Below are positions 1 through 64,000 of a stretch of 64,000 nt of DNA, piece by piece. Below the pieces are notes generated by a model, which worked only from the letters and a program-made list of their open reading frames with translations, did not search any database and was not told where the DNA came from. The position numbers and the translations under genes are program-made. The first letter of the stretch is position 1, and each line of letters opens with the position of its first letter. Origin of the DNA: Gammaproteobacteria bacterium (GTDB lineage Bacteria; Pseudomonadota; Gammaproteobacteria; Eutrophobiales; Eutrophobiaceae); contig CBDCDS010000003.1 in the NCBI GenBank assembly GCA_965215365.1, positions 1,344,001-1,408,000 on the forward strand, given 5' to 3'.

Positions 1-1
1 G

Positions 2-3000
2 GTGGCCACCTCGAACGGCACGGCGACGGCGGGCAGCGACTACACGGCGACGACGACCACGCTGACCATCCCGGCCGGGAGCACGAGCGTCATCTTCGCG
101 GTGCCGACGACCACCGACAGCACCTCGGAGTCCGCCGAGACGTTCACGGTGACTCTGTCCAACCCCACCGGCGGCGCCACCATCGACCCCGACGCCGGCG
201 TGGGCACGGGCGCCCTGTACGATCCGGGCGGCACGCTCGTCAATGATGATGCCTCTGCCATTACCTACCAGTATGCAGGCGGTGACACCCGCGGCCAGGC
301 CTGGCGGTCGGTGTCTCGCTCTGGCAGCAGCTACAATAATGACGTCCACATCACCCCGAGACCGGGCGCGTACTTTGACTATACGTTTACCGGCACCGGC
401 GTAGACCTTATCTCGGAAACCGACTCCCGCTACGCGGAGGTTGACATCTACCTGGACGGGAACAAAGTGGCGCGCGCATCGCTGGTCAGCGCCAGCCGCG
501 CCGGGAAAGTGCTGGTCTACAGCGTGCGCGGGTTGAGCGCAGGGAGCCATACCATCAAAGGTGTAAGGGTGGGGGTTAGCGTTAACAAGAATTTTGTGGT
601 AGATGGCTTTTTGGTGCATACGAGCGATGCCTTTTTTGCCGATAGGTTAAAGCCCACCGGCTTAACTGCCACGCCGGGCGACAAGCAGGTGACGTTGAGC
701 TGGCTCGATCCGTCCAACAGCGCCATCACCAAGTACCAGTATCGCCAGGGCGCCGGCACGACCGTCGTCTGGGGTGGCTGGACCGACATCGCCAACAGTG
801 ACAACACCACCACCTCGCACACCGTGACGGGCTTAACCAACGGCACGGCCTACAGCTTTGAAGTGCGCGCCGTGGTCGGGACGGCAACCGGCGCCGCCTC
901 AGGTGCCGTGAGCGCGACACCGGCCACCCCCAGCACCCTGCCAGAGCTGTCGATTAACAGCGCGACGGCATTAGAAGGCCGCACGGCAAGTTTTACGGTC
1001 ACCCTGTCACGCGCCCACACCGCCGATGTCACAGTACAGGCGGCCACCTCGAACGGCACGGCCACGGCAGGCAGTGACTACACGGCGAAGACGGCGACAT
1101 TAACCATTGCAACCGGCAGCACCAGCGCCACGTTTGACGTGGTCACCACCGACGATGCGGCGGTGGAAGGCACCGAGACCTTCGAGGCGACCTTGGCTAA
1201 CCCGTCTAAGGCCACGCTCAAAAAAGACGGCGACACCGCCACCGCCACCGTTTACGACGGCGACGGCGGGACGCGCTTCGATGTGCCTCGGAATCACTCG
1301 GACGTCACCCGTGGCGGGGGAAGTTGGACATGGGATTTTGGCCGCAACCCCCCCAAATTTGACAACTACGGTAAAAATGGCTACGTCACCGGAGCTAACG
1401 GCGCCTATCTGGAATACGCCTTTACCGGCACCGGGGTGGACTTTATCTCACAGGTTGGCCCGAACCACGGTAATGTGGACATCCATATTGATGGTACCAA
1501 GGTAGCCACCGTGAACTTGTACCAAAGCGGCAGCGTCACCGGCAAGTACGTGGCCTACAGCGTGCGCGACCTGACCGCCGGGGAACATACCATCCGGGTG
1601 ACCAAGCGGTCTGCTACCTGGCTCATCGTGGATGCTTTTATTGTGTACGGCGCCCCCTTGGACTTCGTCACCTGGCACTTACCCCGTGAGCTGCGCTATG
1701 TGAAGGATACGGCCATCCTGGCCCCGACCCGACTGCCTCGGGTCGGCAACGGCGCGGGCACGGTGACTTATGCCTTAACACCGACACTGCCGACAGGCCT
1801 GCAATGGGACGCTGAGGAGCGCACGATTTCAGGCACCCCCACGGTGAACCAGGCGCGCACGCAATACACCATGACGGCGACCGATGCGATAGGTGGTACC
1901 GAGGTCTTTACCTTCCACCTGACAGTGACTAACAAGGACGATAAGCCGACCTTCGGCAGTGAGACGCAAGCCGACCTGTTACTGGTGAAGGATGCGCTAA
2001 TGACCGCGGTCACACTGCCGGTGGCTACGGGCGGCGATGGCACGCTGACCTATCAGTTATTGCCGTTGAAGTGGAGTAACATGGGCTACAACCAGAACGC
2101 GGACCGGGAGAGCAACCAACCCTTAGACTACGCCGGGGTGGCCAACCTGCCGGCGGGGCTCAGCTTTAATGCCGGCACACGGGTGCTGTCGGGCACACCC
2201 ACTGAGAACTGGACGCGCGCCCTTTATACTTTAGTAGCCACGGACGCCGATGGCGACACGGCGGGTCTGAACTTCCATGTGGCGGTGGCAAACGCGTTAA
2301 CCCCGGCCACCAATTCCAGCACTCTGGAGGTCTGGACGGACGATGCACTCAAGCATGTCAACCGCAATGCCACTAAGCCGAGCTCGCCGTCGACCCGCAT
2401 TGACTTACATGCGGCGCGCAATGAGTACGAGAACGGCCAGATAGTGCTACGCAGTGATGCGGATTTGACCATTACCGAAGTGGCGTTTAGTGACCTCACC
2501 AGCGGCAGCAACACGATTGCCGCCAAGGATAACCTTGACTACCGGTTTGTAGAATACCACTCGCCGGTGATGCCGACCCGGACGACCAAGCTGCTCTACC
2601 CGGCTGCTAATCGTCCTGATCCGTTGTCCAATGCCCGCTCGATTGTGGTGCCGGCGAACGTCACCCAACCCATCTTAGTGACGGCGTATGTCCCCAAGGG
2701 GCAGGCGGCGGGCACTTATACCGGCGAGGTGACGGTGAAGGTCAACACCGCCCAGGGGGACCAGACCAAGACCGTGCCCTTGAGCGTTAAGGTCTATGCG
2801 GTGCAGATTCCCGATGCCAAGGACAGCGAGTTCTTACAGTACAACTGGACGGAGACGAACATGTACTCCGTGCGCAATGATGAGGACATGGGGTTTTCGT
2901 ACTACGGGATTTATAAGTACTCCGATGACTGGTGGGGCTTAATGGGCAACATGGCCGACACCATGTCCAAGCATCGTCAGAACATGACCATTGCCTGGAC

Positions 3001-6000
3001 GGTGGCACTGCTGCGCGACGGCGGCAGTAAGGCCAAGTCCGATGGCACGTATGACTGGCAATGGGGGCTGTTCGATAAGTTCATCGACACTTATAACCAG
3101 GGTGGCATGTCGCATTTCGGTGGTGGGCATTTGTCGTTCCACTGGGAGGGCGGCAAACCGCGCAGTTGGGATGCTGCCCGGCATTTCGAGGTGGCGATGC
3201 TCGCGCCTGACGCGAACGGTGAGACGCGCATCGGCGGTGCCGTGGTGCCGAAGTCCACGTCCGATACCGCCGGCACGCGCGCGAACGCCCGGGATTGGCT
3301 CAATGCTTATCTGCCAGAGCTGGACAAACATATTGCTGCGAAGGGCTTACTCGGCGGTGCCAAGCTGCGTGATAAGTGGTTCCAACATCTTGGCGATGAG
3401 CCGGGCGGCAGCACTGATATCCAACAATGGGCGTATATGGCAGACACGCTCAAGGCCAAGGCGCCCAAGATACGTAATTTAGATGCAGCCCAGACCAGCG
3501 TCGAGGGGCTTTTGCAGGATGCCAATGCGGCCCGGGTGAATGCTTGGAGTCCTTACCTGATCGAGTTTGACAAGCGCAAAACCTTATTTGCCCAACAGCA
3601 ACAAGCCGACAAGCCGGTGTTTGTCTATGTGATGTACACCCCCAGGGACAAGAACGACTATAACCGCCTGTTCAACAACCATCTGGTATCGACTTCCACG
3701 CTGTATTGGTATTACTTCCGCCATAACTTAGACGGCAATCTGCACTGGGCACTGAACGTCTGGTCTATTACCGCGGGAGATGCTTCCAAGGGCGATACCC
3801 ACATCGTCTATCCGGACATCGGCGGGCGCACGCTGCGCTCATCGCTGCGCTATGAAGCCGAGCGTGGCGGGCTGGAGGACTTAGAGCTATTAAAGCTGTA
3901 TAAGAAGACCTCTGCCAGCGCGGCTAATACACTGGCTGAGAAGCTCACCACCACGACCCGCACCAACCACAACAAGGATGTGTCAACGTACCGCACTGTG
4001 CGTGCAGAGTTGCTGAGTGCCCTCACCGCCACCGCCCCCCCGGAGCTGTCGATTAACAACGTGGCAGTGACAGAGGGTGCGGCGGCATATTTTACGGTGA
4101 CCCTGTCGGCGGCCCACACCGCTGACGTCACGGTGCGGGCGGCCACTTCGGACGGCACGGCCACGGCGGGCAGCGACTACACGGCGAAGACGGCCACGCT
4201 GACTATTGACGCCGGCGCTACCAGCGCCACCTTCGAAGTGTTGACGACCGCCGACAGTACTACGGAGTCCTCTGGCGAGACGTTCAAAGTCACCCTGTCC
4301 AATCCCGGCGACATTGGCACCATCAAGTCCGGTGCCGGCGTGGGCACGGCCACCCTGTACGACGCGGGAGGCGTGTTTGTCAATGATGATGATAGTGCTG
4401 TCACATATTTGAATCTTAATCCTTTTTGGAAGGATGCTGACCGCTCCAAGGGGGGATTCAACAACTATGATGATGATATCCGCTCCACTAATGTGCAGGG
4501 CATGTACTTTGAATACACGTTTATCGGCACCGGCGTGGATTTTATCTCAGAGACTAACAAAGACCATGGCGAGGTTGACATCTATATTGACACGGCCAAG
4601 GTGGCGCGTGTGTCGCTGCACAGTGCGACCCGCACCGGCAAGGTGCTGGCCTACAGCATGCGTAGGTTGCCTTTCGGGAAACATACTATCCGGGGGGTGA
4701 AGGTGGGCAGCGACGCCGGCAAGTATTTGGTAGTGGATGGCTTTTTTGTTTATGGGACGCCTAAACCCGCGGGGCTGACCGCGACACCAGGCGACAAGCA
4801 GGTGAAACTCACCTGGGCCGACCCGTCAGACGGTGCCATCACCAAATACCAGGTTCGTCAGGGCACTGGCACGACCGTCGCCTGGGGTGCTTGGGCGGAC
4901 GTTCCCAGCAGCTCGGCCACCACCACCTCGCATACCGTGACCGGCCTGACCAACGGCACGCAATATAGCTTTCAGGTGCGCGCCGTGGACGGGACGGCAA
5001 CCGACGTGGCTTCGCACACCGTGACCGCAACACCGGCAGGCTACGAGCTGTCGATTAACAGCGTGGGAGTGACGGAGGGAGCGGCGGCGTATTTTACGGT
5101 GAGCCTGTCACGCGCCCACACCGCTGACGTCACGGTGCGGGCGGCCACCTCGGCCGGCACGGCCACGGCGGCCAGCGACTACACGGCGACGACGGCCACG
5201 CTGACCCTTGCCAAGGGAGAAACCAGCGCCACCTTCGCGGTGCCGACGACCGCCGATGCTACTGCGGAGGGCAGTGAGACCTTCAAGGTGACCCTGAGTA
5301 ATCCCACCGGTGGCGCCACCATCGAGCGCGGCGGCGGTGTGGGTACGGCCACCCTGTACGATGGCGGCGAGGATGGCGGCGGCATGCTCGTCAATGATGA
5401 TGACAGTGCTATTGACTACCAGAATGGCAGTAGCTCATTCGGCCGTGGGTGGTTTTCTGGTGCTCGCAATCCGAGATACTTCAATAGCTACAATGATGAC
5501 ATTCAAGGCGCCACGAGACCGGGCGCCTACTTTGAATATACGTTTGCCGGCACCGGCGTGGATTTTATCTCGGAAACTAGTAGCACCTACGGGAAGGTTG
5601 ACATCTACCTTGACGAGACCAAGGTAGCGCGCGTGTCGCTGCACAGTGCCACCCTAACCGGCAAGGCGCTGGCCTACAGTGTGCGCGGGTTGCCTTTCGG
5701 GGAATATACCATCAAGGGTGTGAAAGTGGGGAACATCGCCGAGGTGCTGGTGGTAGATGGCTTTTTTGTTTATGGGACGCTCAAGCCCACGGGGCTTACC
5801 GCGGGGGCGGGCGACGGGCAGGTGGTGCTTACCTGGGACAACCCCTCCAACGATGCCATCACCGGCTACCAGTATCGCTGGGGTACGCTCTCGGCCCTCT
5901 CTAGGTCGCATTTTGGGCTCGACTCTTATTTAGAAGCTGTCCGCTGGGGGAATTGGCTGACAATGTCCGGCAGCCTGGACACCACCACGTCACACACGGT

Positions 6001-9000
6001 GCGCTTCCTGACCAACGACACGCAGTACTATTTCCAGGTGCGCGCCGTGGTCGGGGCAGTACCCGGCGCGCCCTCAAATGTCGTATTCGCCAGACCACGG
6101 ACGGCCGGCATGAACTTCATCACCTGGCATCTGCCCCGTGAAATGCGCTATGTGAGGGGTACGCCGATATTGGCGCCAACCCGACTGCCGCGGGTCCAGG
6201 GTGCCACCGGCGCCGTGACTTATGCCTTAACACCGGCACTGCCGACCGGTCTGGAGTGGGACGATGAGGAGCGTACGATTTCAGGCACCCCCGCCGCAGA
6301 TAGGGCGCGTACGCAATACACCATGACGGCGACCGATACCAACGATAAAATCGGCGAATACACCTTCCACCTGACCGTAGCGGCCACCGACAACAAGCCC
6401 AGCTTCGGCACGACGCAGGCCGATTTGCTATTAGTCAAGGACGCGGCCATGACCGCCGTCACACTACCGGCGGCCACCGGCGGCGACGGCACGCTGACCT
6501 ATCAGTTACTGCCGTTGAAGTGGAGTAACCTGGGCTACAACCAGGGAGAACGGGGGAACAACCAACCTCTGGACTACGCCGGTGTGCCCAACCTGCCGGC
6601 GGGTGTGAGCTTCAATGCCAGCACGCGCGAGCTGTCGGGCAGGCCCACGGCGAACTGGACGCGCGCCTTGTACACGTTGGTGGCCACAGATGCCGATGGC
6701 GACACGGCGGGTCTGAACTTCCACGTGGCGGTGGCGAACGCACTGACCCCGGCTACCGGCTCGAGCGCCCTGGAGGTCTGGACGGATGATGCGCTCAACC
6801 ATGTCAACCGCGATGCCACCCGGCCGAACTCGCCGTCCACCCGCATTGACTTACATGCGGTGCGCAATGAGTATGAGAGCGGCCAGATAGTGCTACGCAG
6901 TGATGCGGATTTGACCATCACCGAGGTGGCGTTTAGTGACCTGACCGATGGCAGCAACACGATTGCTAAGACCCACCTTGACTACCGGTTTGTAGAATAC
7001 CACTCGCCGGTGATGCCGACCCGGGGAGATACGCTACTTTATCCGGCCTCTAATCGTCCCGACCCCTTGTCCAACGCCCGTTCGATTGTGGTGCCGGCGA
7101 ACGACACCCAACCGATACTGGTGACGGTGTATGTCCCCAAGGGACAGGCGGCGGGCACTTACGCCGGCACGGTGATGGTGAAGGTCAACACGGCGCAGGG
7201 GGTTAAGACTAAAACCGTCCCGCTGAGCGTGAAGGTCTATGCCGTGGAGATCCCCGATGCCAAGGACAGCGAGTTCAAGCAGTACAACTGGACCGAGACC
7301 AACATGTTCTCCATCCGCAACGAGGAGGACATGGGCTTTTCGTACTACGGGATTGACAAGTACTCTGATGATTGGTGGGAATTGATGGAGAACATGGCCG
7401 ATACCATGTCGACGTATCGCCAGAACATGGCGGTATCCTGGACGGTGGGTCTGCTGCGCGACGGCGGCAGCAAGGCCAATGTTGACGGCACGTATGAGTG
7501 GGACTGGCGGCTGTTCGACAAGTACATCGACACCTATAACCAGGGTGGCATGAGCCACTTCGGCGGCGGGCATTTATCGTTCCACTGGAACGGGAGGCCG
7601 GGGAGTTTCAGTGGTAAGCATGACTTCCATGTGATGCAGTTGTCTCGCGACTCAGATGGCGAGACGCGTCTTAGCGGCGCATTGGTGCCGACCTCGGCGA
7701 CCGATGCCACTACCACGCGCAAGGCCGCCGCGGACTGGTTGGATGCCTACTTGCCGGAATTGGACAAACAAGTCAAGGCCAAGACCTTGGTCGGCGGCGT
7801 CAAGCTGCGCGACCAATGGATCCAGCACATGGGGGATGAGGCGGGTGCAGGTGCACAATCCCAACAATGGGCTTATATGGCGGACAAGGTCCAATTTCAT
7901 GCACCTGGTATGCTGACCATGGATGCAGCATATAGTCTTGGTTTGCACGACCATGCAACGAAAGTAAAAGCCTGGAGTCCTTGGATCAACATTTTTGATG
8001 AATACAAGGATTTCTATATTGAACAACAAGCCGCCAACAAGCCGGTGTTTGCTTACTACATGTGGTATCCCCGACATCCGTTAATGAACCGCATGTTCGC
8101 TAACCATTTGATCGCGACCTCAATGATCTACTGGTATTACTTCCGCCACAATCTGGCCGGCAATCTGCACTGGGCGCTGAACGTGTGGTCTCTCCCGTTG
8201 ACAGAAACCAAAGACGACAACGGAATCGGTGCCGAAGGCGATACCCACATCGTCTATCCGGACGTCGGTGGGCGCACTCTGAGGTCATCGCTGCGCTATG
8301 AAGCTGAGCGTAACGGGCTGGAGGACCTGGAGATCTTGAAGCGGTACAAGGTGGGGGCACCGAGCGCGGCCAATACGCTGGCCGACGGACTCATAAACCC
8401 CAACGGCGTCACCGCGGTCCCAAGTTCCGTCAACACCCTTGCCGAATACAACACAAATGTATCAACGTACCGCACCGTGCGTGCCGAGTTGCTGGAGGCG
8501 GTGTCTCCGATGCTCACAGGGCTGACCGTGACACCGGGCGACGGGCAGGTGACGCTGAGCTGGGATGATCCTGGCGATGCCAGCATTGCTCGCTACCAGT
8601 TCGACACGCGCTGCTCCTCGGGCCTCTGGGGCGGCTGGCGGAACGTCCCCGCCTCCAGGGCCACCACTACCACCGCCACGATAAGCGGCTTGACTAACGA
8701 CACGCAGTGCGACTTCCGCATCCGCGCCAGAAGAGGGGGGGAGCGCGGCCCGCCCTCGGCTGTCGTGAGCGCCACGCCGATAGAGTCCCTGCCCTTCGTC
8801 ACCTGGCACCTGCCCCCTGAGCTGCGCTACGTGAAGGGTGAGGAAATCCTGGCGCCGGTGCGCCTGCCGCGGGCCGACACCACGCAGCGGGTGATTTACC
8901 TGCTGAGGGGTCGGTTTTCGGGCACCTTTGCCGGGGACGATTTGCCTGATGGGCTGATTTTCGATGCCGAACAACGCACCATTTCCGGTACGTCGACGAA

Positions 9001-12000
9001 GCGCATGGCGCGTAGGCGCTACGAGCTCATTGCTCGTGCTTTAGACGGTCGGGAGGGACGGTTCAGCTTCCACCTGACGGTGGCTAACAAGGACAACAAG
9101 CCCACCTTCGGCAGTGAGACGCAAGCCGACCTGTTACTGGTGAAGGATGCGCTAATGACCGCGGTCACACTGCCGGTGGCTACGGGCGGCGATGGCACGC
9201 TGACCTATCAGTTATTGCCGTTGAAGTGGAGTAACATGGGCTACAACCAGAACGCGGACCGGGAGAGCAACCAACCCTTAGACTACGCCGGGGTGGCCAA
9301 CCTGCCGGCGGGGCTCAGCTTTAATGCCGGCACACGGGTGCTGTCGGGCACACCCACTGAGAACTGGACGCGCGCCCTTTATACTTTAGTAGCCACGGAC
9401 GCCGATGGCGACACGGCGGGTCTGAACTTCCATGTGGCGGTGGCAAACGCGTTAACCCCGGCCACCAATTCCAGCACTCTGGAGGTCTGGACGGACGATG
9501 CACTCAAGCATGTCAACCGCAATGCCACTAAGCCGAGCTCGCCGTCGACCCGCATTGACTTACATGCGGCGCGCAATGAGTACGAGAACGGCCAGATAGT
9601 GCTGCGCAGCGATGCGGATTTGACCATTACCGAGGTGGCGTTTACCGACCTGAAAGATGGCAGCAACACGATTGCTAAGACCCACCTTGACTACCGGTTT
9701 GTGGAATACCACTCGCCGGTGATGCCGACCCGGACGACCCAGCTGCTCTACCCGGCCGATAATCGTCCTGATCCGTTGTCCAATGCCCGCTCGATTGTGG
9801 TGCCGGCGAACGTCACCCAACCCATCTTAGTGACGGCGTATGTCCCCAAGGGGCAGGCGGCGGGCACTTATGCCGGCGATGTGACGGTCAAGACCACCCA
9901 GGGGGACAAGACCGTCCCGCTGAGCGTGAAGGTCTATGCGGTAGAGATTCCCGACGCTAAGGCCAGCGAGTTCTTACAGTACAACTGGACGGAGACGAAC
10001 ATGTACTCCGTGCGCAATGATGAGGACATGGGGTTCTCATACTACGGGATTTATAAGTACTCCGATGACTGGTGGGACTTAATGGGCAACATGGCCGACA
10101 CCATGTCCAAGCATCGTCAGAACATGACCATTGCCTGGACGGTGGCACTGCTGCGCGATGGCGGCAGTAAGGCCAAGTCCGATGGCACTTATGAGTGGGA
10201 GTGGGGGCTGTTCGATAAGTTCATCGACACTTATAACCAGGGTGGCATGTCGCATTTCGGTGGTGGGCATTTGTCGTTCCACTGGGAGGGCGGCAAACCG
10301 CGCAGTTGGGATGCTGCTCGGCATTTCGAGGTGGCGATGCTCGCGCCTGACGCGAACGGTGAGACGCGCATCGGCGGTGCCGTGGTGCCGACCTCGACGA
10401 GCAATGCCGACGACGAGCGCACGGTGGCCCGGGATTGGCTCAATGCTTATCTGCCGGAGCTGGACAAACATATTGCTGCGAAGGGCTTACTCGGCGGTGC
10501 CAAGCTGCGTGATAAGTGGTTCCAACATCTTGGCGATGAGCCGGGCGGCAGCACTGATATCCAACAATGGGCGTATATGGCAGACACGCTCAAGGCCAAG
10601 GCGCCCAAGATACGTAATTTAGATGCAGCCCAGACCAGCGTCGAGGGGCTTTTGCAGGATGCCAATGCGGCCCGGGTGAATGCTTGGAGTCCTTACCTGA
10701 TCGAGTTTGACAAGCGCAAAACCTTATTTGCCCAACAGCAACAAGCCGACAAGCCGGTGTTTGTCTATGTGATGTACACCCCCAGGGACAAGAACGACTA
10801 TAACCGCCTGTTCAACAACCATCTGGTATCGACTTCCACGCTGTATTGGTATTACTTCCGCCATAACTTAGACGGCAATCTGCACTGGGCACTGAACGTG
10901 TGGTCCATCGGGCCGGCGGGCGGCTCTGAAGGCGATACCCACATCGTCTATCCGGACATCGGCGGGCGCACGCTGCGCTCATCGCTGCGCTATGAAGCCG
11001 AGCGCGGCGGGCTGGAGGACTTGGAACTGTTGAAGCTGTACAAAGCGACCTCTGCCAGCGCGGCTAATACACTGGCTGAGAAGCTCACCACCACGACCCG
11101 CACCAACCACAACAAGGATGTGTCAACGTATCGCACCGTGCGTACCGAGTTGCTGGAGGCTGTGGCCGCCGCCCTACTGCCTAAACCCACGGGTTTTACG
11201 GCGACTCCGGGCGACGAGCAGGTGAAGCTCACCTGGGCTGACCCTGCCGATAACAGAATCACCCGCTACCAGTATCAGCAGCGGGTCGGGAACGCCGATT
11301 GGGGCTCGTGGATTAACATCTCTGGCGCCAACGCGACCACGACCACCTTTACGCGCGCCGGCCTGACCAACGGCACGCAATACAGCTTCCGCATCCGCGC
11401 CGCAAGGGGGCCGGTAGCCGGTGCGGCTTCGGATGTCGTGAGCGCCACACCAATGCCCCTCCCCGAGCTGTCGATTAACAGCGTGGGAGTGACGGAGGGA
11501 GCGGCGGCGTATTTTACGGTGAGCCTGTCACGCGCCCACACCGCTGACGTCACGGTGCGGGCGGCCACCTCGGCCGGCACGGCCACGGCGGGCAGCGACT
11601 ACACCACGAAGACGGCCACGCTGACTATTGCGGCAGGGAGCGCCAGCGCCACCTTCGCGGTACCGACGACCGCCGACAATACTGCCGAGTCTGGCGAGAC
11701 GATCAAGGTGACCCTGTCCAATCCCGCCGGCGGCGCCACCATCAAGTCCGGCGGCGGTGTGGGTACGGTCACCCTGTACGATCCGGGGAGCGAGTTCGTC
11801 AATTATAATGCCCCTGCTGTCAGCTATCAGAATGGCAGTAACACAACAGGCTTGGCATGGTCTTTTGGCACTTTCATCGGGGGAGACTCCAACAGCTACG
11901 TTACCTCTAGGCCGGGCGCTTATTTTGAATATACATTTACCGGCACCGGCGTGGATTTTATCTCGGAGACTAACTCTGACCACGGTGAGGTTGACATCTA

Positions 12001-15000
12001 CCTTGACGAGACCAAGGTAGCGCGCGTGTCGCTGCACAGTGCCACCCTAACCGGCAAGGCGCTGGCCTACAGTGTGCGCGGGTTGCCTTTCGGGGAATAT
12101 ACCATCAAGGGTGTGAAGGTGGGGAGCGATGCCAGCAAATATTTAGTAGTGGATGGCTTTTTTGTTTATGGGACGCTCAAACCCACGGGGCTTACCGCGG
12201 CGGCGGGCGACGGGCAGGTGGTGCTTACCTGGGACGACCCCTCCAACGATGCCATCACCGGCTACCAGTATCGCCAGGGTACACCCCTGTTCTTGCCTTG
12301 GTGGTATTTTGTGTTCGACCCTTATTTAGAACCTGCCCGCTGGGAGGATTGGACCGACATTCCTAGCAGCTCGGCCGCCACCATTTCGCACCTTGTGACC
12401 GGCCTGACCAACGGCACGCAGTACTATTTCCAGGTGCGCGCCGTGGTCGGGGCAACGACCGGCGCGCCCTCAAATGCCGCATCCGCCAGACCACGGACGG
12501 ACGGCCTGAACTTCATCACCTGGCACCTGCCTCCTGAGTTTCGGTATGTGAATGGCGAGGCGATATTGGCGCCGACCCGGCTGCCGCGGCTCGATGGCGG
12601 CACGGGCACGGTGACTTATACCTTAACACCGGCGCTACCCACGGGCCTGAAATGGGACGCTGAGGAGCGCACGATTTCAGGCACCCCCGCCGCAGATATG
12701 GGTCGCGCGGTATACACCATGAAGGCAACCGATGCGAACGATGAGTCCGCCGCCTACACCTTCCACCTGACCGTAGCGGCCACCGACAACAAGCCCAGCT
12801 TCGGCACGACGCAGGCCGATTTGCTATTAGTCAAGGACGCGGCCATGACCGCCGTCACACTACCGGCGGCCACCGGCGGCGACGGCACGCTGACCTATCA
12901 GTTACTGCCGTTGAAGTGGAGTAACCTGGGCTACAACCAGGGAGAACGGGGGAACAACCAACCCCTGGACTACGCCGGTGTGCCCAACCTGCCGGCGGGT
13001 GTGAGCTTCAATGCCAGCACGCGCGAGCTGTCGGGCAGGCCCACGGCGAACTGGACGCGCGCCTTGTACACGTTGGTGGCCACAGATGCCGATGGCGACA
13101 CGGCGGGTCTGAACTTCCACGTGGCGGTGGCGAACGCACTGACCCCGGCTACCGGCTCGAGCGCCCTGGAGGTCTGGACGGATGATGCGCTCAACCATGT
13201 CAACCGCGATGCCACCCGGCCGAACTCGCCGTCCACCCGCATTGACTTACATGCGGTGCGCAATGAGTATGAGAGCGGCCAGATAGTGCTACGCAGTGAT
13301 GCGGATTTGACCATCACCGAGGTGGCGTTTAGTGACCTGACCGATGGCAGCAACACGATTGCTAAGACCCACCTTGACTACCGGTTTGTAGAATACCACT
13401 CGCCGGTGATGCCGACCCGGGGAGATACGCTACTTTATCCGGCCTCTAATCGTCCCGACCCCTTGTCCAACGCCCGTTCGATTGTGGTGCCGGCGAACGA
13501 CACCCAACCGATACTGGTGACGGTGTATGTCCCCAAGGGACAGGCGGCGGGCACTTACGCCGGCACGGTGATGGTGAAGGTCAACACGGCGCAGGGGGTT
13601 AAGACTAAAACCGTCCCGCTGAGCGTGAAGGTCTATGCCGTGGAGATCCCCGATGCCAAGGACAGCGAGTTCAAGCAGTACAACTGGACCGAGACCAACA
13701 TGTTCTCCATCCGCAACGAGGAGGACATGGGCTTTTCGTACTACGGGATTGACAAGTACTCTGATGATTGGTGGGAATTGATGGAGAACATGGCCGATAC
13801 CATGTCGACGTATCGCCAGAACATGGCGGTATCCTGGACGGTGGGTCTGCTGCGCGACGGCGGCAGCAAGGCCAATGCTGACGGCACGTATAAGTGGGAC
13901 TGGCGGCTGTTCGACAAGTACATCGACACCTATAACCAGGGTGGCATGAGCCACTTCGGCGGCGGGCATTTATCGTTCCACTGGAACGGGAGGCCGGGGA
14001 GTTTCAGTGGTAAGCATGACTTCCATGTGATGCAGTTGTCTCGCGACTCAGATGGCGAGACGCGTCTTAGCGGCGCATTGGTGCCGACCTCGGCGACCGA
14101 TGCCACTACCACGCGCAAGGCCGCCGCGGACTGGTTGGATGCCTACTTGCCGGAATTGGACAAACAAGTCAAGGCCAAGACCTTGGTCGGCGGCGTCAAG
14201 CTGCGCGACCAATGGATCCAGCACATGGGGGATGAGGCGGGTGCAGGTGCACAATCCCAACAATGGGCTTATATGGCGGACAAGGTCCAATTTCATGCAC
14301 CTGGTATGCTGACCATGGATGCAGCATATAGTCTTGGTTTGCACGACCATGCAACGAAAGTAAAAGCCTGGAGTCCTTGGATCAACATTTTTGATGAATA
14401 CAAGGATTTCTATATTGAACAACAAGCCGCCAACAAGCCGGTGTTTGCTTACTACATGTGGTATCCCCGACATCCGTTAATGAACCGCATGTTCGCTAAC
14501 CATTTGATCGCGACCTCAATGATCTACTGGTATTACTTCCGCCACAATCTGGCCGGCAATCTGCACTGGGCGCTGAACGTGTGGTCTCTCCCGTTGACAG
14601 AAACCAAAGACGACAACGGAATCGGTGCCGAAGGCGATACCCACATCGTCTATCCGGACGTCGGTGGGCGCACTCTGAGGTCATCGCTGCGCTATGAAGC
14701 TGAGCGTAACGGGCTGGAGGACCTGGAGATCTTGAAGCGGTACAAGGTGGGGGCACCGAGCGCGGCCAATACGCTGGCCGACGGACTCATAAACCCCAAC
14801 GGCGTCACCGCGGTCCCACGTTCCGTCAACACCCTTGCCGAATACAACACAAATGTATCAACGTACCGCACCGTGCGTGCCGAGTTGCTGGAGAAAGCAA
14901 CTAAAGCCCTCGCCGGCCTGCCGGAGCTGTCGATTAACAAAGTGGCGGTATTGGAAGGCCGCCCGGCGCGCTTCACGGTGAGTTTGTCGGCGGCGCACAC

Positions 15001-18000
15001 TGCCGATGTCACGGTACAGGCGGCCACCTCGAACGGCACGGCCACGGCAGGCAGCGACTACACGGCGAAGACGGCGACATTAACCATTGCAACCGGCAGC
15101 ACCAGCGCCACGTTTGACGTGGTCACCACCGACGATGCGGCGGTGGAAGGCACCGAGACTTTCAAGGTAATCCTGACTAACCCGTCTAAGGCCACGCTCA
15201 AAAAAGACGGCGACACCGCCACCGGCAGCGTTTACGACGGCGACGGCGGGACGCTCTTCGATGTGCCCGAGACCGACTCGTCTGTCAGCCTCACCAACGG
15301 CACCAACCCTGGGGGTGTGTGGTACTGGAATAAGACGCGTGACGCCAGCCTTAATAACCACAATGACAATGCCTATGGCGTGGGTGATAGCACCGGTGGC
15401 GGTAATGGCGCGTATCTCGAATACACCTTTACCGGCACCGGGGTGGACTTTATCTCACAGAGAGGCCCGAACCACGGTGATGTGGACATCCATATCGACA
15501 ACACCAAGGTGGCCACCGTGAGCTTGTACCAAAGCGGCAGCGCCGCCGGCAATTACGTCGCCTACAGCGCGCGCGACCTGACCCCCGGGGAGCACACCAT
15601 CCGGGTGACTAAGAAGTCCGGCAACTACCTGATCGTGGATGCTTTTACTGTGTATGGAATCCCCTTGAGCTTCGTCACCTGGCACCAGCCTTATGATCTG
15701 CGTTACGTGAAGGATACGGCGATATTGGCGCCGGTGCGGCTGCCGCGGGTGAGTGGCGGTACGGGTATGGTGGTCTATACCTTGTCGCCGGAACTGCCGA
15801 CGGGACTGAAATGGGACGCCAAGGAGCGCACCATCTCAGGCGCCCCCACTGTGAACAAGAGGTACACGCGCTACACCATGACGGCGACCGACGAAGCCGG
15901 TGTTACCGCCACCTATCCCTTCAACCTGACGGTGGCCGATACGGATAACAAGCCCAGCTTCGGCACCAAGACGCAGGCCGACCTGCTGTTAGTCAAAGAC
16001 ACGGCCATGACCGCGGTGACGTTGCCGGAGGCCAGTGGCCTCCACCGCCCGCTGACCTATCAGTTATTGCCGTTGAAGTGGAGCAACCTGAGCTACAACC
16101 AGAACAAGGACCGGGAGAGCAACCAACCCTTAGACTACGCCGGGGTGGCCAACCTGCCGGCGGGGCTCAGCTTTAATGCCGGCACACGGGTGCTGTCGGG
16201 CACACCCACTGAGAACTGGACACGCGCGCTCTATACCTTAGTCGCCACAGACACCGATGGCGACACGGCAGCGCTGAACTTCCATGTGGCAGTGGTGACC
16301 GCACTGACCCCGGCCACCGGCCCGAGTACCCTGGAGGTGTGGACGGACGATGCGCTCAAGCATGTCAACCGAGATGCCACCAAGCCGAACTCGCCGTCGA
16401 CAGACATCGCCTTACATGCGGCGCGCAATGAGTACGAGAACGGCCAGATAGTGCTACGCAGTGATGCGGATTTGACCATTACCGAAGTGGCGTTTAGTGA
16501 CCTCACCAGCGGCAGCAACACGATTGCCGCCAAGGATAACCTTGACTACCGGTTTGTAGAATACCACTCGCCGGTGATGCCGACCCGGGCGACCGATGTA
16601 CTCTACGCGGCCAATAATCGCCCTGATCCCTTATCCAATGCCCGCTCGATTGTGGTGCCGGCGAACGTCACCCAACCCATCTTAGTGACGGCGTATGTCC
16701 CCAAGGGGCAGGCGGCGGGCACTTATGCCGGCGATGTGACGGTCAAGACCACCCAGGGGGACAAGACCGTGCGGCTGAGAGTGAAGGTCTATGCGGTAGA
16801 GATTCCCGACGCTAAGGCCAGCGAGTTCTTACAGTACAACTGGACGGAGACGAACATGTACTCCGTGCGCAATGATGAGGACATGGGCTTTTCGTACTAC
16901 GGGATTTATAAGTACTCCGATGACTGGTGGGACTTAATGGGCAACATGGCCGACACCATGTCCAAGCATCGTCAGAACATGACCATTGCCTGGACGGTGG
17001 CACTGCTGCGCGACGGCGGCAGTAAGGCCAAGTCCAATGGCACGTATGAGTGGGAGTGGGGGCTGTTCGATAAGTTCATCGACACTTATAACCAGGGTGG
17101 CATGTCGCATTTCGGTGGTGGGCATTTGTCGTTCCACTGGGAGGGCGGCAAACCGCGCAGTTGGGATGCTGCTCGGCATTTCGAGGTGGCGATGCTCGCG
17201 CCTGACGCGAACGGTGAGACGCGCATCGGCGGTGCCGTGGTGCCGACCTCGACGAGCAATGCCGACGACGAGCGCACGGTGGCCCGGGATTGGCTCAATG
17301 CTTATCTGCCGGAGCTGGACAAACATATTGCTGCGAAGGGCTTACTCGGCGGTGCCAAGCTGCGTGATAAGTGGTTCCAACATCTTGGCGATGAGCCGGG
17401 CGGCAGCACTGATATCCAACAATGGGCGTATATGGCAGACACGCTCAAGGACAACGCGCCCAAGATACGTAATTTAGATGCAGCTCAGACCAGTGTCGGG
17501 GGGCTTTTGCAGGCTGCCAATGCGGCCCGGGTGAATGCTTGGAGTCCTTACCTGATCGAGTTTGACAAGCGCAAAACCTTATTTGCTGACCAGCAGGCGC
17601 TCGACAAGCCGGTGTTTGTCTATGTGATGTACACCCCCAGGGACAAGAACGACTATAACCGCCTGTTCAACAACCATCTGGTATCGACTTCCACGCTGTA
17701 TTGGTATTACTTCCGCCATAATGTGGACGGCAATTTGCACTGGGCGCTGAACGTCTGGTCCATCGGGCCGGCGGGCGGCTCTGAAGGCGATACCCACATC
17801 GTCTATCCGGACATCGGCGGGCGCACGCTGCGCTCATCGCTGCGCTATGAAGCTGAGCGCGGCGGGCTGGAGGACTTGGAGCTATTAAAGCTGTACAAGA
17901 AGACCTCTGCCAGCGCCGCCAACACACTGGCCGAGAAGCTCACCGGTACGGGTGATCGCACCAACCACAACAAGGATGTGTCAACGTACCGCACTGTGCG

Positions 18001-21000
18001 TGCAGAGTTGCTGGAGGCTGTGGCGCAGGGGCAGGCGCCCACAGGGCTGACTGCAACGCCAAGCGACAAGCAGGTGACGCTCACCTGGGTCGCCTCCTCC
18101 AACAGCGCCATCACCAAGTACCAGTATCGCCAAGGCACCGGCAGTCCCGTCAAATGGGACGATTGGACGGACATTCCCAGCAGCTCGGCCACCACCACCT
18201 CACACACTGTGAAGGGCCTGACCAACGGCACACAGTACAGTTTTGAGGTCCGCGTCGTGGTCAGGACGGCAACCGGCTTGGCCTCGGACATCGTGTCCGC
18301 TACGGCGGGAGTTTACGAACTATCGATTAACAACGTGGCGGTATTAGAAGGCCGCACGGCGCGTTTCACGGTGAGCTTATCTGCGGCATACACCGCCGCC
18401 GTCACAGTACAGGCGGCCACCTCGGATGGCACGGCCACGGCGGGCAGCGACTACACGGCCAAGACGGTGACATTAACCATTGCGACCGGCAGCACCAGTG
18501 CCACGTTTGATGTGGCCACCAGCGCTGACGACGCAGTAGAAGGCACCGAGACCTTCGAGGTGGCCCTGACCGGCCCGACCAATGCCACGCTCAAGACAAA
18601 CAGTGACACCGGCACGGGCACCCTTTACGACGGCGATGGCGGGACGCTCTTCGATGTGCCTGAGACTGACTCGTCTGTCAGCCGCAACGACGGGGGCGGG
18701 AGAGAGTGGTATTGGAATGGGAATCGTTCGGGCTTTAATAACTACGGAGACAATATCTACGCCATTGGCAGTAGCAGTGGTGCCGGTAACGGCGCCTACC
18801 TGGAATACACCTTTACCGGCACCGGGGTGGACTTTATCTCACAGATTGGTCCTAACCACGGTGATGTGGACATCCATATCGACGGTACCAAGGTGGCCAC
18901 CGTGTCCTTGTACCAAAGCGGCAGCACCACGGGCAAACACGTGGCCTACAGCGTGCGCGACCTGACCCCCGGGGAACACACCATCCGGGTGACCAAGCAG
19001 TCCGGTAAATACCTCGTGGTGGATGCTTTTACGGTGTATGGCACCCCCTTGGACTTCATCACCTGGCACTTGCCCCCTGAGCTGCGCTATGTGAAGGATA
19101 CGGCCATCCTGGCCCCGACCCGACTGCCTCGGGTCGGCAACGGCGCGGGGACGGTGACTTATGCCTTATCACCGGTGCCACCCACGGGCCTGAAGTGGGA
19201 TGCTAAGGAACGCACGATTTCAGGCACCCCCACCGCAGATAAGGCGCGCACGCAATACACCATGACGGCGACCGACAAGGCTAGTAGTACCGCCACCTAT
19301 ACCTTCCACCTGACGGTAGCGGCCGCGGATAACAAGCCCACCTTCGGCAGTAAGACGCAAGCCGACCTGTTACTGGAGAAGGATGCGCTGATGACCGCGG
19401 TCACACTGCCGGTGGCTACGGGCGGCGATGGCACGCTGACCTATCAGTTATTGCCGTTGAAGTGGAGTAACATGGGCTACAACCAGGGGGTACGAGAGAA
19501 CAACCAACCCTTGGACTACGCCGGGGTGGCCAACCTGCCGGCGGGTGTGAGCTTCAATGCCACCACGCGCGTCCTCTCGGGCACACCCACGGCGAACTGG
19601 ACACGCGCGCTCTATACCTTAGTCGCCACGGATGCCGACGGCGACACGGCGACGCTGAGCTTCCATGTGGCGGTGGTGCCCGCACTGACCCCGGCCACCG
19701 GCTCGAGCGCCCTGGAGGTATGGACGGATGATGCGCTGAGCCATGTCAACCGCGATGCCACCAAGCCCAATTCCCCGTCGACGGACATTGATTTACATGC
19801 GGCGCGCAATGAATATGAGAGCGGCCAGATAGTGCTGCGCAGCGATGCGGATTTGACCATTACCGAGGTGGCGTTTGACGACCTGACCGATGGCAGCAAC
19901 ACGATTGCTAAGACCCACCTTGACTACCGGTTTGTAGAATACCACGTGCCGGTGATGCCGACCCGGACGACCCAGCTGCTCTACCCGGCCGATAATCGTC
20001 CTGATCCGTTGTCCAATGCCCGCTCGATTGTGGTGCCGGCGAACGTCACCCAACCCATCTTAGTGACGGCGTATGTCCCCAAGGGGCAGGCGGCGGGGAC
20101 GTACACCGGCGATGTGACGGTCAAGGTCAAGACGGCGCAGGGAAATCAGACCAAGACCGTGCCCTTGAGCGTGAAGGTCTATGCGGTGCAGATTCCCGAT
20201 GCCAAGGACAGCGAGTTCTTACAGTACAACTGGACGGAGACAAACATGTACTCTATCCGCAATGAAGAGGACATGGGGCGCTCGTACTACGGGATTGACA
20301 AGTACTCCGATGACTGGTGGGACTTAATGGGGAACATGGCCGACACCATGTCCAAGCATCGTCAGAACATGACCATTGCCTGGACGGTGGCACTGCTGCG
20401 CGACGGCGGCAGTAAGGCCAAATCCGATGGCACGTATGAGTGGGACTGGCGGCTGTTCGATAAGTTCATTGACACTTATAACCAGCGCGGCATGACCCAC
20501 TTCGGCGGCGGGCATTTGGCGATGCGCTGGAACGGGCAGCCGGGGAGTTACGATGCGGCCTTGGATTACCAGGTGGGGTTGCTGTCTCGCGACGAAAACG
20601 GTGAGACGCGCATGGGTGGCGAGAAGATTCCGCTCTCGATATTATTTGAATTTTTGTATCCCGACGCTCGGGCCTGGCTGGATGCCTATCTGCCGGAATT
20701 GGACACCCATATTGCGGCCAAGACCTTGGTCGGCGGTGCTAAGCTGCGCGATAAGTGGTTCCAACATCTCGGTGATGAGCCGAAGTCGAGTCAACTCCCG
20801 CAATGGGCGTATATGGCGGACATCCTCAAGGGCAACGCGCCCAAGATACGTAATTTAGATGCAGCTCAGACCAGTGTCGGGGGGCTTTTGCAGGCTGCCA
20901 ATGCGGCCCGGGTGAATGCTTGGAGTCCTTACCTGATCGAGTTTGACAAGCGCAAAGACAAATTTGCTAAACAGCAACAGGCCGACAAGCCGGTGTTTGT

Positions 21001-24000
21001 CTATGTGATGTACACCCCCAGGGACAAGAACGACTATAACCGCCTGTTCAACAACCATCTGGTATCGACTTCCACGCTGTATTGGTATTACTTCCGCCAT
21101 AACTTAGACGGCAATCTGCACCGGGCGTTGAACGTCTGGTCCATCGGGCCGGCGAGCGGTGCCGAAGGCGATACCCACATCGTCTATCCGGACATCGGCG
21201 GGCGCACCCTCAGGTCATCGCTACGCTATGAAGCTGAGCGCGGCGGGCTGGAGGACTTGGAGCTGTTGAAGCTGTATAAGGCGACCTCTGCCAGCGCGGC
21301 CAACACACTGGCCGAGAAGCTCACCACCACGACCCGCACCAACCACAACAAGAATGTATCGAAGTACCGCACCGTGCGTACCGAGTTGCTGAAGGCTGTG
21401 GCTGTGGCCGTCCCCGCCGTCACCGCCACCGCCACCGATACCGCCGCCACCGAAGACGACACCAGCGCCACGGCCACTTTCACGGTGGTACTCGACACCG
21501 AGCCGTCCGCCGACGTCACCGTCACCGTCACCGCGCCCACGGGCTTAGATCTCGACGGCCCGGACAGCGCGAAGACCTTCACCTCCAGTGAAGACCTCAC
21601 CTTCACCGATAGCACCTGGAGCACCGCCCAGACGGTCACCGTGCGCGCCCCCGACGACAGCACCGACAGCCCCAGTCAACGGGAACTGACCGTCACCTAC
21701 GCCGCCACCTCGACCGACACCGATTACAGTGGCCTTAACGGCACTGCCGCCACCGTCACCGTCACGGATAATGACGCCACTGAGGTGACCTTGGCCGGTA
21801 GCGCCGGGGATGTCACCGAGGGCGGCACCAAGGAGTTCACGGTCAAGTTAAACCGCGGCTTGGTCAACGGCGAGGTCCTGCCTGTGCCGCTGACGGTTGC
21901 CACCGGTAATGGCACGGCGACTCGCAACACCGACTACACAATAGCTTGCCCCAACGCGCCGCCCGTCGGCGTGACGTGTAATGACCTGAACACTGCGACC
22001 ACTCCCACCGTGACCTTCACCGGCCCCTCCACCGGCGCCACCGCCACTGAGATCACCTTGACCCTCACCGCAACGACCGATTCCATCGCCGAAGCTGGCG
22101 GGGAGTCCGTCACCCTTGGCCTCGGCACGCTTAACACCAGCTCTGGCACCGGCTTGGACGGCGGCGCTTTGGGCACCGACAGTCTGGCGGACTTCACCAT
22201 CTTCGACCCGGCCATCGCTCTGGCCGCCCCCACCAGCTTCACCGCCACGCCGGGCGACAAGCAGGTGACGTTGAGCTGGGATGATCCGTCCAACAGCGCC
22301 ATCACCAAGTATCAGTATCGCCAGGGCACCGGCACGACCGTTGTCTGGGGTGGCTGGAAGGACATCCCCAACAGCGATGCCGATACCGCCTCGTACACGG
22401 TAACGGGCTTAACCAACGGTACCGCCTACAGCTTCCAGGTGCGCGCGGTCGCCGGCACCACCCTCGGCGCGGCCTCGGCCACCGTCACCGCCACCCCTAA
22501 TACCGAGGCGCAGGCGCAGACCGTCACGTTCGTAAGCAATCTGGATAGCTCACGCGACGATGCTAATCCATATGACGTGCGCCAAGCGCAATCCTTCACT
22601 ACGGGTGCTGAAAGTGCCGGCTATCTCCTGTCGTCCGTCCGCATCTATCTCCATGGAGATGCCTCTGGCAGTGGGACCCCTGTGGTCGTCATCCGCGCAA
22701 ACAGCAGTGGCGACCCCGGTGACATCTTCGTCACCCTGACCAACCCGGGCAGCTTTTCCAGTAGTGCGGGCCTGGCCACCTTCACCGCCCCGGCCGACAC
22801 GACGCTCGCCGCGAGCACCACCTACTGGGTGGTCATCAACGACTCAGGCGGTAGAAAGCTTTCCTGGCAGGCGGCCGACAGCAACACATCTACGGGACAG
22901 TCCGGCTGGAGCATGGGTGCTTCAAAGTATCGAGCTAGTGACTCTTGGAAAACTAGTGGCGCATATCTATCAATGGACCTCCGCGGCACGTTCAAAACGA
23001 CCACCCCCGCCAACACCGCCCCCACAGTGGCCAATACCATCCCCGACCAGGAGGCACTCACCGGCCAGGCCTTCAGCTACCAGTTCCCGGCCAATACCTT
23101 CAACGATGCCGACAGTGGCGACACGCTCACTTACACTGCCACGCTGCTCAGCGGCACGGCGCTGCCCGCCTGGCTGAAATTTGCCCCCGACACCCGCACT
23201 TTCTCTGGCACACCGAAACAGATAAACGTCGGCAAGTTTACGGTGAAGGTCACCGCCACAGACGGCGACGCCGCTTCGATCAGCGACAATTTTGTTATTA
23301 CCGTGACGCGCACAGAGGCCACGGTACAGTTCTCGCAGGCAACCAATTCCATTACCGAGGGCAACGCCGCCACCGTGACCCTGCAACTGTCCAAGGCGGT
23401 GGCCAAAGTGGTGGACATCTACCTCAAGGTCACTGCCGGCACTGCCACTTCGGGCACCGACTACACCGCCGGCACGGTGACCGCGCCCGACAGCACCGCC
23501 GGCACCTACAGGGTCACTATTGCGGCGAGTGCCACCTCGGGCTCAGTGAGCATCCCCACGACTGACGACTCGGCCTTCGAGGGCAGCGAGTCCTTCACTT
23601 TGAGCATCCATCAGATTGCCAGCGACAGTGTCATCGGGCGCGGCACCGCCACCACGCAAACCGTGACCATCGAGGACAACGAGCCAACCGTGGTGTTATC
23701 ACAAACGAGCCGCACGGTCACCGAGGCCACCGGCAGCGGGCGCACCGCACAATACACCGTCAAGCTGCCCGCCCAGCCCACGGCCGATGTCACCGTCGCG
23801 GTGGCTAGTGCTGCGGTCACCGTGGCCACGGTGTCCCCCACCAGCCTGACCTTCACTGACAGCACTTGGAGTACGGCGCAAACCGTCACCGTCACCGCCG
23901 TGGACGATAACCTCTACCAGAGCACCGACCGCACCACGACTATCACCCATACACCGTCCTCGACCGACACCCGCTTCACGAGCGGCCCCCACCCCAGCGT

Positions 24001-27000
24001 GGCCGTCACCGTCACTGATGATGAAACGCCGGCGGCCCCGGACGCCCCGACCGGCCTGACGGCCATGGCGGGCGACGCTGATGTCGCCCTGAGCTGGACT
24101 GACCCGAGCAACGCCAGCATCACCGAGTACGAATACCAGCAGCGCACCGGCACTGGCAACTGGGGTAATTGGACGGATTTCACCAGCGCTGCCGACACCA
24201 CGACCCACACGGTGACGAACTTGACCAACGGCACGGAGTACGACTTCCGAATCCGCGCCGTTAACGCGGGCGGGAACAGCGCTGCGTCGGACGTCGTGAC
24301 CGCCACCCCGCTGGCGGCGACCGCCCCCAGCAAGCCACGGAACCTGAGGGCCGAGCCGGGCGGCGGGCAGGTCGTTCTGAATTGGCGTGCCCCCGGAACT
24401 AATGCTGACGCGATCACGAAGTACCAGTACCGCCGAGGCTCGGGCGACCCCTTCGTCTGGGCAGCGTGGGCGGACGCCTCCGGCACCACCACCCACACAG
24501 TGACGGGTCTGACGAACGGCACACAATACCGCTTCCAGGTGCGCGCGGTGGCGAGCGCGGTGTTCGGCGCGGCGTCGGACACCGTGGAAGCGACTCCCAA
24601 CCCGAAACCGGCCGCCCCGACGAACTTCACGGCTGTAACGGGGGATAAAAGCGGCGAGGTGGACTTGAGCTGGACGGCCCCGACCGGCACCATCACCAGG
24701 TATGAACACCGCCGCCGCCCGGTCGGGGGCAACTGGCCACAAATCTGGACCCCTTTGAATATCCCCAGTGCCACCAGATTCACGGCGGGGAGCCTGACGG
24801 ACGGCACGGAATACCAGTTCGAGCTGCGCGCCGTTAACGATTCGGGTGCGGGCGCCACCGCCAGCGCGACCGCGACCCCGCTGAACCCGAGCGCCCTGGC
24901 CGCCCCGACCGGCTTCACGGCCGCGGCGGGGGATGCCAGCGGCGAGGTGGACTTGAGCTGGACCGCCCCGACCGGCACCCTCAGCGGCTACCAGTACCGC
25001 CGGGGTATGGGTAGTCCTCTGGTCTGGGTGGCGTGGACGGACATCGCGAACAGCGCCGCCCTGACCAGCTATACGGTGACGGGTCTGACGGACGGCACGG
25101 CCTACAGCTTCCAGATCCGCGCAGTCAGCGGGACGGGCGGCTCGACGGTGCTCGGTGCAACCTCAGGCACCGCCACCGCCACGCCGTCCGCCCCGGGCAA
25201 CACCGCCCCGACGGTGGCCAATGCCATCCCCAACCAGCCGGCGTTCACCGAGCAGGCCTTCAGCTACCAGTTCCCGGCCGATGCGTTCACCGACGCCGAT
25301 AACGACGCGCTCACTTACCGCGCCACGCAGGGCGACGGCACGGCACTACCGAACTGGCTGACCTTTACCAAAGCCACCCGCACCTTCTCCGGCACGCCGA
25401 CCGCGGCCGGCACGCTGACAGTCAAGGTCACCGCCGCTGACGGCAACGGCGGCACGGTCAGCGACGAGTTCGATATCACCGTGACCGTGAGCAAGCGCCT
25501 GCCGTTGACCTTAGCCGCCATCGCCACGGACAACACCATCAACATCGCCGAGAAAGCCGCCGGCTTTGCGATTACCGGCGCCACCGGCACCGAGGGCGGG
25601 GCGACCGTGACGGTGACGGTGGGCAGCGGGACGTTGACCACCACCTCGGCCACCTCGGGCACGGTCGGTGCCTGGTCGGTCAGTGTGCCGGGCAATCAGT
25701 CCTACATCACCGGCACGTCCGTGGCCGTCGCGGTCGATGCCACCAAGTCCGGGCTGGCCGATGCCACGCAACAGGCCCGCACGTTGACTGTGGACTTGGT
25801 CAAGCCCACCGCCACCTACACCGCGCCGGGCAGCTTGCAGGTGGGCACGGCCATTACCGACATCGCTCCGACCAACCCCAGCGCCGACATCAAGACCGGC
25901 GGCTACACGGCGAGCGCCCTGCCGGCGGGCCTGGAGATAAACGCCAACACCGGCGAGATTACCGGCACGCCGACCACGGCCAAGACCGCCACCACCACCG
26001 CCACGGTGACGCTCGAAGATACCGCCGGTAACACCAATGAGGTTGACATTGACTTCCCGGCGGTCACTAAGGGCGCGCAGACCTTGGCCGGCCTGGCCTA
26101 CGCCCCGAGCGCGGCGGGCGTGGGCGCGAAGGTAGACCTGACCGCACCCACGGTGTCCCCGGCGGCGAGCGGTGCCCGCGGCGCTATCACCTACAACACT
26201 GGCGATGCGACCGTCTGCACGGTCGACACCACCACCGGGACGCTGACCCTCAAGAAGGTGGGCACCTGCGTGGTCACCGCCACCGCCGCCGGGGATGCCA
26301 ACTACGACGCCGCCACCGACACGTTCACCGTGACCGTGCAGGCGAACCTGCCGTTGACCCTGGCCGCCATCGCCGGCGATGACACCATCAACATCGCCGA
26401 GAAGACCGCCGGCTTTACCATCACCGGCACCACCGGCACGGTCAGTGGGGCGTCCGTCACGGTCACGGTGGGCAGCACTGCGTTGACGGCCGTCACCTCG
26501 GGCAACGACGGCACCTGGTCGGTCAGTGTGCCGGGCAATCAGTCCTACATCACCGGCACGTCCGTGGCCGTCGCGGTCGATGCCACCAAGTCCGGGCTGG
26601 CCGATGCCACGCAAGCGACCCGCACGTTGACTGTGGACTTGGTCAAGCCCACCGCCACCTACACCGCGCCGGGCAGCTTGCGGGTGGGCACGGCGGTGAC
26701 CGTGACCCCGACCAACCCCAGCGCCGACATCAAGACCGGCGGCTACACGGCGAGCGCCCTGCCGGCGGGCCTGGAGATAAACGCCAACACCGGCGAGATT
26801 ACCGGCACGCCGACCACGGCCAAGACCGCCACCACCACCGCCACGGTGACGCTCGAAGATAATGCCGGTAACACCGCCGAGGTCACGATTAACTTCCCGG
26901 CCGTGGCCAAGGGCACACAGACCTTGGCCGGCCTGGCCTACGCCCCGAGCGCGGCGGGCGTGGGCGCGACGGTAGACCTGACCGCACCCACGGTGTCCCC

Positions 27001-30000
27001 GGCGACGAGCGGTGCCCGCGGCGTTATCACCTACAACACTGGCGATGCGACCGTCTGCACGGTCGGCACCACCACCGGGGCGCTGACCCTCAAGAAGGTG
27101 GGCGCCTGCGTGGTCACCGCCACCGCCGCCGGGGATGCCAACTACGACGCCGCCACCGACACGTTCACCGTGACCGTGCAGGCGAACCTGCCGTTGACCC
27201 TGGCCGCCATCGCCGGCGATGACACCATCAACATCGCCGAGAAGACCGCCGGCTTTACCATCACCGGCACCACCGGCACGGTCAGTGGGGCGTCCGTCAC
27301 GGTCACGGTGGGCAGCACTGCGTTGACGGCCGTCACCTCGGGCAACGACGGCACCTGGTCGGTCAGTGTGCCGGGCAATCAGTCCTACATCACCGGCACG
27401 TCCGTGGCCGTCGCGGTCGATGCCACCAAGTCCGGGCTGGCCGATGCCACGCAAGCGACCCGCACGTTGACTGTGGACTTGGTCAAGCCCACCGCCACCT
27501 ACACCGCGCCGGGCAGCTTGCGGGTGGGCACGGCGGTGACCGTGACCCCGACCAACCCCAGCGCCGACATCAAGACCGGCGGCTACACGGCGAGCGCCCT
27601 GCCGGCGGGCCTGGAGATAAACGCCAACACCGGCGAGATTACCGGCACGCCGACCACGGCCAAGACCGCCACCACCACCGCCACGGTGACGCTCGAAGAT
27701 AATGCCGGTAACACCGCCGAGGTCACGATTAACTTCCCGGCCGTGGCCAAGGGCACACAGACCTTGGCCGGCCTGGCCTACGCCCCGAGCGCGGCGGGCG
27801 TGGGCGCGACGGTAGACCTGACCGCACCCACGGTGTCCCCGGCGACGAGCGGTGCCCGCGGCGTTATCACCTACAACACTGGCGATGCGACCGTCTGCAC
27901 GGTCGGCACCACCACCGGGGCGCTGACCCTCAAGAAGGTGGGCGCCTGCGTGGTCACCGCCACCGCCGCCGGGGATGCCAACTACGACGCCGCCACCGAC
28001 ACGTTCACCGTGACCGTGCAGGCGAACCTGCCGTTGACCCTGGCCGCCATCGCCGGCGATGACACCATCAACATCGCCGAGAAGACCGCCGGCTTTACCA
28101 TCACCGGCACCACCGGCACGGTCAGTGGGGCGTCCGTCACGGTCACGGTGGGCAGCACTGCGTTGACGGCCGTCACCTCGGGCAACGACGGCACCTGGTC
28201 GGTCAGTGTGCCGGGCAATCAGTCCTACATCACCGGCACGTCCGTGGCCGTCGCGGTCGATGCCACCAAGTCCGGGCTGGCCGATGCCACGCAAGCGACC
28301 CGCACGTTGACTGTGGACTTGGTCAAGCCCACCGCCACCTACACCGCGCCGGGCAGCTTGCGGGTGGGCACGGCGGTGACCGTGACCCCGACCAACCCCA
28401 GCGCCGACATCAAGACCGGCGGCTACACGGCGAGCGCCCTGCCGGCGGGCCTGGAGATAAACGCCAACACCGGCGAGATTACCGGCACGCCGACCACGGC
28501 CAAGACCGCCACCACCACCGCCACGGTGACGCTCGAAGATAATGCCGGTAACACCGCCGAGGTCACGATTAACTTCCCGGCCGTGGCCAAGGGCACACAG
28601 ACCTTGGCCGGCCTGGCCTACGCCCCGAGCGCGGCGGGCGTGGGCGCGACGGTAGACCTGACCGCACCCACGGTGTCCCCGGCGACGAGCGGTGCCCGCG
28701 GCGTTATCACCTACAACACTGGCGATGCGACCGTCTGCACGGTCGGCACCACCACCGGGGCGCTGACCCTCAAGAAGGTGGGCGCCTGCGTGGTCACCGC
28801 CACCGCCGCCGGGGATGCCAACTACGACGCCGCCACCGACACGTTCACCGTGACCGTGCAGGCGAACCTGCCGTTGACCCTGGCCGCCATCGCCGGCGAT
28901 GACACCATCAACATCGCCGAGAAGACCGCCGGCTTTACCATCACCGGCACCACCGGCACGGTCAGTGGGGCGTCCGTCACGGTCACGGTGGGCAGCACTG
29001 CGTTGACGGCCGTCACCTCGGGCAACGACGGCACCTGGTCGGTCAGTGTGCCGGGCAATCAGTCCTACATCACCGGCACGTCCGTGGCCGTCGCGGTCGA
29101 TGCCACCAAGTCCGGGCTGGCCGATGCCACGCAAGCGACCCGCACGTTGACTGTGGACTTGGTCAAGCCCACCGCCACCTACACCGCGCCGGGCAGCTTG
29201 CGGGTGGGCACGGCGGTGACCGTGACCCCGACCAACCCCAGCGCCGACATCAAGACCGGCGGCTACACGGCGAGCGCCCTGCCGGCGGGCCTGGAGATAA
29301 ACGCCAACACCGGCGAGATTACCGGCACGCCGACCACGGCCAAGACCGCCACCACCACCGCCACGGTGACGCTCGAAGATAATGCCGGTAACACCGCCGA
29401 GGTCACGATTAACTTCCCGGCCGTGGCCAAGGGCACACAGACCTTGGCCGGCCTGGCCTACGCCCCGAGCGCGGCGGGCGTGGGCGCGACGGTAGACCTG
29501 ACCGCACCCACGGTGTCCCCGGCGACGAGCGGTGCCCGCGGCGTTATCACCTACAACACTGGCGATGCGACCGTCTGCACGGTCGGCACCACCACCGGGG
29601 CGCTGACCCTCAAGAAGGTGGGCGCCTGCGTGGTCACCGCCACCGCCGCCGGGGATGCCAACTACGACGCCGCCACCGACACGTTCACCGTGACCGTGCA
29701 GGCGAACCTGCCGTTGACCCTGGCCGCCATCGCCGGCGATGACACCATCAACATCGCCGAGAAGACCGCCGGCTTTACCATCACCGGCACCACCGGCACG
29801 GTCAGTGGGGCGTCCGTCACGGTCACGGTGGGCAGCACTGCGTTGACGGCCGTCACCTCGGGCAACGACGGCACCTGGTCGGTCAGTGTGCCGGGCAATC
29901 AGTCCTACATCACCGGCACGTCCGTGGCCGTCGCGGTCGATGCCACCAAGTCCGGGCTGGCCGATGCCACGCAAGCGACCCGCACGTTGACTGTGGACTT

Positions 30001-33000
30001 GGTCAAGCCCACCGCCACCTACACCGCGCCGGGCAGCTTGCGGGTGGGCACGGCGGTGACCGTGACCCCGACCAACCCCAGCGCCGACATCAAGACCGGC
30101 GGCTACACGGCGAGCGCCCTGCCGGCGGGCCTGGAGATAAACGCCAACACCGGCGAGATTACCGGCACGCCGACCACGGCCAAGACCGCCACCACCACCG
30201 CCACGGTGACGCTCGAAGATAATGCCGGTAACACCGCCGAGGTCACGATTAACTTCCCGGCCGTGGCCAAGGGCACACAGACCTTGGCCGGCCTGGCCTA
30301 CGCCCCGAGCGCGGCGGGCGTGGGCGCGACGGTAGACCTGACCGCACCCACGGTGTCCCCGGCGACGAGCGGTGCCCGCGGCGTTATCACCTACAACACT
30401 GGCGATGCGACCGTCTGCACGGTCGGCACCACCACCGGGGCGCTGACCCTCAAGAAGGTGGGCGCCTGCGTGGTCACCGCCACCGCCGCCGGGGATGCCA
30501 ACTACGACGCCGCCACCGACACGTTCACCGTGACCGTGCAGGCGAACCTGCCGTTGACCCTGGCCGCCATCGCCGGCGATGACACCATCAACATCGCCGA
30601 GAAGACCGCCGGCTTTACCATCACCGGCACCACCGGCACGGTCAGTGGGGCGTCCGTCACGGTCACGGTGGGCAGCACTGCGTTGACGGCCGTCACCTCG
30701 GGCAACGACGGCACCTGGTCGGTCAGTGTGCCGGGCAATCAGTCCTACATCACCGGCACGTCCGTGGCCGTCGCGGTCGATGCCACCAAGTCCGGGCTGG
30801 CCGATGCCACGCAAGCGACCCGCACGTTGACTGTGGACTTGGTCAAGCCCACCGCCACCTACACCGCGCCGGGCAGCTTGCGGGTGGGCACGGCGGTGAC
30901 CGTGACCCCGACCAACCCCAGCGCCGACATCAAGACCGGCGGCTACACGGCGAGCGCCCTGCCGGCGGGCCTGGAGATAAACGCCAACACCGGCGAGATT
31001 ACCGGCACGCCGACCACGGCCAAGACCGCCACCACCACCGCCACGGTGACGCTCGAAGATAATGCCGGTAACACCGCCGAGGTCACGATTAACTTCCCGG
31101 CCGTGGCCAAGGGCACACAGACCTTGGCCGGCCTGGCCTACGCCCCGAGCGCGGCGGGCGTGGGCGCGACGGTAGACCTGACCGCACCCACGGTGTCCCC
31201 GGCGACGAGCGGTGCCCGCGGCGTTATCACCTACAACACTGGCGATGCGACCGTCTGCACGGTCGGCACCACCACCGGGGCGCTGACCCTCAAGAAGGTG
31301 GGCGCCTGCGTGGTCACCGCCACCGCCGCCGGGGATGCCAACTACGACGCCGCCACCGACACGTTCACCGTGACCGTGCAGGCGAACCTGCCGTTGACCC
31401 TGGCCGCCATCGCCGGCGATGACACCATCAACATCGCCGAGAAGACCGCCGGCTTTACCATCACCGGCACCACCGGCACGGTCAGTGGGGCGTCCGTCAC
31501 GGTCACGGTGGGCAGCACTGCGTTGACGGCCGTCACCTCGGGCAACGACGGCACCTGGTCGGTCAGTGTGCCGGGCAATCAGTCCTACATCACCGGCACG
31601 TCCGTGGCCGTCGCGGTCGATGCCACCAAGTCCGGGCTGGCCGATGCCACGCAAGCGACCCGCACGTTGACTGTGGACTTGGTCAAGCCCACCGCCACCT
31701 ACACCGCGCCGGGCAGCTTGCGGGTGGGCACGGCGGTGACCGTGACCCCGACCAACCCCAGCGCCGACATCAAGACCGGCGGCTACACGGCGAGCGCCCT
31801 GCCGGCGGGCCTGGAGATAAACGCCAACACCGGCGAGATTACCGGCACGCCGACCACGGCCAAGACCGCCACCACCACCGCCACGGTGACGCTCGAAGAT
31901 AATGCCGGTAACACCGCCGAGGTCACGATTAACTTCCCGGCCGTGGCCAAGGGCACACAGACCTTGGCCGGCCTGGCCTACGCCCCGAGCGCGGCGGGCG
32001 TGGGCGCGACGGTAGACCTGACCGCACCCACGGTGTCCCCGGCGACGAGCGGTGCCCGCGGCGTTATCACCTACAACACTGGCGATGCGACCGTCTGCAC
32101 GGTCGGCACCACCACCGGGGCGCTGACCCTCAAGAAGGTGGGCGCCTGCGTGGTCACCGCCACCGCCGCCGGGGATGCCAACTACGACGCCGCCACCGAC
32201 ACGTTCACCGTGACCGTGCAGGCGAACCTGCCGTTGACCCTGGCCGCCATCGCCGGCGATGACACCATCAACATCGCCGAGAAGACCGCCGGCTTTACCA
32301 TCACCGGCACCACCGGCACGGTCAGTGGGGCGTCCGTCACGGTCACGGTGGGCAGCACTGCGTTGACGGCCGTCACCTCGGGCAACGACGGCACCTGGTC
32401 GGTCAGTGTGCCGGGCAATCAGTCCTACATCACCGGCACGTCCGTGGCCGTCGCGGTCGATGCCACCAAGTCCGGGCTGGCCGATGCCACGCAAGCGACC
32501 CGCACGTTGACTGTGGACTTGGTCAAGCCCACCGCCACCTACACCGCGCCGGGCAGCTTGCGGGTGGGCACGGCGGTGACCGTGACCCCGACCAACCCCA
32601 GCGCCGACATCAAGACCGGCGGCTACACGGCGAGCGCCCTGCCGGCGGGCCTGGAGATAAACGCCAACACCGGCGAGATTACCGGCACGCCGACCACGGC
32701 CAAGACCGCCACCACCACCGCCACGGTGACGCTCGAAGATAATGCCGGTAACACCGCCGAGGTCACGATTAACTTCCCGGCCGTGGCCAAGGGCACACAG
32801 ACCTTGGCCGGCCTGGCCTACGCCCCGAGCGCGGCGGGCGTGGGCGCGACGGTAGACCTGACCGCACCCACGGTGTCCCCGGCGACGAGCGGTGCCCGCG
32901 GCGTTATCACCTACAACACTGGCGATGCGACCGTCTGCACGGTCGGCACCACCACCGGGGCGCTGACCCTCAAGAAGGTGGGCGCCTGCGTGGTCACCGC

Positions 33001-36000
33001 CACCGCCGCCGGGGATGCCAACTACGACGCCGCCACCGACACGTTCACCGTGACCGTGCAGGCGAACCTGCCGTTGACCCTGGCCGCCATCGCCGGCGAT
33101 GACACCATCAACATCGCCGAGAAGACCGCCGGCTTTACCATCACCGGCACCACCGGCACGGTCAGTGGGGCGTCCGTCACGGTCACGGTGGGCAGCACTG
33201 CGTTGACGGCCGTCACCTCGGGCAACGACGGCACCTGGTCGGTCAGTGTGCCGGGCAATCAGTCCTACATCACCGGCACGTCCGTGGCCGTCGCGGTCGA
33301 TGCCACCAAGTCCGGGCTGGCCGATGCCACGCAAGCGACCCGCACGTTGACTGTGGACTTGGTCAAGCCCACCGCCACCTACACCGCGCCGGGCAGCTTG
33401 CGGGTGGGCACGGCGGTGACCGTGACCCCGACCAACCCCAGCGCCGACATCAAGACCGGCGGCTACACGGCGAGCGCCCTGCCGGCGGGCCTGGAGATAA
33501 ACGCCAACACCGGCGAGATTACCGGCACGCCGACCACGGCCAAGACCGCCACCACCACCGCCACGGTGACGCTCGAAGATAATGCCGGTAACACCGCCGA
33601 GGTCACGATTAACTTCCCGGCCGTGGCCAAGGGCACACAGACCTTGGCCGGCCTGGCCTACGCCCCGAGCGCGGCGGGCGTGGGCGCGACGGTAGACCTG
33701 ACCGCACCCACGGTGTCCCCGGCGACGAGCGGTGCCCGCGGCGTTATCACCTACAACACTGGCGATGCGACCGTCTGCACGGTCGGCACCACCACCGGGG
33801 CGCTGACCCTCAAGAAGGTGGGCGCCTGCGTGGTCACCGCCACCGCCGCCGGGGATGCCAACTACGACGCCGCCACCGACACGTTCACCGTGACCGTGCA
33901 GGCGAACCTGCCGTTGACCCTGGCCGCCATCGCCGGCGATGACACCATCAACATCGCCGAGAAGACCGCCGGCTTTACCATCACCGGCACCACCGGCACG
34001 GTCAGTGGGGCGTCCGTCACGGTCACGGTGGGCAGCACTGCGTTGACGGCCGTCACCTCGGGCAACGACGGCACCTGGTCGGTCAGTGTGCCGGGCAATC
34101 AGTCCTACATCACCGGCACGTCCGTGGCCGTCGCGGTCGATGCCACCAAGTCCGGGCTGGCCGATGCCACGCAAGCGACCCGCACGTTGACTGTGGACTT
34201 GGTCAAGCCCACCGCCACCTACACCGCGCCGGGCAGCTTGCGGGTGGGCACGGCGGTGACCGTGACCCCGACCAACCCCAGCGCCGACATCAAGACCGGC
34301 GGCTACACGGCGAGCGCCCTGCCGGCGGGCCTGGAGATAAACGCCAACACCGGCGAGATTACCGGCACGCCGACCACGGCCAAGACCGCCACCACCACCG
34401 CCACGGTGACGCTCGAAGATAATGCCGGTAACACCGCCGAGGTCACGATTAACTTCCCGGCCGTGGCCAAGGGCACACAGACCTTGGCCGGCCTGGCCTA
34501 CGCCCCGAGCGCGGCGGGCGTGGGCGCGACGGTAGACCTGACCGCACCCACGGTGTCCCCGGCGACGAGCGGTGCCCGCGGCGTTATCACCTACAACACT
34601 GGCGATGCGACCGTCTGCACGGTCGGCACCACCACCGGGGCGCTGACCCTCAAGAAGGTGGGCGCCTGCGTGGTCACCGCCACCGCCGCCGGGGATGCCA
34701 ACTACGACGCCGCCACCGACACGTTCACCGTGACCGTGCAGGCGAACCTGCCGTTGACCCTGGCCGCCATCGCCGGCGATGACACCATCAACATCGCCGA
34801 GAAGACCGCCGGCTTTACCATCACCGGCACCACCGGCACGGTCAGTGGGGCGTCCGTCACGGTCACGGTGGGCAGCACTGCGTTGACGGCCGTCACCTCG
34901 GGCAACGACGGCACCTGGTCGGTCAGTGTGCCGGGCAATCAGTCCTACATCACCGGCACGTCCGTGGCCGTCGCGGTCGATGCCACCAAGTCCGGGCTGG
35001 CCGATGCCACGCAAGCGACCCGCACGTTGACTGTGGACTTGGTCAAGCCCACCGCCACCTACACCGCGCCGGGCAGCTTGCGGGTGGGCACGGCGGTGAC
35101 CGTGACCCCGACCAACCCCAGCGCCGACATCAAGACCGGCGGCTACACGGCGAGCGCCCTGCCGGCGGGCCTGGAGATAAACGCCAACACCGGCGAGATT
35201 ACCGGCACGCCGACCACGGCCAAGACCGCCACCACCACCGCCACGGTGACGCTCGAAGATAATGCCGGTAACACCGCCGAGGTCACGATTAACTTCCCGG
35301 CCGTGGCCAAGGGCACACAGACCTTGGCCGGCCTGGCCTACGCCCCGAGCGCGGCGGGCGTGGGCGCGACGGTAGACCTGACCGCACCCACGGTGTCCCC
35401 GGCGACGAGCGGTGCCCGCGGCGTTATCACCTACAACACTGGCGATGCGACCGTCTGCACGGTCGGCACCACCACCGGGGCGCTGACCCTCAAGAAGGTG
35501 GGCGCCTGCGTGGTCACCGCCACCGCCGCCGGGGATGCCAACTACGACGCCGCCACCGACACGTTCACCGTGACCGTGCAGGCGAACCTGCCGTTGACCC
35601 TGGCCGCCATCGCCGGCGATGACACCATCAACATCGCCGAGAAGACCGCCGGCTTTACCATCACCGGCACCACCGGCACGGTCAGTGGGGCGTCCGTCAC
35701 GGTCACGGTGGGCAGCACTGCGTTGACGGCCGTCACCTCGGGCAACGACGGCACCTGGTCGGTCAGTGTGCCGGGCAATCAGTCCTACATCACCGGCACG
35801 TCCGTGGCCGTCGCGGTCGATGCCACCAAGTCCGGGCTGGCCGATGCCACGCAAGCGACCCGCACGTTGACTGTGGACTTGGTCAAGCCCACCGCCACCT
35901 ACACCGCGCCGGGCAGCTTGCGGGTGGGCACGGCGGTGACCGTGACCCCGACCAACCCCAGCGCCGACATCAAGACCGGCGGCTACACGGCGAGCGCCCT

Positions 36001-39000
36001 GCCGGCGGGCCTGGAGATAAACGCCAACACCGGCGAGATTACCGGCACGCCGACCACGGCCAAGACCGCCACCACCACCGCCACGGTGACGCTCGAAGAT
36101 AATGCCGGTAACACCGCCGAGGTCACGATTAACTTCCCGGCCGTGGCCAAGGGCACACAGACCTTGGCCGGCCTGGCCTACGCCCCGAGCGCGGCGGGCG
36201 TGGGCGCGACGGTAGACCTGACCGCACCCACGGTGTCCCCGGCGACGAGCGGTGCCCGCGGCGTTATCACCTACAACACTGGCGATGCGACCGTCTGCAC
36301 GGTCGGCACCACCACCGGGGCGCTGACCCTCAAGAAGGTGGGCGCCTGCGTGGTCACCGCCACCGCCGCCGGGGATGCCAACTACGACGCCGCCACCGAC
36401 ACGTTCACCGTGACCGTGCAGGCGAACCTGCCGTTGACCCTGGCCGCCATCGCCGGCGATGACACCATCAACATCGCCGAGAAGACCGCCGGCTTTACCA
36501 TCACCGGCACCACCGGCACGGTCAGTGGGGCGTCCGTCACGGTCACGGTGGGCAGCACTGCGTTGACGGCCGTCACCTCGGGCAACGACGGCACCTGGTC
36601 GGTCAGTGTGCCGGGCAATCAGTCCTACATCACCGGCACGTCCGTGGCCGTCGCGGTCGATGCCACCAAGTCCGGGCTGGCCGATGCCACGCAAGCGACC
36701 CGCACGTTGACTGTGGACTTGGTCAAGCCCACCGCCACCTACACCGCGCCGGGCAGCTTGCGGGTGGGCACGGCGGTGACCGTGACCCCGACCAACCCCA
36801 GCGCCGACATCAAGACCGGCGGCTACACGGCGAGCGCCCTGCCGGCGGGCCTGGAGATAAACGCCAACACCGGCGAGATTACCGGCACGCCGACCACGGC
36901 CAAGACCGCCACCACCACCGCCACGGTGACGCTCGAAGATACCGCCGGTAACACCAATGAGGTTGACATTGACTTCCCGGCGGTCACTAAGGGCGCGCAG
37001 ACCTTGGCCGGCCTGGCCTACGCCCCGAGCGCGGCGGGCGTGGGCGCGAAGGTAGACCTGACCGCACCCACGGTGTCCCCGGCGGCGAGCGGTGCCCGCG
37101 GCGCTATCACCTACAACACTGGCGATGCGACCGTCTGCACGGTCGACACCACCACCGGGACGCTGACCCTCAAGAAGGTGGGCACCTGCGTGGTCACCGC
37201 CACCGCCGCCGGGGATGCCAACTACAACGCCGCCACCGCCAAGGCCACCGTGACCGTGCAGGCGAACCTGCCGTTGACCCTGGCCGCCATCGCCGGCGAT
37301 GACACCATCAACCTCGCCGAGAAGACCGCCGGCTTTACCATCACCGGCACCACCGGCACGGTCAGTGGGGCGTCCGTCACGGTCACGGTGGGCAGCACTG
37401 CGTTGACGGCCGTCACCTCGGGCAACGACGGCACCTGGTCGGTGTCCGTGCCGGGCAATGCCCCCTACATCACCGGCACGTCCGTGGAGGTCACGGTCGA
37501 TGCCACCAAGTCCGGGCTGGCCGATGCCACGCAACATGCCCGCACGTTGACTGTGGACTTGGTCAAGCCCACCGCCACCTACACCGCGCCGGGCAGCTTG
37601 CAGGTGGGCACGGCCATTACCGACATCGCTCCGACCAACCCCAGCGCCGACATCAAGACCGGCGGCTACACGGCGAGCGCCCTGCCGGCGGGCCTGGAGA
37701 TAAACGCCAACACCGGCGAGATTACCGGCACGCCGACCACGGCCAAGACCGCCACCACCACCGCCACGGTGACGCTCGAAGATACCGCCGGTAACACCGC
37801 CGAGGTCACGATTAACTTCCCGGCCGTGGCCAAGGGGACACAAACCTTGAGCGGCCTGGCCTACGCCCCGAGCGCGGCGGGCGTGGGCGCGAAGGTAGAC
37901 CTGACCGCACCCACGGTGTCCCCGGCGGCGAGCGGTGCCCGCGGCGCTATCACCTACAACACTGGCGATGCGACCGTCTGCACGGTCGACACCACCACCG
38001 GGACGCTGACCCTCAAGAAGGTGGGCACCTGCGTGGTCACCGCCACCGCCGCCGGGGATGCCAACTACAACGCCGCCACCGCCAAGGCCACCGTGACCGT
38101 GCAGGCGAACCTGCCGTTGACCCTGGCCGCCATCGCCGGCGATGACACCATCAACATCGCCGAGAAGACCGCCGGCTTTACCATCACCGGCACCACCGGC
38201 ACGGTCAGTGGGGCGTCCGTCACGGTCACGGTGGGCAGCACTGCGTTGACGGCCGTCACCTCGGGCAACGACGGCACCTGGTCGGTCAGTGTGCCGGGCA
38301 ATCAGTCCTACATCACCGGCACGTCCGTGGCCGTCGCGGTCGATGCCACCAAGTCCGGGCTGGCCGATGCCACGCAAGCGACCCGCACGTTGACTGTGGA
38401 CTTGGTCAAGCCCACCGCCACCTACACCGCGCCGGGCAGCTTGCAGGTGGGCACGGCGGTGACCGTGACCCCGACCAACCCCAGCGCCGACATCAAGACC
38501 GGCGGCTACACGGCGAGCGCCCTGCCGGCGGGCCTGGAGATAAACGCCAACACCGGCGAGATTACCGGCACGCCGACCACGGCCAAGACCGCCACCACCA
38601 CCGCCACGGTGACGCTCGAAGATACCGCCGGTAACACCAATGAGGTTGACATTGACTTCCCGGCGGTCACTAAGGGCGCGCAGACCTTGGCCGGCCTGGC
38701 CTACGCCCCGAGCGCGGCGGGCGTGGGCGCGAAGGTAGACCTGACCGCACCCACGGTGTCCCCGGCGGCGAGCGGTGCCCGCGGCGCTATCACCTACAAC
38801 ACTGGCGATGCGACCGTCTGCACGGTCGACACCACCACCGGGGCGCTGACCCTCAAGAAGGTGGGCGCCTGCGTGGTCACCGCCACCGCCGCCGGGGATA
38901 CCAACTACGACGCCGCCACCGACACGTTCACCGTGACCGTGCAGGCGAACCTGCCGTTGACCCTGGCCGCCATCGCCGGCGATGACACCATCAACATCGC

Positions 39001-41803: not shown

Positions 41804-41817
41804 CGTGATGCTTTCTT

Positions 41818-41845
41818 CGCATCACCTAGTGAGATATGCGGGCTA
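41818..41845. repeat. Intergenic palindromic (REP-like) element, copy 1
   Basis: cgcatcacctagtgagatatgcgggcta, just after the stop of the giant ORF. Confidence 0.7.
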
Positions 41846-41882
41846 AAGCAGTAACCGGGTTTGTGCGCCGGTACAGGTCAGG

Positions 41883-44800
41883 GTGGGACAGTCCGTGGCG
41901 GTAATCGCTGAGGCCCGTGGTCTGGACGCGGCCGCCGGGATGGATACGGACTACGCTCTCTCAGTCGGTGATGGGTTCCAAGGCGTGCTTGACAATCGTC
42001 GCGATCAGGATTGGATTTTAATCGAATTGCTTGAAGGGAAACGCTATGAAATCAGTCTGACCAGCACGAATAACCACGAAAATGCAGATCTGGTTCTGAA
42101 AATAGTCAATTCCGAGGGAGAGGTGGTAGCTGCCAATGATGATATAGACTACGCGGCGGGCAACCGTGATGCGTTGCTCAGATTTCACTTGGAGGAGGCG
42201 GGCGACTATTACATTGTGGCGGACCGTTTCCGGGGCACATCGGCGGAGAACTGGAGCGCGTACACGGTAGTTACGCGTGACTTGGAGGAGCAGGCCTACA
42301 GGCAAGGTCTGCTCATTGGAGGTGACGATGACGAAGTGCTCGCTGGCGGCGAAGCTGATGATTCGATACGGGGAGGAAAGGGGGATGATTGGCTGCTGGG
42401 CGGCCCCGGTGCCGATGTGTTGGTGGGCGGGCCGGGGGCTGACTTTGCCAGTTACCGTACTTCTGCGGTCGGGGTGACGGTGCGCTTGTATGACGGCACG
42501 GCCCGGGGCGGTGATGCCGAGGGAGACCGCTTCGAGGGGAAGGACGAGGTGGCCGCCGAGCCGCCTGAGGCGGGCGACGCCGAGCCGGCCGTGAGGGACG
42601 CAGCGCCAACAGTCGGGCTGCCGACAGTGGAGAGATTGGATATTGAGCATCTGACAGGGTCGGCCTGGGATGATGTGCTGGCGGGAGATGTGGGCGTTAA
42701 TTGGCTGTTTGGTCTGGACGGGGATGATGTACTGGACGGCAGAGAAGGGGATGATCGGCTGATTGGCGGTGCCGGGGATGACCGGCTGGTTGGCGGCCCC
42801 GGCGCCGACCGGTTGCGTGGTGGGACTGGCATTGATACTGCGTCCTATGAAGGGTCAGAGGTCGGTGTGAGAGTCTATTTATATGAGGGCGTGAGCTGGG
42901 GCGGTGATGCCGAGGGTGACCGGTTTGTGGGTCTGGAGGAGGTGGAGTACATCGATGCCGAGGGTGAGGTTCAGCGTGAGCTGTTGCCGGATATTGAGGA
43001 TCTGGTGGGCTCGGCACATGCGGATGTGCTGGCGGGTGACCGGCGCGATAACCGTTTGGATGGCGGCGGCGGTGATGATACGTTGTATGGCGGTCCGGGC
43101 GGTGGCGACGATCTGTTGCACGGCGGGGCTGGCGCTGATCGGTTATATGGCGGGGCCGGCCGTGACACGCTGGTGGGCGGCCCCGGTGCCGATGTGTTGG
43201 TTGGCGGGGCCGGGGCTGATTTTGCCAGTTACCGTACTTCTGCGGTTGGGGTGACGGTGCGCTTGTATGACGGCACGGCCTCGGGCGGTGACGCTGAGGG
43301 AGACCGGTTCGAGGGGAGGGAAGAGGTTGCCGCTAGACCGGCCGTGGGGGACGCAGCGGCAACAGCCAGACTGCCGGCTGTGGAGAAACTGGATATTGAG
43401 CATCTGACAGGGTCTGCTTGGGATGATGTGCTGGCGGGAGATGTGGGCGTTAATTGGCTGTTTGGTCTGGACGGGGATGATGCGCTGGACGGCAGAGAGG
43501 GGGATGACTGGCTCGATGGAGGTGTGGGCGCGGACCGGCTGAGCGGCGGCGCCGGGTCTGACGTGGCCTCTTATGCGCGTTCTGGCGCCGGCGTGACAGT
43601 ACGTTTGCACAGCAGCACGGCCTCAGGGGGTGATGCCGAAGGGGACCGGTTTGTCGGTTTGGAAGAGGTGGAGTATATCGATGCCGAGGGTGAGGTGCAG
43701 CGTGAGCTGTTGCCGGATATTGAGGATCTGGTGGGCTCGGCGCATGCGGATGTGCTGGCGGGCGACCGGCGGGATAACCGTTTGGATGGCGGGGCTGGCG
43801 ATGATACGTTGTATGGCGGTCCGGGCGGCGGTGATGACCTGTTGCACGGCGGTCCCGGCGCGGATCGGTTATATGGCGGTGCCGGTCGTGACACGCTGGT
43901 GGGCGGCCCCGGTGCCGATGTGCTGGTTGGCGGGGCGGGGGCTGATTTTGCCAGTTACCGTACTTCTGCGGCCGGGGTGACGGTGCGCTTGTATGACGGC
44001 ACGGCCCGGGGCGGTGATGCGGAGGGGGATCGGTTCGCGGGAACAGTGGCAATTGCTGGCGAGCCCGCTGAGGCGGGCGATGCTATGCCGACCATGGAGG
44101 AAGAAGGTGCAACAGCCGAAATGCCGACCGTGGAGGAAGAAGATGCAACAGCCGGGATGCCGGCTGCGGAGGAAGAAACGCCAGCAACGGCGATGCCGGC
44201 TGCGCAGAGGTTGGATATTGAGCATCTGATCGGCTCTGCTTGGGATGATGTACTGGTGGGCGATGCGGGAGGTAATTGGCTGTTGGGTTTGGATGGGGAT
44301 GATGTACTGGACGGCAGAGCGGCGGATGACTGGCTCGATGGAGGTATGGGCGCGGACCGGCTGAGCGGCGGCGCCGGGTCTGACGTAGTCTCTTATGAGC
44401 GTTCCGGCGCCGGCGTGGTAGTGCGGTTGCACAGCGCCACGGCCTCCGGGGGTGATGCCGAGGGGGACCGGTTTGTCGGCTTGGAAGAGGTGGAGTACAT
44501 CGATGCCGAGGGTGAGGTACAGCGTGAGCTGTTGCCGGATATTGAGGATCTGGTGGGCTCGGCGCATGCGGATGTGCTGGCGGGTGACCGGCGCGATAAC
44601 CGTTTGGACGGCGGCGGCGGTGATGATACGTTGTATGGCGGTCCGGGCGGCGGTGATGATCTGTTGCGCGGCGGCGCTGGCGCGGATCGGTTATATGGCG
44701 GGGCCGGTCGTGACACGCTGGTGGGCGGCCCGGGCAATGATCTTCTCATCGGGGGAACCGGTGACGACGAGATATTCGGTGGCGCGGGGGCTGATATATT

Positions 44801-45038
44801 TGTGATAGCCGCTGACAATGGCAATGACTATCTCGGTGACTTTCTTTTCGGTGACGATCGCATCGACCTGACGGACTTTGCTGAGATTGCCTCAGTGGAT
44901 GACCTGCGTATAGGGCAGCAGGCCGGCGATCTGATCATTGATCTGTCAAGCCATGGCGGCGGTCAACTCTGGCTGTATGATCTGCAACAAGAAGAGCTTA
45001 CCGATGACCAGTTCATTTTTGTTACGCCTGAGTTTTAA
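41883..45038 (+). CDS. RTX/hemolysin-type calcium-binding repeat protein with an N-terminal PPC-like domain
   Basis: Many GGxGxDxLxG nonapeptides and 'GGDAEGD..IE.L.GS...D.L.GD' blocks. N-terminal 'DQDWI.I.L..G..Y.I...D..L......G..VA.NDD' PPC-like motif. C-terminal 'D.IDL...LTDDQFIF' tail typical of T1SS substrates. Start codon uncertain. Confidence 0.9.
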   Translation: MGQSVAVIAEARGLDAAAGMDTDYALSVGDGFQGVLDNRRDQDWILIELLEGKRYEISLTSTNNHENADLVLKIVNSEGEVVAANDDIDYAAGNRDALLRFHLEEAGDYYIVADRFRGTSAENWSAYTVVTRDLEEQAYRQGLLIGGDDDEVLAGGEADDSIRGGKGDDWLLGGPGADVLVGGPGADFASYRTSAVGVTVRLYDGTARGGDAEGDRFEGKDEVAAEPPEAGDAEPAVRDAAPTVGLPTVERLDIEHLTGSAWDDVLAGDVGVNWLFGLDGDDVLDGREGDDRLIGGAGDDRLVGGPGADRLRGGTGIDTASYEGSEVGVRVYLYEGVSWGGDAEGDRFVGLEEVEYIDAEGEVQRELLPDIEDLVGSAHADVLAGDRRDNRLDGGGGDDTLYGGPGGGDDLLHGGAGADRLYGGAGRDTLVGGPGADVLVGGAGADFASYRTSAVGVTVRLYDGTASGGDAEGDRFEGREEVAARPAVGDAAATARLPAVEKLDIEHLTGSAWDDVLAGDVGVNWLFGLDGDDALDGREGDDWLDGGVGADRLSGGAGSDVASYARSGAGVTVRLHSSTASGGDAEGDRFVGLEEVEYIDAEGEVQRELLPDIEDLVGSAHADVLAGDRRDNRLDGGAGDDTLYGGPGGGDDLLHGGPGADRLYGGAGRDTLVGGPGADVLVGGAGADFASYRTSAAGVTVRLYDGTARGGDAEGDRFAGTVAIAGEPAEAGDAMPTMEEEGATAEMPTVEEEDATAGMPAAEEETPATAMPAAQRLDIEHLIGSAWDDVLVGDAGGNWLLGLDGDDVLDGRAADDWLDGGMGADRLSGGAGSDVVSYERSGAGVVVRLHSATASGGDAEGDRFVGLEEVEYIDAEGEVQRELLPDIEDLVGSAHADVLAGDRRDNRLDGGGGDDTLYGGPGGGDDLLRGGAGADRLYGGAGRDTLVGGPGNDLLIGGTGDDEIFGGAGADIFVIAADNGNDYLGDFLFGDDRIDLTDFAEIASVDDLRIGQQAGDLIIDLSSHGGGQLWLYDLQQEELTDDQFIFVTPEF
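42400..44740 (+). repeat. Three-fold internal duplication within the RTX gene
   Basis: The blocks 'ADFASYRTSA.GVTVRLYDGTA', 'LDIEHL.GSAWDDVL' and 'GLEEVEYIDAEGEVQRELLPDIEDLVGSAHAD' each occur three times, separated by variable acidic linkers. Confidence 0.88.
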
Positions 45039-45068
45039 CCCGCATCACTTGGTGAGATATGCGGGCTA
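45036..45068. repeat. Intergenic palindromic (REP-like) element, copy 2
   Basis: taacccgcatcacttggtgagatatgcgggcta forms a hairpin (cccgcat/atgcggg outer stem, tcac/gtga inner stem) that overlaps the RTX stop. Confidence 0.75.
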
Positions 45069-45099
45069 GCCCCATGTCAGTGAATGCGGAACGATACTA

Positions 45100-45573
45100 G
45101 TGAAAACCCTTTCAGTTGTTCAATCGACCCTTGTTGCAGCACTGCTCGTTGTTTGTCTGACAGGCTACGGGCTACGGGTTTACAAGTTGGTCACCCTGCC
45201 GCCACCGCACTCGGACATGAACCCGGCGCCGGCTGCGACTGTGCCGGCGGATGCCATGTTGCCTGCGGCTATTGCGCAACTCAGTTTGTTTGGTGAGCGC
45301 CGCCAGGCAACCGTGACACCCGCACCCATTCAGCTTGACAATGTCCCCAAGACAAAACTGGATTTTACGTTGAACGCAGTGTTTACCGATACCGAGCCGG
45401 CGCGTGCCAGCGCAGTCATCGCCACGGGTAACAACAGTCAGGCAAAACGCTATTTTGCTGGTGAATTATTACCGGGGAACGTGATACTATTCGCACTATA
45501 CCCGGATCATGTGATATTGAAGCGGGGCGAAACGTTGGAACAGTTGGCTTTTCCGAGAGACAGAACCCAATGA
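45100..45573 (+). CDS. gspC: Type II secretion protein C (TM + HR domain, no PDZ)
   Basis: N-terminal TM segment, 'LFG', 'PKTKLDFTLNAVF..SAVI..YFAGELLPG..YPDHVILKRG..EQLAFP'. Lies immediately upstream of the secretin. Confidence 0.85.
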   Translation: MKTLSVVQSTLVAALLVVCLTGYGLRVYKLVTLPPPHSDMNPAPAATVPADAMLPAAIAQLSLFGERRQATVTPAPIQLDNVPKTKLDFTLNAVFTDTEPARASAVIATGNNSQAKRYFAGELLPGNVILFALYPDHVILKRGETLEQLAFPRDRTQ

Positions 45574-45607
45574 GTAGGTGTGACAGTCCGTTTCACAAGC
45601 CGGTGTA

Positions 45608-48157
45608 GTGGTGACAGTACTTTCATCAAAATTTCATCTGCACGAGCCGCTCCTTCGAGCCGTTGCCTGGGGGCGGAGGTTGCCGTTGCTGATTGGCCTG
45701 TTGCTGGCCGGCCCGACGCCGTCCCTGTCCGAGCAGGTCACTCTGGCCATGGAAAATGCCGAAATCAGAGAGCTTATCAACTGGGCCTCGGATTATCTTG
45801 GCAAGGCTATTATCATCCACCCGGAAGTGCAGGGACGGGTTTCCGTGATTTCCGGCGAACCGATCGGTCGGGATGAGGTCTATCAGGTATTTCTGTCGGT
45901 ATTGCAGGTGTATGGTTATGCCCTGGTCGAAGAGGAGAATGTGCTCAAGATCATTCCCCGGGATTTGGCCAAGCAAGCAGGCGCCCCCCTGACAACGGAG
46001 CAGGACGCGGTCAGCATTGAAGATATGGTAGTGCGGATTATCAGGCTGGACAATGCCGACGCAGCACAGTTGACGGCCTTGTTGCAACCGTTCGTTTCAC
46101 GCTTTGGAAACCTGGCAAGCTACCCGCGTACCAATGCCTTAATCATCGCCGACCGGGCGGATAATATTACCGAGATGGTAAAAATCATCCGCGAATTTGA
46201 TCTGAGCGTCGCCTTCGAGATAGACATGATCGAGCTTGAATTTGCCAGCATCACCGAAGTGGTTGAGGTGCTCAGCAAGATCATGCCGGCGCCGAGTGAA
46301 AACCAGACGTTTTCCTTCGCTGCCGACAAGCGCACCAACAGCATTCTGGTGACAGGCAGTGACATTGTGCGCCAACGGGTACGGTCCCTGATCGAGCGTT
46401 TGGATCAGCCCTTGCCGAGCGGCGGTTCGACGCGGGTGGTATTTGTCAATTATCTCAAGGCCGAGGAATTAGCGCCCATATTACGCGGCTTGCATGACGG
46501 CAATGCCCAACCGGCGCCGGAACAGCCCTTCGAGCAGCAGGCCGGCGTCAATATCCAGGTCAGTGAAGCGGTGAATGCGCTGGTCATCACCGCGCCGCCT
46601 GAACTGATGCAAACCATGCTGGGCATCATCAAGGCCTTGGACCTGCGCCGGCAGCAGGTGTTTGTGGAAGCGGTTATCGTGGAGGTGAGAGGCGATCTGT
46701 CGTCTGATTTGGGTATCGAATGGCGTAGCGCTGCGCCGGGCGAGGACGGCGCCTTTTCCGGTTTCAGCGCACTGCCTTCGTCCCTGTCCGGCACGGTGCC
46801 GACGGCCGCGGGCTCGACTCTCGGTTCGGGGCTTACCTTGGGATTTATGCGCAACAATTCATTACGGGCGCTGGTGCGCGCATTACAGTCCGATGCCAAT
46901 GCCAATATCCTGTCCACCCCGACGATTGTGACCTTGGACAACGAAGAGGCCAAAATTCTGGTCGGTTCCAATATCCCCTTTATTACTGGTTCGGCCACCG
47001 GCGTTGCGTCGTCCACCTCCAATCCGTTCCAGACCATTCAACGCCAAGACATAGGTATTACGCTCAACGTCAAGCCGCGCATCAATCAGCAGCAGTCTAT
47101 CATCCTAGAAATTGAACAAACCGTGGAAAGTATCACCACCGCCGCGGTGGCCACCGCCGATATTATTACCAATAAACGCAACATCAAGACCAGCGTGCGG
47201 CTGGACAGCCGACAGGTGCTGGTATTAGGCGGCCTGATGTCGGACGAGATCACGCAGAACCAGACAAAAGTGCCGTTGCTGGGCGATATTCCCGTGCTGG
47301 GGCGGCTGTTCAGGAGCACCGGCGTTGAGACCAAAAAGACCAACCTGCTGGTCTTTATTCACCCGATCATTTTATCTGAGCCGGAGCAAATTGACAGGTT
47401 GAGCCGCGGCTACTACGACCGGGTTCGAACTTTGCAGCGGCAATTCAACCAGAACAAGGCGGAATCTGTTTTTATTCGCGACGGTGCGCCCTTGCTGCCG
47501 GAACTGGAAGACCTGCCGTCTGAAAGAGCTATGCGACCCCGTGCCGTCGCGGCAGATGACAGCGCCGCCAGCCGGCCGGCGCCGGATGTTGCGGACTCTG
47601 TCGAGGCAGATGACAGCGCCGCCAGCCGGCCGGCGCCGGATGTTGCGGACTCTGTCGAGGCAGATGACAGCGCCGCCAGCCAACCGGCGTCGGATGTTGC
47701 GGACTCTGTCGCGGCAGATGACAGCGCCGCCAGCCGGCCGGCGCCGGATGTTGCGGACTCTGTTGCTATTCGCGACGGTGCGCCCTTGCTGCCGGAACTG
47801 GAAGACCTGCCGTCTGAAGGAGCTATGCGACCCCGTGCCGTCGCGGCAGATGACAGCGCCGCCAGCCGGCCGGCGCCGGATGTTGCGGACTCTGTCGCGG
47901 CAGATGACAGCGCCGCCAGCCAACCGGCGTCGGATGTTGCGGACTCTGTCGCGGCAGATGACAGCGCCGCCAGCCAACCGGCGTCGGATACTGCGGACTC
48001 TGTTTTTATTCGCGACGGTGCGCCCTTGCTGCCGGAACTGGAAGACCTGCCGTCTGAAGGAGCTATGCGACCCCGTGCCGTCGCGGCAGATGACAGCGCC
48101 GCCAGCCGGCCGGCGCCGGATGTTGCGGACTCTGCCATGTCTACAACCGCGCAGTAG
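45608..48157 (+). CDS. gspD: Type II secretion secretin GspD with an extended repetitive acidic C-terminus
   Basis: N0-N3 domains (IIHPEVQGRVSVIS; ADKRTNSILV), 'QVFVEAVIVEV', 'LSTPTIVTLDNEEA' and 'KVPLLGDIPVLGRLFRS'. Start uncertain. Confidence 0.96.
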   Translation: MVTVLSSKFHLHEPLLRAVAWGRRLPLLIGLLLAGPTPSLSEQVTLAMENAEIRELINWASDYLGKAIIIHPEVQGRVSVISGEPIGRDEVYQVFLSVLQVYGYALVEEENVLKIIPRDLAKQAGAPLTTEQDAVSIEDMVVRIIRLDNADAAQLTALLQPFVSRFGNLASYPRTNALIIADRADNITEMVKIIREFDLSVAFEIDMIELEFASITEVVEVLSKIMPAPSENQTFSFAADKRTNSILVTGSDIVRQRVRSLIERLDQPLPSGGSTRVVFVNYLKAEELAPILRGLHDGNAQPAPEQPFEQQAGVNIQVSEAVNALVITAPPELMQTMLGIIKALDLRRQQVFVEAVIVEVRGDLSSDLGIEWRSAAPGEDGAFSGFSALPSSLSGTVPTAAGSTLGSGLTLGFMRNNSLRALVRALQSDANANILSTPTIVTLDNEEAKILVGSNIPFITGSATGVASSTSNPFQTIQRQDIGITLNVKPRINQQQSIILEIEQTVESITTAAVATADIITNKRNIKTSVRLDSRQVLVLGGLMSDEITQNQTKVPLLGDIPVLGRLFRSTGVETKKTNLLVFIHPIILSEPEQIDRLSRGYYDRVRTLQRQFNQNKAESVFIRDGAPLLPELEDLPSERAMRPRAVAADDSAASRPAPDVADSVEADDSAASRPAPDVADSVEADDSAASQPASDVADSVAADDSAASRPAPDVADSVAIRDGAPLLPELEDLPSEGAMRPRAVAADDSAASRPAPDVADSVAADDSAASQPASDVADSVAADDSAASQPASDTADSVFIRDGAPLLPELEDLPSEGAMRPRAVAADDSAASRPAPDVADSAMSTTAQ
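47460..48135 (+). repeat. Composite coding repeat in the gspD tail (8 x 54-bp units and 3 x ~78-bp units)
   Basis: AADDSAASRPAPDVADSV-like units in runs of 4, 3 and 1. Each run is preceded by IRDGAPLLPELEDLPSE.AMRPRAV. Confidence 0.93.
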
Positions 48158-48169
48158 CCGACATGATGG

Positions 48170-49714
48170 GTGCCCCGAATAATGGATGCCTTACATAATC
48201 CGACCTCGTTGCTCGCGCCCGTTCAGGCAGAAGCGGGGGCGGGCGCTGAGGCGGCCACTAAGTGGTCCTTCGGTTTTGCCAAGCGTCACGGCGTTGTGGC
48301 CATGCCTGATGAGGATTCATCCGGGCTGCGGGTATTGCACCGGGATAATGTAGGCTTGCTGGCGCTGGCAGAGGCGCGCCGTTTCCTTGGCGTTCCGGTG
48401 CGTTATGAATGTGTGGAGGAAGGCGCTTTTCAACAGGCGCTGACAACGAGCTATGAGGGCGGTTCTGACACGGCGATGAAGATCGCCGAAGGTCTGGAGG
48501 ATGATTTGGATCTGGTCAGCCTGATTAACGCGATTCCAGAAAAAACAGACCTGCTGGAACAAGAGGATGACGCGCCGGTGATTCGGTTAATCAATGCCTT
48601 GCTGACCGAAGCCCTGAAACAAAACGCCTCGGATATTCATATCGAGACCTTTGAGAATTACCTGAGCGTGCGTTTTCGCGTGGATGGCTCGTTGCGGCAG
48701 GTGGCGCGGCTGGAACGGGGGTTGACGGCTTTTCTGGTATCCCGCATCAAGGTCATGGCGAAGCTGGATATTGCAGAAAAACGTATTCCCCAGGACGGGC
48801 GTATTTCGTTACGTGTTGCGGGTCGGGAGGCGGACATCCGCGTGTCGGTGGTGCCGGCCAGTGAAGGCGAACGCGTGGTCTTGCGGCTGCTGGATAAAAA
48901 GGCCGAACGTTTCGACCTGTCGTCGCTGGGTATGAATACCACAGACTTGTCGCTGCTGCGTGAATTATTGCACAAGCCACATGGGATTATCCTCGTGACC
49001 GGGCCGACCGGCTCAGGCAAAACCACCACCTTGTACGCGGCACTCAGTTACCTGAACGAGATATCGCGTAATATCATCACGGTAGAGGACCCTATTGAGT
49101 ACAATCTTGAAGGCATCAGCCAGATACAAGTGAACCCGAAAACCGGGTTGACTTTTGCGGACGGACTGCGTGCCATCCTGCGCCAGGACCCTGATGTCAT
49201 CATGCTGGGCGAGATTCGCGATCTGGAAACCGCGGAAATTGCCATCAGGGCCAGTCTGACCGGACACCTGGTGCTTTCCACGCTGCATACCAACAGTGCC
49301 ATAGGCGCGGTGACGCGCTTGCAGGATATGGGCATCGAACCGTTTTTGCTGTCTTCCAGTCTGTTGGGGGTCATTGCTCAGCGTCTGGTGAGGTTGCTGT
49401 GCGCACACTGTAAACAGAGCTGTCCCCCGGCTGAGGCGCAGAGAGTTTTGTCAGGTTTGAATGCGGGCGCGAGCGATATTTACCGCGCCGCTGGTTGTGA
49501 CGGCTGTTTGCAGACCGGATATCAGGGGCGCACCGGCATTTTTGAAGTGGTCGCAGTCGATGAGACGGTGCGCAGCCTGGTTCATGAACAGGCTAGCGAG
49601 GCAGATATACTCAAATATACACAGGAATGCTTCAGCAACATTCGCTCCAGCGGTATGCAAGCCGTTGCTGCCGGCGCCACGGGAGCGGACGAAGTGCTGA
49701 GGGTGCTGGAGTAA
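48170..49714 (+). CDS. gspE: Type II secretion ATPase GspE
   Basis: ASDIHIE, Walker A GPTGSGKTTT, TVEDPIEY, LRQDPDVIMLGEIRD, GHLVLSTLHTN and CxxC pairs. The start may be the ATG at 48182. Confidence 0.97.
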   Translation: MPRIMDALHNPTSLLAPVQAEAGAGAEAATKWSFGFAKRHGVVAMPDEDSSGLRVLHRDNVGLLALAEARRFLGVPVRYECVEEGAFQQALTTSYEGGSDTAMKIAEGLEDDLDLVSLINAIPEKTDLLEQEDDAPVIRLINALLTEALKQNASDIHIETFENYLSVRFRVDGSLRQVARLERGLTAFLVSRIKVMAKLDIAEKRIPQDGRISLRVAGREADIRVSVVPASEGERVVLRLLDKKAERFDLSSLGMNTTDLSLLRELLHKPHGIILVTGPTGSGKTTTLYAALSYLNEISRNIITVEDPIEYNLEGISQIQVNPKTGLTFADGLRAILRQDPDVIMLGEIRDLETAEIAIRASLTGHLVLSTLHTNSAIGAVTRLQDMGIEPFLLSSSLLGVIAQRLVRLLCAHCKQSCPPAEAQRVLSGLNAGASDIYRAAGCDGCLQTGYQGRTGIFEVVAVDETVRSLVHEQASEADILKYTQECFSNIRSSGMQAVAAGATGADEVLRVLE

Positions 49715-49743
49715 ACCCGCGCGGGCTTGAGCTTTCGGTAGTT

Positions 49744-50955
49744 ATGGCGGCATTCAATTACATCGCGGTTGATAACAGTGGCTCCAGAACGAGAGGCATA
49801 CTGGAAGCAGACAGTCCGCGACAAGTCAGGCAACAGCTGAGAAAGCAAGCTCTCACTCCTCTGCGCGTGACCGCCACCCGGGAGCGGCTTGGGAAAAGCC
49901 GGATAAATGGATTTTTCACGCGGGTGGGACTGCGCGACCTGACGTTGCTCTCCCGCTATCTGGCAACCTTGTTGCAAGCGGGTCTGCCGGCCGAGGAAGC
50001 TCTGGCAGTGGTGTCGCAACAGACCCACAAGGGCAAAATATGCGACGTCACGCTGGCGTTGCGAGCCCGGGTGCTGGAGGGTCATAGCCTGTCGCACGGG
50101 CTGGAAGAATATGCTCATATATTTCCGGACGTATATCGCGCCAGCGTTGCGGCGGGAGAATATGCCGGCAGGCTGGATGAGGTGATGAAACGGTTGGCCG
50201 AGCACCTGGAAAAAACACATGAATTCAGACAGAGAGTCATGTTGTCATTGCTTTATCCGTTGCTTTTACTGGTATTGTCAATTGCCATTATTACCGCGCT
50301 GATGGTGTTTGTGGTGCCGGATGTGATTGCCATATTCGTCGAAACCGGGCAGGCACTGCCGCTGTTGACTCAGGTGCTTATCGGGTTAAGCGAATTTATC
50401 AGTGAATATGGTTTGCCGGTGTTATTGATGGCGTTGCTGGCCGTTGCGGCCGGCAGATTCGTGTACCGAATGGCGTCGGTGCAACTGCTGCTGCATCGGC
50501 AGATATTGCGGTTGCCGGTGGTCGGTCGTTTCAGTCGGGGGGTCAACTGTGCACGTTTTGCCCGCACTTTGAATGTTTTGTTCAATAGTGGAGTGCCACT
50601 GGTTGATGCCATGAAAATCGCCGGTCAGGTTTCATCCAATCAGTGGCTGCGCCTGGAGATTGATAAAGTGACACAACAGGTGGCTGAGGGCGGCAGTTTG
50701 AGCGCTGCGCTGAGACAGTCCGGCCATTTCCCGCCGGTGATGGTGCAAATGCTTGCCAGCGGCGAGGCGAGCGGAGAGCTGTCTGGCATGTTGCAAAGTG
50801 TCGCGCTGGACCAGGAGCGGGAGATTCAAACCCTGGTGCGGGCCGGGGTCAGTCTGTTGGAGCCGCTGATGTTGCTGCTGATGGGTATGACGGTTTTGTT
50901 CATTGTGCTGGCCATATTGCTGCCAATTATGAACCTGAATCGGCTGATAGTCTGA
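49744..50955 (+). CDS. gspF: Type II secretion inner-membrane platform protein GspF
   Basis: MAAFNYIAVD..G....G.LEADS..QVRQQLR, AGE..G.LD, LLEP..LL. The ATG at 49744 is preferred over the ORF-track start at 49627. Confidence 0.96.
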   Translation: MAAFNYIAVDNSGSRTRGILEADSPRQVRQQLRKQALTPLRVTATRERLGKSRINGFFTRVGLRDLTLLSRYLATLLQAGLPAEEALAVVSQQTHKGKICDVTLALRARVLEGHSLSHGLEEYAHIFPDVYRASVAAGEYAGRLDEVMKRLAEHLEKTHEFRQRVMLSLLYPLLLLVLSIAIITALMVFVVPDVIAIFVETGQALPLLTQVLIGLSEFISEYGLPVLLMALLAVAAGRFVYRMASVQLLLHRQILRLPVVGRFSRGVNCARFARTLNVLFNSGVPLVDAMKIAGQVSSNQWLRLEIDKVTQQVAEGGSLSAALRQSGHFPPVMVQMLASGEASGELSGMLQSVALDQEREIQTLVRAGVSLLEPLMLLLMGMTVLFIVLAILLPIMNLNRLIV

Positions 50956-51398
50956 TGTTGCCGCCGGTAAACAGACACGGGGCAAAGCGGGTCATGCCAA
51001 GGGGATTTACCCTCATTGAGGTCATGATTGTTATTGTGGTGCTGAGCGTGCTGGCCGCGTTGGTTGTGCCTAATATCATGGGGCGCCCTGATGAAGCCCG
51101 CATCGCGGCCGCGAAAATAGACCTGCGCAGCATCGCCAATGCCCTGGCATTATACAAGCTCGACCACCATACCTATCCCACCACCAACCAGGGGCTGGAA
51201 GCATTAGTGAGCAGACCGGCAGCGGGTGGCGCCGAATATGGTGGTTATTTGCAGCAGATTCCCAAAGACCCCTGGGGCCACGAGTATCTTTACCTCAGTC
51301 CCGGCGCGCATGGCCCTTACGACCTGTATTCACTCGGAGCAGACGCTAAAAAAGGGGGTGACGGGGCGCGCGCCGACATCACCAGCTGGGAACAATGA
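50955..51398 (+). CDS. gspG: Major pseudopilin GspG
   Basis: GFTLIEVMIV, YPTTNQGLEALV, PKDPWG..Y.Y.SPG, DLYSLGAD and ADITSW. Confidence 0.97.
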   Translation: MLPPVNRHGAKRVMPRGFTLIEVMIVIVVLSVLAALVVPNIMGRPDEARIAAAKIDLRSIANALALYKLDHHTYPTTNQGLEALVSRPAAGGAEYGGYLQQIPKDPWGHEYLYLSPGAHGPYDLYSLGADAKKGGDGARADITSWEQ

Positions 51399-51422
51399 GG
51401 GGCGTAAAAATCTCGTGGAGAA

Positions 51423-51486
51423 CCAGCCCGCAGGCAGAACCAATCCGGCGCGATGTTCGCATCACTGGGTGAGAGCTGCGGGCTGG
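51423..51486. repeat. Stem-loop between gspG and gspH containing REP-like element copy 3
   Basis: ccagcccgcag (51423) pairs with ctgcgggctgg (51476-51486). The loop contains ttcgcatcactgggtgagagctgcgggct, similar to copies 1 and 2. Confidence 0.7.
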
Positions 51487-51500
51487 GGCGGGGACGGATA

Positions 51501-52076
51501 GTGAAGGCATTCCATAAATCGACTCTTGGATTTACCCTCATTGAGGTGCTGGTTGTCATTGTCATCGTCAGTGTGCTGGCCGGACTCACGGTTCTGAGCA
51601 TTGCGCCGGGCAGCCCGCAGCGAACCCTCAAGCGCGAGGCGCAGCGCTTGGAGTTAACGGTGCTGGCCGCGGCCGAAAAAGCACTGCTCGATGGCCTTGA
51701 ATATGGCCTGCGATTCACCGGTAAAGAGTATCAGATAGTGAAATTTGACGCTCGGGCAGAGCAATGGATACCGCAACAGGCCCCGGAATTTCAGCCGCAC
51801 CGACTGCCTGATGCAGTGCAGCTGGTCCTGGAAATTGAAGAGCAGCTGTTCACTCCGGAAACAGACACAGGCGCCGACACTGAGGCGCGTCGGCAGCAGG
51901 GGGGGCGAGAGGCGGATGCCGAGCCACATATTCTGTTGCTGTCCAGTGGTGAGGTGACCGCGTTCGACATCTATTTCAGTCTGGACAGTGGCGGTGAGAC
52001 CTACCATCTTGCCAGTGATGGCATACAAGTGGCCCGGTTGGAAAAACTGTATGACTTTGTGCCAGATGCGGGCTAA
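51501..52076 (+). CDS. gspH: Minor pseudopilin GspH
   Basis: GFTLIEVLVV N-methylation motif and 'PHILLLSSGEVTAF'. The GTG at 51501 is preferred as start. Confidence 0.92.
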   Translation: MKAFHKSTLGFTLIEVLVVIVIVSVLAGLTVLSIAPGSPQRTLKREAQRLELTVLAAAEKALLDGLEYGLRFTGKEYQIVKFDARAEQWIPQQAPEFQPHRLPDAVQLVLEIEEQLFTPETDTGADTEARRQQGGREADAEPHILLLSSGEVTAFDIYFSLDSGGETYHLASDGIQVARLEKLYDFVPDAG

Positions 52077-52452
52077 CCCAAGGTTCAGCCTGAGCGGGGA
52101 TTCCGGCTTTACCCTGCTTGAAGTCCTGGTGGCGTTAGCTGTGTTCATAATCAGTGTTGTGGCACTGAACAGGCTGGTATCGCAAAGTGTCAGACAGACC
52201 GATTATCTGGAGCAGAAGGTGGTGGCATCGTGGATTGCGCAAGATAAGCTGACCCTGCTCAGGGTTGATGGCGTCTGGCCGGCATTGGGTCAATCCGTTG
52301 ATAACGCATGGCAACTGAACCGGGAATGGTGGGTTGAAACCCGTGTATCCGACACCAGCGAGCCACTGCTGAGACGGGTTGACGTGCGGGTCGGGTCGGT
52401 GGGTGAAGAGGCAACATTATTTGCCTTGCACGGTTTCATCGGCAAGCACTGA
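52066..52452 (+). CDS. gspI: Minor pseudopilin GspI
   Basis: GFTLLEVLVALAVF, LEQKVVASWIAQ and LRRVDVRV. The ATG at 52066 overlaps the end of gspH. Confidence 0.93.
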   Translation: MRANPRFSLSGDSGFTLLEVLVALAVFIISVVALNRLVSQSVRQTDYLEQKVVASWIAQDKLTLLRVDGVWPALGQSVDNAWQLNREWWVETRVSDTSEPLLRRVDVRVGSVGEEATLFALHGFIGKH

Positions 52453-53120
52453 TGTATCTAGGTCGGAAAGTCCTGACACAAAGTGGCTTCACCTTGTTGG
52501 AAGTGCTTTTAGCTGTTAGTATTTTTGCGGTTATCGGCTTGTGCGCGCAGCGCGTATTACATGTTGTCGTCAGCGCAGAGACTGTCGCGTCTGCTCACAC
52601 GTCATCATTGTTCAGGTTACAACGGGCCATGTTGTTGCTTGGTGCGGATCTGCAGCAGATTGTTGACCGGCCGGTCACGGCCGCCGTTGACGACGCGCCC
52701 GGGGCACTGGTCACAGACCATGACCGCTACCTGCTGATGTTTACCCGGCAGGGTTGGCGCAATCCATTGTGGCTGCCACGCAGCAATCTGCGGCGGGTTG
52801 CCTACAGCCTGGACCAGGCTGACATCGATGCAGCAGGGAGCGATACCATCAGCCTAGTGCGCCATTACTGGTCACTGACAGACCCGGTGGCAGGCTATGC
52901 ACCCAAAAGTCAGGAGTTACTAAATAATGTCATGGATGTTCGTTTCCGCTTTCTGGACCGCAAACATAACTGGCATTCCAGCTGGCCGTTGCAATTGCGG
53001 CAAGGTGAGGCCGCGCAAACAGGTGAGGCACCGGGCGGTTTGCCTGTTGCCGTTGAAATTACCATTGAAACAGAAGTCTCGGGCCTGATTCAGCGAGTCT
53101 TCCAGACCGGAGCTCGATGA
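52452..53120 (+). CDS. gspJ: Minor pseudopilin GspJ
   Basis: GFTLLEVLLAVSIFA, LQRAM..L..DLQQ, TRQGWRNP...PRSNL..VAY and LPVAVEI. Confidence 0.95.
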   Translation: MYLGRKVLTQSGFTLLEVLLAVSIFAVIGLCAQRVLHVVVSAETVASAHTSSLFRLQRAMLLLGADLQQIVDRPVTAAVDDAPGALVTDHDRYLLMFTRQGWRNPLWLPRSNLRRVAYSLDQADIDAAGSDTISLVRHYWSLTDPVAGYAPKSQELLNNVMDVRFRFLDRKHNWHSSWPLQLRQGEAAQTGEAPGGLPVAVEITIETEVSGLIQRVFQTGAR

Positions 53121-54127
53121 AACCGGTAAGCTCAGGCGTAGCTCACGGACAACATGGCATTGCCCTGATAACGGTATTGCTGATCTTTGTCATGGCTACC
53201 GTGATAGCCGGCGATTCGGCACAGCGCGCGTTCCTGACAACCAGTCGTCTGGAACGACAACTGGTGGATGCGCAGGCCTGGGAATACGCGCTGGCGGGAG
53301 AGGCTTTCGCCCGGCAACTCCTGTACACGGATGTTGTCGAGGTGAAACCTGCTGCCGACGAGGTCGCCCAGGACGAGGACAACCAGGACAAGGGCTGGCT
53401 ACTGGTTGACCGGGTTGAGAAATTTGAACAGGGTGAATTGAATATCTCCATTTTAGACCTGCAATCCAGGTTTAATATCAATAATCTGGTGGGGGGCATG
53501 AACGAGGATAGGCAGCAGGCATTGCAACAATTTACTCGTCTGTTGGACAGTCTGACTATCAAACCGACCGCTACCCGGGCCTTGCTGGATTGGGTTGAGG
53601 AGGTCAGTACGTCCCTGGAGAGCGATGCCGGGGACTTGGCGGAGGAACATGGCCCTGGCTATGAGGCGAGGCATTGGCTGCTTGCGCATTTGTCTGAATT
53701 GTATGAGTTGGAAGGTGTGGATAAGGCAACGCTCACGGCCCTGGCGCCCTACATGACCGCCCTGCCGCCGCCAACAGCCATCAATGTTGATACGGCTTCC
53801 GAGCGGATTTTGCGAGCCATATCCGGTGCAACAGAAACCGATGCGCCTGAAAGTGACGCGCAGGAGCCGGCGGACACCCCCGTCGATGCCGAACCTCACC
53901 CGCCAACGGACGCCCCCGTCAATGCCGAATCTGGCGCTGGCTGCATGGCTGCAAAGAGCTGTTATTTTATGGTTTTTGTAAAATCTGTTTTCGCCGATCA
54001 AAGCCTTTCCCTGCGCACGGTCTTTTACCGTAGCCCCGAAACGAATCAGCTGCGTATGCTGTCCCGCGACCGCGGTGACGATTTTTTATTCCGGTGGGGC
54101 GACGACAGGGACGAAGCGCAATCATGA
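53117..54127 (+). CDS. gspK: Minor pseudopilin GspK (divergent)
   Basis: GIALITVLL, I.DLQSRFNINNL, LSEL..LEGV and INVDTAS. Position in the operon fits. Confidence 0.9.
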   Translation: MKPVSSGVAHGQHGIALITVLLIFVMATVIAGDSAQRAFLTTSRLERQLVDAQAWEYALAGEAFARQLLYTDVVEVKPAADEVAQDEDNQDKGWLLVDRVEKFEQGELNISILDLQSRFNINNLVGGMNEDRQQALQQFTRLLDSLTIKPTATRALLDWVEEVSTSLESDAGDLAEEHGPGYEARHWLLAHLSELYELEGVDKATLTALAPYMTALPPPTAINVDTASERILRAISGATETDAPESDAQEPADTPVDAEPHPPTDAPVNAESGAGCMAAKSCYFMVFVKSVFADQSLSLRTVFYRSPETNQLRMLSRDRGDDFLFRWGDDRDEAQS

Positions 54128-55419
54128 ACCGGCTGTTTATACGGCTTAATTCGTCGCCACCCGATGACGCTGAGCAACGAGTGGATTGGGCAGTGCTGAC
54201 CGCCGCCGGGGATAAACTCGACGCCGGCTTCGGCGCCACCCTGGGCCGTATGGATACAGTCGGGGTCGCGGCAGAGGATATGGAAACTGTGATCATTGCG
54301 CCGGGTGAGGATATCTTGTTCCGGAAGCTGGCAGTTCCCGCTGCACAAAAACGCTATCTCAAAGAGATAGTGCCGTATCTTATGGAAGACGCGATGGCCG
54401 ACACGTTGGAATCCATGCACATTGTCAATGGCAAGGAGCATGAGGGGAAATACCCCGTTATGGCGGTACGGCACTCCCGTATCCGAGACTGGATGGAGCG
54501 CTTGCGACAACATGACATTACGCCCGACTGCATGGTCGCGGATACTTATGTTATGTCGTTATTTCCAGATAAAGTGTGCGTTTTGTTCGATGAGAGATAT
54601 AGTATCATCAGCACTGATACGATTGCGTTAAAAACCGATACGAGTAATATTACGTTGCTGTTGAGGAGTTATTTAAGCGAGCAGGGAAATGACGCCGCGC
54701 CGGTCAGCAGTATTGCACTGCTGGCCACGGCGGCGGCCCGTGGCGATGCCAGGATCGACGCGGAGATAGCAGACGCGATAAAGTACCTGGACACAAGAGG
54801 CATTGCCAGTACCGTGGAGCAGATTGACAATAGCTTTGACTATCTCTGTCAGCGCTTAAATGCTGTGTTTGAGGCGGGGCAGGGCGGTCAGCTCGCCAAT
54901 CTGATAGGCGCGCCCTACCAGGGCCATGTCATCAGGCGCCAACGTTTCAACTGGCGTGCGCTGGCGCTGGTCCTGTTGCTCTGTATGGGGTTGAAAGTCA
55001 TGACGGATATCGCCACAGGACTGTATCTGGAGCGCCAGATTGCGCAGCTGGATGAAAAGGTCATCAGTCTGTACCGCGACCTGTTTCCACAGGATAGCAA
55101 AATCGTCAATGTAAAAGTTCAGATGGAAAATCACCTCAAACAGAGCGCCGCGTCGGCTTCGCAGGTGGAGTTCGTCACGTTGGTCGGTATTATCAGCAAG
55201 CAGCTCAGCATGATAGGGCAGCCGGCGCGGATACAGATTCAAAATCTGCGTTATGACAGTCAGCAAAATGCACTGTGGCTGGATATACAGGCCAAAGATA
55301 TTCAACTCCTCGATCAACTTGAGCGATATTTGACAGGTGAGGTCGAGGATGTGAAAATTTTATCGGTGAGCGATGAAGAACAATGGATAAACGGACGATT
55401 TCGTATCACCAGCAGGTAA
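54124..55419 (+). CDS. gspL: Type II secretion protein GspL
   Basis: LFIRL, 'VPYLMED.MA...ESMH', a single TM segment after 'NWRALAL' and 'YRDLFPQDSKIVN...QM'. Confidence 0.92.
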   Translation: MNRLFIRLNSSPPDDAEQRVDWAVLTAAGDKLDAGFGATLGRMDTVGVAAEDMETVIIAPGEDILFRKLAVPAAQKRYLKEIVPYLMEDAMADTLESMHIVNGKEHEGKYPVMAVRHSRIRDWMERLRQHDITPDCMVADTYVMSLFPDKVCVLFDERYSIISTDTIALKTDTSNITLLLRSYLSEQGNDAAPVSSIALLATAAARGDARIDAEIADAIKYLDTRGIASTVEQIDNSFDYLCQRLNAVFEAGQGGQLANLIGAPYQGHVIRRQRFNWRALALVLLLCMGLKVMTDIATGLYLERQIAQLDEKVISLYRDLFPQDSKIVNVKVQMENHLKQSAASASQVEFVTLVGIISKQLSMIGQPARIQIQNLRYDSQQNALWLDIQAKDIQLLDQLERYLTGEVEDVKILSVSDEEQWINGRFRITSR

Positions 55420-55427
55420 CACCCGAT

Positions 55428-55928
55428 ATGTTCAGGCAGCGCTACAGACAATTGTTTGAGACCTTCAAGCAACTGCCGTTGAGGATGCGACGGCTGCTTG
55501 CGGTGGCCGTGCTGTTACCGGCTGTGCTGGGTTTTATCTTTGGCCTGCTGCTTCCGGCACACCGCTTTGCCGATACAACGGCCTTGGAATTTCGTGAAAT
55601 TCATGACTTGTTCGCCTGGATGCAAGCCAACGCAAGCAAGGTCAGCGCCCTGCACCGGTCAGCCCCGGCTGAGGCAACGGCGACGGAAGATACCATCCTC
55701 TCAACCCTTGCAGACAGCGCCCAAAGCCAGGGTCTCAGCCTCAAGCGATTTGTGCCTCAGGAAAACGCTGAGCTGCGCGTCTGGCTGGAAGATGTGTCTT
55801 TTGACAAGTTCATCTTGTGGCTTGACAGCTTGAGCCGTGCTCACAATATCAGCGTCAGGCAGATCACTATCTCTAGGCAAGACCTGCCCGGACTGGTCAA
55901 TGCCGTTATCGTATTTGCGCTGAATTAA
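55428..55928 (+). CDS. gspM: Type II secretion protein GspM
   Basis: TM segment after 'RMRRLL', 'WMQ', 'LRVWLEDVSFDKFILWL' and 'PGLVNA'. Confidence 0.9.
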   Translation: MFRQRYRQLFETFKQLPLRMRRLLAVAVLLPAVLGFIFGLLLPAHRFADTTALEFREIHDLFAWMQANASKVSALHRSAPAEATATEDTILSTLADSAQSQGLSLKRFVPQENAELRVWLEDVSFDKFILWLDSLSRAHNISVRQITISRQDLPGLVNAVIVFALN

Positions 55929-56081
55929 GGGCGCCTGTAAAAATAAAATTATGTTGCGTATATGGAATAACCCTGTACCATGGGCGCAGTGGCGCTTGGC
56001 AAAACAAGGAAATTCCCGTTCGTCATTCCGGGTGGCACGAATCTGCACTGATTTTATACGATACCATTAACATATAAAAGT

Positions 56082-57062
56082 ATGCGGTTGCCCTATCCTG
56101 ATGAGAGAGTTAAAGACACCGTTTTTGTTGGCATGGACGGTGGCGGGACCAATACCGGAGTCGTTGTCATCGACTGTGATGGTAAACAGGTCTATGAGAC
56201 AGTCGGTGGTCCCGCTAACATCGCCCTGTCAGGCGTGGATGCAACATTTGGCAGCATCAAGCGGATATTGGACGAAGTGCTCGGTGAGGTTAACCGGTTT
56301 GAACAATCTGTGGCAGGCATTGTGCTGGGGTTGGCCGGGATCAGCAAGGGTGAGAGTCAATTAAGTGGCGCCCTGCTGGATAAACTGAATGCCCTGAACA
56401 TCACCGGCAATATCCGTTTGGTCAACGACGCGCATATTGCCTGGTATGGAGTAGCCAGAGGTAAGCCGGCGATCGCGTTAATCTCCGGCACCGGTTCCTC
56501 GGCGTATGCCGTTGATGCTAAGGACAACATCATTGTTAAAGGTGGTCTGGGGTATATCTTATCGGATGAAGGCAGCGGCTACCATATCGGGTTAATGGGT
56601 ATCCGCAGCGCGATACGAGCGTCATTACGCATTGACACGGAGACGGCGCTGGCCTCGAAACTCATGGAGGTCTTTGCGCTGCGAAGTATTGATGAAGCGC
56701 CATACCTCATTAAAGACCATGCTCAGATCGCGGCATTTGCTCGCCATGTTTATGAGGCATCATTGTCTGGCGACAAAGTCGCTGGTCATATCATTAGCGA
56801 AGCGGCGGACGAGCTCGCGCGTCTGGTAGAGGCAACCTGGCGTGACGGAGACTTCGGCAACAGACAAGTCAAAGTGGGCGCGTTTGGCAGCTGTCTGGAC
56901 AAAATGGCCACATTAAGAAGCGCCTTGTCTGACCGGTTGCAACTTGTCAGTCACAATCTGGTATTGTCTGCTCCTGTTTATGCGCCGGCGCGAGCCGCAT
57001 CCGAGTTGGCAAGAAATACCTGTATGCAGACCGGAAGCCCGGCGGATATCGGCGACGCCTAG
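56082..57062 (+). CDS. BadF/BadG/BcrA/BcrD-family sugar kinase (N-acetylglucosamine/glucosamine kinase-like)
   Basis: GMDGGGTNT, GPAN, GLAG, NDA, ISGTGS and GG.GYILSDEGSGYHIG motifs. Confidence 0.9.
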   Translation: MRLPYPDERVKDTVFVGMDGGGTNTGVVVIDCDGKQVYETVGGPANIALSGVDATFGSIKRILDEVLGEVNRFEQSVAGIVLGLAGISKGESQLSGALLDKLNALNITGNIRLVNDAHIAWYGVARGKPAIALISGTGSSAYAVDAKDNIIVKGGLGYILSDEGSGYHIGLMGIRSAIRASLRIDTETALASKLMEVFALRSIDEAPYLIKDHAQIAAFARHVYEASLSGDKVAGHIISEAADELARLVEATWRDGDFGNRQVKVGAFGSCLDKMATLRSALSDRLQLVSHNLVLSAPVYAPARAASELARNTCMQTGSPADIGDA

Positions 57063-57068
57063 AACCAC

Positions 57069-57095
57069 TACCCGCATGCCGGCGCCGGTGCGAAT
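57069..57095. other. Intergenic hairpin, possibly a divergent inverted member of the REP-like family
   Basis: tacccgcatgccggcgccggtgcgaat. The reverse complement reads ttcgca...atgcggg, like copies 1 and 3. Confidence 0.4.
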
Positions 57096-57109
57096 GTAAG
57101 GGTATTTCA

Positions 57110-57955
57110 TTGTTTGACAATAATAATATCAAGTCCTACGTTCCGGATAATGTGCCATTTGCTGAGGCGCTGTCGCGCACCACGCATTTGGCTGTTGCCG
57201 CGCATCCCGATGATATCGAGATCATCGGTTTCCACGGGATCATCGAGTGCTATCAGGTTAGTGACCGGTGGTTTACTGGCATTGTGGTCACCAATGGCTC
57301 TGGTTCTCCTCGTAATGAATCGTTCCGGGAGTGTTCTGACGCGGACATGGCAGCGATTCGTGTAGAAGAACAAATTCAGGCAGCTCAGTTGGGTGATTAT
57401 TCGGCGGTATTGCAGTTGGGTCTTTACAGCGATGCAGTTAAAGACCGGATTAACCCGCAGTTGGTAGAGTATCTGTCCCATCAACTGCAGTTGGCGCAGG
57501 CGCATACGGTATATCTGCACAACCCGGCCGATCGTCATGATACGCATGTGGGTGTCTGCATCCACGCGCTTGAGGCATTACGCTCCCTGCCCAAGGCGCT
57601 CCAGCCCACACATGTTTATGGTATTGAAGTATGGCGTGCTCTGGACTGGTTGCCCGAGCAGTACCGGGTACGGCTGGACCTCAGTGGTCACGCTGAGCTG
57701 TTCAACAGCCTGATTGGTGTATTCCAGTCCCAAATCAGCGCCGGTAAGCGTCTTGATCTGGCCTTGCCGGGGCGTCTGTCTGCCAACGCAACCTTCGATC
57801 GATTCCATGCAGTTGATCAGTTTTCAGCGCTGACTCTGGCGCTGGACTTATCTGAGCTGGTGCAAAATGAAAATATTGGATACAGTGAGTTCATGGAGTC
57901 AGTACTTTGCGATTTTACCACTGAGGTCGTCGGGAAACTCGACCGGTACCAGTGA
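57110..57955 (+). CDS. PIG-L/LmbE-family de-N-acetylase
   Basis: AHPDDIE metal-binding motif, T.GSGS, R.EEQ..AA and H.P.DRH.TH. TTG start. Confidence 0.9.
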   Translation: MFDNNNIKSYVPDNVPFAEALSRTTHLAVAAHPDDIEIIGFHGIIECYQVSDRWFTGIVVTNGSGSPRNESFRECSDADMAAIRVEEQIQAAQLGDYSAVLQLGLYSDAVKDRINPQLVEYLSHQLQLAQAHTVYLHNPADRHDTHVGVCIHALEALRSLPKALQPTHVYGIEVWRALDWLPEQYRVRLDLSGHAELFNSLIGVFQSQISAGKRLDLALPGRLSANATFDRFHAVDQFSALTLALDLSELVQNENIGYSEFMESVLCDFTTEVVGKLDRYQ

Positions 57956-57962
57956 GTACGTG

Positions 57963-58754
57963 ATGGAAGTTGTCATCTTAAAAGACGCCAATGAGGTGGC
58001 CGAAGAAGGCGCACGGCGGGTCTGCTCGCTGATCGGGCAAAGTCAAAATGCGGTATTGGGGTTGGCCACCGGGAGTACGCCCATCGCCATGTATAAAAAA
58101 TTAATCGCCTCCTGCCGGAAAGGTGAGATCAGCTTCAGCAAGGTCACTACGTTTAATCTGGATGAATATCTGGGATTAGCGCCGGAGCACCCGCAAAGTT
58201 ATCGCAGCTTCATGCACCGTGAGCTGTTTGAGCATATTGATATTGACATCAGGAATACTCATTTACCGACCTGTCGGGAAGGAGAGAATCCCAAGACTGT
58301 GTGTCGCTTGTACGAAGAGAAAATCAAATCTGTCGGTGGCGTTGACATACAGGTCTTGGGTATTGGCAGCAACGGACATATCGGCTTTAACGAACCGATC
58401 TCGAGTTTGGCGTCCCGTACGCGAGTCAAAACGTTGTCGGAGCATACTGTTGCAGACAACAGTCGGCTGTTTGAACCGAACGAATATCAACCGGCTCTTG
58501 CGATTACCATGGGTGTTGCAACCATCATGGAAGCGCAGCGGATTTTACTGTTGGCAACCGGGCAGAATAAAGCGCAGGCAGTCAGGGGCATGATCGAAGG
58601 TTCGGTGACTTCCCGGTGTCCGGCGTCGGTGCTGCAATTACACGAGCGGGCAACGATTCTGCTTGATGAAGCCGCCAGTTCTGAATTGGAGTTGCAGGAC
58701 TACTACAAGTGGAGCCATAAACAGAATACGGGGTTGCTTTCAAAGCTGCCGTGA
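57963..58754 (+). CDS. nagB: Glucosamine-6-phosphate deaminase
   Basis: VLGLATGSTP, TFNLDEY, HPQSY, LGIGSNGHIGFNEP and AITMG. ATG at 57963. Confidence 0.96.
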   Translation: MEVVILKDANEVAEEGARRVCSLIGQSQNAVLGLATGSTPIAMYKKLIASCRKGEISFSKVTTFNLDEYLGLAPEHPQSYRSFMHRELFEHIDIDIRNTHLPTCREGENPKTVCRLYEEKIKSVGGVDIQVLGIGSNGHIGFNEPISSLASRTRVKTLSEHTVADNSRLFEPNEYQPALAITMGVATIMEAQRILLLATGQNKAQAVRGMIEGSVTSRCPASVLQLHERATILLDEAASSELELQDYYKWSHKQNTGLLSKLP

Positions 58755-58807
58755 ACCCCGACAGATTTCGGCTCAGGTAGCGCGAACAGGGGATACGGGT
58801 GCAGGGG

Positions 58808-60139
58808 CTACCATAGATCACTCCACTTTCTTAAGTTGTGTCCTTTTACCGCGTAAAAGAGAATTAACAGATAGCAGGGCAGCATGATCCAATAAGCACG
58901 TTGCAAGTCCTGTAAATATTCTGCCATGGCGCCGTAAATCAGCGGAAGCACGGCCCCACCCCCAATGCCCATAATCAATAACGCCGAACCCGTGTGGATC
59001 TGTTTTTTGTTTAAGCCAGACAATGCAAGTGGCCATATAACCGGCCACACCATGGCGTTGGACAGCCCAAACAGGGCCACATACAAAACGACATCGGGAA
59101 TAGGGGGAATGGGGGAGGCCTCAGCAGAGCCGAATAATGCGTTCCATATTATGCTCGACTCGGCGCTGGCATTGACTAACAGCAACGACAAACCTATACC
59201 CAGCATTGCGGAAATCATCAATGCTGTTTTTTGGCTTAACCAACGAGGAATCGCAAGTATGCCAAGAATATACCCTACTACCATGAAGCCCATGGTATAG
59301 GAGGTCAACTCGCTATAATTGCTTACCCCGGTTTCTTTCCCAAACAAACCGATGGTATCGCCGGCGATAACCTCTGCGCCCACATAAAAAAACAAGGTAA
59401 CAACGCCAAGAACCAGTTGCGGGTGATGCAGAATACCAGCCTTTCCGTCCCCTGCGTCTGCTGCTTCCTGCTCCTCGTTCGCCGGTTCCGGCAAGGGCGA
59501 GAGCCATACATAAACAGCCAGCGCCAATAACAACCCGGCCAACATTAAATACGGCTCGATGAGCCGGGCGGATAATGCTTGCAGTTCAATGAGCCGCTGC
59601 GCCGGCTCTAACAGGGCAAGGCGCGCCTCATCAAATTGTGATATATCGGAGAAGATCAGCGCAGTAAACGCCAACGGGGCGATCACGCCGGCGCCTTTAT
59701 TCAGAACCCCCATGATACTGATACGCACTGCGGCCGTCTCACGCGGGCCAATCATCACAATGTAGGGGTTAACGGCGGTTTGCAGAATAGTCAGCCCGGT
59801 TCCCAAGATAAATAATGCCGCCAGAAAAATACTGTACATCCGCAATAATGCCGCCGGAATGAACATCAGGCTCCCCACTGCCATGATGAACAAGCCCAGG
59901 ATCAGACCGTTTTTATAGCCGGTGCGAAACAGGATCGCCGACATGGGTAAAGCCGTCAGAGTATAAGTGATATAAAATGCCAGAGTGACCAGATAGGCCT
60001 GCACTTGATTGAGTTCACAGGCAATCTGCAGGAATGGAATCAACGAACCGTTCAGCCAGGTAATAAAACCAAACATAAAAAACAGCCCGCCGATGAGCAG
60101 CAGGGGTACTAATCCGGATATATGATCTGTTTTGTTCAT
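58808..60139 (-). CDS. MFS sugar transporter, FucP/GluP family (NagP-like)
   Basis: FFMFGFITWLNGSLIPF, LQTAVNPY, YVGAEV, WP.IWPLAL and MGIGGGA. About 12 TM segments. Confidence 0.9.
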   Translation of the reverse strand: MNKTDHISGLVPLLLIGGLFFMFGFITWLNGSLIPFLQIACELNQVQAYLVTLAFYITYTLTALPMSAILFRTGYKNGLILGLFIMAVGSLMFIPAALLRMYSIFLAALFILGTGLTILQTAVNPYIVMIGPRETAAVRISIMGVLNKGAGVIAPLAFTALIFSDISQFDEARLALLEPAQRLIELQALSARLIEPYLMLAGLLLALAVYVWLSPLPEPANEEQEAADAGDGKAGILHHPQLVLGVVTLFFYVGAEVIAGDTIGLFGKETGVSNYSELTSYTMGFMVVGYILGILAIPRWLSQKTALMISAMLGIGLSLLLVNASAESSIIWNALFGSAEASPIPPIPDVVLYVALFGLSNAMVWPVIWPLALSGLNKKQIHTGSALLIMGIGGGAVLPLIYGAMAEYLQDLQRAYWIMLPCYLLILFYAVKGHNLRKWSDLW

Positions 60140-61428
60140 TAGCGGCTAACCTGTTTCCAGCCGTTGGCGGCGTAGTAACATACCATGAGGAAACCCGTCA
60201 TGGGAACCAGCAGAGATAACTGGATATTGCCGCTCAGGTCGGCGATATAACCCATAACCGGTGGCAACACGGCGCCGCCGGCGATGGCCATGATCATGAG
60301 TGAGGACCCCAGTTTGGTAAGGTGGCCCAAATCCCTCACCCCCAGAGCAAACACCGTCGGCCACATGATGGACATGAACAGAGTGGTCAACCACAAGGCC
60401 CAGATCGCCAGCCAGCCGGAGGTCGTGATGGCAACGCCCAGTAAGCCGATGTTGACGACCGCATAGCTCAGCAGCAGGTGCTGCGGCGCCACTCTCTGCA
60501 TGATAAGACCACCGGAAAAACGCCCGATCATCAACGCCAGGAAGCCGTAGGCAAGTAATTTGCCGGCGGCCTTCTCCGTGGTTTCCGGACTTAAGTCTTT
60601 GGTGAAGTCGATAAAGAACGACCAGATACAGACCTGCGCCCCCACGTAGAAGAACTGAGTCACGGCAGCCAGTACCAGGTGCCGGTGCCGGAACAGGTCG
60701 CGGATGCGACCCTTGTGAGCTGCCGTTGCATCTCCCTCGGCTCCGGTAAGTGGCGGGAACCTAGAGCAGAAAATCAACACCATGATAACGGCTACGCAGG
60801 CGGCCAGCCACAGGTAGGGTTGCTGTACCGTCTTCGCCTCCGCCGCGCGCCAGGCGTCCAGTTCAGCCGCAGACAGCGCGGCAATCTCGGTGGGCGTATA
60901 TTCGATGCCGGAGAAGATGAAGATACTGCCCAGGAACGGCCCGACAAAGGCGCCGAGGCCGTAGAAGGACTGGGCGATATTCAGCCTGGCAGGCCCGGTG
61001 CGCGGGTCCCCCATGACTGATACGTAGGGATTCGCAGCCGTCTCCAGAAAAGCCAGACCGAAGGCGATGATGTACAGCGCCGCCAGGAACAAGCCGAAGG
61101 CGCGCGCCTCCGCCGCAGGGTAAAACATCAGCGCCCCACCGCAGTACAGCGTCAGGCCCACCAGGATGCCGTTCTTGTAACCGAACCGCTTCATGGCCAG
61201 ACCGGCGGGGATGGCGCCGAAAAAATAACCGAAATAGAACGCGGTCTGGATAAGACCTGCCTGGCCGCGGGACAGTTCCAGCGCCTTCTGGAACTGGCGG
61301 ATGAGAATGTCGTTCAACTGTGCGGCTAGCGCCCAGGAAAAAAACAATGTTGTCACCAGTAAAAACGGCAACAGATATTTCTTTTCCAGCAGGACTGGCT
61401 TTTTGCCGTCGGCCGTTATTTCACTCAT
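60139..61428 (-). CDS. fucP: L-fucose:H+ symporter-family MFS permease
   Basis: LFFSW...LNDILI.QF, FLETAANPY, RLN.AQSF, YVGAQV.IWS, FMSIMWPT.F and MAIAGGA. Confidence 0.8.
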   Translation of the reverse strand: MSEITADGKKPVLLEKKYLLPFLLVTTLFFSWALAAQLNDILIRQFQKALELSRGQAGLIQTAFYFGYFFGAIPAGLAMKRFGYKNGILVGLTLYCGGALMFYPAAEARAFGLFLAALYIIAFGLAFLETAANPYVSVMGDPRTGPARLNIAQSFYGLGAFVGPFLGSIFIFSGIEYTPTEIAALSAAELDAWRAAEAKTVQQPYLWLAACVAVIMVLIFCSRFPPLTGAEGDATAAHKGRIRDLFRHRHLVLAAVTQFFYVGAQVCIWSFFIDFTKDLSPETTEKAAGKLLAYGFLALMIGRFSGGLIMQRVAPQHLLLSYAVVNIGLLGVAITTSGWLAIWALWLTTLFMSIMWPTVFALGVRDLGHLTKLGSSLMIMAIAGGAVLPPVMGYIADLSGNIQLSLLVPMTGFLMVCYYAANGWKQVSR

Positions 61429-61626
61429 GGGAATTACCTGATACCATAACGTTCTTATCCCGATAACGAATTGATATAGTTCATTGTTACCGTTAAGCAG
61501 AACGCCCGGGCATCGCCATCCGGCTGCCGGGCGGGGGAAGTTGTAAAAATAATTTTCATATTCGGAAAATCAATAGTACAGTATGCACACCATGAGTGCA
61601 ACCGAGGAAAAACAAGCAGGAATTTC
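61429..61626. promoter_or_regulatory. Divergent promoter region between fucP and fucU
   Basis: AT-rich intergenic region between divergent starts. Contains an imperfect palindrome tgttaccgttaa (61485-61496), an inverted repeat cgcccgg/ccgggcg (61503-61533) and tgtaaaaataattttca (61542-61558). Confidence 0.5.
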
Positions 61627-62067
61627 ATGTTAAAAGATATCGATCCTTTACTCGGGCCGGAACTGCTTGGCGCACTCAGGGGGATGGGGCATGGTGATGA
61701 TATCGCCATCGTCGATGCCAACTTTCCTGCCGTCAGTCACGCGCTAAATCTGCTCCGTCTTGACGGAGTGAGTGCCACCGCGGCGCTACAGGCGGTGCTT
61801 TCCGTTATGCCCTTAGATACCTTCGTCAGTTGTCCGGTACATACCATGGAAGTGGTCGACACCCCGGCTGCCACGCCACCCGTGGTGATGGAATTCCATA
61901 GTATTGTCAAGGCCGCTACGCCAGCTCCGGTAGCCATTGGTGCCTTGGAACGCTTTGCCTTCTACGCGCGCGTCAAAGAGGCCTTTGTTGTGGTCGTGAC
62001 CGGCGAGCGGCGCTTGTACGGCAATATCCTGCTGAAAAAGGGTATTATTCGCGCCGATAATCTGTAG
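61627..62067 (+). CDS. fucU: RbsD/FucU-family sugar mutarotase (L-fucose mutarotase-like)
   Basis: MLK.IDP.L.PELL..L..MGHGD.I.I.DANFP, LERFAFY and TGE.R.YGNI.LKKG. Confidence 0.85.
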   Translation: MLKDIDPLLGPELLGALRGMGHGDDIAIVDANFPAVSHALNLLRLDGVSATAALQAVLSVMPLDTFVSCPVHTMEVVDTPAATPPVVMEFHSIVKAATPAPVAIGALERFAFYARVKEAFVVVVTGERRLYGNILLKKGIIRADNL

Positions 62068-62123
62068 CCTGCGGCAGCCTAGAAAAGCTCGTCCAAGCCT
62101 TTGGCCCTCCCAACCCTATCGCG

Positions 62124-64000
<1,877 letters not shown>

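Follow-up and report, generated by a model that had tools for sequence, protein, structure and literature searches.

A 1.94-MDa protein with nine GH123 modules beside a type II secretion system in a putative glycan-utilization locus of a marine gammaproteobacterium

It appears, with a probability of about one half, that the region studied here is a single glycan-utilization super-locus of ~93 kb (C3:~1312600-1406067), organized around a conserved module of a giant gene, a PPC-RTX gene and gspC-M, with export of the giant protein by the type II secretion system (T2SS) as the conjectural part of this reading. The giant gene of this uncultured marine gammaproteobacterium (genome G000) is located at C3:1330310-1385803 on the plus strand, takes up 2.0% of the genome and encodes a protein of 18,497 aa (1.94 MDa, pI 5.1), which to our knowledge is among the longest bacterial proteins. 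The open frame extends from C3:1330280, with the first ATG at C3:1330310, to a stop at position 41803 of the window, that is, the whole 64,000-nucleotide stretch of DNA that was analyzed and whose numbering is used below wherever no prefix is given. The window edge cuts the gene, which starts 13.7 kb upstream. From the N- to the C-terminus, the protein consists of a signal peptide, a GH36/GH31-like head, nine GH123/DUF4091 modules, a stalk of 17 Ig-like units and a Calx-beta C-terminus; the hydrophobic, signal-like (Sec-type) N-terminal segment, the head, DUF7402 and F5/8-type-C domains and GH123 modules 1-3 are all encoded upstream of the window. The gene inventory given by a first-pass annotation of the window (giant, RTX gene, gspC-M, kinase, PIG-L protein, NagB, transporters and FucU) was recovered in full, each gene in its place, by Pfam and NCBIfam (Table 1).

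Table 1. Features of the giant gene and its downstream neighbors, in window coordinates.
Feature	Position	Strand	Evidence
Giant gene, 3' 41.8 kb (in-window ORF 2-41803)	1..41803	+	Pfam scans, frame analysis
GH123 module 4 (GH123_N2 + catalytic domain, QHLGDE)	2366..3895	+	Pfam, motif
GH123 module 5 (QHMGDE)	6812..8341	+	Pfam, motif
GH123 module 6 (QHLGDE)	9521..11035	+	Pfam, motif
GH123 module 7 (QHMGDE)	13208..14737	+	Pfam, motif
GH123 module 8 (QHLGDE)	16373..17890	+	Pfam, motif
GH123 module 9 (QHLGDE)	19754..21271	+	Pfam, motif
Linker: five fn3, one He_PIG and one Calx-beta domain	22226..25135	+	Pfam
Stalk: 17 tandem 840-bp (280-aa) units, 69% G+C	25739..39968	+	blastn, Pfam
Conserved C-terminal 340 aa: two Calx-beta, third beta domain, tail	40781..41803	+	Pfam, comparison
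PPC-domain and RTX-repeat protein, 1051 aa	41883..45038	+	Pfam
gspC-D-E-F-G-H-I-J-K-L-M (gspC 45100, gspD 45608, gspE 48170, gspG 50955, gspM end 55928)	45100..55928	+	Pfam
BadF/BadG-family sugar kinase, weakly NagK_SO3507-like	56082..57062	+	Pfam, NCBIfam
PIG-L/LmbE-family de-N-acetylase	57110..57955	+	Pfam
NagB glucosamine-6-phosphate deaminase, above TIGR00502 cut-off	57867..58754	+	NCBIfam
NagP-like MFS HexNAc transporter, 489 bits	58808..60139	-	NCBIfam
FucP L-fucose:H+ symporter, above TIGR00885 cut-off	60139..61428	-	NCBIfam
FucU/RbsD-family L-fucose mutarotase	61627..62067	+	Pfam, NCBIfam

The giant frame contains nine matches to PF13320 (GH123_cat) with the N-terminal domain PF22680, six in the window and three upstream, all scoring 89-112 bits against a cut-off of 23.1. 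The catalytic DE pair is intact in the nine modules, within a motif QH[LMI][GA]DE that aligns with HLADE of 8k2j, and the modules are 64-99% identical to one another. The best solved relative of module 7 is this same structure, NgaDssm, an endo/exo beta-N-acetylgalactosaminidase (E 8e-23). According to the accessible part of the paper on this enzyme, DE is the catalytic motif and is conserved in 94% of DUF4091 sequences, and GH123 enzymes act mostly in the exo mode (Sumida et al., 10.1101/2023.07.28.550916). From the intact motif, the nine modules are predicted to be beta-HexNAc-ases. Known GH123/DUF4091 enzymes, of which NgaDssm is the nearest, share with them the arrangement of GH123_N2 before a (beta/alpha)8 catalytic domain that carries the DE pair; they are, however, single-module proteins of about 540-580 aa, while the giant carries nine modules on one chain, with low identity to the solved enzymes and a specificity that is predicted only. 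Among 5.8 billion proteins, searched in the 894-2550 aa length band only, the GH123 module gave 6 matches, and the best longer relative is 42% identical; given that domain lists hide copy number, multi-GH123 proteins may exist elsewhere. In the literature ranked by title, abstract and term counts, another chain in which one glycoside-hydrolase family occurs nine times, next to a tenth glycosidase-like domain, was not found, and we know of no other in which nine such copies are joined by a tenth, unclassified one.

This tenth domain is the head (aa 40-770). Pfam gave no match within aa 1-766 of the giant, and the profile of the head family matched PDB sequences at chance level only (E 0.38). 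Its predicted structure (pLDDT 88.7) shows a beta-sandwich at the N-terminus and then a (beta/alpha)8 barrel, as in clan GH-D-like alpha-glycosidases. With VIA, the model aligned to 8x1b, the GH36 FpGalactosaminidase (Z 18.2, rmsd 5.7 over 468 aligned residues), with GH36, GH31 and GH27 chains next, and with Foldseek the top ranks were taken by GH101, GH129 and GH36. The acidic residues E442, D520 and E574 are conserved in the alignment of the family. The family counts 377 representatives among 1.84 billion proteins, has no Pfam model and is a candidate new glycoside hydrolase family. Removal of alpha-linked Gal/GalNAc may be a further activity of the head.

The link between the giant and the T2SS was explored in 23 genomes of the genus, G000 included. 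A head-type giant is found in four of them (G000, G006, G003 and G019), and the window-type GspL in the same four (co-occurrence of 4 of 4 versus 0 of 19). The order giant-RTX-gspC-M is kept in G000, G006 and G003, with different flanks, and in G019 aa 38-512 of the giant are joined to aa 214-324 of gspK, followed by gspL and gspM, which corresponds to one deletion across the giant, the RTX gene and gspC-J. The link that had been proposed from the window in this way gains real support from the comparison with relatives. From this comparison, the head, the stalk unit, the C-terminus (the last 340 aa being 72% identical to G006 and 54% to G003), the RTX partner and the T2SS form a conserved chassis, and the middle enzymatic payload is species-specific. 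Indeed, the giant of G003 contains, in place of GH123, FG-GAP repeats and a DUF5703_N domain whose match to the GH95 catalytic domain is below threshold (23.9 bits, cut-off 27). Both the GH123 payload and the kinase, PIG-L, nagB, MFS and fucU genes are absent from the loci of the relatives and specific to the G000 species. For this reason, the proposal of a fixed, self-contained unit does not hold, and the expected co-occurrence of the giant with gsp and nagB/PIG-L genes is seen across the 23 genomes for gsp and the head-type giant but does not extend, in the relatives' loci, to the GH123 payload or the nag genes. The surroundings of the block are glycan genes in each of the four genomes, namely a TonB-dependent receptor (TBDR), an SSF symporter and a fucosidase-like or melibiase-like glycoside hydrolase.

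The distribution of the block is patchy, given that RpoB of G003 is 84% identical to that of G000 and farther from it than RpoB of 16 of the 17 block-less genus genomes with one full-length match (82-92%, with G010 at 82%). The four block-bearing genomes probably represent only two independent lineages, G000/G006 and G003/G019, so that inheritance, or movement of the block as an island, could account for the adjacency. In G006 there is also another T2SS, of the type common in the genus, which makes the window-type T2SS accessory in that genome, and a second giant-RTX copy behind which 40 aa of gspM remain. Neither gsp nor RTX genes lie beside the second giant copy of G003 or beside the broken paralog of G000. 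Outside the genus, the T2SS loci of G025, G026, G032 and G030 have no RTX or giant homolog within 5-17 kb, on short contigs that make this weak evidence.

All T2SS core genes from gspC to gspM are present, each with its own Pfam family except GspH, which has the N_methyl motif only. The short GspC (157 aa) consists of the HR domain only, GspD has an acidic repeat tail of ~200 aa, and the prepilin peptidase (GspO/PilD) is represented by one Peptidase_A24 gene outside the cluster (C3:491381-491710). A second secretin locus was considered as a T2SS and rejected, given that Secretin_N_2 and MshEN identify it as an MSHA-type pilus. A sole T2SS with unrelated neighbors had been named in advance as an argument against the link; gspC-M is the sole canonical T2SS of G000 and, being so, might serve many substrates, but its neighbors are not unrelated to it, and the argument applies only in part.

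The PPC-RTX protein has 14 RTX repeat stretches and no N-terminal signal peptide, and the genome encodes a PrtD-type ABC transporter (567.7 bits, above cut-off) and an HlyD protein (363 bits). It is likely, as judged from these features, a substrate of a type I secretion system (T1SS). Its gene is not specific to this locus; PPC-RTX genes recur 3' of at least eight large secreted proteins in G000, and the 7 other pair sites are not next to gsp genes.

These observations bear on the export of the giant, for which we infer a role of the T2SS. A T2SS substrate close to 1.9 MDa is not known to us. The folding of such substrates is generally placed in the periplasm, a compartment that could hardly contain a protein of this size. 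It is conceivable, if rather unlikely, that the giant degrades glycans and leaves the cell independently of the T2SS, either by Sec and an outer-membrane step or by a T1SS together with the RTX partner, the adjacency to gsp genes being due to shared inheritance or an island. This would agree with the recurrence of large-protein/PPC-RTX pairs, only one of them by gsp genes, with the PrtD-type transporter and HlyD protein, with the absence of gsp genes near the second G003 copy and near the G000 paralog, and with the possible reduction of the four genomes to two lineages. It fits poorly with the Sec-type N-terminus of the giant and its lack of RTX repeats or HemolysinCabind in the Pfam scans, both unlike T1SS substrates. 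The C-terminal RTX repeats and secretion signal, without a Sec signal, that characterize LapA-type T1SS adhesins do not describe this protein, and no ABC or MFP genes adjoin its gene. The strict co-occurrence, the block order kept while both flanks change, the single deletion in G019 and the retention of the window-type T2SS by G006 despite its second one also argue against such a route.

Downstream of gspM, the genes follow with gaps which, as elsewhere in the locus, are 12-153 nt or small overlaps, and the NagP-like and FucP genes converge on nagB and diverge from fucU. The true start of NagB is probably near 57963, given that the family match begins at residue 33. NagA was not found in G000 (97.6% complete genome), and by its position and family the PIG-L protein probably stands in for it, a possible non-orthologous replacement in amino-sugar catabolism. 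The catabolic genes are GlcNAc-type in look (NagP, NagK-like, NagB), while the nearest characterized hydrolases are GalNAc-specific. The gap of 153 bp between gspM and the kinase is AT-rich, which together with the absence of the nag genes from the relatives' loci indicates that these genes are probably a separate transcription unit. Scans of 41700-61690 gave 9 promoter-like sites versus 11.4 expected and 23 terminator-like sites versus 16.5 expected, and are uninformative on co-transcription; no plus-strand terminator was found in the giant-RTX, RTX-gspC and gspM-kinase gaps, and no regulator was recognized among the scanned ORFs of the locus.

The first-pass annotation had noted no TonB receptor in the window, which is correct there but does not apply to the locus. 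A TBDR (C3:1323813-1326347) is followed by a sulfatase, a GH29 fucosidase and the giant, at 0.6-6.5 kb upstream of the start of the latter and outside the window, and the block has TBDRs at its flanks in G006, G003 and G019 as well. Also upstream are genes of an oxidative fucose pathway (AKR, amidohydrolase_2, UxaA-like dehydratase, SDR and FAH hydrolase), the fucose and amino-sugar routes being complete within the region. Judged by its genes, the locus is a proteobacterial TBDR-type glycan locus, with the TBDR by CAZymes and inner-membrane transporters, and not a receptor-less one. The interpretation as a glycan-harvesting system agrees with these genes, given the GH123 modules with intact DE, the CBM-like domains, the transporters and the amino-sugar and fucose catabolism.

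In the super-locus that we propose, the N-terminal signal peptide would direct the giant through the inner membrane by the Sec route, and the co-inherited T2SS would then take it out of the periplasm or mount it on the cell surface, where about 50 Ig-like stalk domains and the Calx-beta C-terminus may keep it at the cell. The head and the nine GH123 modules, every module having CBM-like and Ig-like domains of its own, would remove beta-GalNAc/HexNAc, whether terminal or internal, from a host or matrix glycan that carries fucose and sulfate, and the neighboring sulfatase and GH29 fucosidase would complete the trimming. Oligosaccharides would be imported through the outer membrane by the TBDR, and monosaccharides through the inner membrane by NagP and FucP. 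The amino sugar would reach glycolysis by the kinase, the PIG-L deacetylase and NagB, and fucose would be burnt by FucU with the upstream oxidative pathway. The substrate, the surface anchoring and a co-regulation of the locus are presumptive parts of this scheme.

An unlikely interpretation is that the giant is a host-interaction adhesin or glycocalyx remodeler, whose Ig-like, Calx-beta, fn3 and discoidin domains would attach to host matrix while the hexosaminidase modules modify host glycans, for example for attachment or as a protection against being eaten, with the catabolism genes as opportunistic neighbors. Adhesion domains of eukaryote-like type (He_PIG, Calx-beta, fn3 and F5/8 type C) are indeed numerous in the protein, other large G000 proteins carry such domains without a catalytic domain, and the nag genes beside the block are not conserved. 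Nonetheless, ten catalytic-type domains with conserved motifs would be costly for mere binding, and the position of the block among TBDRs, sugar symporters and further glycosidases in four genomes, together with the complete fucose and amino-sugar routes, speaks against it. A periplasmic location, in which the giant would be an exo-glycosidase array acting on TBDR-imported oligosaccharides like the periplasmic enzymes of PULs and carbohydrate utilization (CUT) loci, is improbable. It would account for the Sec signal, for the TBDR directly upstream, for the mostly exo action ascribed to GH123 enzymes in the accessible part of the source given above, and for the fact that neither a hydrophobic sorting signal nor a recognizable outer-membrane anchor was found in the giant. 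An Ig-like stalk encoded by ~14 kb and many CBM-like domains would, however, be of little sense in the narrow periplasm, and the co-inheritance with the T2SS would be left unexplained. The width of this compartment is about 25 nm.

The glycan-utilization super-locus can be compared with several known systems. Giant RTX adhesins exported by T1SS (LapA, MpIBP and SiiE) are megadalton proteins with long Ig-like extender repeats and calcium-binding domains, and the giant shares these properties; in contrast to them, it starts with a Sec-type signal peptide and lacks RTX repeats, which are found instead on the neighboring protein, and its gene has no adjacent ABC/MFP genes. Cellulosomes also join many catalytic and binding modules at the cell surface, but in the giant these are covalently linked in one polypeptide, with no match to cohesin or dockerin in any Pfam scan. 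The concept of TBDR-based CUT loci is said to go back to Blanvillain in 2007. Proteobacterial CUT loci and the Nag pathway of the Shewanella/Xanthomonas type (NagP, NagK and NagB) bring together a TBDR, secreted glycosidases, an MFS transporter and catabolism, as G000 does, and differ from it by the 1.9-MDa multi-catalytic hydrolase, the whole T2SS inside the locus and PIG-L where NagA is expected. In Saccharophagus degradans, also a marine gammaproteobacterial polysaccharide degrader, the accessible text of Weiner et al. (2008, PMC2386152) describes acidic secreted megaproteins of up to 1.6 MDa with calcium-binding and cadherin-like domains, and carbohydrases with type II secretion signals. 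There, the megaproteins are binding proteins and the carbohydrases are separate and smaller, whereas the acidic G000 giant fuses both functions and lies in a conserved T2SS block.

The first-pass annotation knew of no described system with this layout, but a precedent exists, so far for Omnitrophota only. The accessible parts of two Omnitrophota preprints (West-Roberts et al. 2023, bioRxiv 10.1101/2023.11.21.568195; 10.64898/2026.06.07.730766) describe giant genes that lie next to T2SS-like loci and to genes for the import of carbohydrates. Common to these and G000 is a very long secreted protein with carbohydrate-degrading and adhesion domains, encoded beside a conserved secretion locus that includes gspD/E/F homologs and close to genes for sugar import. 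As far as those parts of the preprints go, G000 differs in belonging to the Gammaproteobacteria, in having a canonical, complete gspC-M downstream of the giant, in its payload of nine GH123 modules, in the PPC-RTX gene between giant and gsp, in its TBDR (a TBDR/sus architecture being absent from the collection of the 2026 preprint) and in the proposed role, which is glycan foraging here and predation in Omnitrophota. The idea that a T2SS handles giants was previously based on gene neighborhoods in these uncultured bacteria, and a giant-RTX-gsp block that members of one genus acquire, retain or lose as a whole is a concrete case that bears on T2SS moving megadalton beads-on-a-string proteins. 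We tentatively extend this to a possible accessory T2SS dedicated to both exporting and mounting a megadalton "enzyme rod", with PPC-RTX as a calcium-dependent anchor or scaffold and a cargo swapped between species. If this were true, T2SS-type machines would, with the Omnitrophota cases, handle string-like proteins of 13,000-18,000 aa, far beyond the current picture of T2SS substrates. A constant chassis with a species-specific payload also suggests a natural enzyme-display rod system.

That the giant is an artefact of repeat mis-assembly or a decaying pseudogene is hardly credible: although 12 of the 17 stalk units do not differ at all (100% identity), so that their number, taken from this assembly alone, could be wrong, and an insertion interrupts the G000 paralog, the 18,507 codons of the frame contain no stop (over 55.5 kb, not a chance product), open orthologs of 13,381 and 13,995 aa occur in two other complete genomes, the nine GH123 modules differ by 1-36% and are for this reason not collapsed copies, and the 3' end and the junctions are the same in contigs assembled from other runs. 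In public runs of three studies, one perhaps the window's own source, contigs bridge the junction gspM-kinase-PIG-L-nagB-MFS, and the giant-RTX junction is bridged by contigs of X5 only.

Within the stalk, Tandem Repeats Finder, with a longest period of 500 bp, reported nothing, and the 840-bp units came from blastn. An antisense ORF at 25511-39217 (4568 aa) was rejected as a gene, being a shadow of the G+C-rich repeat. Each unit is made of three Ig-like segments (He_PIG-like, Big-like and Big_13-like), and the AF2 model of one unit (pLDDT 63.9), while not proof of this, is all-beta with three blocks and compatible with three Ig-like domains.

The plus-strand frame that is open from window position 2 and stops at 41803 extends upstream of the window, being open in the source genome (G000; 2.73 Mb in three contigs, 57.9% G+C, 97.6% complete) from C3:1330280. 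Read from its first ATG at C3:1330310, it encodes a giant protein of 18,497 residues without internal stops (1.94 MDa, pI 5.1), and this single gene makes up 2.0% of the genome. The giant gene and the gene cluster described in the first-pass annotation are confirmed, as are the genes listed there, with the correction that the window (C3:1344001-1408000) holds just the final three quarters of the giant gene. The domain order was established from Pfam scans and from HMMs built from the giant's own segments. The N-terminus starts MMYRTAGFAHRP and continues with a 20-residue hydrophobic stretch, with neither a cysteine lipobox nor a twin arginine; no hydrophobic C-terminal sorting signal was found, and Pfam scans returned no RTX repeats, cohesin or dockerin in the giant. 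The stalk has a G+C content of 69%, and 12 of its 17 units are mutually 100% identical, the remaining ones being 81-97% identical. One unit, modelled with AF2 at a pLDDT of only 63.9, shows three all-beta blocks, consistent with its matches to He_PIG and Big_13. A 4568-aa antisense ORF (window 25511-39217, minus strand) was rejected as a gene, being a shadow frame of the G+C-rich stalk repeat.

Features of the giant gene, its surroundings and the paired PPC-RTX genes of the source genome (positions prefixed C3 refer to the contig)
Feature	Location	Strand	Remark
Head	giant aa ~40-770	+	
DUF7402 and F5/8-type-C domains	up to giant aa ~1434	+	Pfam/own-segment HMMs
Nine modules	giant aa 1435-11654	+	each [fn3 / Calx-beta / CE2_N-like]-He_PIG-He_PIG-GH123_N2-GH123_cat
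Five fn3 domains	giant, between nine modules and stalk	+	Pfam/own-segment HMMs
Stalk	window 25739-39968	+	17 tandem units, 840 bp (280 aa) each
Giant C-terminus		+	two Calx-beta, third beta domain, short tail ending PLGNF
PPC+RTX protein	downstream of giant	+	1051 aa, without signal peptide
gspC-M	downstream of PPC+RTX gene	+	Pfam
BadF/BadG kinase	downstream of gspM	+	weakly NagK_SO3507-like
PIG-L deacetylase	window 57110-57955	+	between sugar kinase and NagB
NagB	downstream of PIG-L	+	297.9 bits vs cut-off 236.9
NagP-like transporter	downstream of nagB	-	489 bits
FucP	downstream of NagP-like gene	-	371 bits vs cut-off 280.4
FucU	last of downstream genes		
UxaA-like dehydratase, SDR, FAH hydrolase	upstream of giant, outside window		
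Amidohydrolase_2, aldo/keto reductase	upstream of giant, outside window		
Two AAA_22 proteins	upstream of giant, outside window		multi-copy family
Second FAH-like protein, aldehyde dehydrogenase	upstream of giant, outside window		
TonB-dependent receptor (845 aa), sulfatase, GH29 fucosidase	upstream of giant, outside window		
Large secreted protein then PPC+RTX	C3:45356-51286	-	
Large secreted protein then PPC+RTX	C3:387277-393726	+	
Large secreted protein then PPC+RTX	C3:850827-862466	+	
Large secreted protein then PPC+RTX	C3:1564207-1575285	+	
Large secreted protein then PPC+RTX	C3:1937905-1949250	+	
Large secreted protein then PPC+RTX	C3:2374616-2380972	-	
Large secreted protein then PPC+RTX	C3:2610952-2620623	-	

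The motif QH[LMI][GA]DE is intact in each of the nine GH123 catalytic domains, and the accessible part of the NgaDssm preprint identifies DE as the motif responsible for catalysis in DUF4091 enzymes (10.1101/2023.07.28.550916). The nine domains form three sequence types (M1/4/6/8, M5/7 and M2/M3/M9) with identities of 64-99%, which means that they are not collapsed copies. For module 7, the best solved relative is NgaDssm (8k2j, E 8.2e-23), described in the same accessible text as a dual endo/exo beta-N-acetylgalactosaminidase that also accepts GalNAc-4-sulfate (10.1101/2023.07.28.550916). The head has no match in the Pfam scan. A search of 1.84 billion cluster representatives places 377 of them in its family (E <= 0.001). 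Many of these stand alone, with lengths of 770-920 aa, and their match begins at residues ~38-50, in agreement with a cleaved signal peptide. The AF2 model of the head, built from a 40-sequence alignment, has a pLDDT of 88.7 and a pTM of 0.90. Foldseek places GH101, GH129 and GH36 enzymes on top (E ~1e-11, TM 0.35-0.44), and VIA-align gives the GH36 enzyme FpGalactosaminidase (8x1b; Z 18.2, rmsd 5.7, 468 aligned), followed by GH36, GH31 and GH27 chains. Given these structural matches, the head is predicted to have an alpha-glycosidase-like fold, outside any assigned family.

The first-pass annotation had noted no TonB receptor in the window; one is in fact encoded upstream of the giant, just beyond the window edge. 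A sulfatase and a GH29 fucosidase accompany this receptor. At the level of sequence, the locus looks like one of the TBDR type, serving the use of a glycan that carries fucose, sulfate and HexNAc. We take the genes for a reductase, a lactonase, a dehydratase, an SDR and a FAH hydrolase to be an oxidative L-fucose route of the Xanthomonas type. No match to NagA (TIGR00221) was found anywhere in the 97.6%-complete genome, and for this reason the PIG-L enzyme is likely the deacetylase of the amino-sugar route, in what may be a non-orthologous replacement. The evidence supports a glycan-harvesting locus as the probable nature of the region, although the catabolic genes look GlcNAc-type and the nearest characterised enzymes cut GalNAc. 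Of the glycan-foraging interpretation put forward earlier, the harvesting locus is upheld and the link between the giant and the T2SS gains support on comparative grounds, while secretion, anchoring, substrate and co-regulation are parts that we infer.

That the giant, the RTX protein and the T2SS would form a functional unit has moderate support, owing to their co-occurrence, the order kept amid changing flanks, a co-deletion, and the retention of this T2SS where a second one is present. The synteny on which the proposal had been made to depend was found in two other genomes of the genus, G006 (RpoB 98% and GspE 90% identical to the source genome) and G003 (84% and 77%), where the order giant-RTX-gspC-M is kept with the RTX gene directly after the giant orthologue. 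The orthologues are open frames of 13,995 aa in G006, wrapping around from the end of its single contig to the start, and 13,381 aa in G003, and have in common with the giant the signal peptide and head (74% identity in G006, 50-51% in G003), the stalk unit (51-59% and 46-53%) and the last 340 aa (72% and 54%). The middle of the protein consists in G006 of fn3, Calx-beta, CE2_N, He_PIG and Big_12 domains, with no recognised catalytic module, and in G003 of DUF5703_N, with a GH95-catalytic match that stays below threshold (23.9 bits versus a cut-off of 27), together with FG-GAP repeats and an extended Calx-beta array. GH123 domains occur in two of the 22 other genomes of the genus and are of the stand-alone type, as at C3:108066-112787 in the source genome.

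Across the 23 genomes of the genus, the head is present in four (G000, G006, G003 and G019), exactly those with the window-type GspL. In G019, only giant residues 38-512 are left and run straight into gspK residues 214-324, with gspL and gspM after them; a single deletion therefore took everything else of the giant together with the RTX gene and gspC-J. This genome has no GspL besides the copy in the remnant locus. The distribution of the block is patchy, since 16 of 17 block-lacking genomes are nearer to the source genome by RpoB than G003 is (range 82-92%, with G010 at 82%); the 17 are those with a single full-length RpoB match, two with partial or split matches and one without a match being excluded. 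Weighing against a functional unit, the four block-bearing genomes probably represent two lineages. The C-terminal domain of the giant was looked for by a pattern search of the genome collection, which reaches close relatives only, and was found in no further species representative: 4 of the 88 matches to the pattern were confirmed, corresponding to two loci each in G006 and G003. Behind the second copy in G006 come an RTX gene and what is left of gspM (40 aa); the second copy in G003 has neither. Four T2SS loci that belong to other families of the class showed no homologue of the giant or of the RTX protein in the flanks covered.

Upstream of the giant, G000 and G006 have the fucose genes in common. 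The upstream flank of G006 is without the ALDH-TBDR-sulfatase-GH29 stretch, and its gspM is followed by a fucosidase-like/CBM protein, a TBDR, an SSF symporter and a GHL6 protein. In G003 and G019, a TBDR-SSF-melibiase-like GH set lies directly upstream of the giant. The catabolic genes are not a fixed part of the system as had been suggested, given that the kinase/PIG-L/nagB/MFS/fucU set adjoins the block only in the source genome. The junction between gspM and the kinase, an AT-rich gap of 153 bp, is real, because it is bridged by public-run contigs of three studies, one of which may be the window's own source; in two of the three, the contigs cover PIG-L, nagB and the first of the MFS genes as well.

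The gsp cluster had been considered as a possible sole housekeeping T2SS. With a single GspL match, gspC-M is the only canonical T2SS of the source genome, which counts against a functional unit; in G006, which has both GspL types, the window type is accessory. GspL-family genes occur in 13 of the 23 genus genomes. The source genome has three secretins, the second of which sits in an MSHA-type pilus locus and was rejected as a second T2SS, and one prepilin peptidase, encoded outside the gsp cluster. GspD carries ~200 extra acidic tandem-repeat residues after the secretin domain (window 47570-48157), with ADDSAASRPAPDVADSV-type units nested inside a longer repeat, and is 849 aa long versus 736 aa in G006 and 654 aa in G003. 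GspC (window 45100-45573) is only 157 aa long, as are its orthologues in G006 and G003; besides a membrane segment it has the HR (T2SSC) domain, but neither PDZ nor coiled-coil.

Homologues of the N-terminal 380 aa of the RTX protein are found at 13 other places in the source genome. Of the 14 PPC-RTX genes, the window's included, at least 8 come straight after a large ORF (1,976-18,497 aa) or overlap it by 9-10 nt; each of these ORFs has a signal-peptide-like start. The seven further large partners measure 1,976-3,879 aa, the longest having fn3, Big_12, Calx-beta and He_PIG domains and no catalytic domain. The pair is a recurrent two-gene cassette, and because of this genome-wide arrangement the RTX protein is a general companion of large secreted proteins and not a T2SS component. 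These other pairs are not beside gsp genes, a further point against the giant, RTX protein and T2SS being a functional unit. A PrtD-type ABC transporter gene is split between C2:16023-17426 (contig end) and C1:1-1050 (contig start), so contigs C2 and C1 probably join; with the HlyD protein that follows at C1:1536-2795, it is the predicted T1SS of the organism.

We know of no T2SS substrate of the giant's size, which likewise counts against the proposed unit. In the literature found by full-text search, as far as the accessible text goes, only two Omnitrophota preprints link giant proteins to type II secretion, with giant genes that adjoin T2SS/T4-like loci and also lie near glycoside hydrolases or carbohydrate import genes (10.1101/2023.11.21.568195; 10.64898/2026.06.07.730766). 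Saccharophagus degradans is described, in the accessible portion of the source, as having secreted megaproteins of up to 1.6 MDa, its carbohydrases with type II signals being separate proteins (PMC2386152). Titles and abstracts of the DUF4091/GH123 literature, among the matches listed, contain no multi-GH123 protein. The kinds that the locus joins are known ones, namely TBDR-type glycan loci, secreted proteins of megadalton size and giant genes beside T2SS-like loci; the architecture of the giant is striking, and the hypothesis is testable.

Several minor observations concern the surroundings. A second GH123 locus (C3:108066-117227) consists of stand-alone genes, one with an in-frame TAG inside the match, and an adjoining 1411-aa protein resembles TBDRs of relatives. 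The AAA_22/AAA_16 family (~440 aa), which may be a mobile-element gene, has at least 14 copies in C3 with 35-79% identity (L009:2805-5518, in a C3 subregion, and at least 12 other places); a tandem pair lies inside the fucose cluster, where G006 instead has an FMN-dependent dehydrogenase. At the far border of this cluster is a GmrSD-type restriction endonuclease gene (L026:1576-3285 = C3:1310576-1312285, minus strand). A paralog of the giant (L011, C3:1680001-1699900) has a 4151-aa frame with two GH123 modules and a 98% identical head, and its C-terminal piece is a separate 817-aa ORF (95% identical); the paralog is split by an insertion of ~3.3 kb, which carries a broken AAA_22 gene and one that resembles phage Mu F. 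A short hairpin motif, CGCATCAC..GTGAGATATGCG, is found at 41819-41846 after the giant stop, at 45040-45069 after the RTX stop and at 51459-51480 at the gspH start. At the latter two, the sites covered, contig depth jumps 4- to 16-fold, and public-run contig joints connect 45068 with 51425.

What the first reader, a model, noticed from the sequence alone, without database searches (positions are those of the whole stretch)
2324..21395. Six tandem GH123/DUF4091-like catalytic domains in a single >1.4-MDa polypeptide
Seen: six modules of about 570 aa. Each has the adjacent Asp-Glu pair (GDEP or GDEA) and the C-terminal S.LRYE..R.GLED.E.L motif. More may lie upstream of the window. Known: characterised GH123 enzymes have one catalytic domain and use a DE pair in substrate-assisted catalysis, and giant Ig/FN3/Calx adhesins are usually non-catalytic. 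Inferred: this is a covalent multi-enzyme array.
Basis: partly seen in the sequence, partly recalled or inferred. Interest (0 to 1): 0.88.

Follow-up and report, generated by a model that had tools for sequence, protein, structure and literature searches.

The report
Nine GH123 enzymes in one giant protein
A marine-type bacterium encodes a single secreted protein of about 18,500 amino acids that carries nine complete copies of a sugar-cutting enzyme domain, far more copies of one such domain in one chain than the surveys and databases checked here show.

Summary
The window holds six complete GH123 modules of 559-575 aa: M4 2324-4015, M5 6770-8494, M6 9479-11155, M7 13166-14890, M8 16331-18013 and M9 19712-21391. 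Three more lie upstream in the same reading frame. The gene is 55.5 kb and encodes 18,497 aa (1.94 MDa).

All nine modules keep the adjacent Asp-Glu pair. The pair aligns with the catalytic DE of the crystallised Group-3 GH123 enzyme NgaDssm. Module M4 models at pLDDT 92 as a GH123 fold (TM 0.80/0.85 to 8k2j). Module pairs show dN/dS of 0.16-0.37, apart from the near-identical M5/M7.

Among 1.84 billion representative proteins, only this genome's own 4,149-aa paralogue has more than one module of this type. None of 40 relatives carries the module.

Two congeners have an orthologous giant protein with the same head, tail and type II secretion neighbourhood, but no GH123. The array is therefore a lineage-specific insertion into a conserved giant exoprotein.

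Neighbouring genes (TonB-dependent receptor, sulfatase, fucosidase, amino-sugar catabolism) fit degradation of a beta-GalNAc glycan.

Enzyme activity, expression and single-chain integrity are untested. I rate this a new variant of a known kind, of high interest.

The parts
2..41803 (+). Window part (13,933 codons) of the giant gene. The whole gene is C3:1330310-1385803 and encodes 18,497 aa; it begins 13.7 kb upstream of the window.
   Evidence: One open frame. The start MMYRTAGFAHRPALAGLLLSVGVVLAVSGLL looks like a signal peptide (read by eye).
2324..4015 (+). GH123 module M4 (564 aa), GDEP at nt 3392
6770..8494 (+). GH123 module M5 (575 aa), GDEA at nt 7832; 99.5% identical to M7
9479..11155 (+). 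GH123 module M6 (559 aa), GDEP at nt 10532
13166..14890 (+). GH123 module M7 (575 aa), GDEA at nt 14228
16331..18013 (+). GH123 module M8 (561 aa), GDEP at nt 17387
19712..21391 (+). GH123 module M9 (560 aa), GDEP at nt 20771. It has Arg in place of the nearly invariant Trp (HRALN instead of HWALN).
1667..2311 (+). Pair of He_PIG Ig-like domains directly in front of M4. The same arrangement lies in front of M5-M9 at about 5927-6757, 8615-9466, 12341-13153, 15542-16318 and 19058-19699.
   Evidence: Self-derived profiles and Pfam He_PIG counts. There is a 4-residue gap between the Ig domain and the module.
4058..5788 (+). Example of an inter-module spacer: Calx-beta, CE2_N-like beta-sandwich, fn3, Calx-beta, CE2_N-like. 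Other spacers use subsets of the same domains.
24035..25171 (+). Four fn3 domains after the enzyme array
25499..40447 (+). Eighteen tandem 280-aa (840-nt) Ig-like repeats, GC 0.69. Units 2-13 are 100% identical in DNA.
40781..41413 (+). Two Calx-beta domains in the conserved C-terminal tail
41883..45038 (+). RTX-repeat protein (PPC domain plus 14 RTX nonapeptide stretches)
45100..55928 (+). Type II secretion operon. GspC, D, E, F, H, J, K, L and M were identified; the small ORFs between them were not checked.
   Evidence: It holds the only T2SS-L match in the genome.
56082..58754 (+). Amino-sugar catabolism genes: BcrAD_BadFG-type kinase-like, PIG-L-type de-N-acetylase, glucosamine-6-P isomerase/deaminase family
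58808..61428 (-). Two MFS transporters

Best explanation
The region is the middle of one 18,497-aa (1.94 MDa) secreted protein that carries nine intact GH123 glycoside-hydrolase modules on a string of Ig-like, fn3, Calx-beta and CBM-like beta-sandwich domains.

Each module is a complete enzyme: an N-terminal beta-sandwich plus a (beta/alpha)8 barrel. It most likely cleaves beta-linked N-acetylgalactosamine by substrate-assisted catalysis. In that mechanism the Asp orients and stabilises the substrate's 2-acetamido group and the Glu acts as acid/base, as shown for solved GH123 enzymes. The modules are closest to the Group-3 subfamily, which releases both single GalNAc and short oligosaccharides and tolerates 4-sulfated GalNAc.

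Inferred steps:
- The protein is exported by Sec through its N-terminal signal peptide.
- It crosses the outer membrane by the type II secretion system encoded next to it.
- It works as a long multivalent enzyme filament on a polymeric, probably sulfated and fucosylated, beta-GalNAc-bearing glycan.
- The released sugars enter through the neighbouring TonB-dependent receptor and MFS transporters and are used by the kinase, deacetylase and deaminase genes downstream.

The array arose in this lineage. GH123 modules were inserted and repeatedly duplicated inside a conserved giant exoprotein whose head and tail are shared with congeners.
For: Shown:
- One open frame of 18,507 codons.
- Nine GH123_cat matches above the Pfam cut-off in that frame.
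- M4 aligns end to end with NgaDssm 8k2j (E 1.2e-38), with DE on DE.
- The M4 model has pLDDT 92.4. Foldseek ranks 1-22 are all GH123-family structures.
- D99, D358, E359, Y435, G471, Y496 and R509 are kept in 9 of 9 modules, and W475 in 8 of 9.
- D358, E359, Y435, W462 and G471 are invariant across 58 family members.
- dN/dS is 0.16-0.37 in 54 of 55 pairs among the nine modules and the two paralogue modules. The 55th pair, M5/M7, is nearly identical. dS reaches 0.77 within the array.
- The variable segments sit right after the catalytic motifs: M4 residues 359-368, 435-447, 483-489 and the 274-324 hairpin region.

Context:
- TonB-dependent receptor, sulfatase and alpha-L-fucosidase lie upstream. 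The T2SS operon, then kinase-like, PIG-L deacetylase, GlcN-6-P isomerase-family and two MFS genes lie downstream.
- NgaDssm hydrolyses GalNAc4S-beta-4MU at 184% of its rate on GalNAc-beta-4MU (PMC11087588, Table 1, passage read).

Conserved scaffold:
- G006 and G003 (same genus) have giant ORFs of about 14,000 and 13,397 aa followed by a ~1,000-aa ORF and the T2SS.
- Their heads are 74% and 53% identical to this protein's head, and their tails 74% and 55% identical to its tail.
- They have no match to M4.
Against: - No activity, expression or protein data exist. No RNA run holding the sequence was listed.
- The structural Trp that the family paper finds conserved in all groups (NgaLy W115) is Leu in all nine modules.
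- M9 has lost the substrate-facing Trp (W475R).
- The three NgaDssm residues that give Group 3 its extra grip on GalNAc are not kept. W204 aligns with Met, L485 aligns with Ala, and the loop bearing H479 is missing. This is my reading of the alignment. Substrate or affinity may therefore differ.
- The single-chain claim rests on one assembly. The public contigs laid on the region were at most about 800 nt and cannot bridge modules.
- The secretion route is inferred from adjacency and synteny only.
- The giant protein itself was not returned by the 1.84-billion-protein library. That library may under-represent giant proteins, which weakens the uniqueness claim.
Confidence: 0.75

Rival explanations
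1. The modules are catalytically silent, lectin-like glycan-binding domains. The protein is then a giant adhesin that uses GH123 folds only to hold on to beta-GalNAc glycans.
For: - The protein is otherwise built like a giant adhesin, from He_PIG, fn3, Calx-beta and 18 Ig-like repeats.
- The congeners' orthologues show only binding or structural domains in Pfam apart from the head.
- The conserved structural Trp is Leu in 9 of 9 modules and M9 has W475R.
- The Group-3 contact residues are not kept.
Against: - The DE pair is kept in 9 of 9 modules, together with Y435, G471, Y496 and R509. A pure binding module has no need to keep the acid/base Glu across a dS of 0.77.
- In the family paper the DE motif was conserved in 94% of 734 DUF4091 sequences and all tested enzymes with DE were active (PMC11087588, passages read).
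- The amino-sugar catabolic genes next door fit release of sugar.
Confidence: 0.12
2. The modules are active but do not act on beta-GalNAc. They are instead beta-GlcNAc/hexosaminidases, or strictly endo-acting enzymes that release oligosaccharides from a different polymer.
For: - GH123 Group 2 acts on both GalNAc and GlcNAc and Group 1 only releases oligosaccharides (PMC11087588, Table 1 and sections 8 and 12, read).
- The modules lack the NgaDssm loop bearing H479 and carry Met and Ala where NgaDssm has W204 and L485. This could open the cleft.
- Identity to NgaDssm is only 26%.
- The downstream catabolic genes are generic for N-acetylhexosamines.
Against: By sequence the modules are far closer to Group 3 (E 1.2e-38) than to any other solved group (E 5e-11 or weaker). 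Every characterised member in that paper's Groups 2-4 and in classic GH123 cleaves GalNAc-beta-pNP.
Confidence: 0.2
3. The array is an assembly artefact, in which paralogues or strain variants were stitched or over-expanded into one frame.
For: - The gene is highly repetitive.
- M5 and M7 are 99.5% identical.
- The C-terminal array has 12 units that are 100% identical over about 10 kb, so its copy number could be wrong.
- Short public contigs break at the repeats.
Against: - The frame stays open over 55.5 kb and every junction is in frame.
- Apart from M5/M7, modules differ by 5-32% in protein and have different spacers, so long reads can place them.
- The longest block with at least 90% identity inside the array is 3.75 kb.
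- A second, diverged copy with two modules exists elsewhere in the genome. Its shared 5' 3.96 kb is 97.8% identical.
- Near-identical sequence covers 28-30 of 30 bins in runs from three studies.
- Congeners assembled as single contigs also have ORFs of 13,000-14,000 aa at this locus.
Confidence: 0.04

Closest known systems
NgaDssm (PDB 8k2j/8k2k), Group-3 GH123 oligosaccharide/monosaccharide-releasing beta-N-acetylgalactosaminidase from a deep-sea sediment metagenome (PMC11087588)
   Same: - Full-length alignment (E 1.2e-38) with the same two-domain fold (TM 0.80/0.85).
- The DE pair lies in the same HL(G/A)DEP motif.
- The YP, LHW and (L/I)R.EA motifs are shared.
   Different: - NgaDssm is a single-domain enzyme whose crystallised chain is 542 residues. 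Here nine modules sit in one 18,497-aa chain.
- Identity is only 26%.
- NgaDssm W204 aligns with Met, L485 aligns with Ala, and the loop with H479 is absent.
Classic GH123 exo-beta-N-acetylgalactosaminidases (BvGH123 5l7r, CpNga123 5fqe, NgaP)
   Same: Same fold and the same DE-based substrate-assisted mechanism (ranks 3-20; PMC11087588).
   Different: - Much more distant in sequence (E 5e-11, 14-20% identity).
- Those enzymes have a pocket-shaped site and each has one catalytic domain.
Multi-catalytic bacterial glycoside hydrolases (for example CelA GH9-GH48, ChiW with two GH18)
   Same: Several catalytic domains are joined covalently through CBM or Ig-like linkers.
   Different: A survey of 40,946 bacterial cellulase, xylanase and chitinase proteins found 217 with more than one GH domain. 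The highest count it reports in the passages I read is 3 domains, in 16 proteins (PMC4928363). Here there are nine of one family. That insect chitinases have four or five GH18 domains is recalled, not checked.
Giant Omnitrophota proteins beside type-II-like secretion loci (preprint 10.1101/2023.11.21.568195)
   Same: Proteins above 10,000 aa carry hydrolase domains, lie next to gspD/E/F-like genes, and are proposed to act in attachment and carbohydrate degradation.
   Different: - They come from a different phylum and contain mixed single enzymatic domains (GT, GH, peptidase, methylase), not a tandem array of one GH family.
- No GH123 is mentioned in the passages read.
Giant RTX/T1SS adhesins of Gammaproteobacteria (LapA, SiiE, BapA type; recalled)
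   Same: Size, and long runs of Ig-like and Calx-beta repeats.
   Different: - This protein has an N-terminal signal peptide.
- No RTX repeats were found in its last 500 aa.
- A T2SS, not a T1SS, lies beside it.
- It carries nine catalytic modules.

Membership tests
CAZy GH123 (Pfam GH123_cat PF13320 + Glyco_hydro_123_N_2 PF22680) | Profile match above the curated cut-off for the catalytic and N-terminal domains | tested here: met
   Nine of nine modules match in the six-frame search at 89-112 bits against a cut-off of 23.1. There are 3+3+3 stretches of both families.
CAZy GH123 | N-terminal beta-sandwich plus (beta/alpha)8 barrel fold like the solved members | tested here: met
   Tested for M4 only: pLDDT 92.4, with the top 22 Foldseek ranks all GH123-family structures. 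The other eight modules are 69-95% identical to M4 and were not modelled.
CAZy GH123 | Adjacent Asp-Glu catalytic pair at the position of the solved enzymes | tested here: met
   D358-E359 of M4 align with the DE of NgaDssm. They are present in 9 of 9 modules and invariant in 58 of 58 aligned family members.
CAZy GH123 | The seven further residues conserved across all groups (NgaLy D95, W115, Y392, G427, W431, Y466, R478; PMC11087588 section 11) | tested here: inconclusive
   The residues were mapped by motif through; the mapping is my inference. Six of seven are kept in M1-M8 and five of seven in M9. W115 is Leu in all nine and W431 is Arg in M9.
CAZy GH123 | beta-N-acetylgalactosaminidase (or hexosaminidase) activity | not testable with these tools
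   Needs enzyme assays.
GH123 Group 3 (NgaDssm/NgaBa type) | Closest by sequence and structure to Group-3 members | tested here: met
   8k2j scores E 1.2e-38 against 5e-11 or weaker for other groups. It is also Foldseek rank 1. No tree was built.
GH123 Group 3 (NgaDssm/NgaBa type) | Group-3 specific GalNAc contacts W204, H479, L485 | tested here: not met
   In the alignment (chain numbering offset by 23, my inference) W204 aligns with Met in all nine modules, the H479 loop is absent, and L485 aligns with Ala (for the Met column).
Giant T1SS RTX adhesins | C-terminal RTX repeats or secretion signal and an adjacent T1SS | tested here: not met
   The last 500 aa show only Calx-beta. The adjacent system is a T2SS. 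The RTX repeats lie in a separate downstream gene.

The most novel reading that the evidence does not exclude
This locus encodes a giant exoprotein that acts as a 'cargo rack'. A conserved head (an uncharacterised, possibly GH36/GH101-like domain, plus DUF7402 and discoidin domains) and a conserved tail, tied to a dedicated type II secretion system, frame a middle section that each species fills with different modules.

In this genome the rack was loaded with GH123 modules. They were amplified to nine copies and diversified in the loops around the active site. One chain would therefore present several related specificities side by side, forming a covalent, cell-tethered counterpart of a cellulosome for a sulfated, fucosylated beta-GalNAc glycan such as an animal-host matrix or mucin.
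Probability: 0.3. Interest if true: 0.85.

Novelty: new variant of a known kind. Interest (0 to 1): 0.74.

Why it matters
Glycoside hydrolases almost always carry one catalytic domain. Two or three is rare enough to be studied for synergy.

Nine intact copies of one family in a single 1.94-MDa chain is a natural experiment in enzyme multivalency. It asks whether tethering many active sites on one filament improves attack on polymeric or surface-bound glycans, and whether it keeps the products near the cell.

The modules fall into at least five sequence types that differ in the loops after the catalytic strands. The protein may therefore also be a ready-made panel of beta-GalNAc-directed specificities. 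Such enzymes are wanted as tools for glycolipid and glycan analysis.

The comparison with congeners shows how a giant adhesin-like scaffold can acquire catalytic cargo. It also adds a gammaproteobacterial case to the link between giant proteins and type II secretion.

Tried and rejected
- **Scan of named genomes with the module alignment.** 33 pattern matches, none confirmed. The tool says the window's own genome may be left out. I used the allowed second scan on GspE instead. It gave 57-63% identity to marine Pseudomonadales-type Gammaproteobacteria, so the organism is placed only roughly.
- **Search of 988-2,820-aa proteins.** Seven hits, all 36% identity or less and all with a single GH123.
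- **Search of 5,499-17,499-aa proteins.** No hit among 1,381 candidates. This search needs shared 5-residue words, so it is weak evidence. Proteins longer than 17,499 aa were not searched.
- **Expression.** No RNA holder was listed.
- **Reads.** Only short contigs were available. They cover the stretch in 30, 30, 29 and 28 of 30 bins in X1, X3, X5 and X6. They cannot bridge modules, and their 'joints' map to other copies of the repeats.
- **Binding and complex prediction.** Not attempted; nothing in the report depends on it.
- **Head domain (740 aa).** No Pfam or NCBIfam match. The Atlas gave only unnamed clusters. The seven-sequence alignment gave a poor model (pLDDT 62.5). Foldseek matches to GH36, GH101, GH129 and GH31 have TM of only 0.33-0.38. 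This is a lead, not a finding.
- **Tandem Repeats Finder.** I replaced it with a script.
- **Literature.**
  - Searching for 'GH123 domains', 'GH123 modules', 'two GH123', 'multiple GH123', 'GH123 catalytic domains' and 'DUF4091 domains' found 0 papers.
  - A broader search was too unspecific to use.
  - Supplementary files of PMC11087588 (alignments, residue tables) were not seen. My residue mapping could be checked against them.

Full report
**What is in the sequence.** Window 2..41803 (+) is one open frame of 13,933 codons. In the genome (G000, 2.73 Mb, 3 contigs, GC 0.579) the frame stays open upstream to C3:1330280 and stops at C3:1385803, a total of 18,507 codons. The likely start, MMYRTAGFAHRPALAGLLLSVGVVLAVSGLL..., looks like a Sec signal peptide. 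That judgement is by eye; no predictor was available. From that start the protein is 18,497 aa, 1.94 MDa, with pI 5.1.

Pfam finds three GH123_cat and three Glyco_hydro_123_N_2 stretches in each of the three pieces scanned:
- window 2-12001, E 5.2e-85;
- window 12002-24001, E 2e-82;
- the upstream 4,564 aa, E 2.2e-79.

A six-frame search of the genome gives nine GH123_cat matches in this frame, all above the cut-off. Module boundaries by motif are listed under parts. The count rises from six to nine and the mass from '>1.4' to 1.94 MDa.

**Are the modules real GH123 enzymes?** M4 (window 2324-4015) aligns over its full length with PDB 8k2j at E 1.2e-38. 8k2j is NgaDssm, the Group-3 beta-N-acetylgalactosaminidase that releases both oligosaccharides and monosaccharides. 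The next best solved relatives score 5e-11 or weaker. In that alignment M4's HLGDEP lies on NgaDssm's HLADEP.

The source paper (PMC11087588; I read passages and section 13) makes four points relevant here:
- In the DE motif the Asp stabilises the 2-acetamido group and the Glu is the acid/base.
- DE mutants lose activity.
- The motif sits at the same place in all five groups.
- GH123 was reconstituted to include Groups 1-4.

I built an alignment of M4, four other modules and 53 single-domain relatives. It gives D358, E359, Y435, W462, G471 and Y132 as invariant. AlphaFold2 on this alignment gives pLDDT 92.4 and pTM 0.94, with a beta-sandwich followed by an alternating beta/alpha barrel. D358-E359 lie just after the strand at 352-357. 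Foldseek against the PDB puts 8k2j first (E 3.9e-44, TM 0.80/0.85), and ranks 1-22 are all GH123-family structures.

**State of all nine copies.** Protein identity between modules runs from 68% to 99.5%:
- M1, M4, M6 and M8 form one type, 92-95% identical to each other.
- M5 and M7 form another, 99.5% identical.
- M2, M3 and M9 are singletons.

All nine keep D99, D358, E359, Y435, G471, Y496 and R509.

There are two departures from the family pattern. First, the position of the Trp that the paper finds conserved in all groups, and that is needed for folding (NgaLy W115), is Leu in all nine. Second, M9 has Arg in place of the substrate-facing Trp (HRALN for HWALN). My mapping of the paper's nine residues rests on motif order through. 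It was not checked against the paper's supplementary alignment, which I could not see.

The three residues that give NgaDssm extra contacts are not kept. W204 aligns with Met, L485 aligns with Ala, and the H479 loop is missing (chain numbering offset of 23 inferred).

I computed Nei-Gojobori estimates over all 55 pairs of the nine modules plus the two paralogue modules. They give dN/dS of 0.16-0.37, with dS up to 0.77 within the array and up to 1.37 to the paralogue. The near-identical M5/M7 pair gives no estimate. The copies are thus old enough to have decayed and have not. Gene conversion between copies could blur these numbers.

The N-terminal sandwich is more uniform than the barrel (mean column variability 0.145 against 0.269). 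The variable segments lie directly after the catalytic strand motifs, at M4 residues 359-368, 435-447, 483-489 and the 274-324 hairpin region. In barrel enzymes these loops line the substrate site, which is established knowledge. I could not measure distances in the model.

**Architecture.** Profiles derived from the protein itself give the following domain order:
- signal peptide;
- a head of about 760 aa with no family match;
- DUF7402 and F5/8 type C domains;
- a lectin-like domain;
- nine units of [Ig-like He_PIG pair, then GH123], separated by fn3, Calx-beta and CE2_N-like beta-sandwiches in varying order;
- four fn3 domains;
- eighteen 280-aa repeats;
- two Calx-beta domains;
- a C-terminus without RTX repeats.

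In 8 of 9 units the same He_PIG subtype ends four residues before the module. M3 has a more divergent one.

**Is the gene an artefact?** Inside the array, the blocks of 1 kb or more with at least 90% identity are four, and the longest is 3.75 kb. Only M5/M7 are nearly identical. The frame is kept through every junction.

A paralogue (C3:1680116-1692586, 4,149 aa, P0012) has the same head and two modules. Its first 3.96 kb is 97.8% identical, not 100%.

Runs from three studies hold near-identical or roughly 5%-diverged sequence over 28-30 of 30 bins. Their contigs are too short to bridge modules.

The C-terminal repeat array is a different matter. Twelve 840-nt units are identical over about 10 kb, so their number may be uncertain. 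I give the artefact reading 0.04 for the GH123 array.

**How unusual is it?** A full HMMER pass of M4 over 1.84 billion representative proteins found 2,181 relatives. I re-scanned 157 listed proteins with a module profile. Only P0012, this genome's own paralogue, has two complete modules. All other 'two-stretch' rows are one domain split in two. The nearest outside protein is 42% identical, a Colwellia MAG protein with a DUF4091 domain. After it come Paenibacillus proteins.

Word-based searches found only single-domain proteins at 988-2,820 aa and nothing at 5,499-17,499 aa.

Six-frame searches found no match in 40 relatives, including 22 of the same genus. Among 400 genomes drawn from the class there was one weak single match.

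The giant protein itself did not come back from the library, so giants may be under-represented there.

In print:
- A survey of 40,946 bacterial GH proteins found 217 with more than one GH domain. The highest count in the passages I read is three (PMC4928363).
- In GH48, catalytic domains appear twice in 2.8% of cases (PMC11238990, passages).
- Six phrases for multiple GH123 or DUF4091 domains found no paper.

**Surroundings and origin.** Upstream lie the end of a TonB-dependent receptor, a sulfatase and a GH29-type alpha-L-fucosidase. Downstream the gene order is:
- an RTX-repeat protein;
- a type II secretion operon, which holds the only T2SS-L match in the genome;
- a BcrAD_BadFG kinase-like gene;
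- a PIG-L de-N-acetylase;
- a glucosamine-6-P isomerase-family gene;
- two MFS transporters.

This is what one expects around an enzyme that frees N-acetylhexosamine from a sulfated, fucosylated glycan. The specific substrate is inference.

Two congeners with GspE 90% (G006) and 77% (G003) identical have the same layout: a giant ORF, then an ORF of about 1,000 aa, then the T2SS. I did not scan those ~1,000-aa ORFs. Their giants are about 14,000 aa and 13,397 aa. They share the head (74% and 53% identity over about 1,200 aa) and the tail (74% and 55% over about 330 aa). They have no match to M4. Their middles differ from this protein's and from each other:
- G006 has Big_12 repeats (27 stretches over the three pieces scanned), fn3, Calx-beta and He_PIG.
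- G003 has DUF5703_N, six FG-GAP repeats and fifteen He_PIG domains.

The head occurs in 3 of 22 other genomes of the genus. The GH123 array is therefore a lineage-specific filling of a conserved head-and-tail giant exoprotein.

**Verdict.** The kind of enzyme is known. The nine-fold covalent array, its diversification and its insertion into a conserved giant scaffold linked to a T2SS are new as an architecture. Activity, expression, export route and substrate remain to be shown.

Noticed in passing
L001:5310-7709 (C3:1330310-1332709), upstream of the window: The first ~760 aa of the giant protein match no Pfam or NCBIfam family. They are conserved at the head of giant proteins in two congeners and in six database proteins, one of which is named 'alpha-galactosidase-like' by a source. 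A poor model (pLDDT 62.5) weakly resembles GH36, GH101 and GH129 enzymes (TM 0.33-0.38). This may be a further, uncharacterised glycosidase.
   Followed up: partly
window 25499-40447: Eighteen tandem 840-nt repeats have GC 0.69 against 0.58 for the genome. Units 2-13 are 100% identical, with exact period identity over 9,837 nt. Their composition creates a spurious 4,568-aa ORF on the minus strand (25511-39217). The copy number may be uncertain in the assembly.
   Followed up: partly
G000:C3:1680116-1692586 and flanks (L088, L089): A 4,149-aa paralogue has the same promoter-proximal 3.96 kb (97.8% identical) and two GH123 modules. It ends in an odd tail and is followed by a Mu-F-like fragment, AAA_22 ATPase genes and an 817-aa Calx-beta ORF. 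It looks like a copy truncated by mobile DNA.
   Followed up: partly
G000:C3:107637-112973 (L090): Two further, more distant GH123 genes lie next to a TonB-dependent receptor fused to fn3 domains. One is short (376 aa), and the genome match there contains an in-frame TAG, so it may be a pseudogene. The 2.7-Mb genome thus holds 13 GH123 domains in all.
   Followed up: no
window 41883-45038: A 1,051-aa protein with a PPC domain and 14 RTX nonapeptide stretches lies between the giant gene and the T2SS operon. ORFs of similar size (1,108 and 1,027 aa) sit at the same place in G006 and G003; these were not scanned.
   Followed up: no
L102:77-13099 (G003:C1:1424976-1437998): The orthologous giant protein of congener G003 carries DUF5703_N and six FG-GAP repeats where this genome has GH123 modules. 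The middle of the scaffold varies between species.
   Followed up: partly
window 20771-21391 (module M9): M9 alone has Arg in place of the nearly invariant, substrate-facing Trp (HRALN). It also has a divergent stretch in front of the DE motif, so it may be the first copy to lose or change its function.
   Followed up: no
window 2324-12000, run X6: One public run (a 2021 study) holds a version about 5% diverged, with some joints that differ from this assembly. Related strains may carry a differently arranged array.
   Followed up: no
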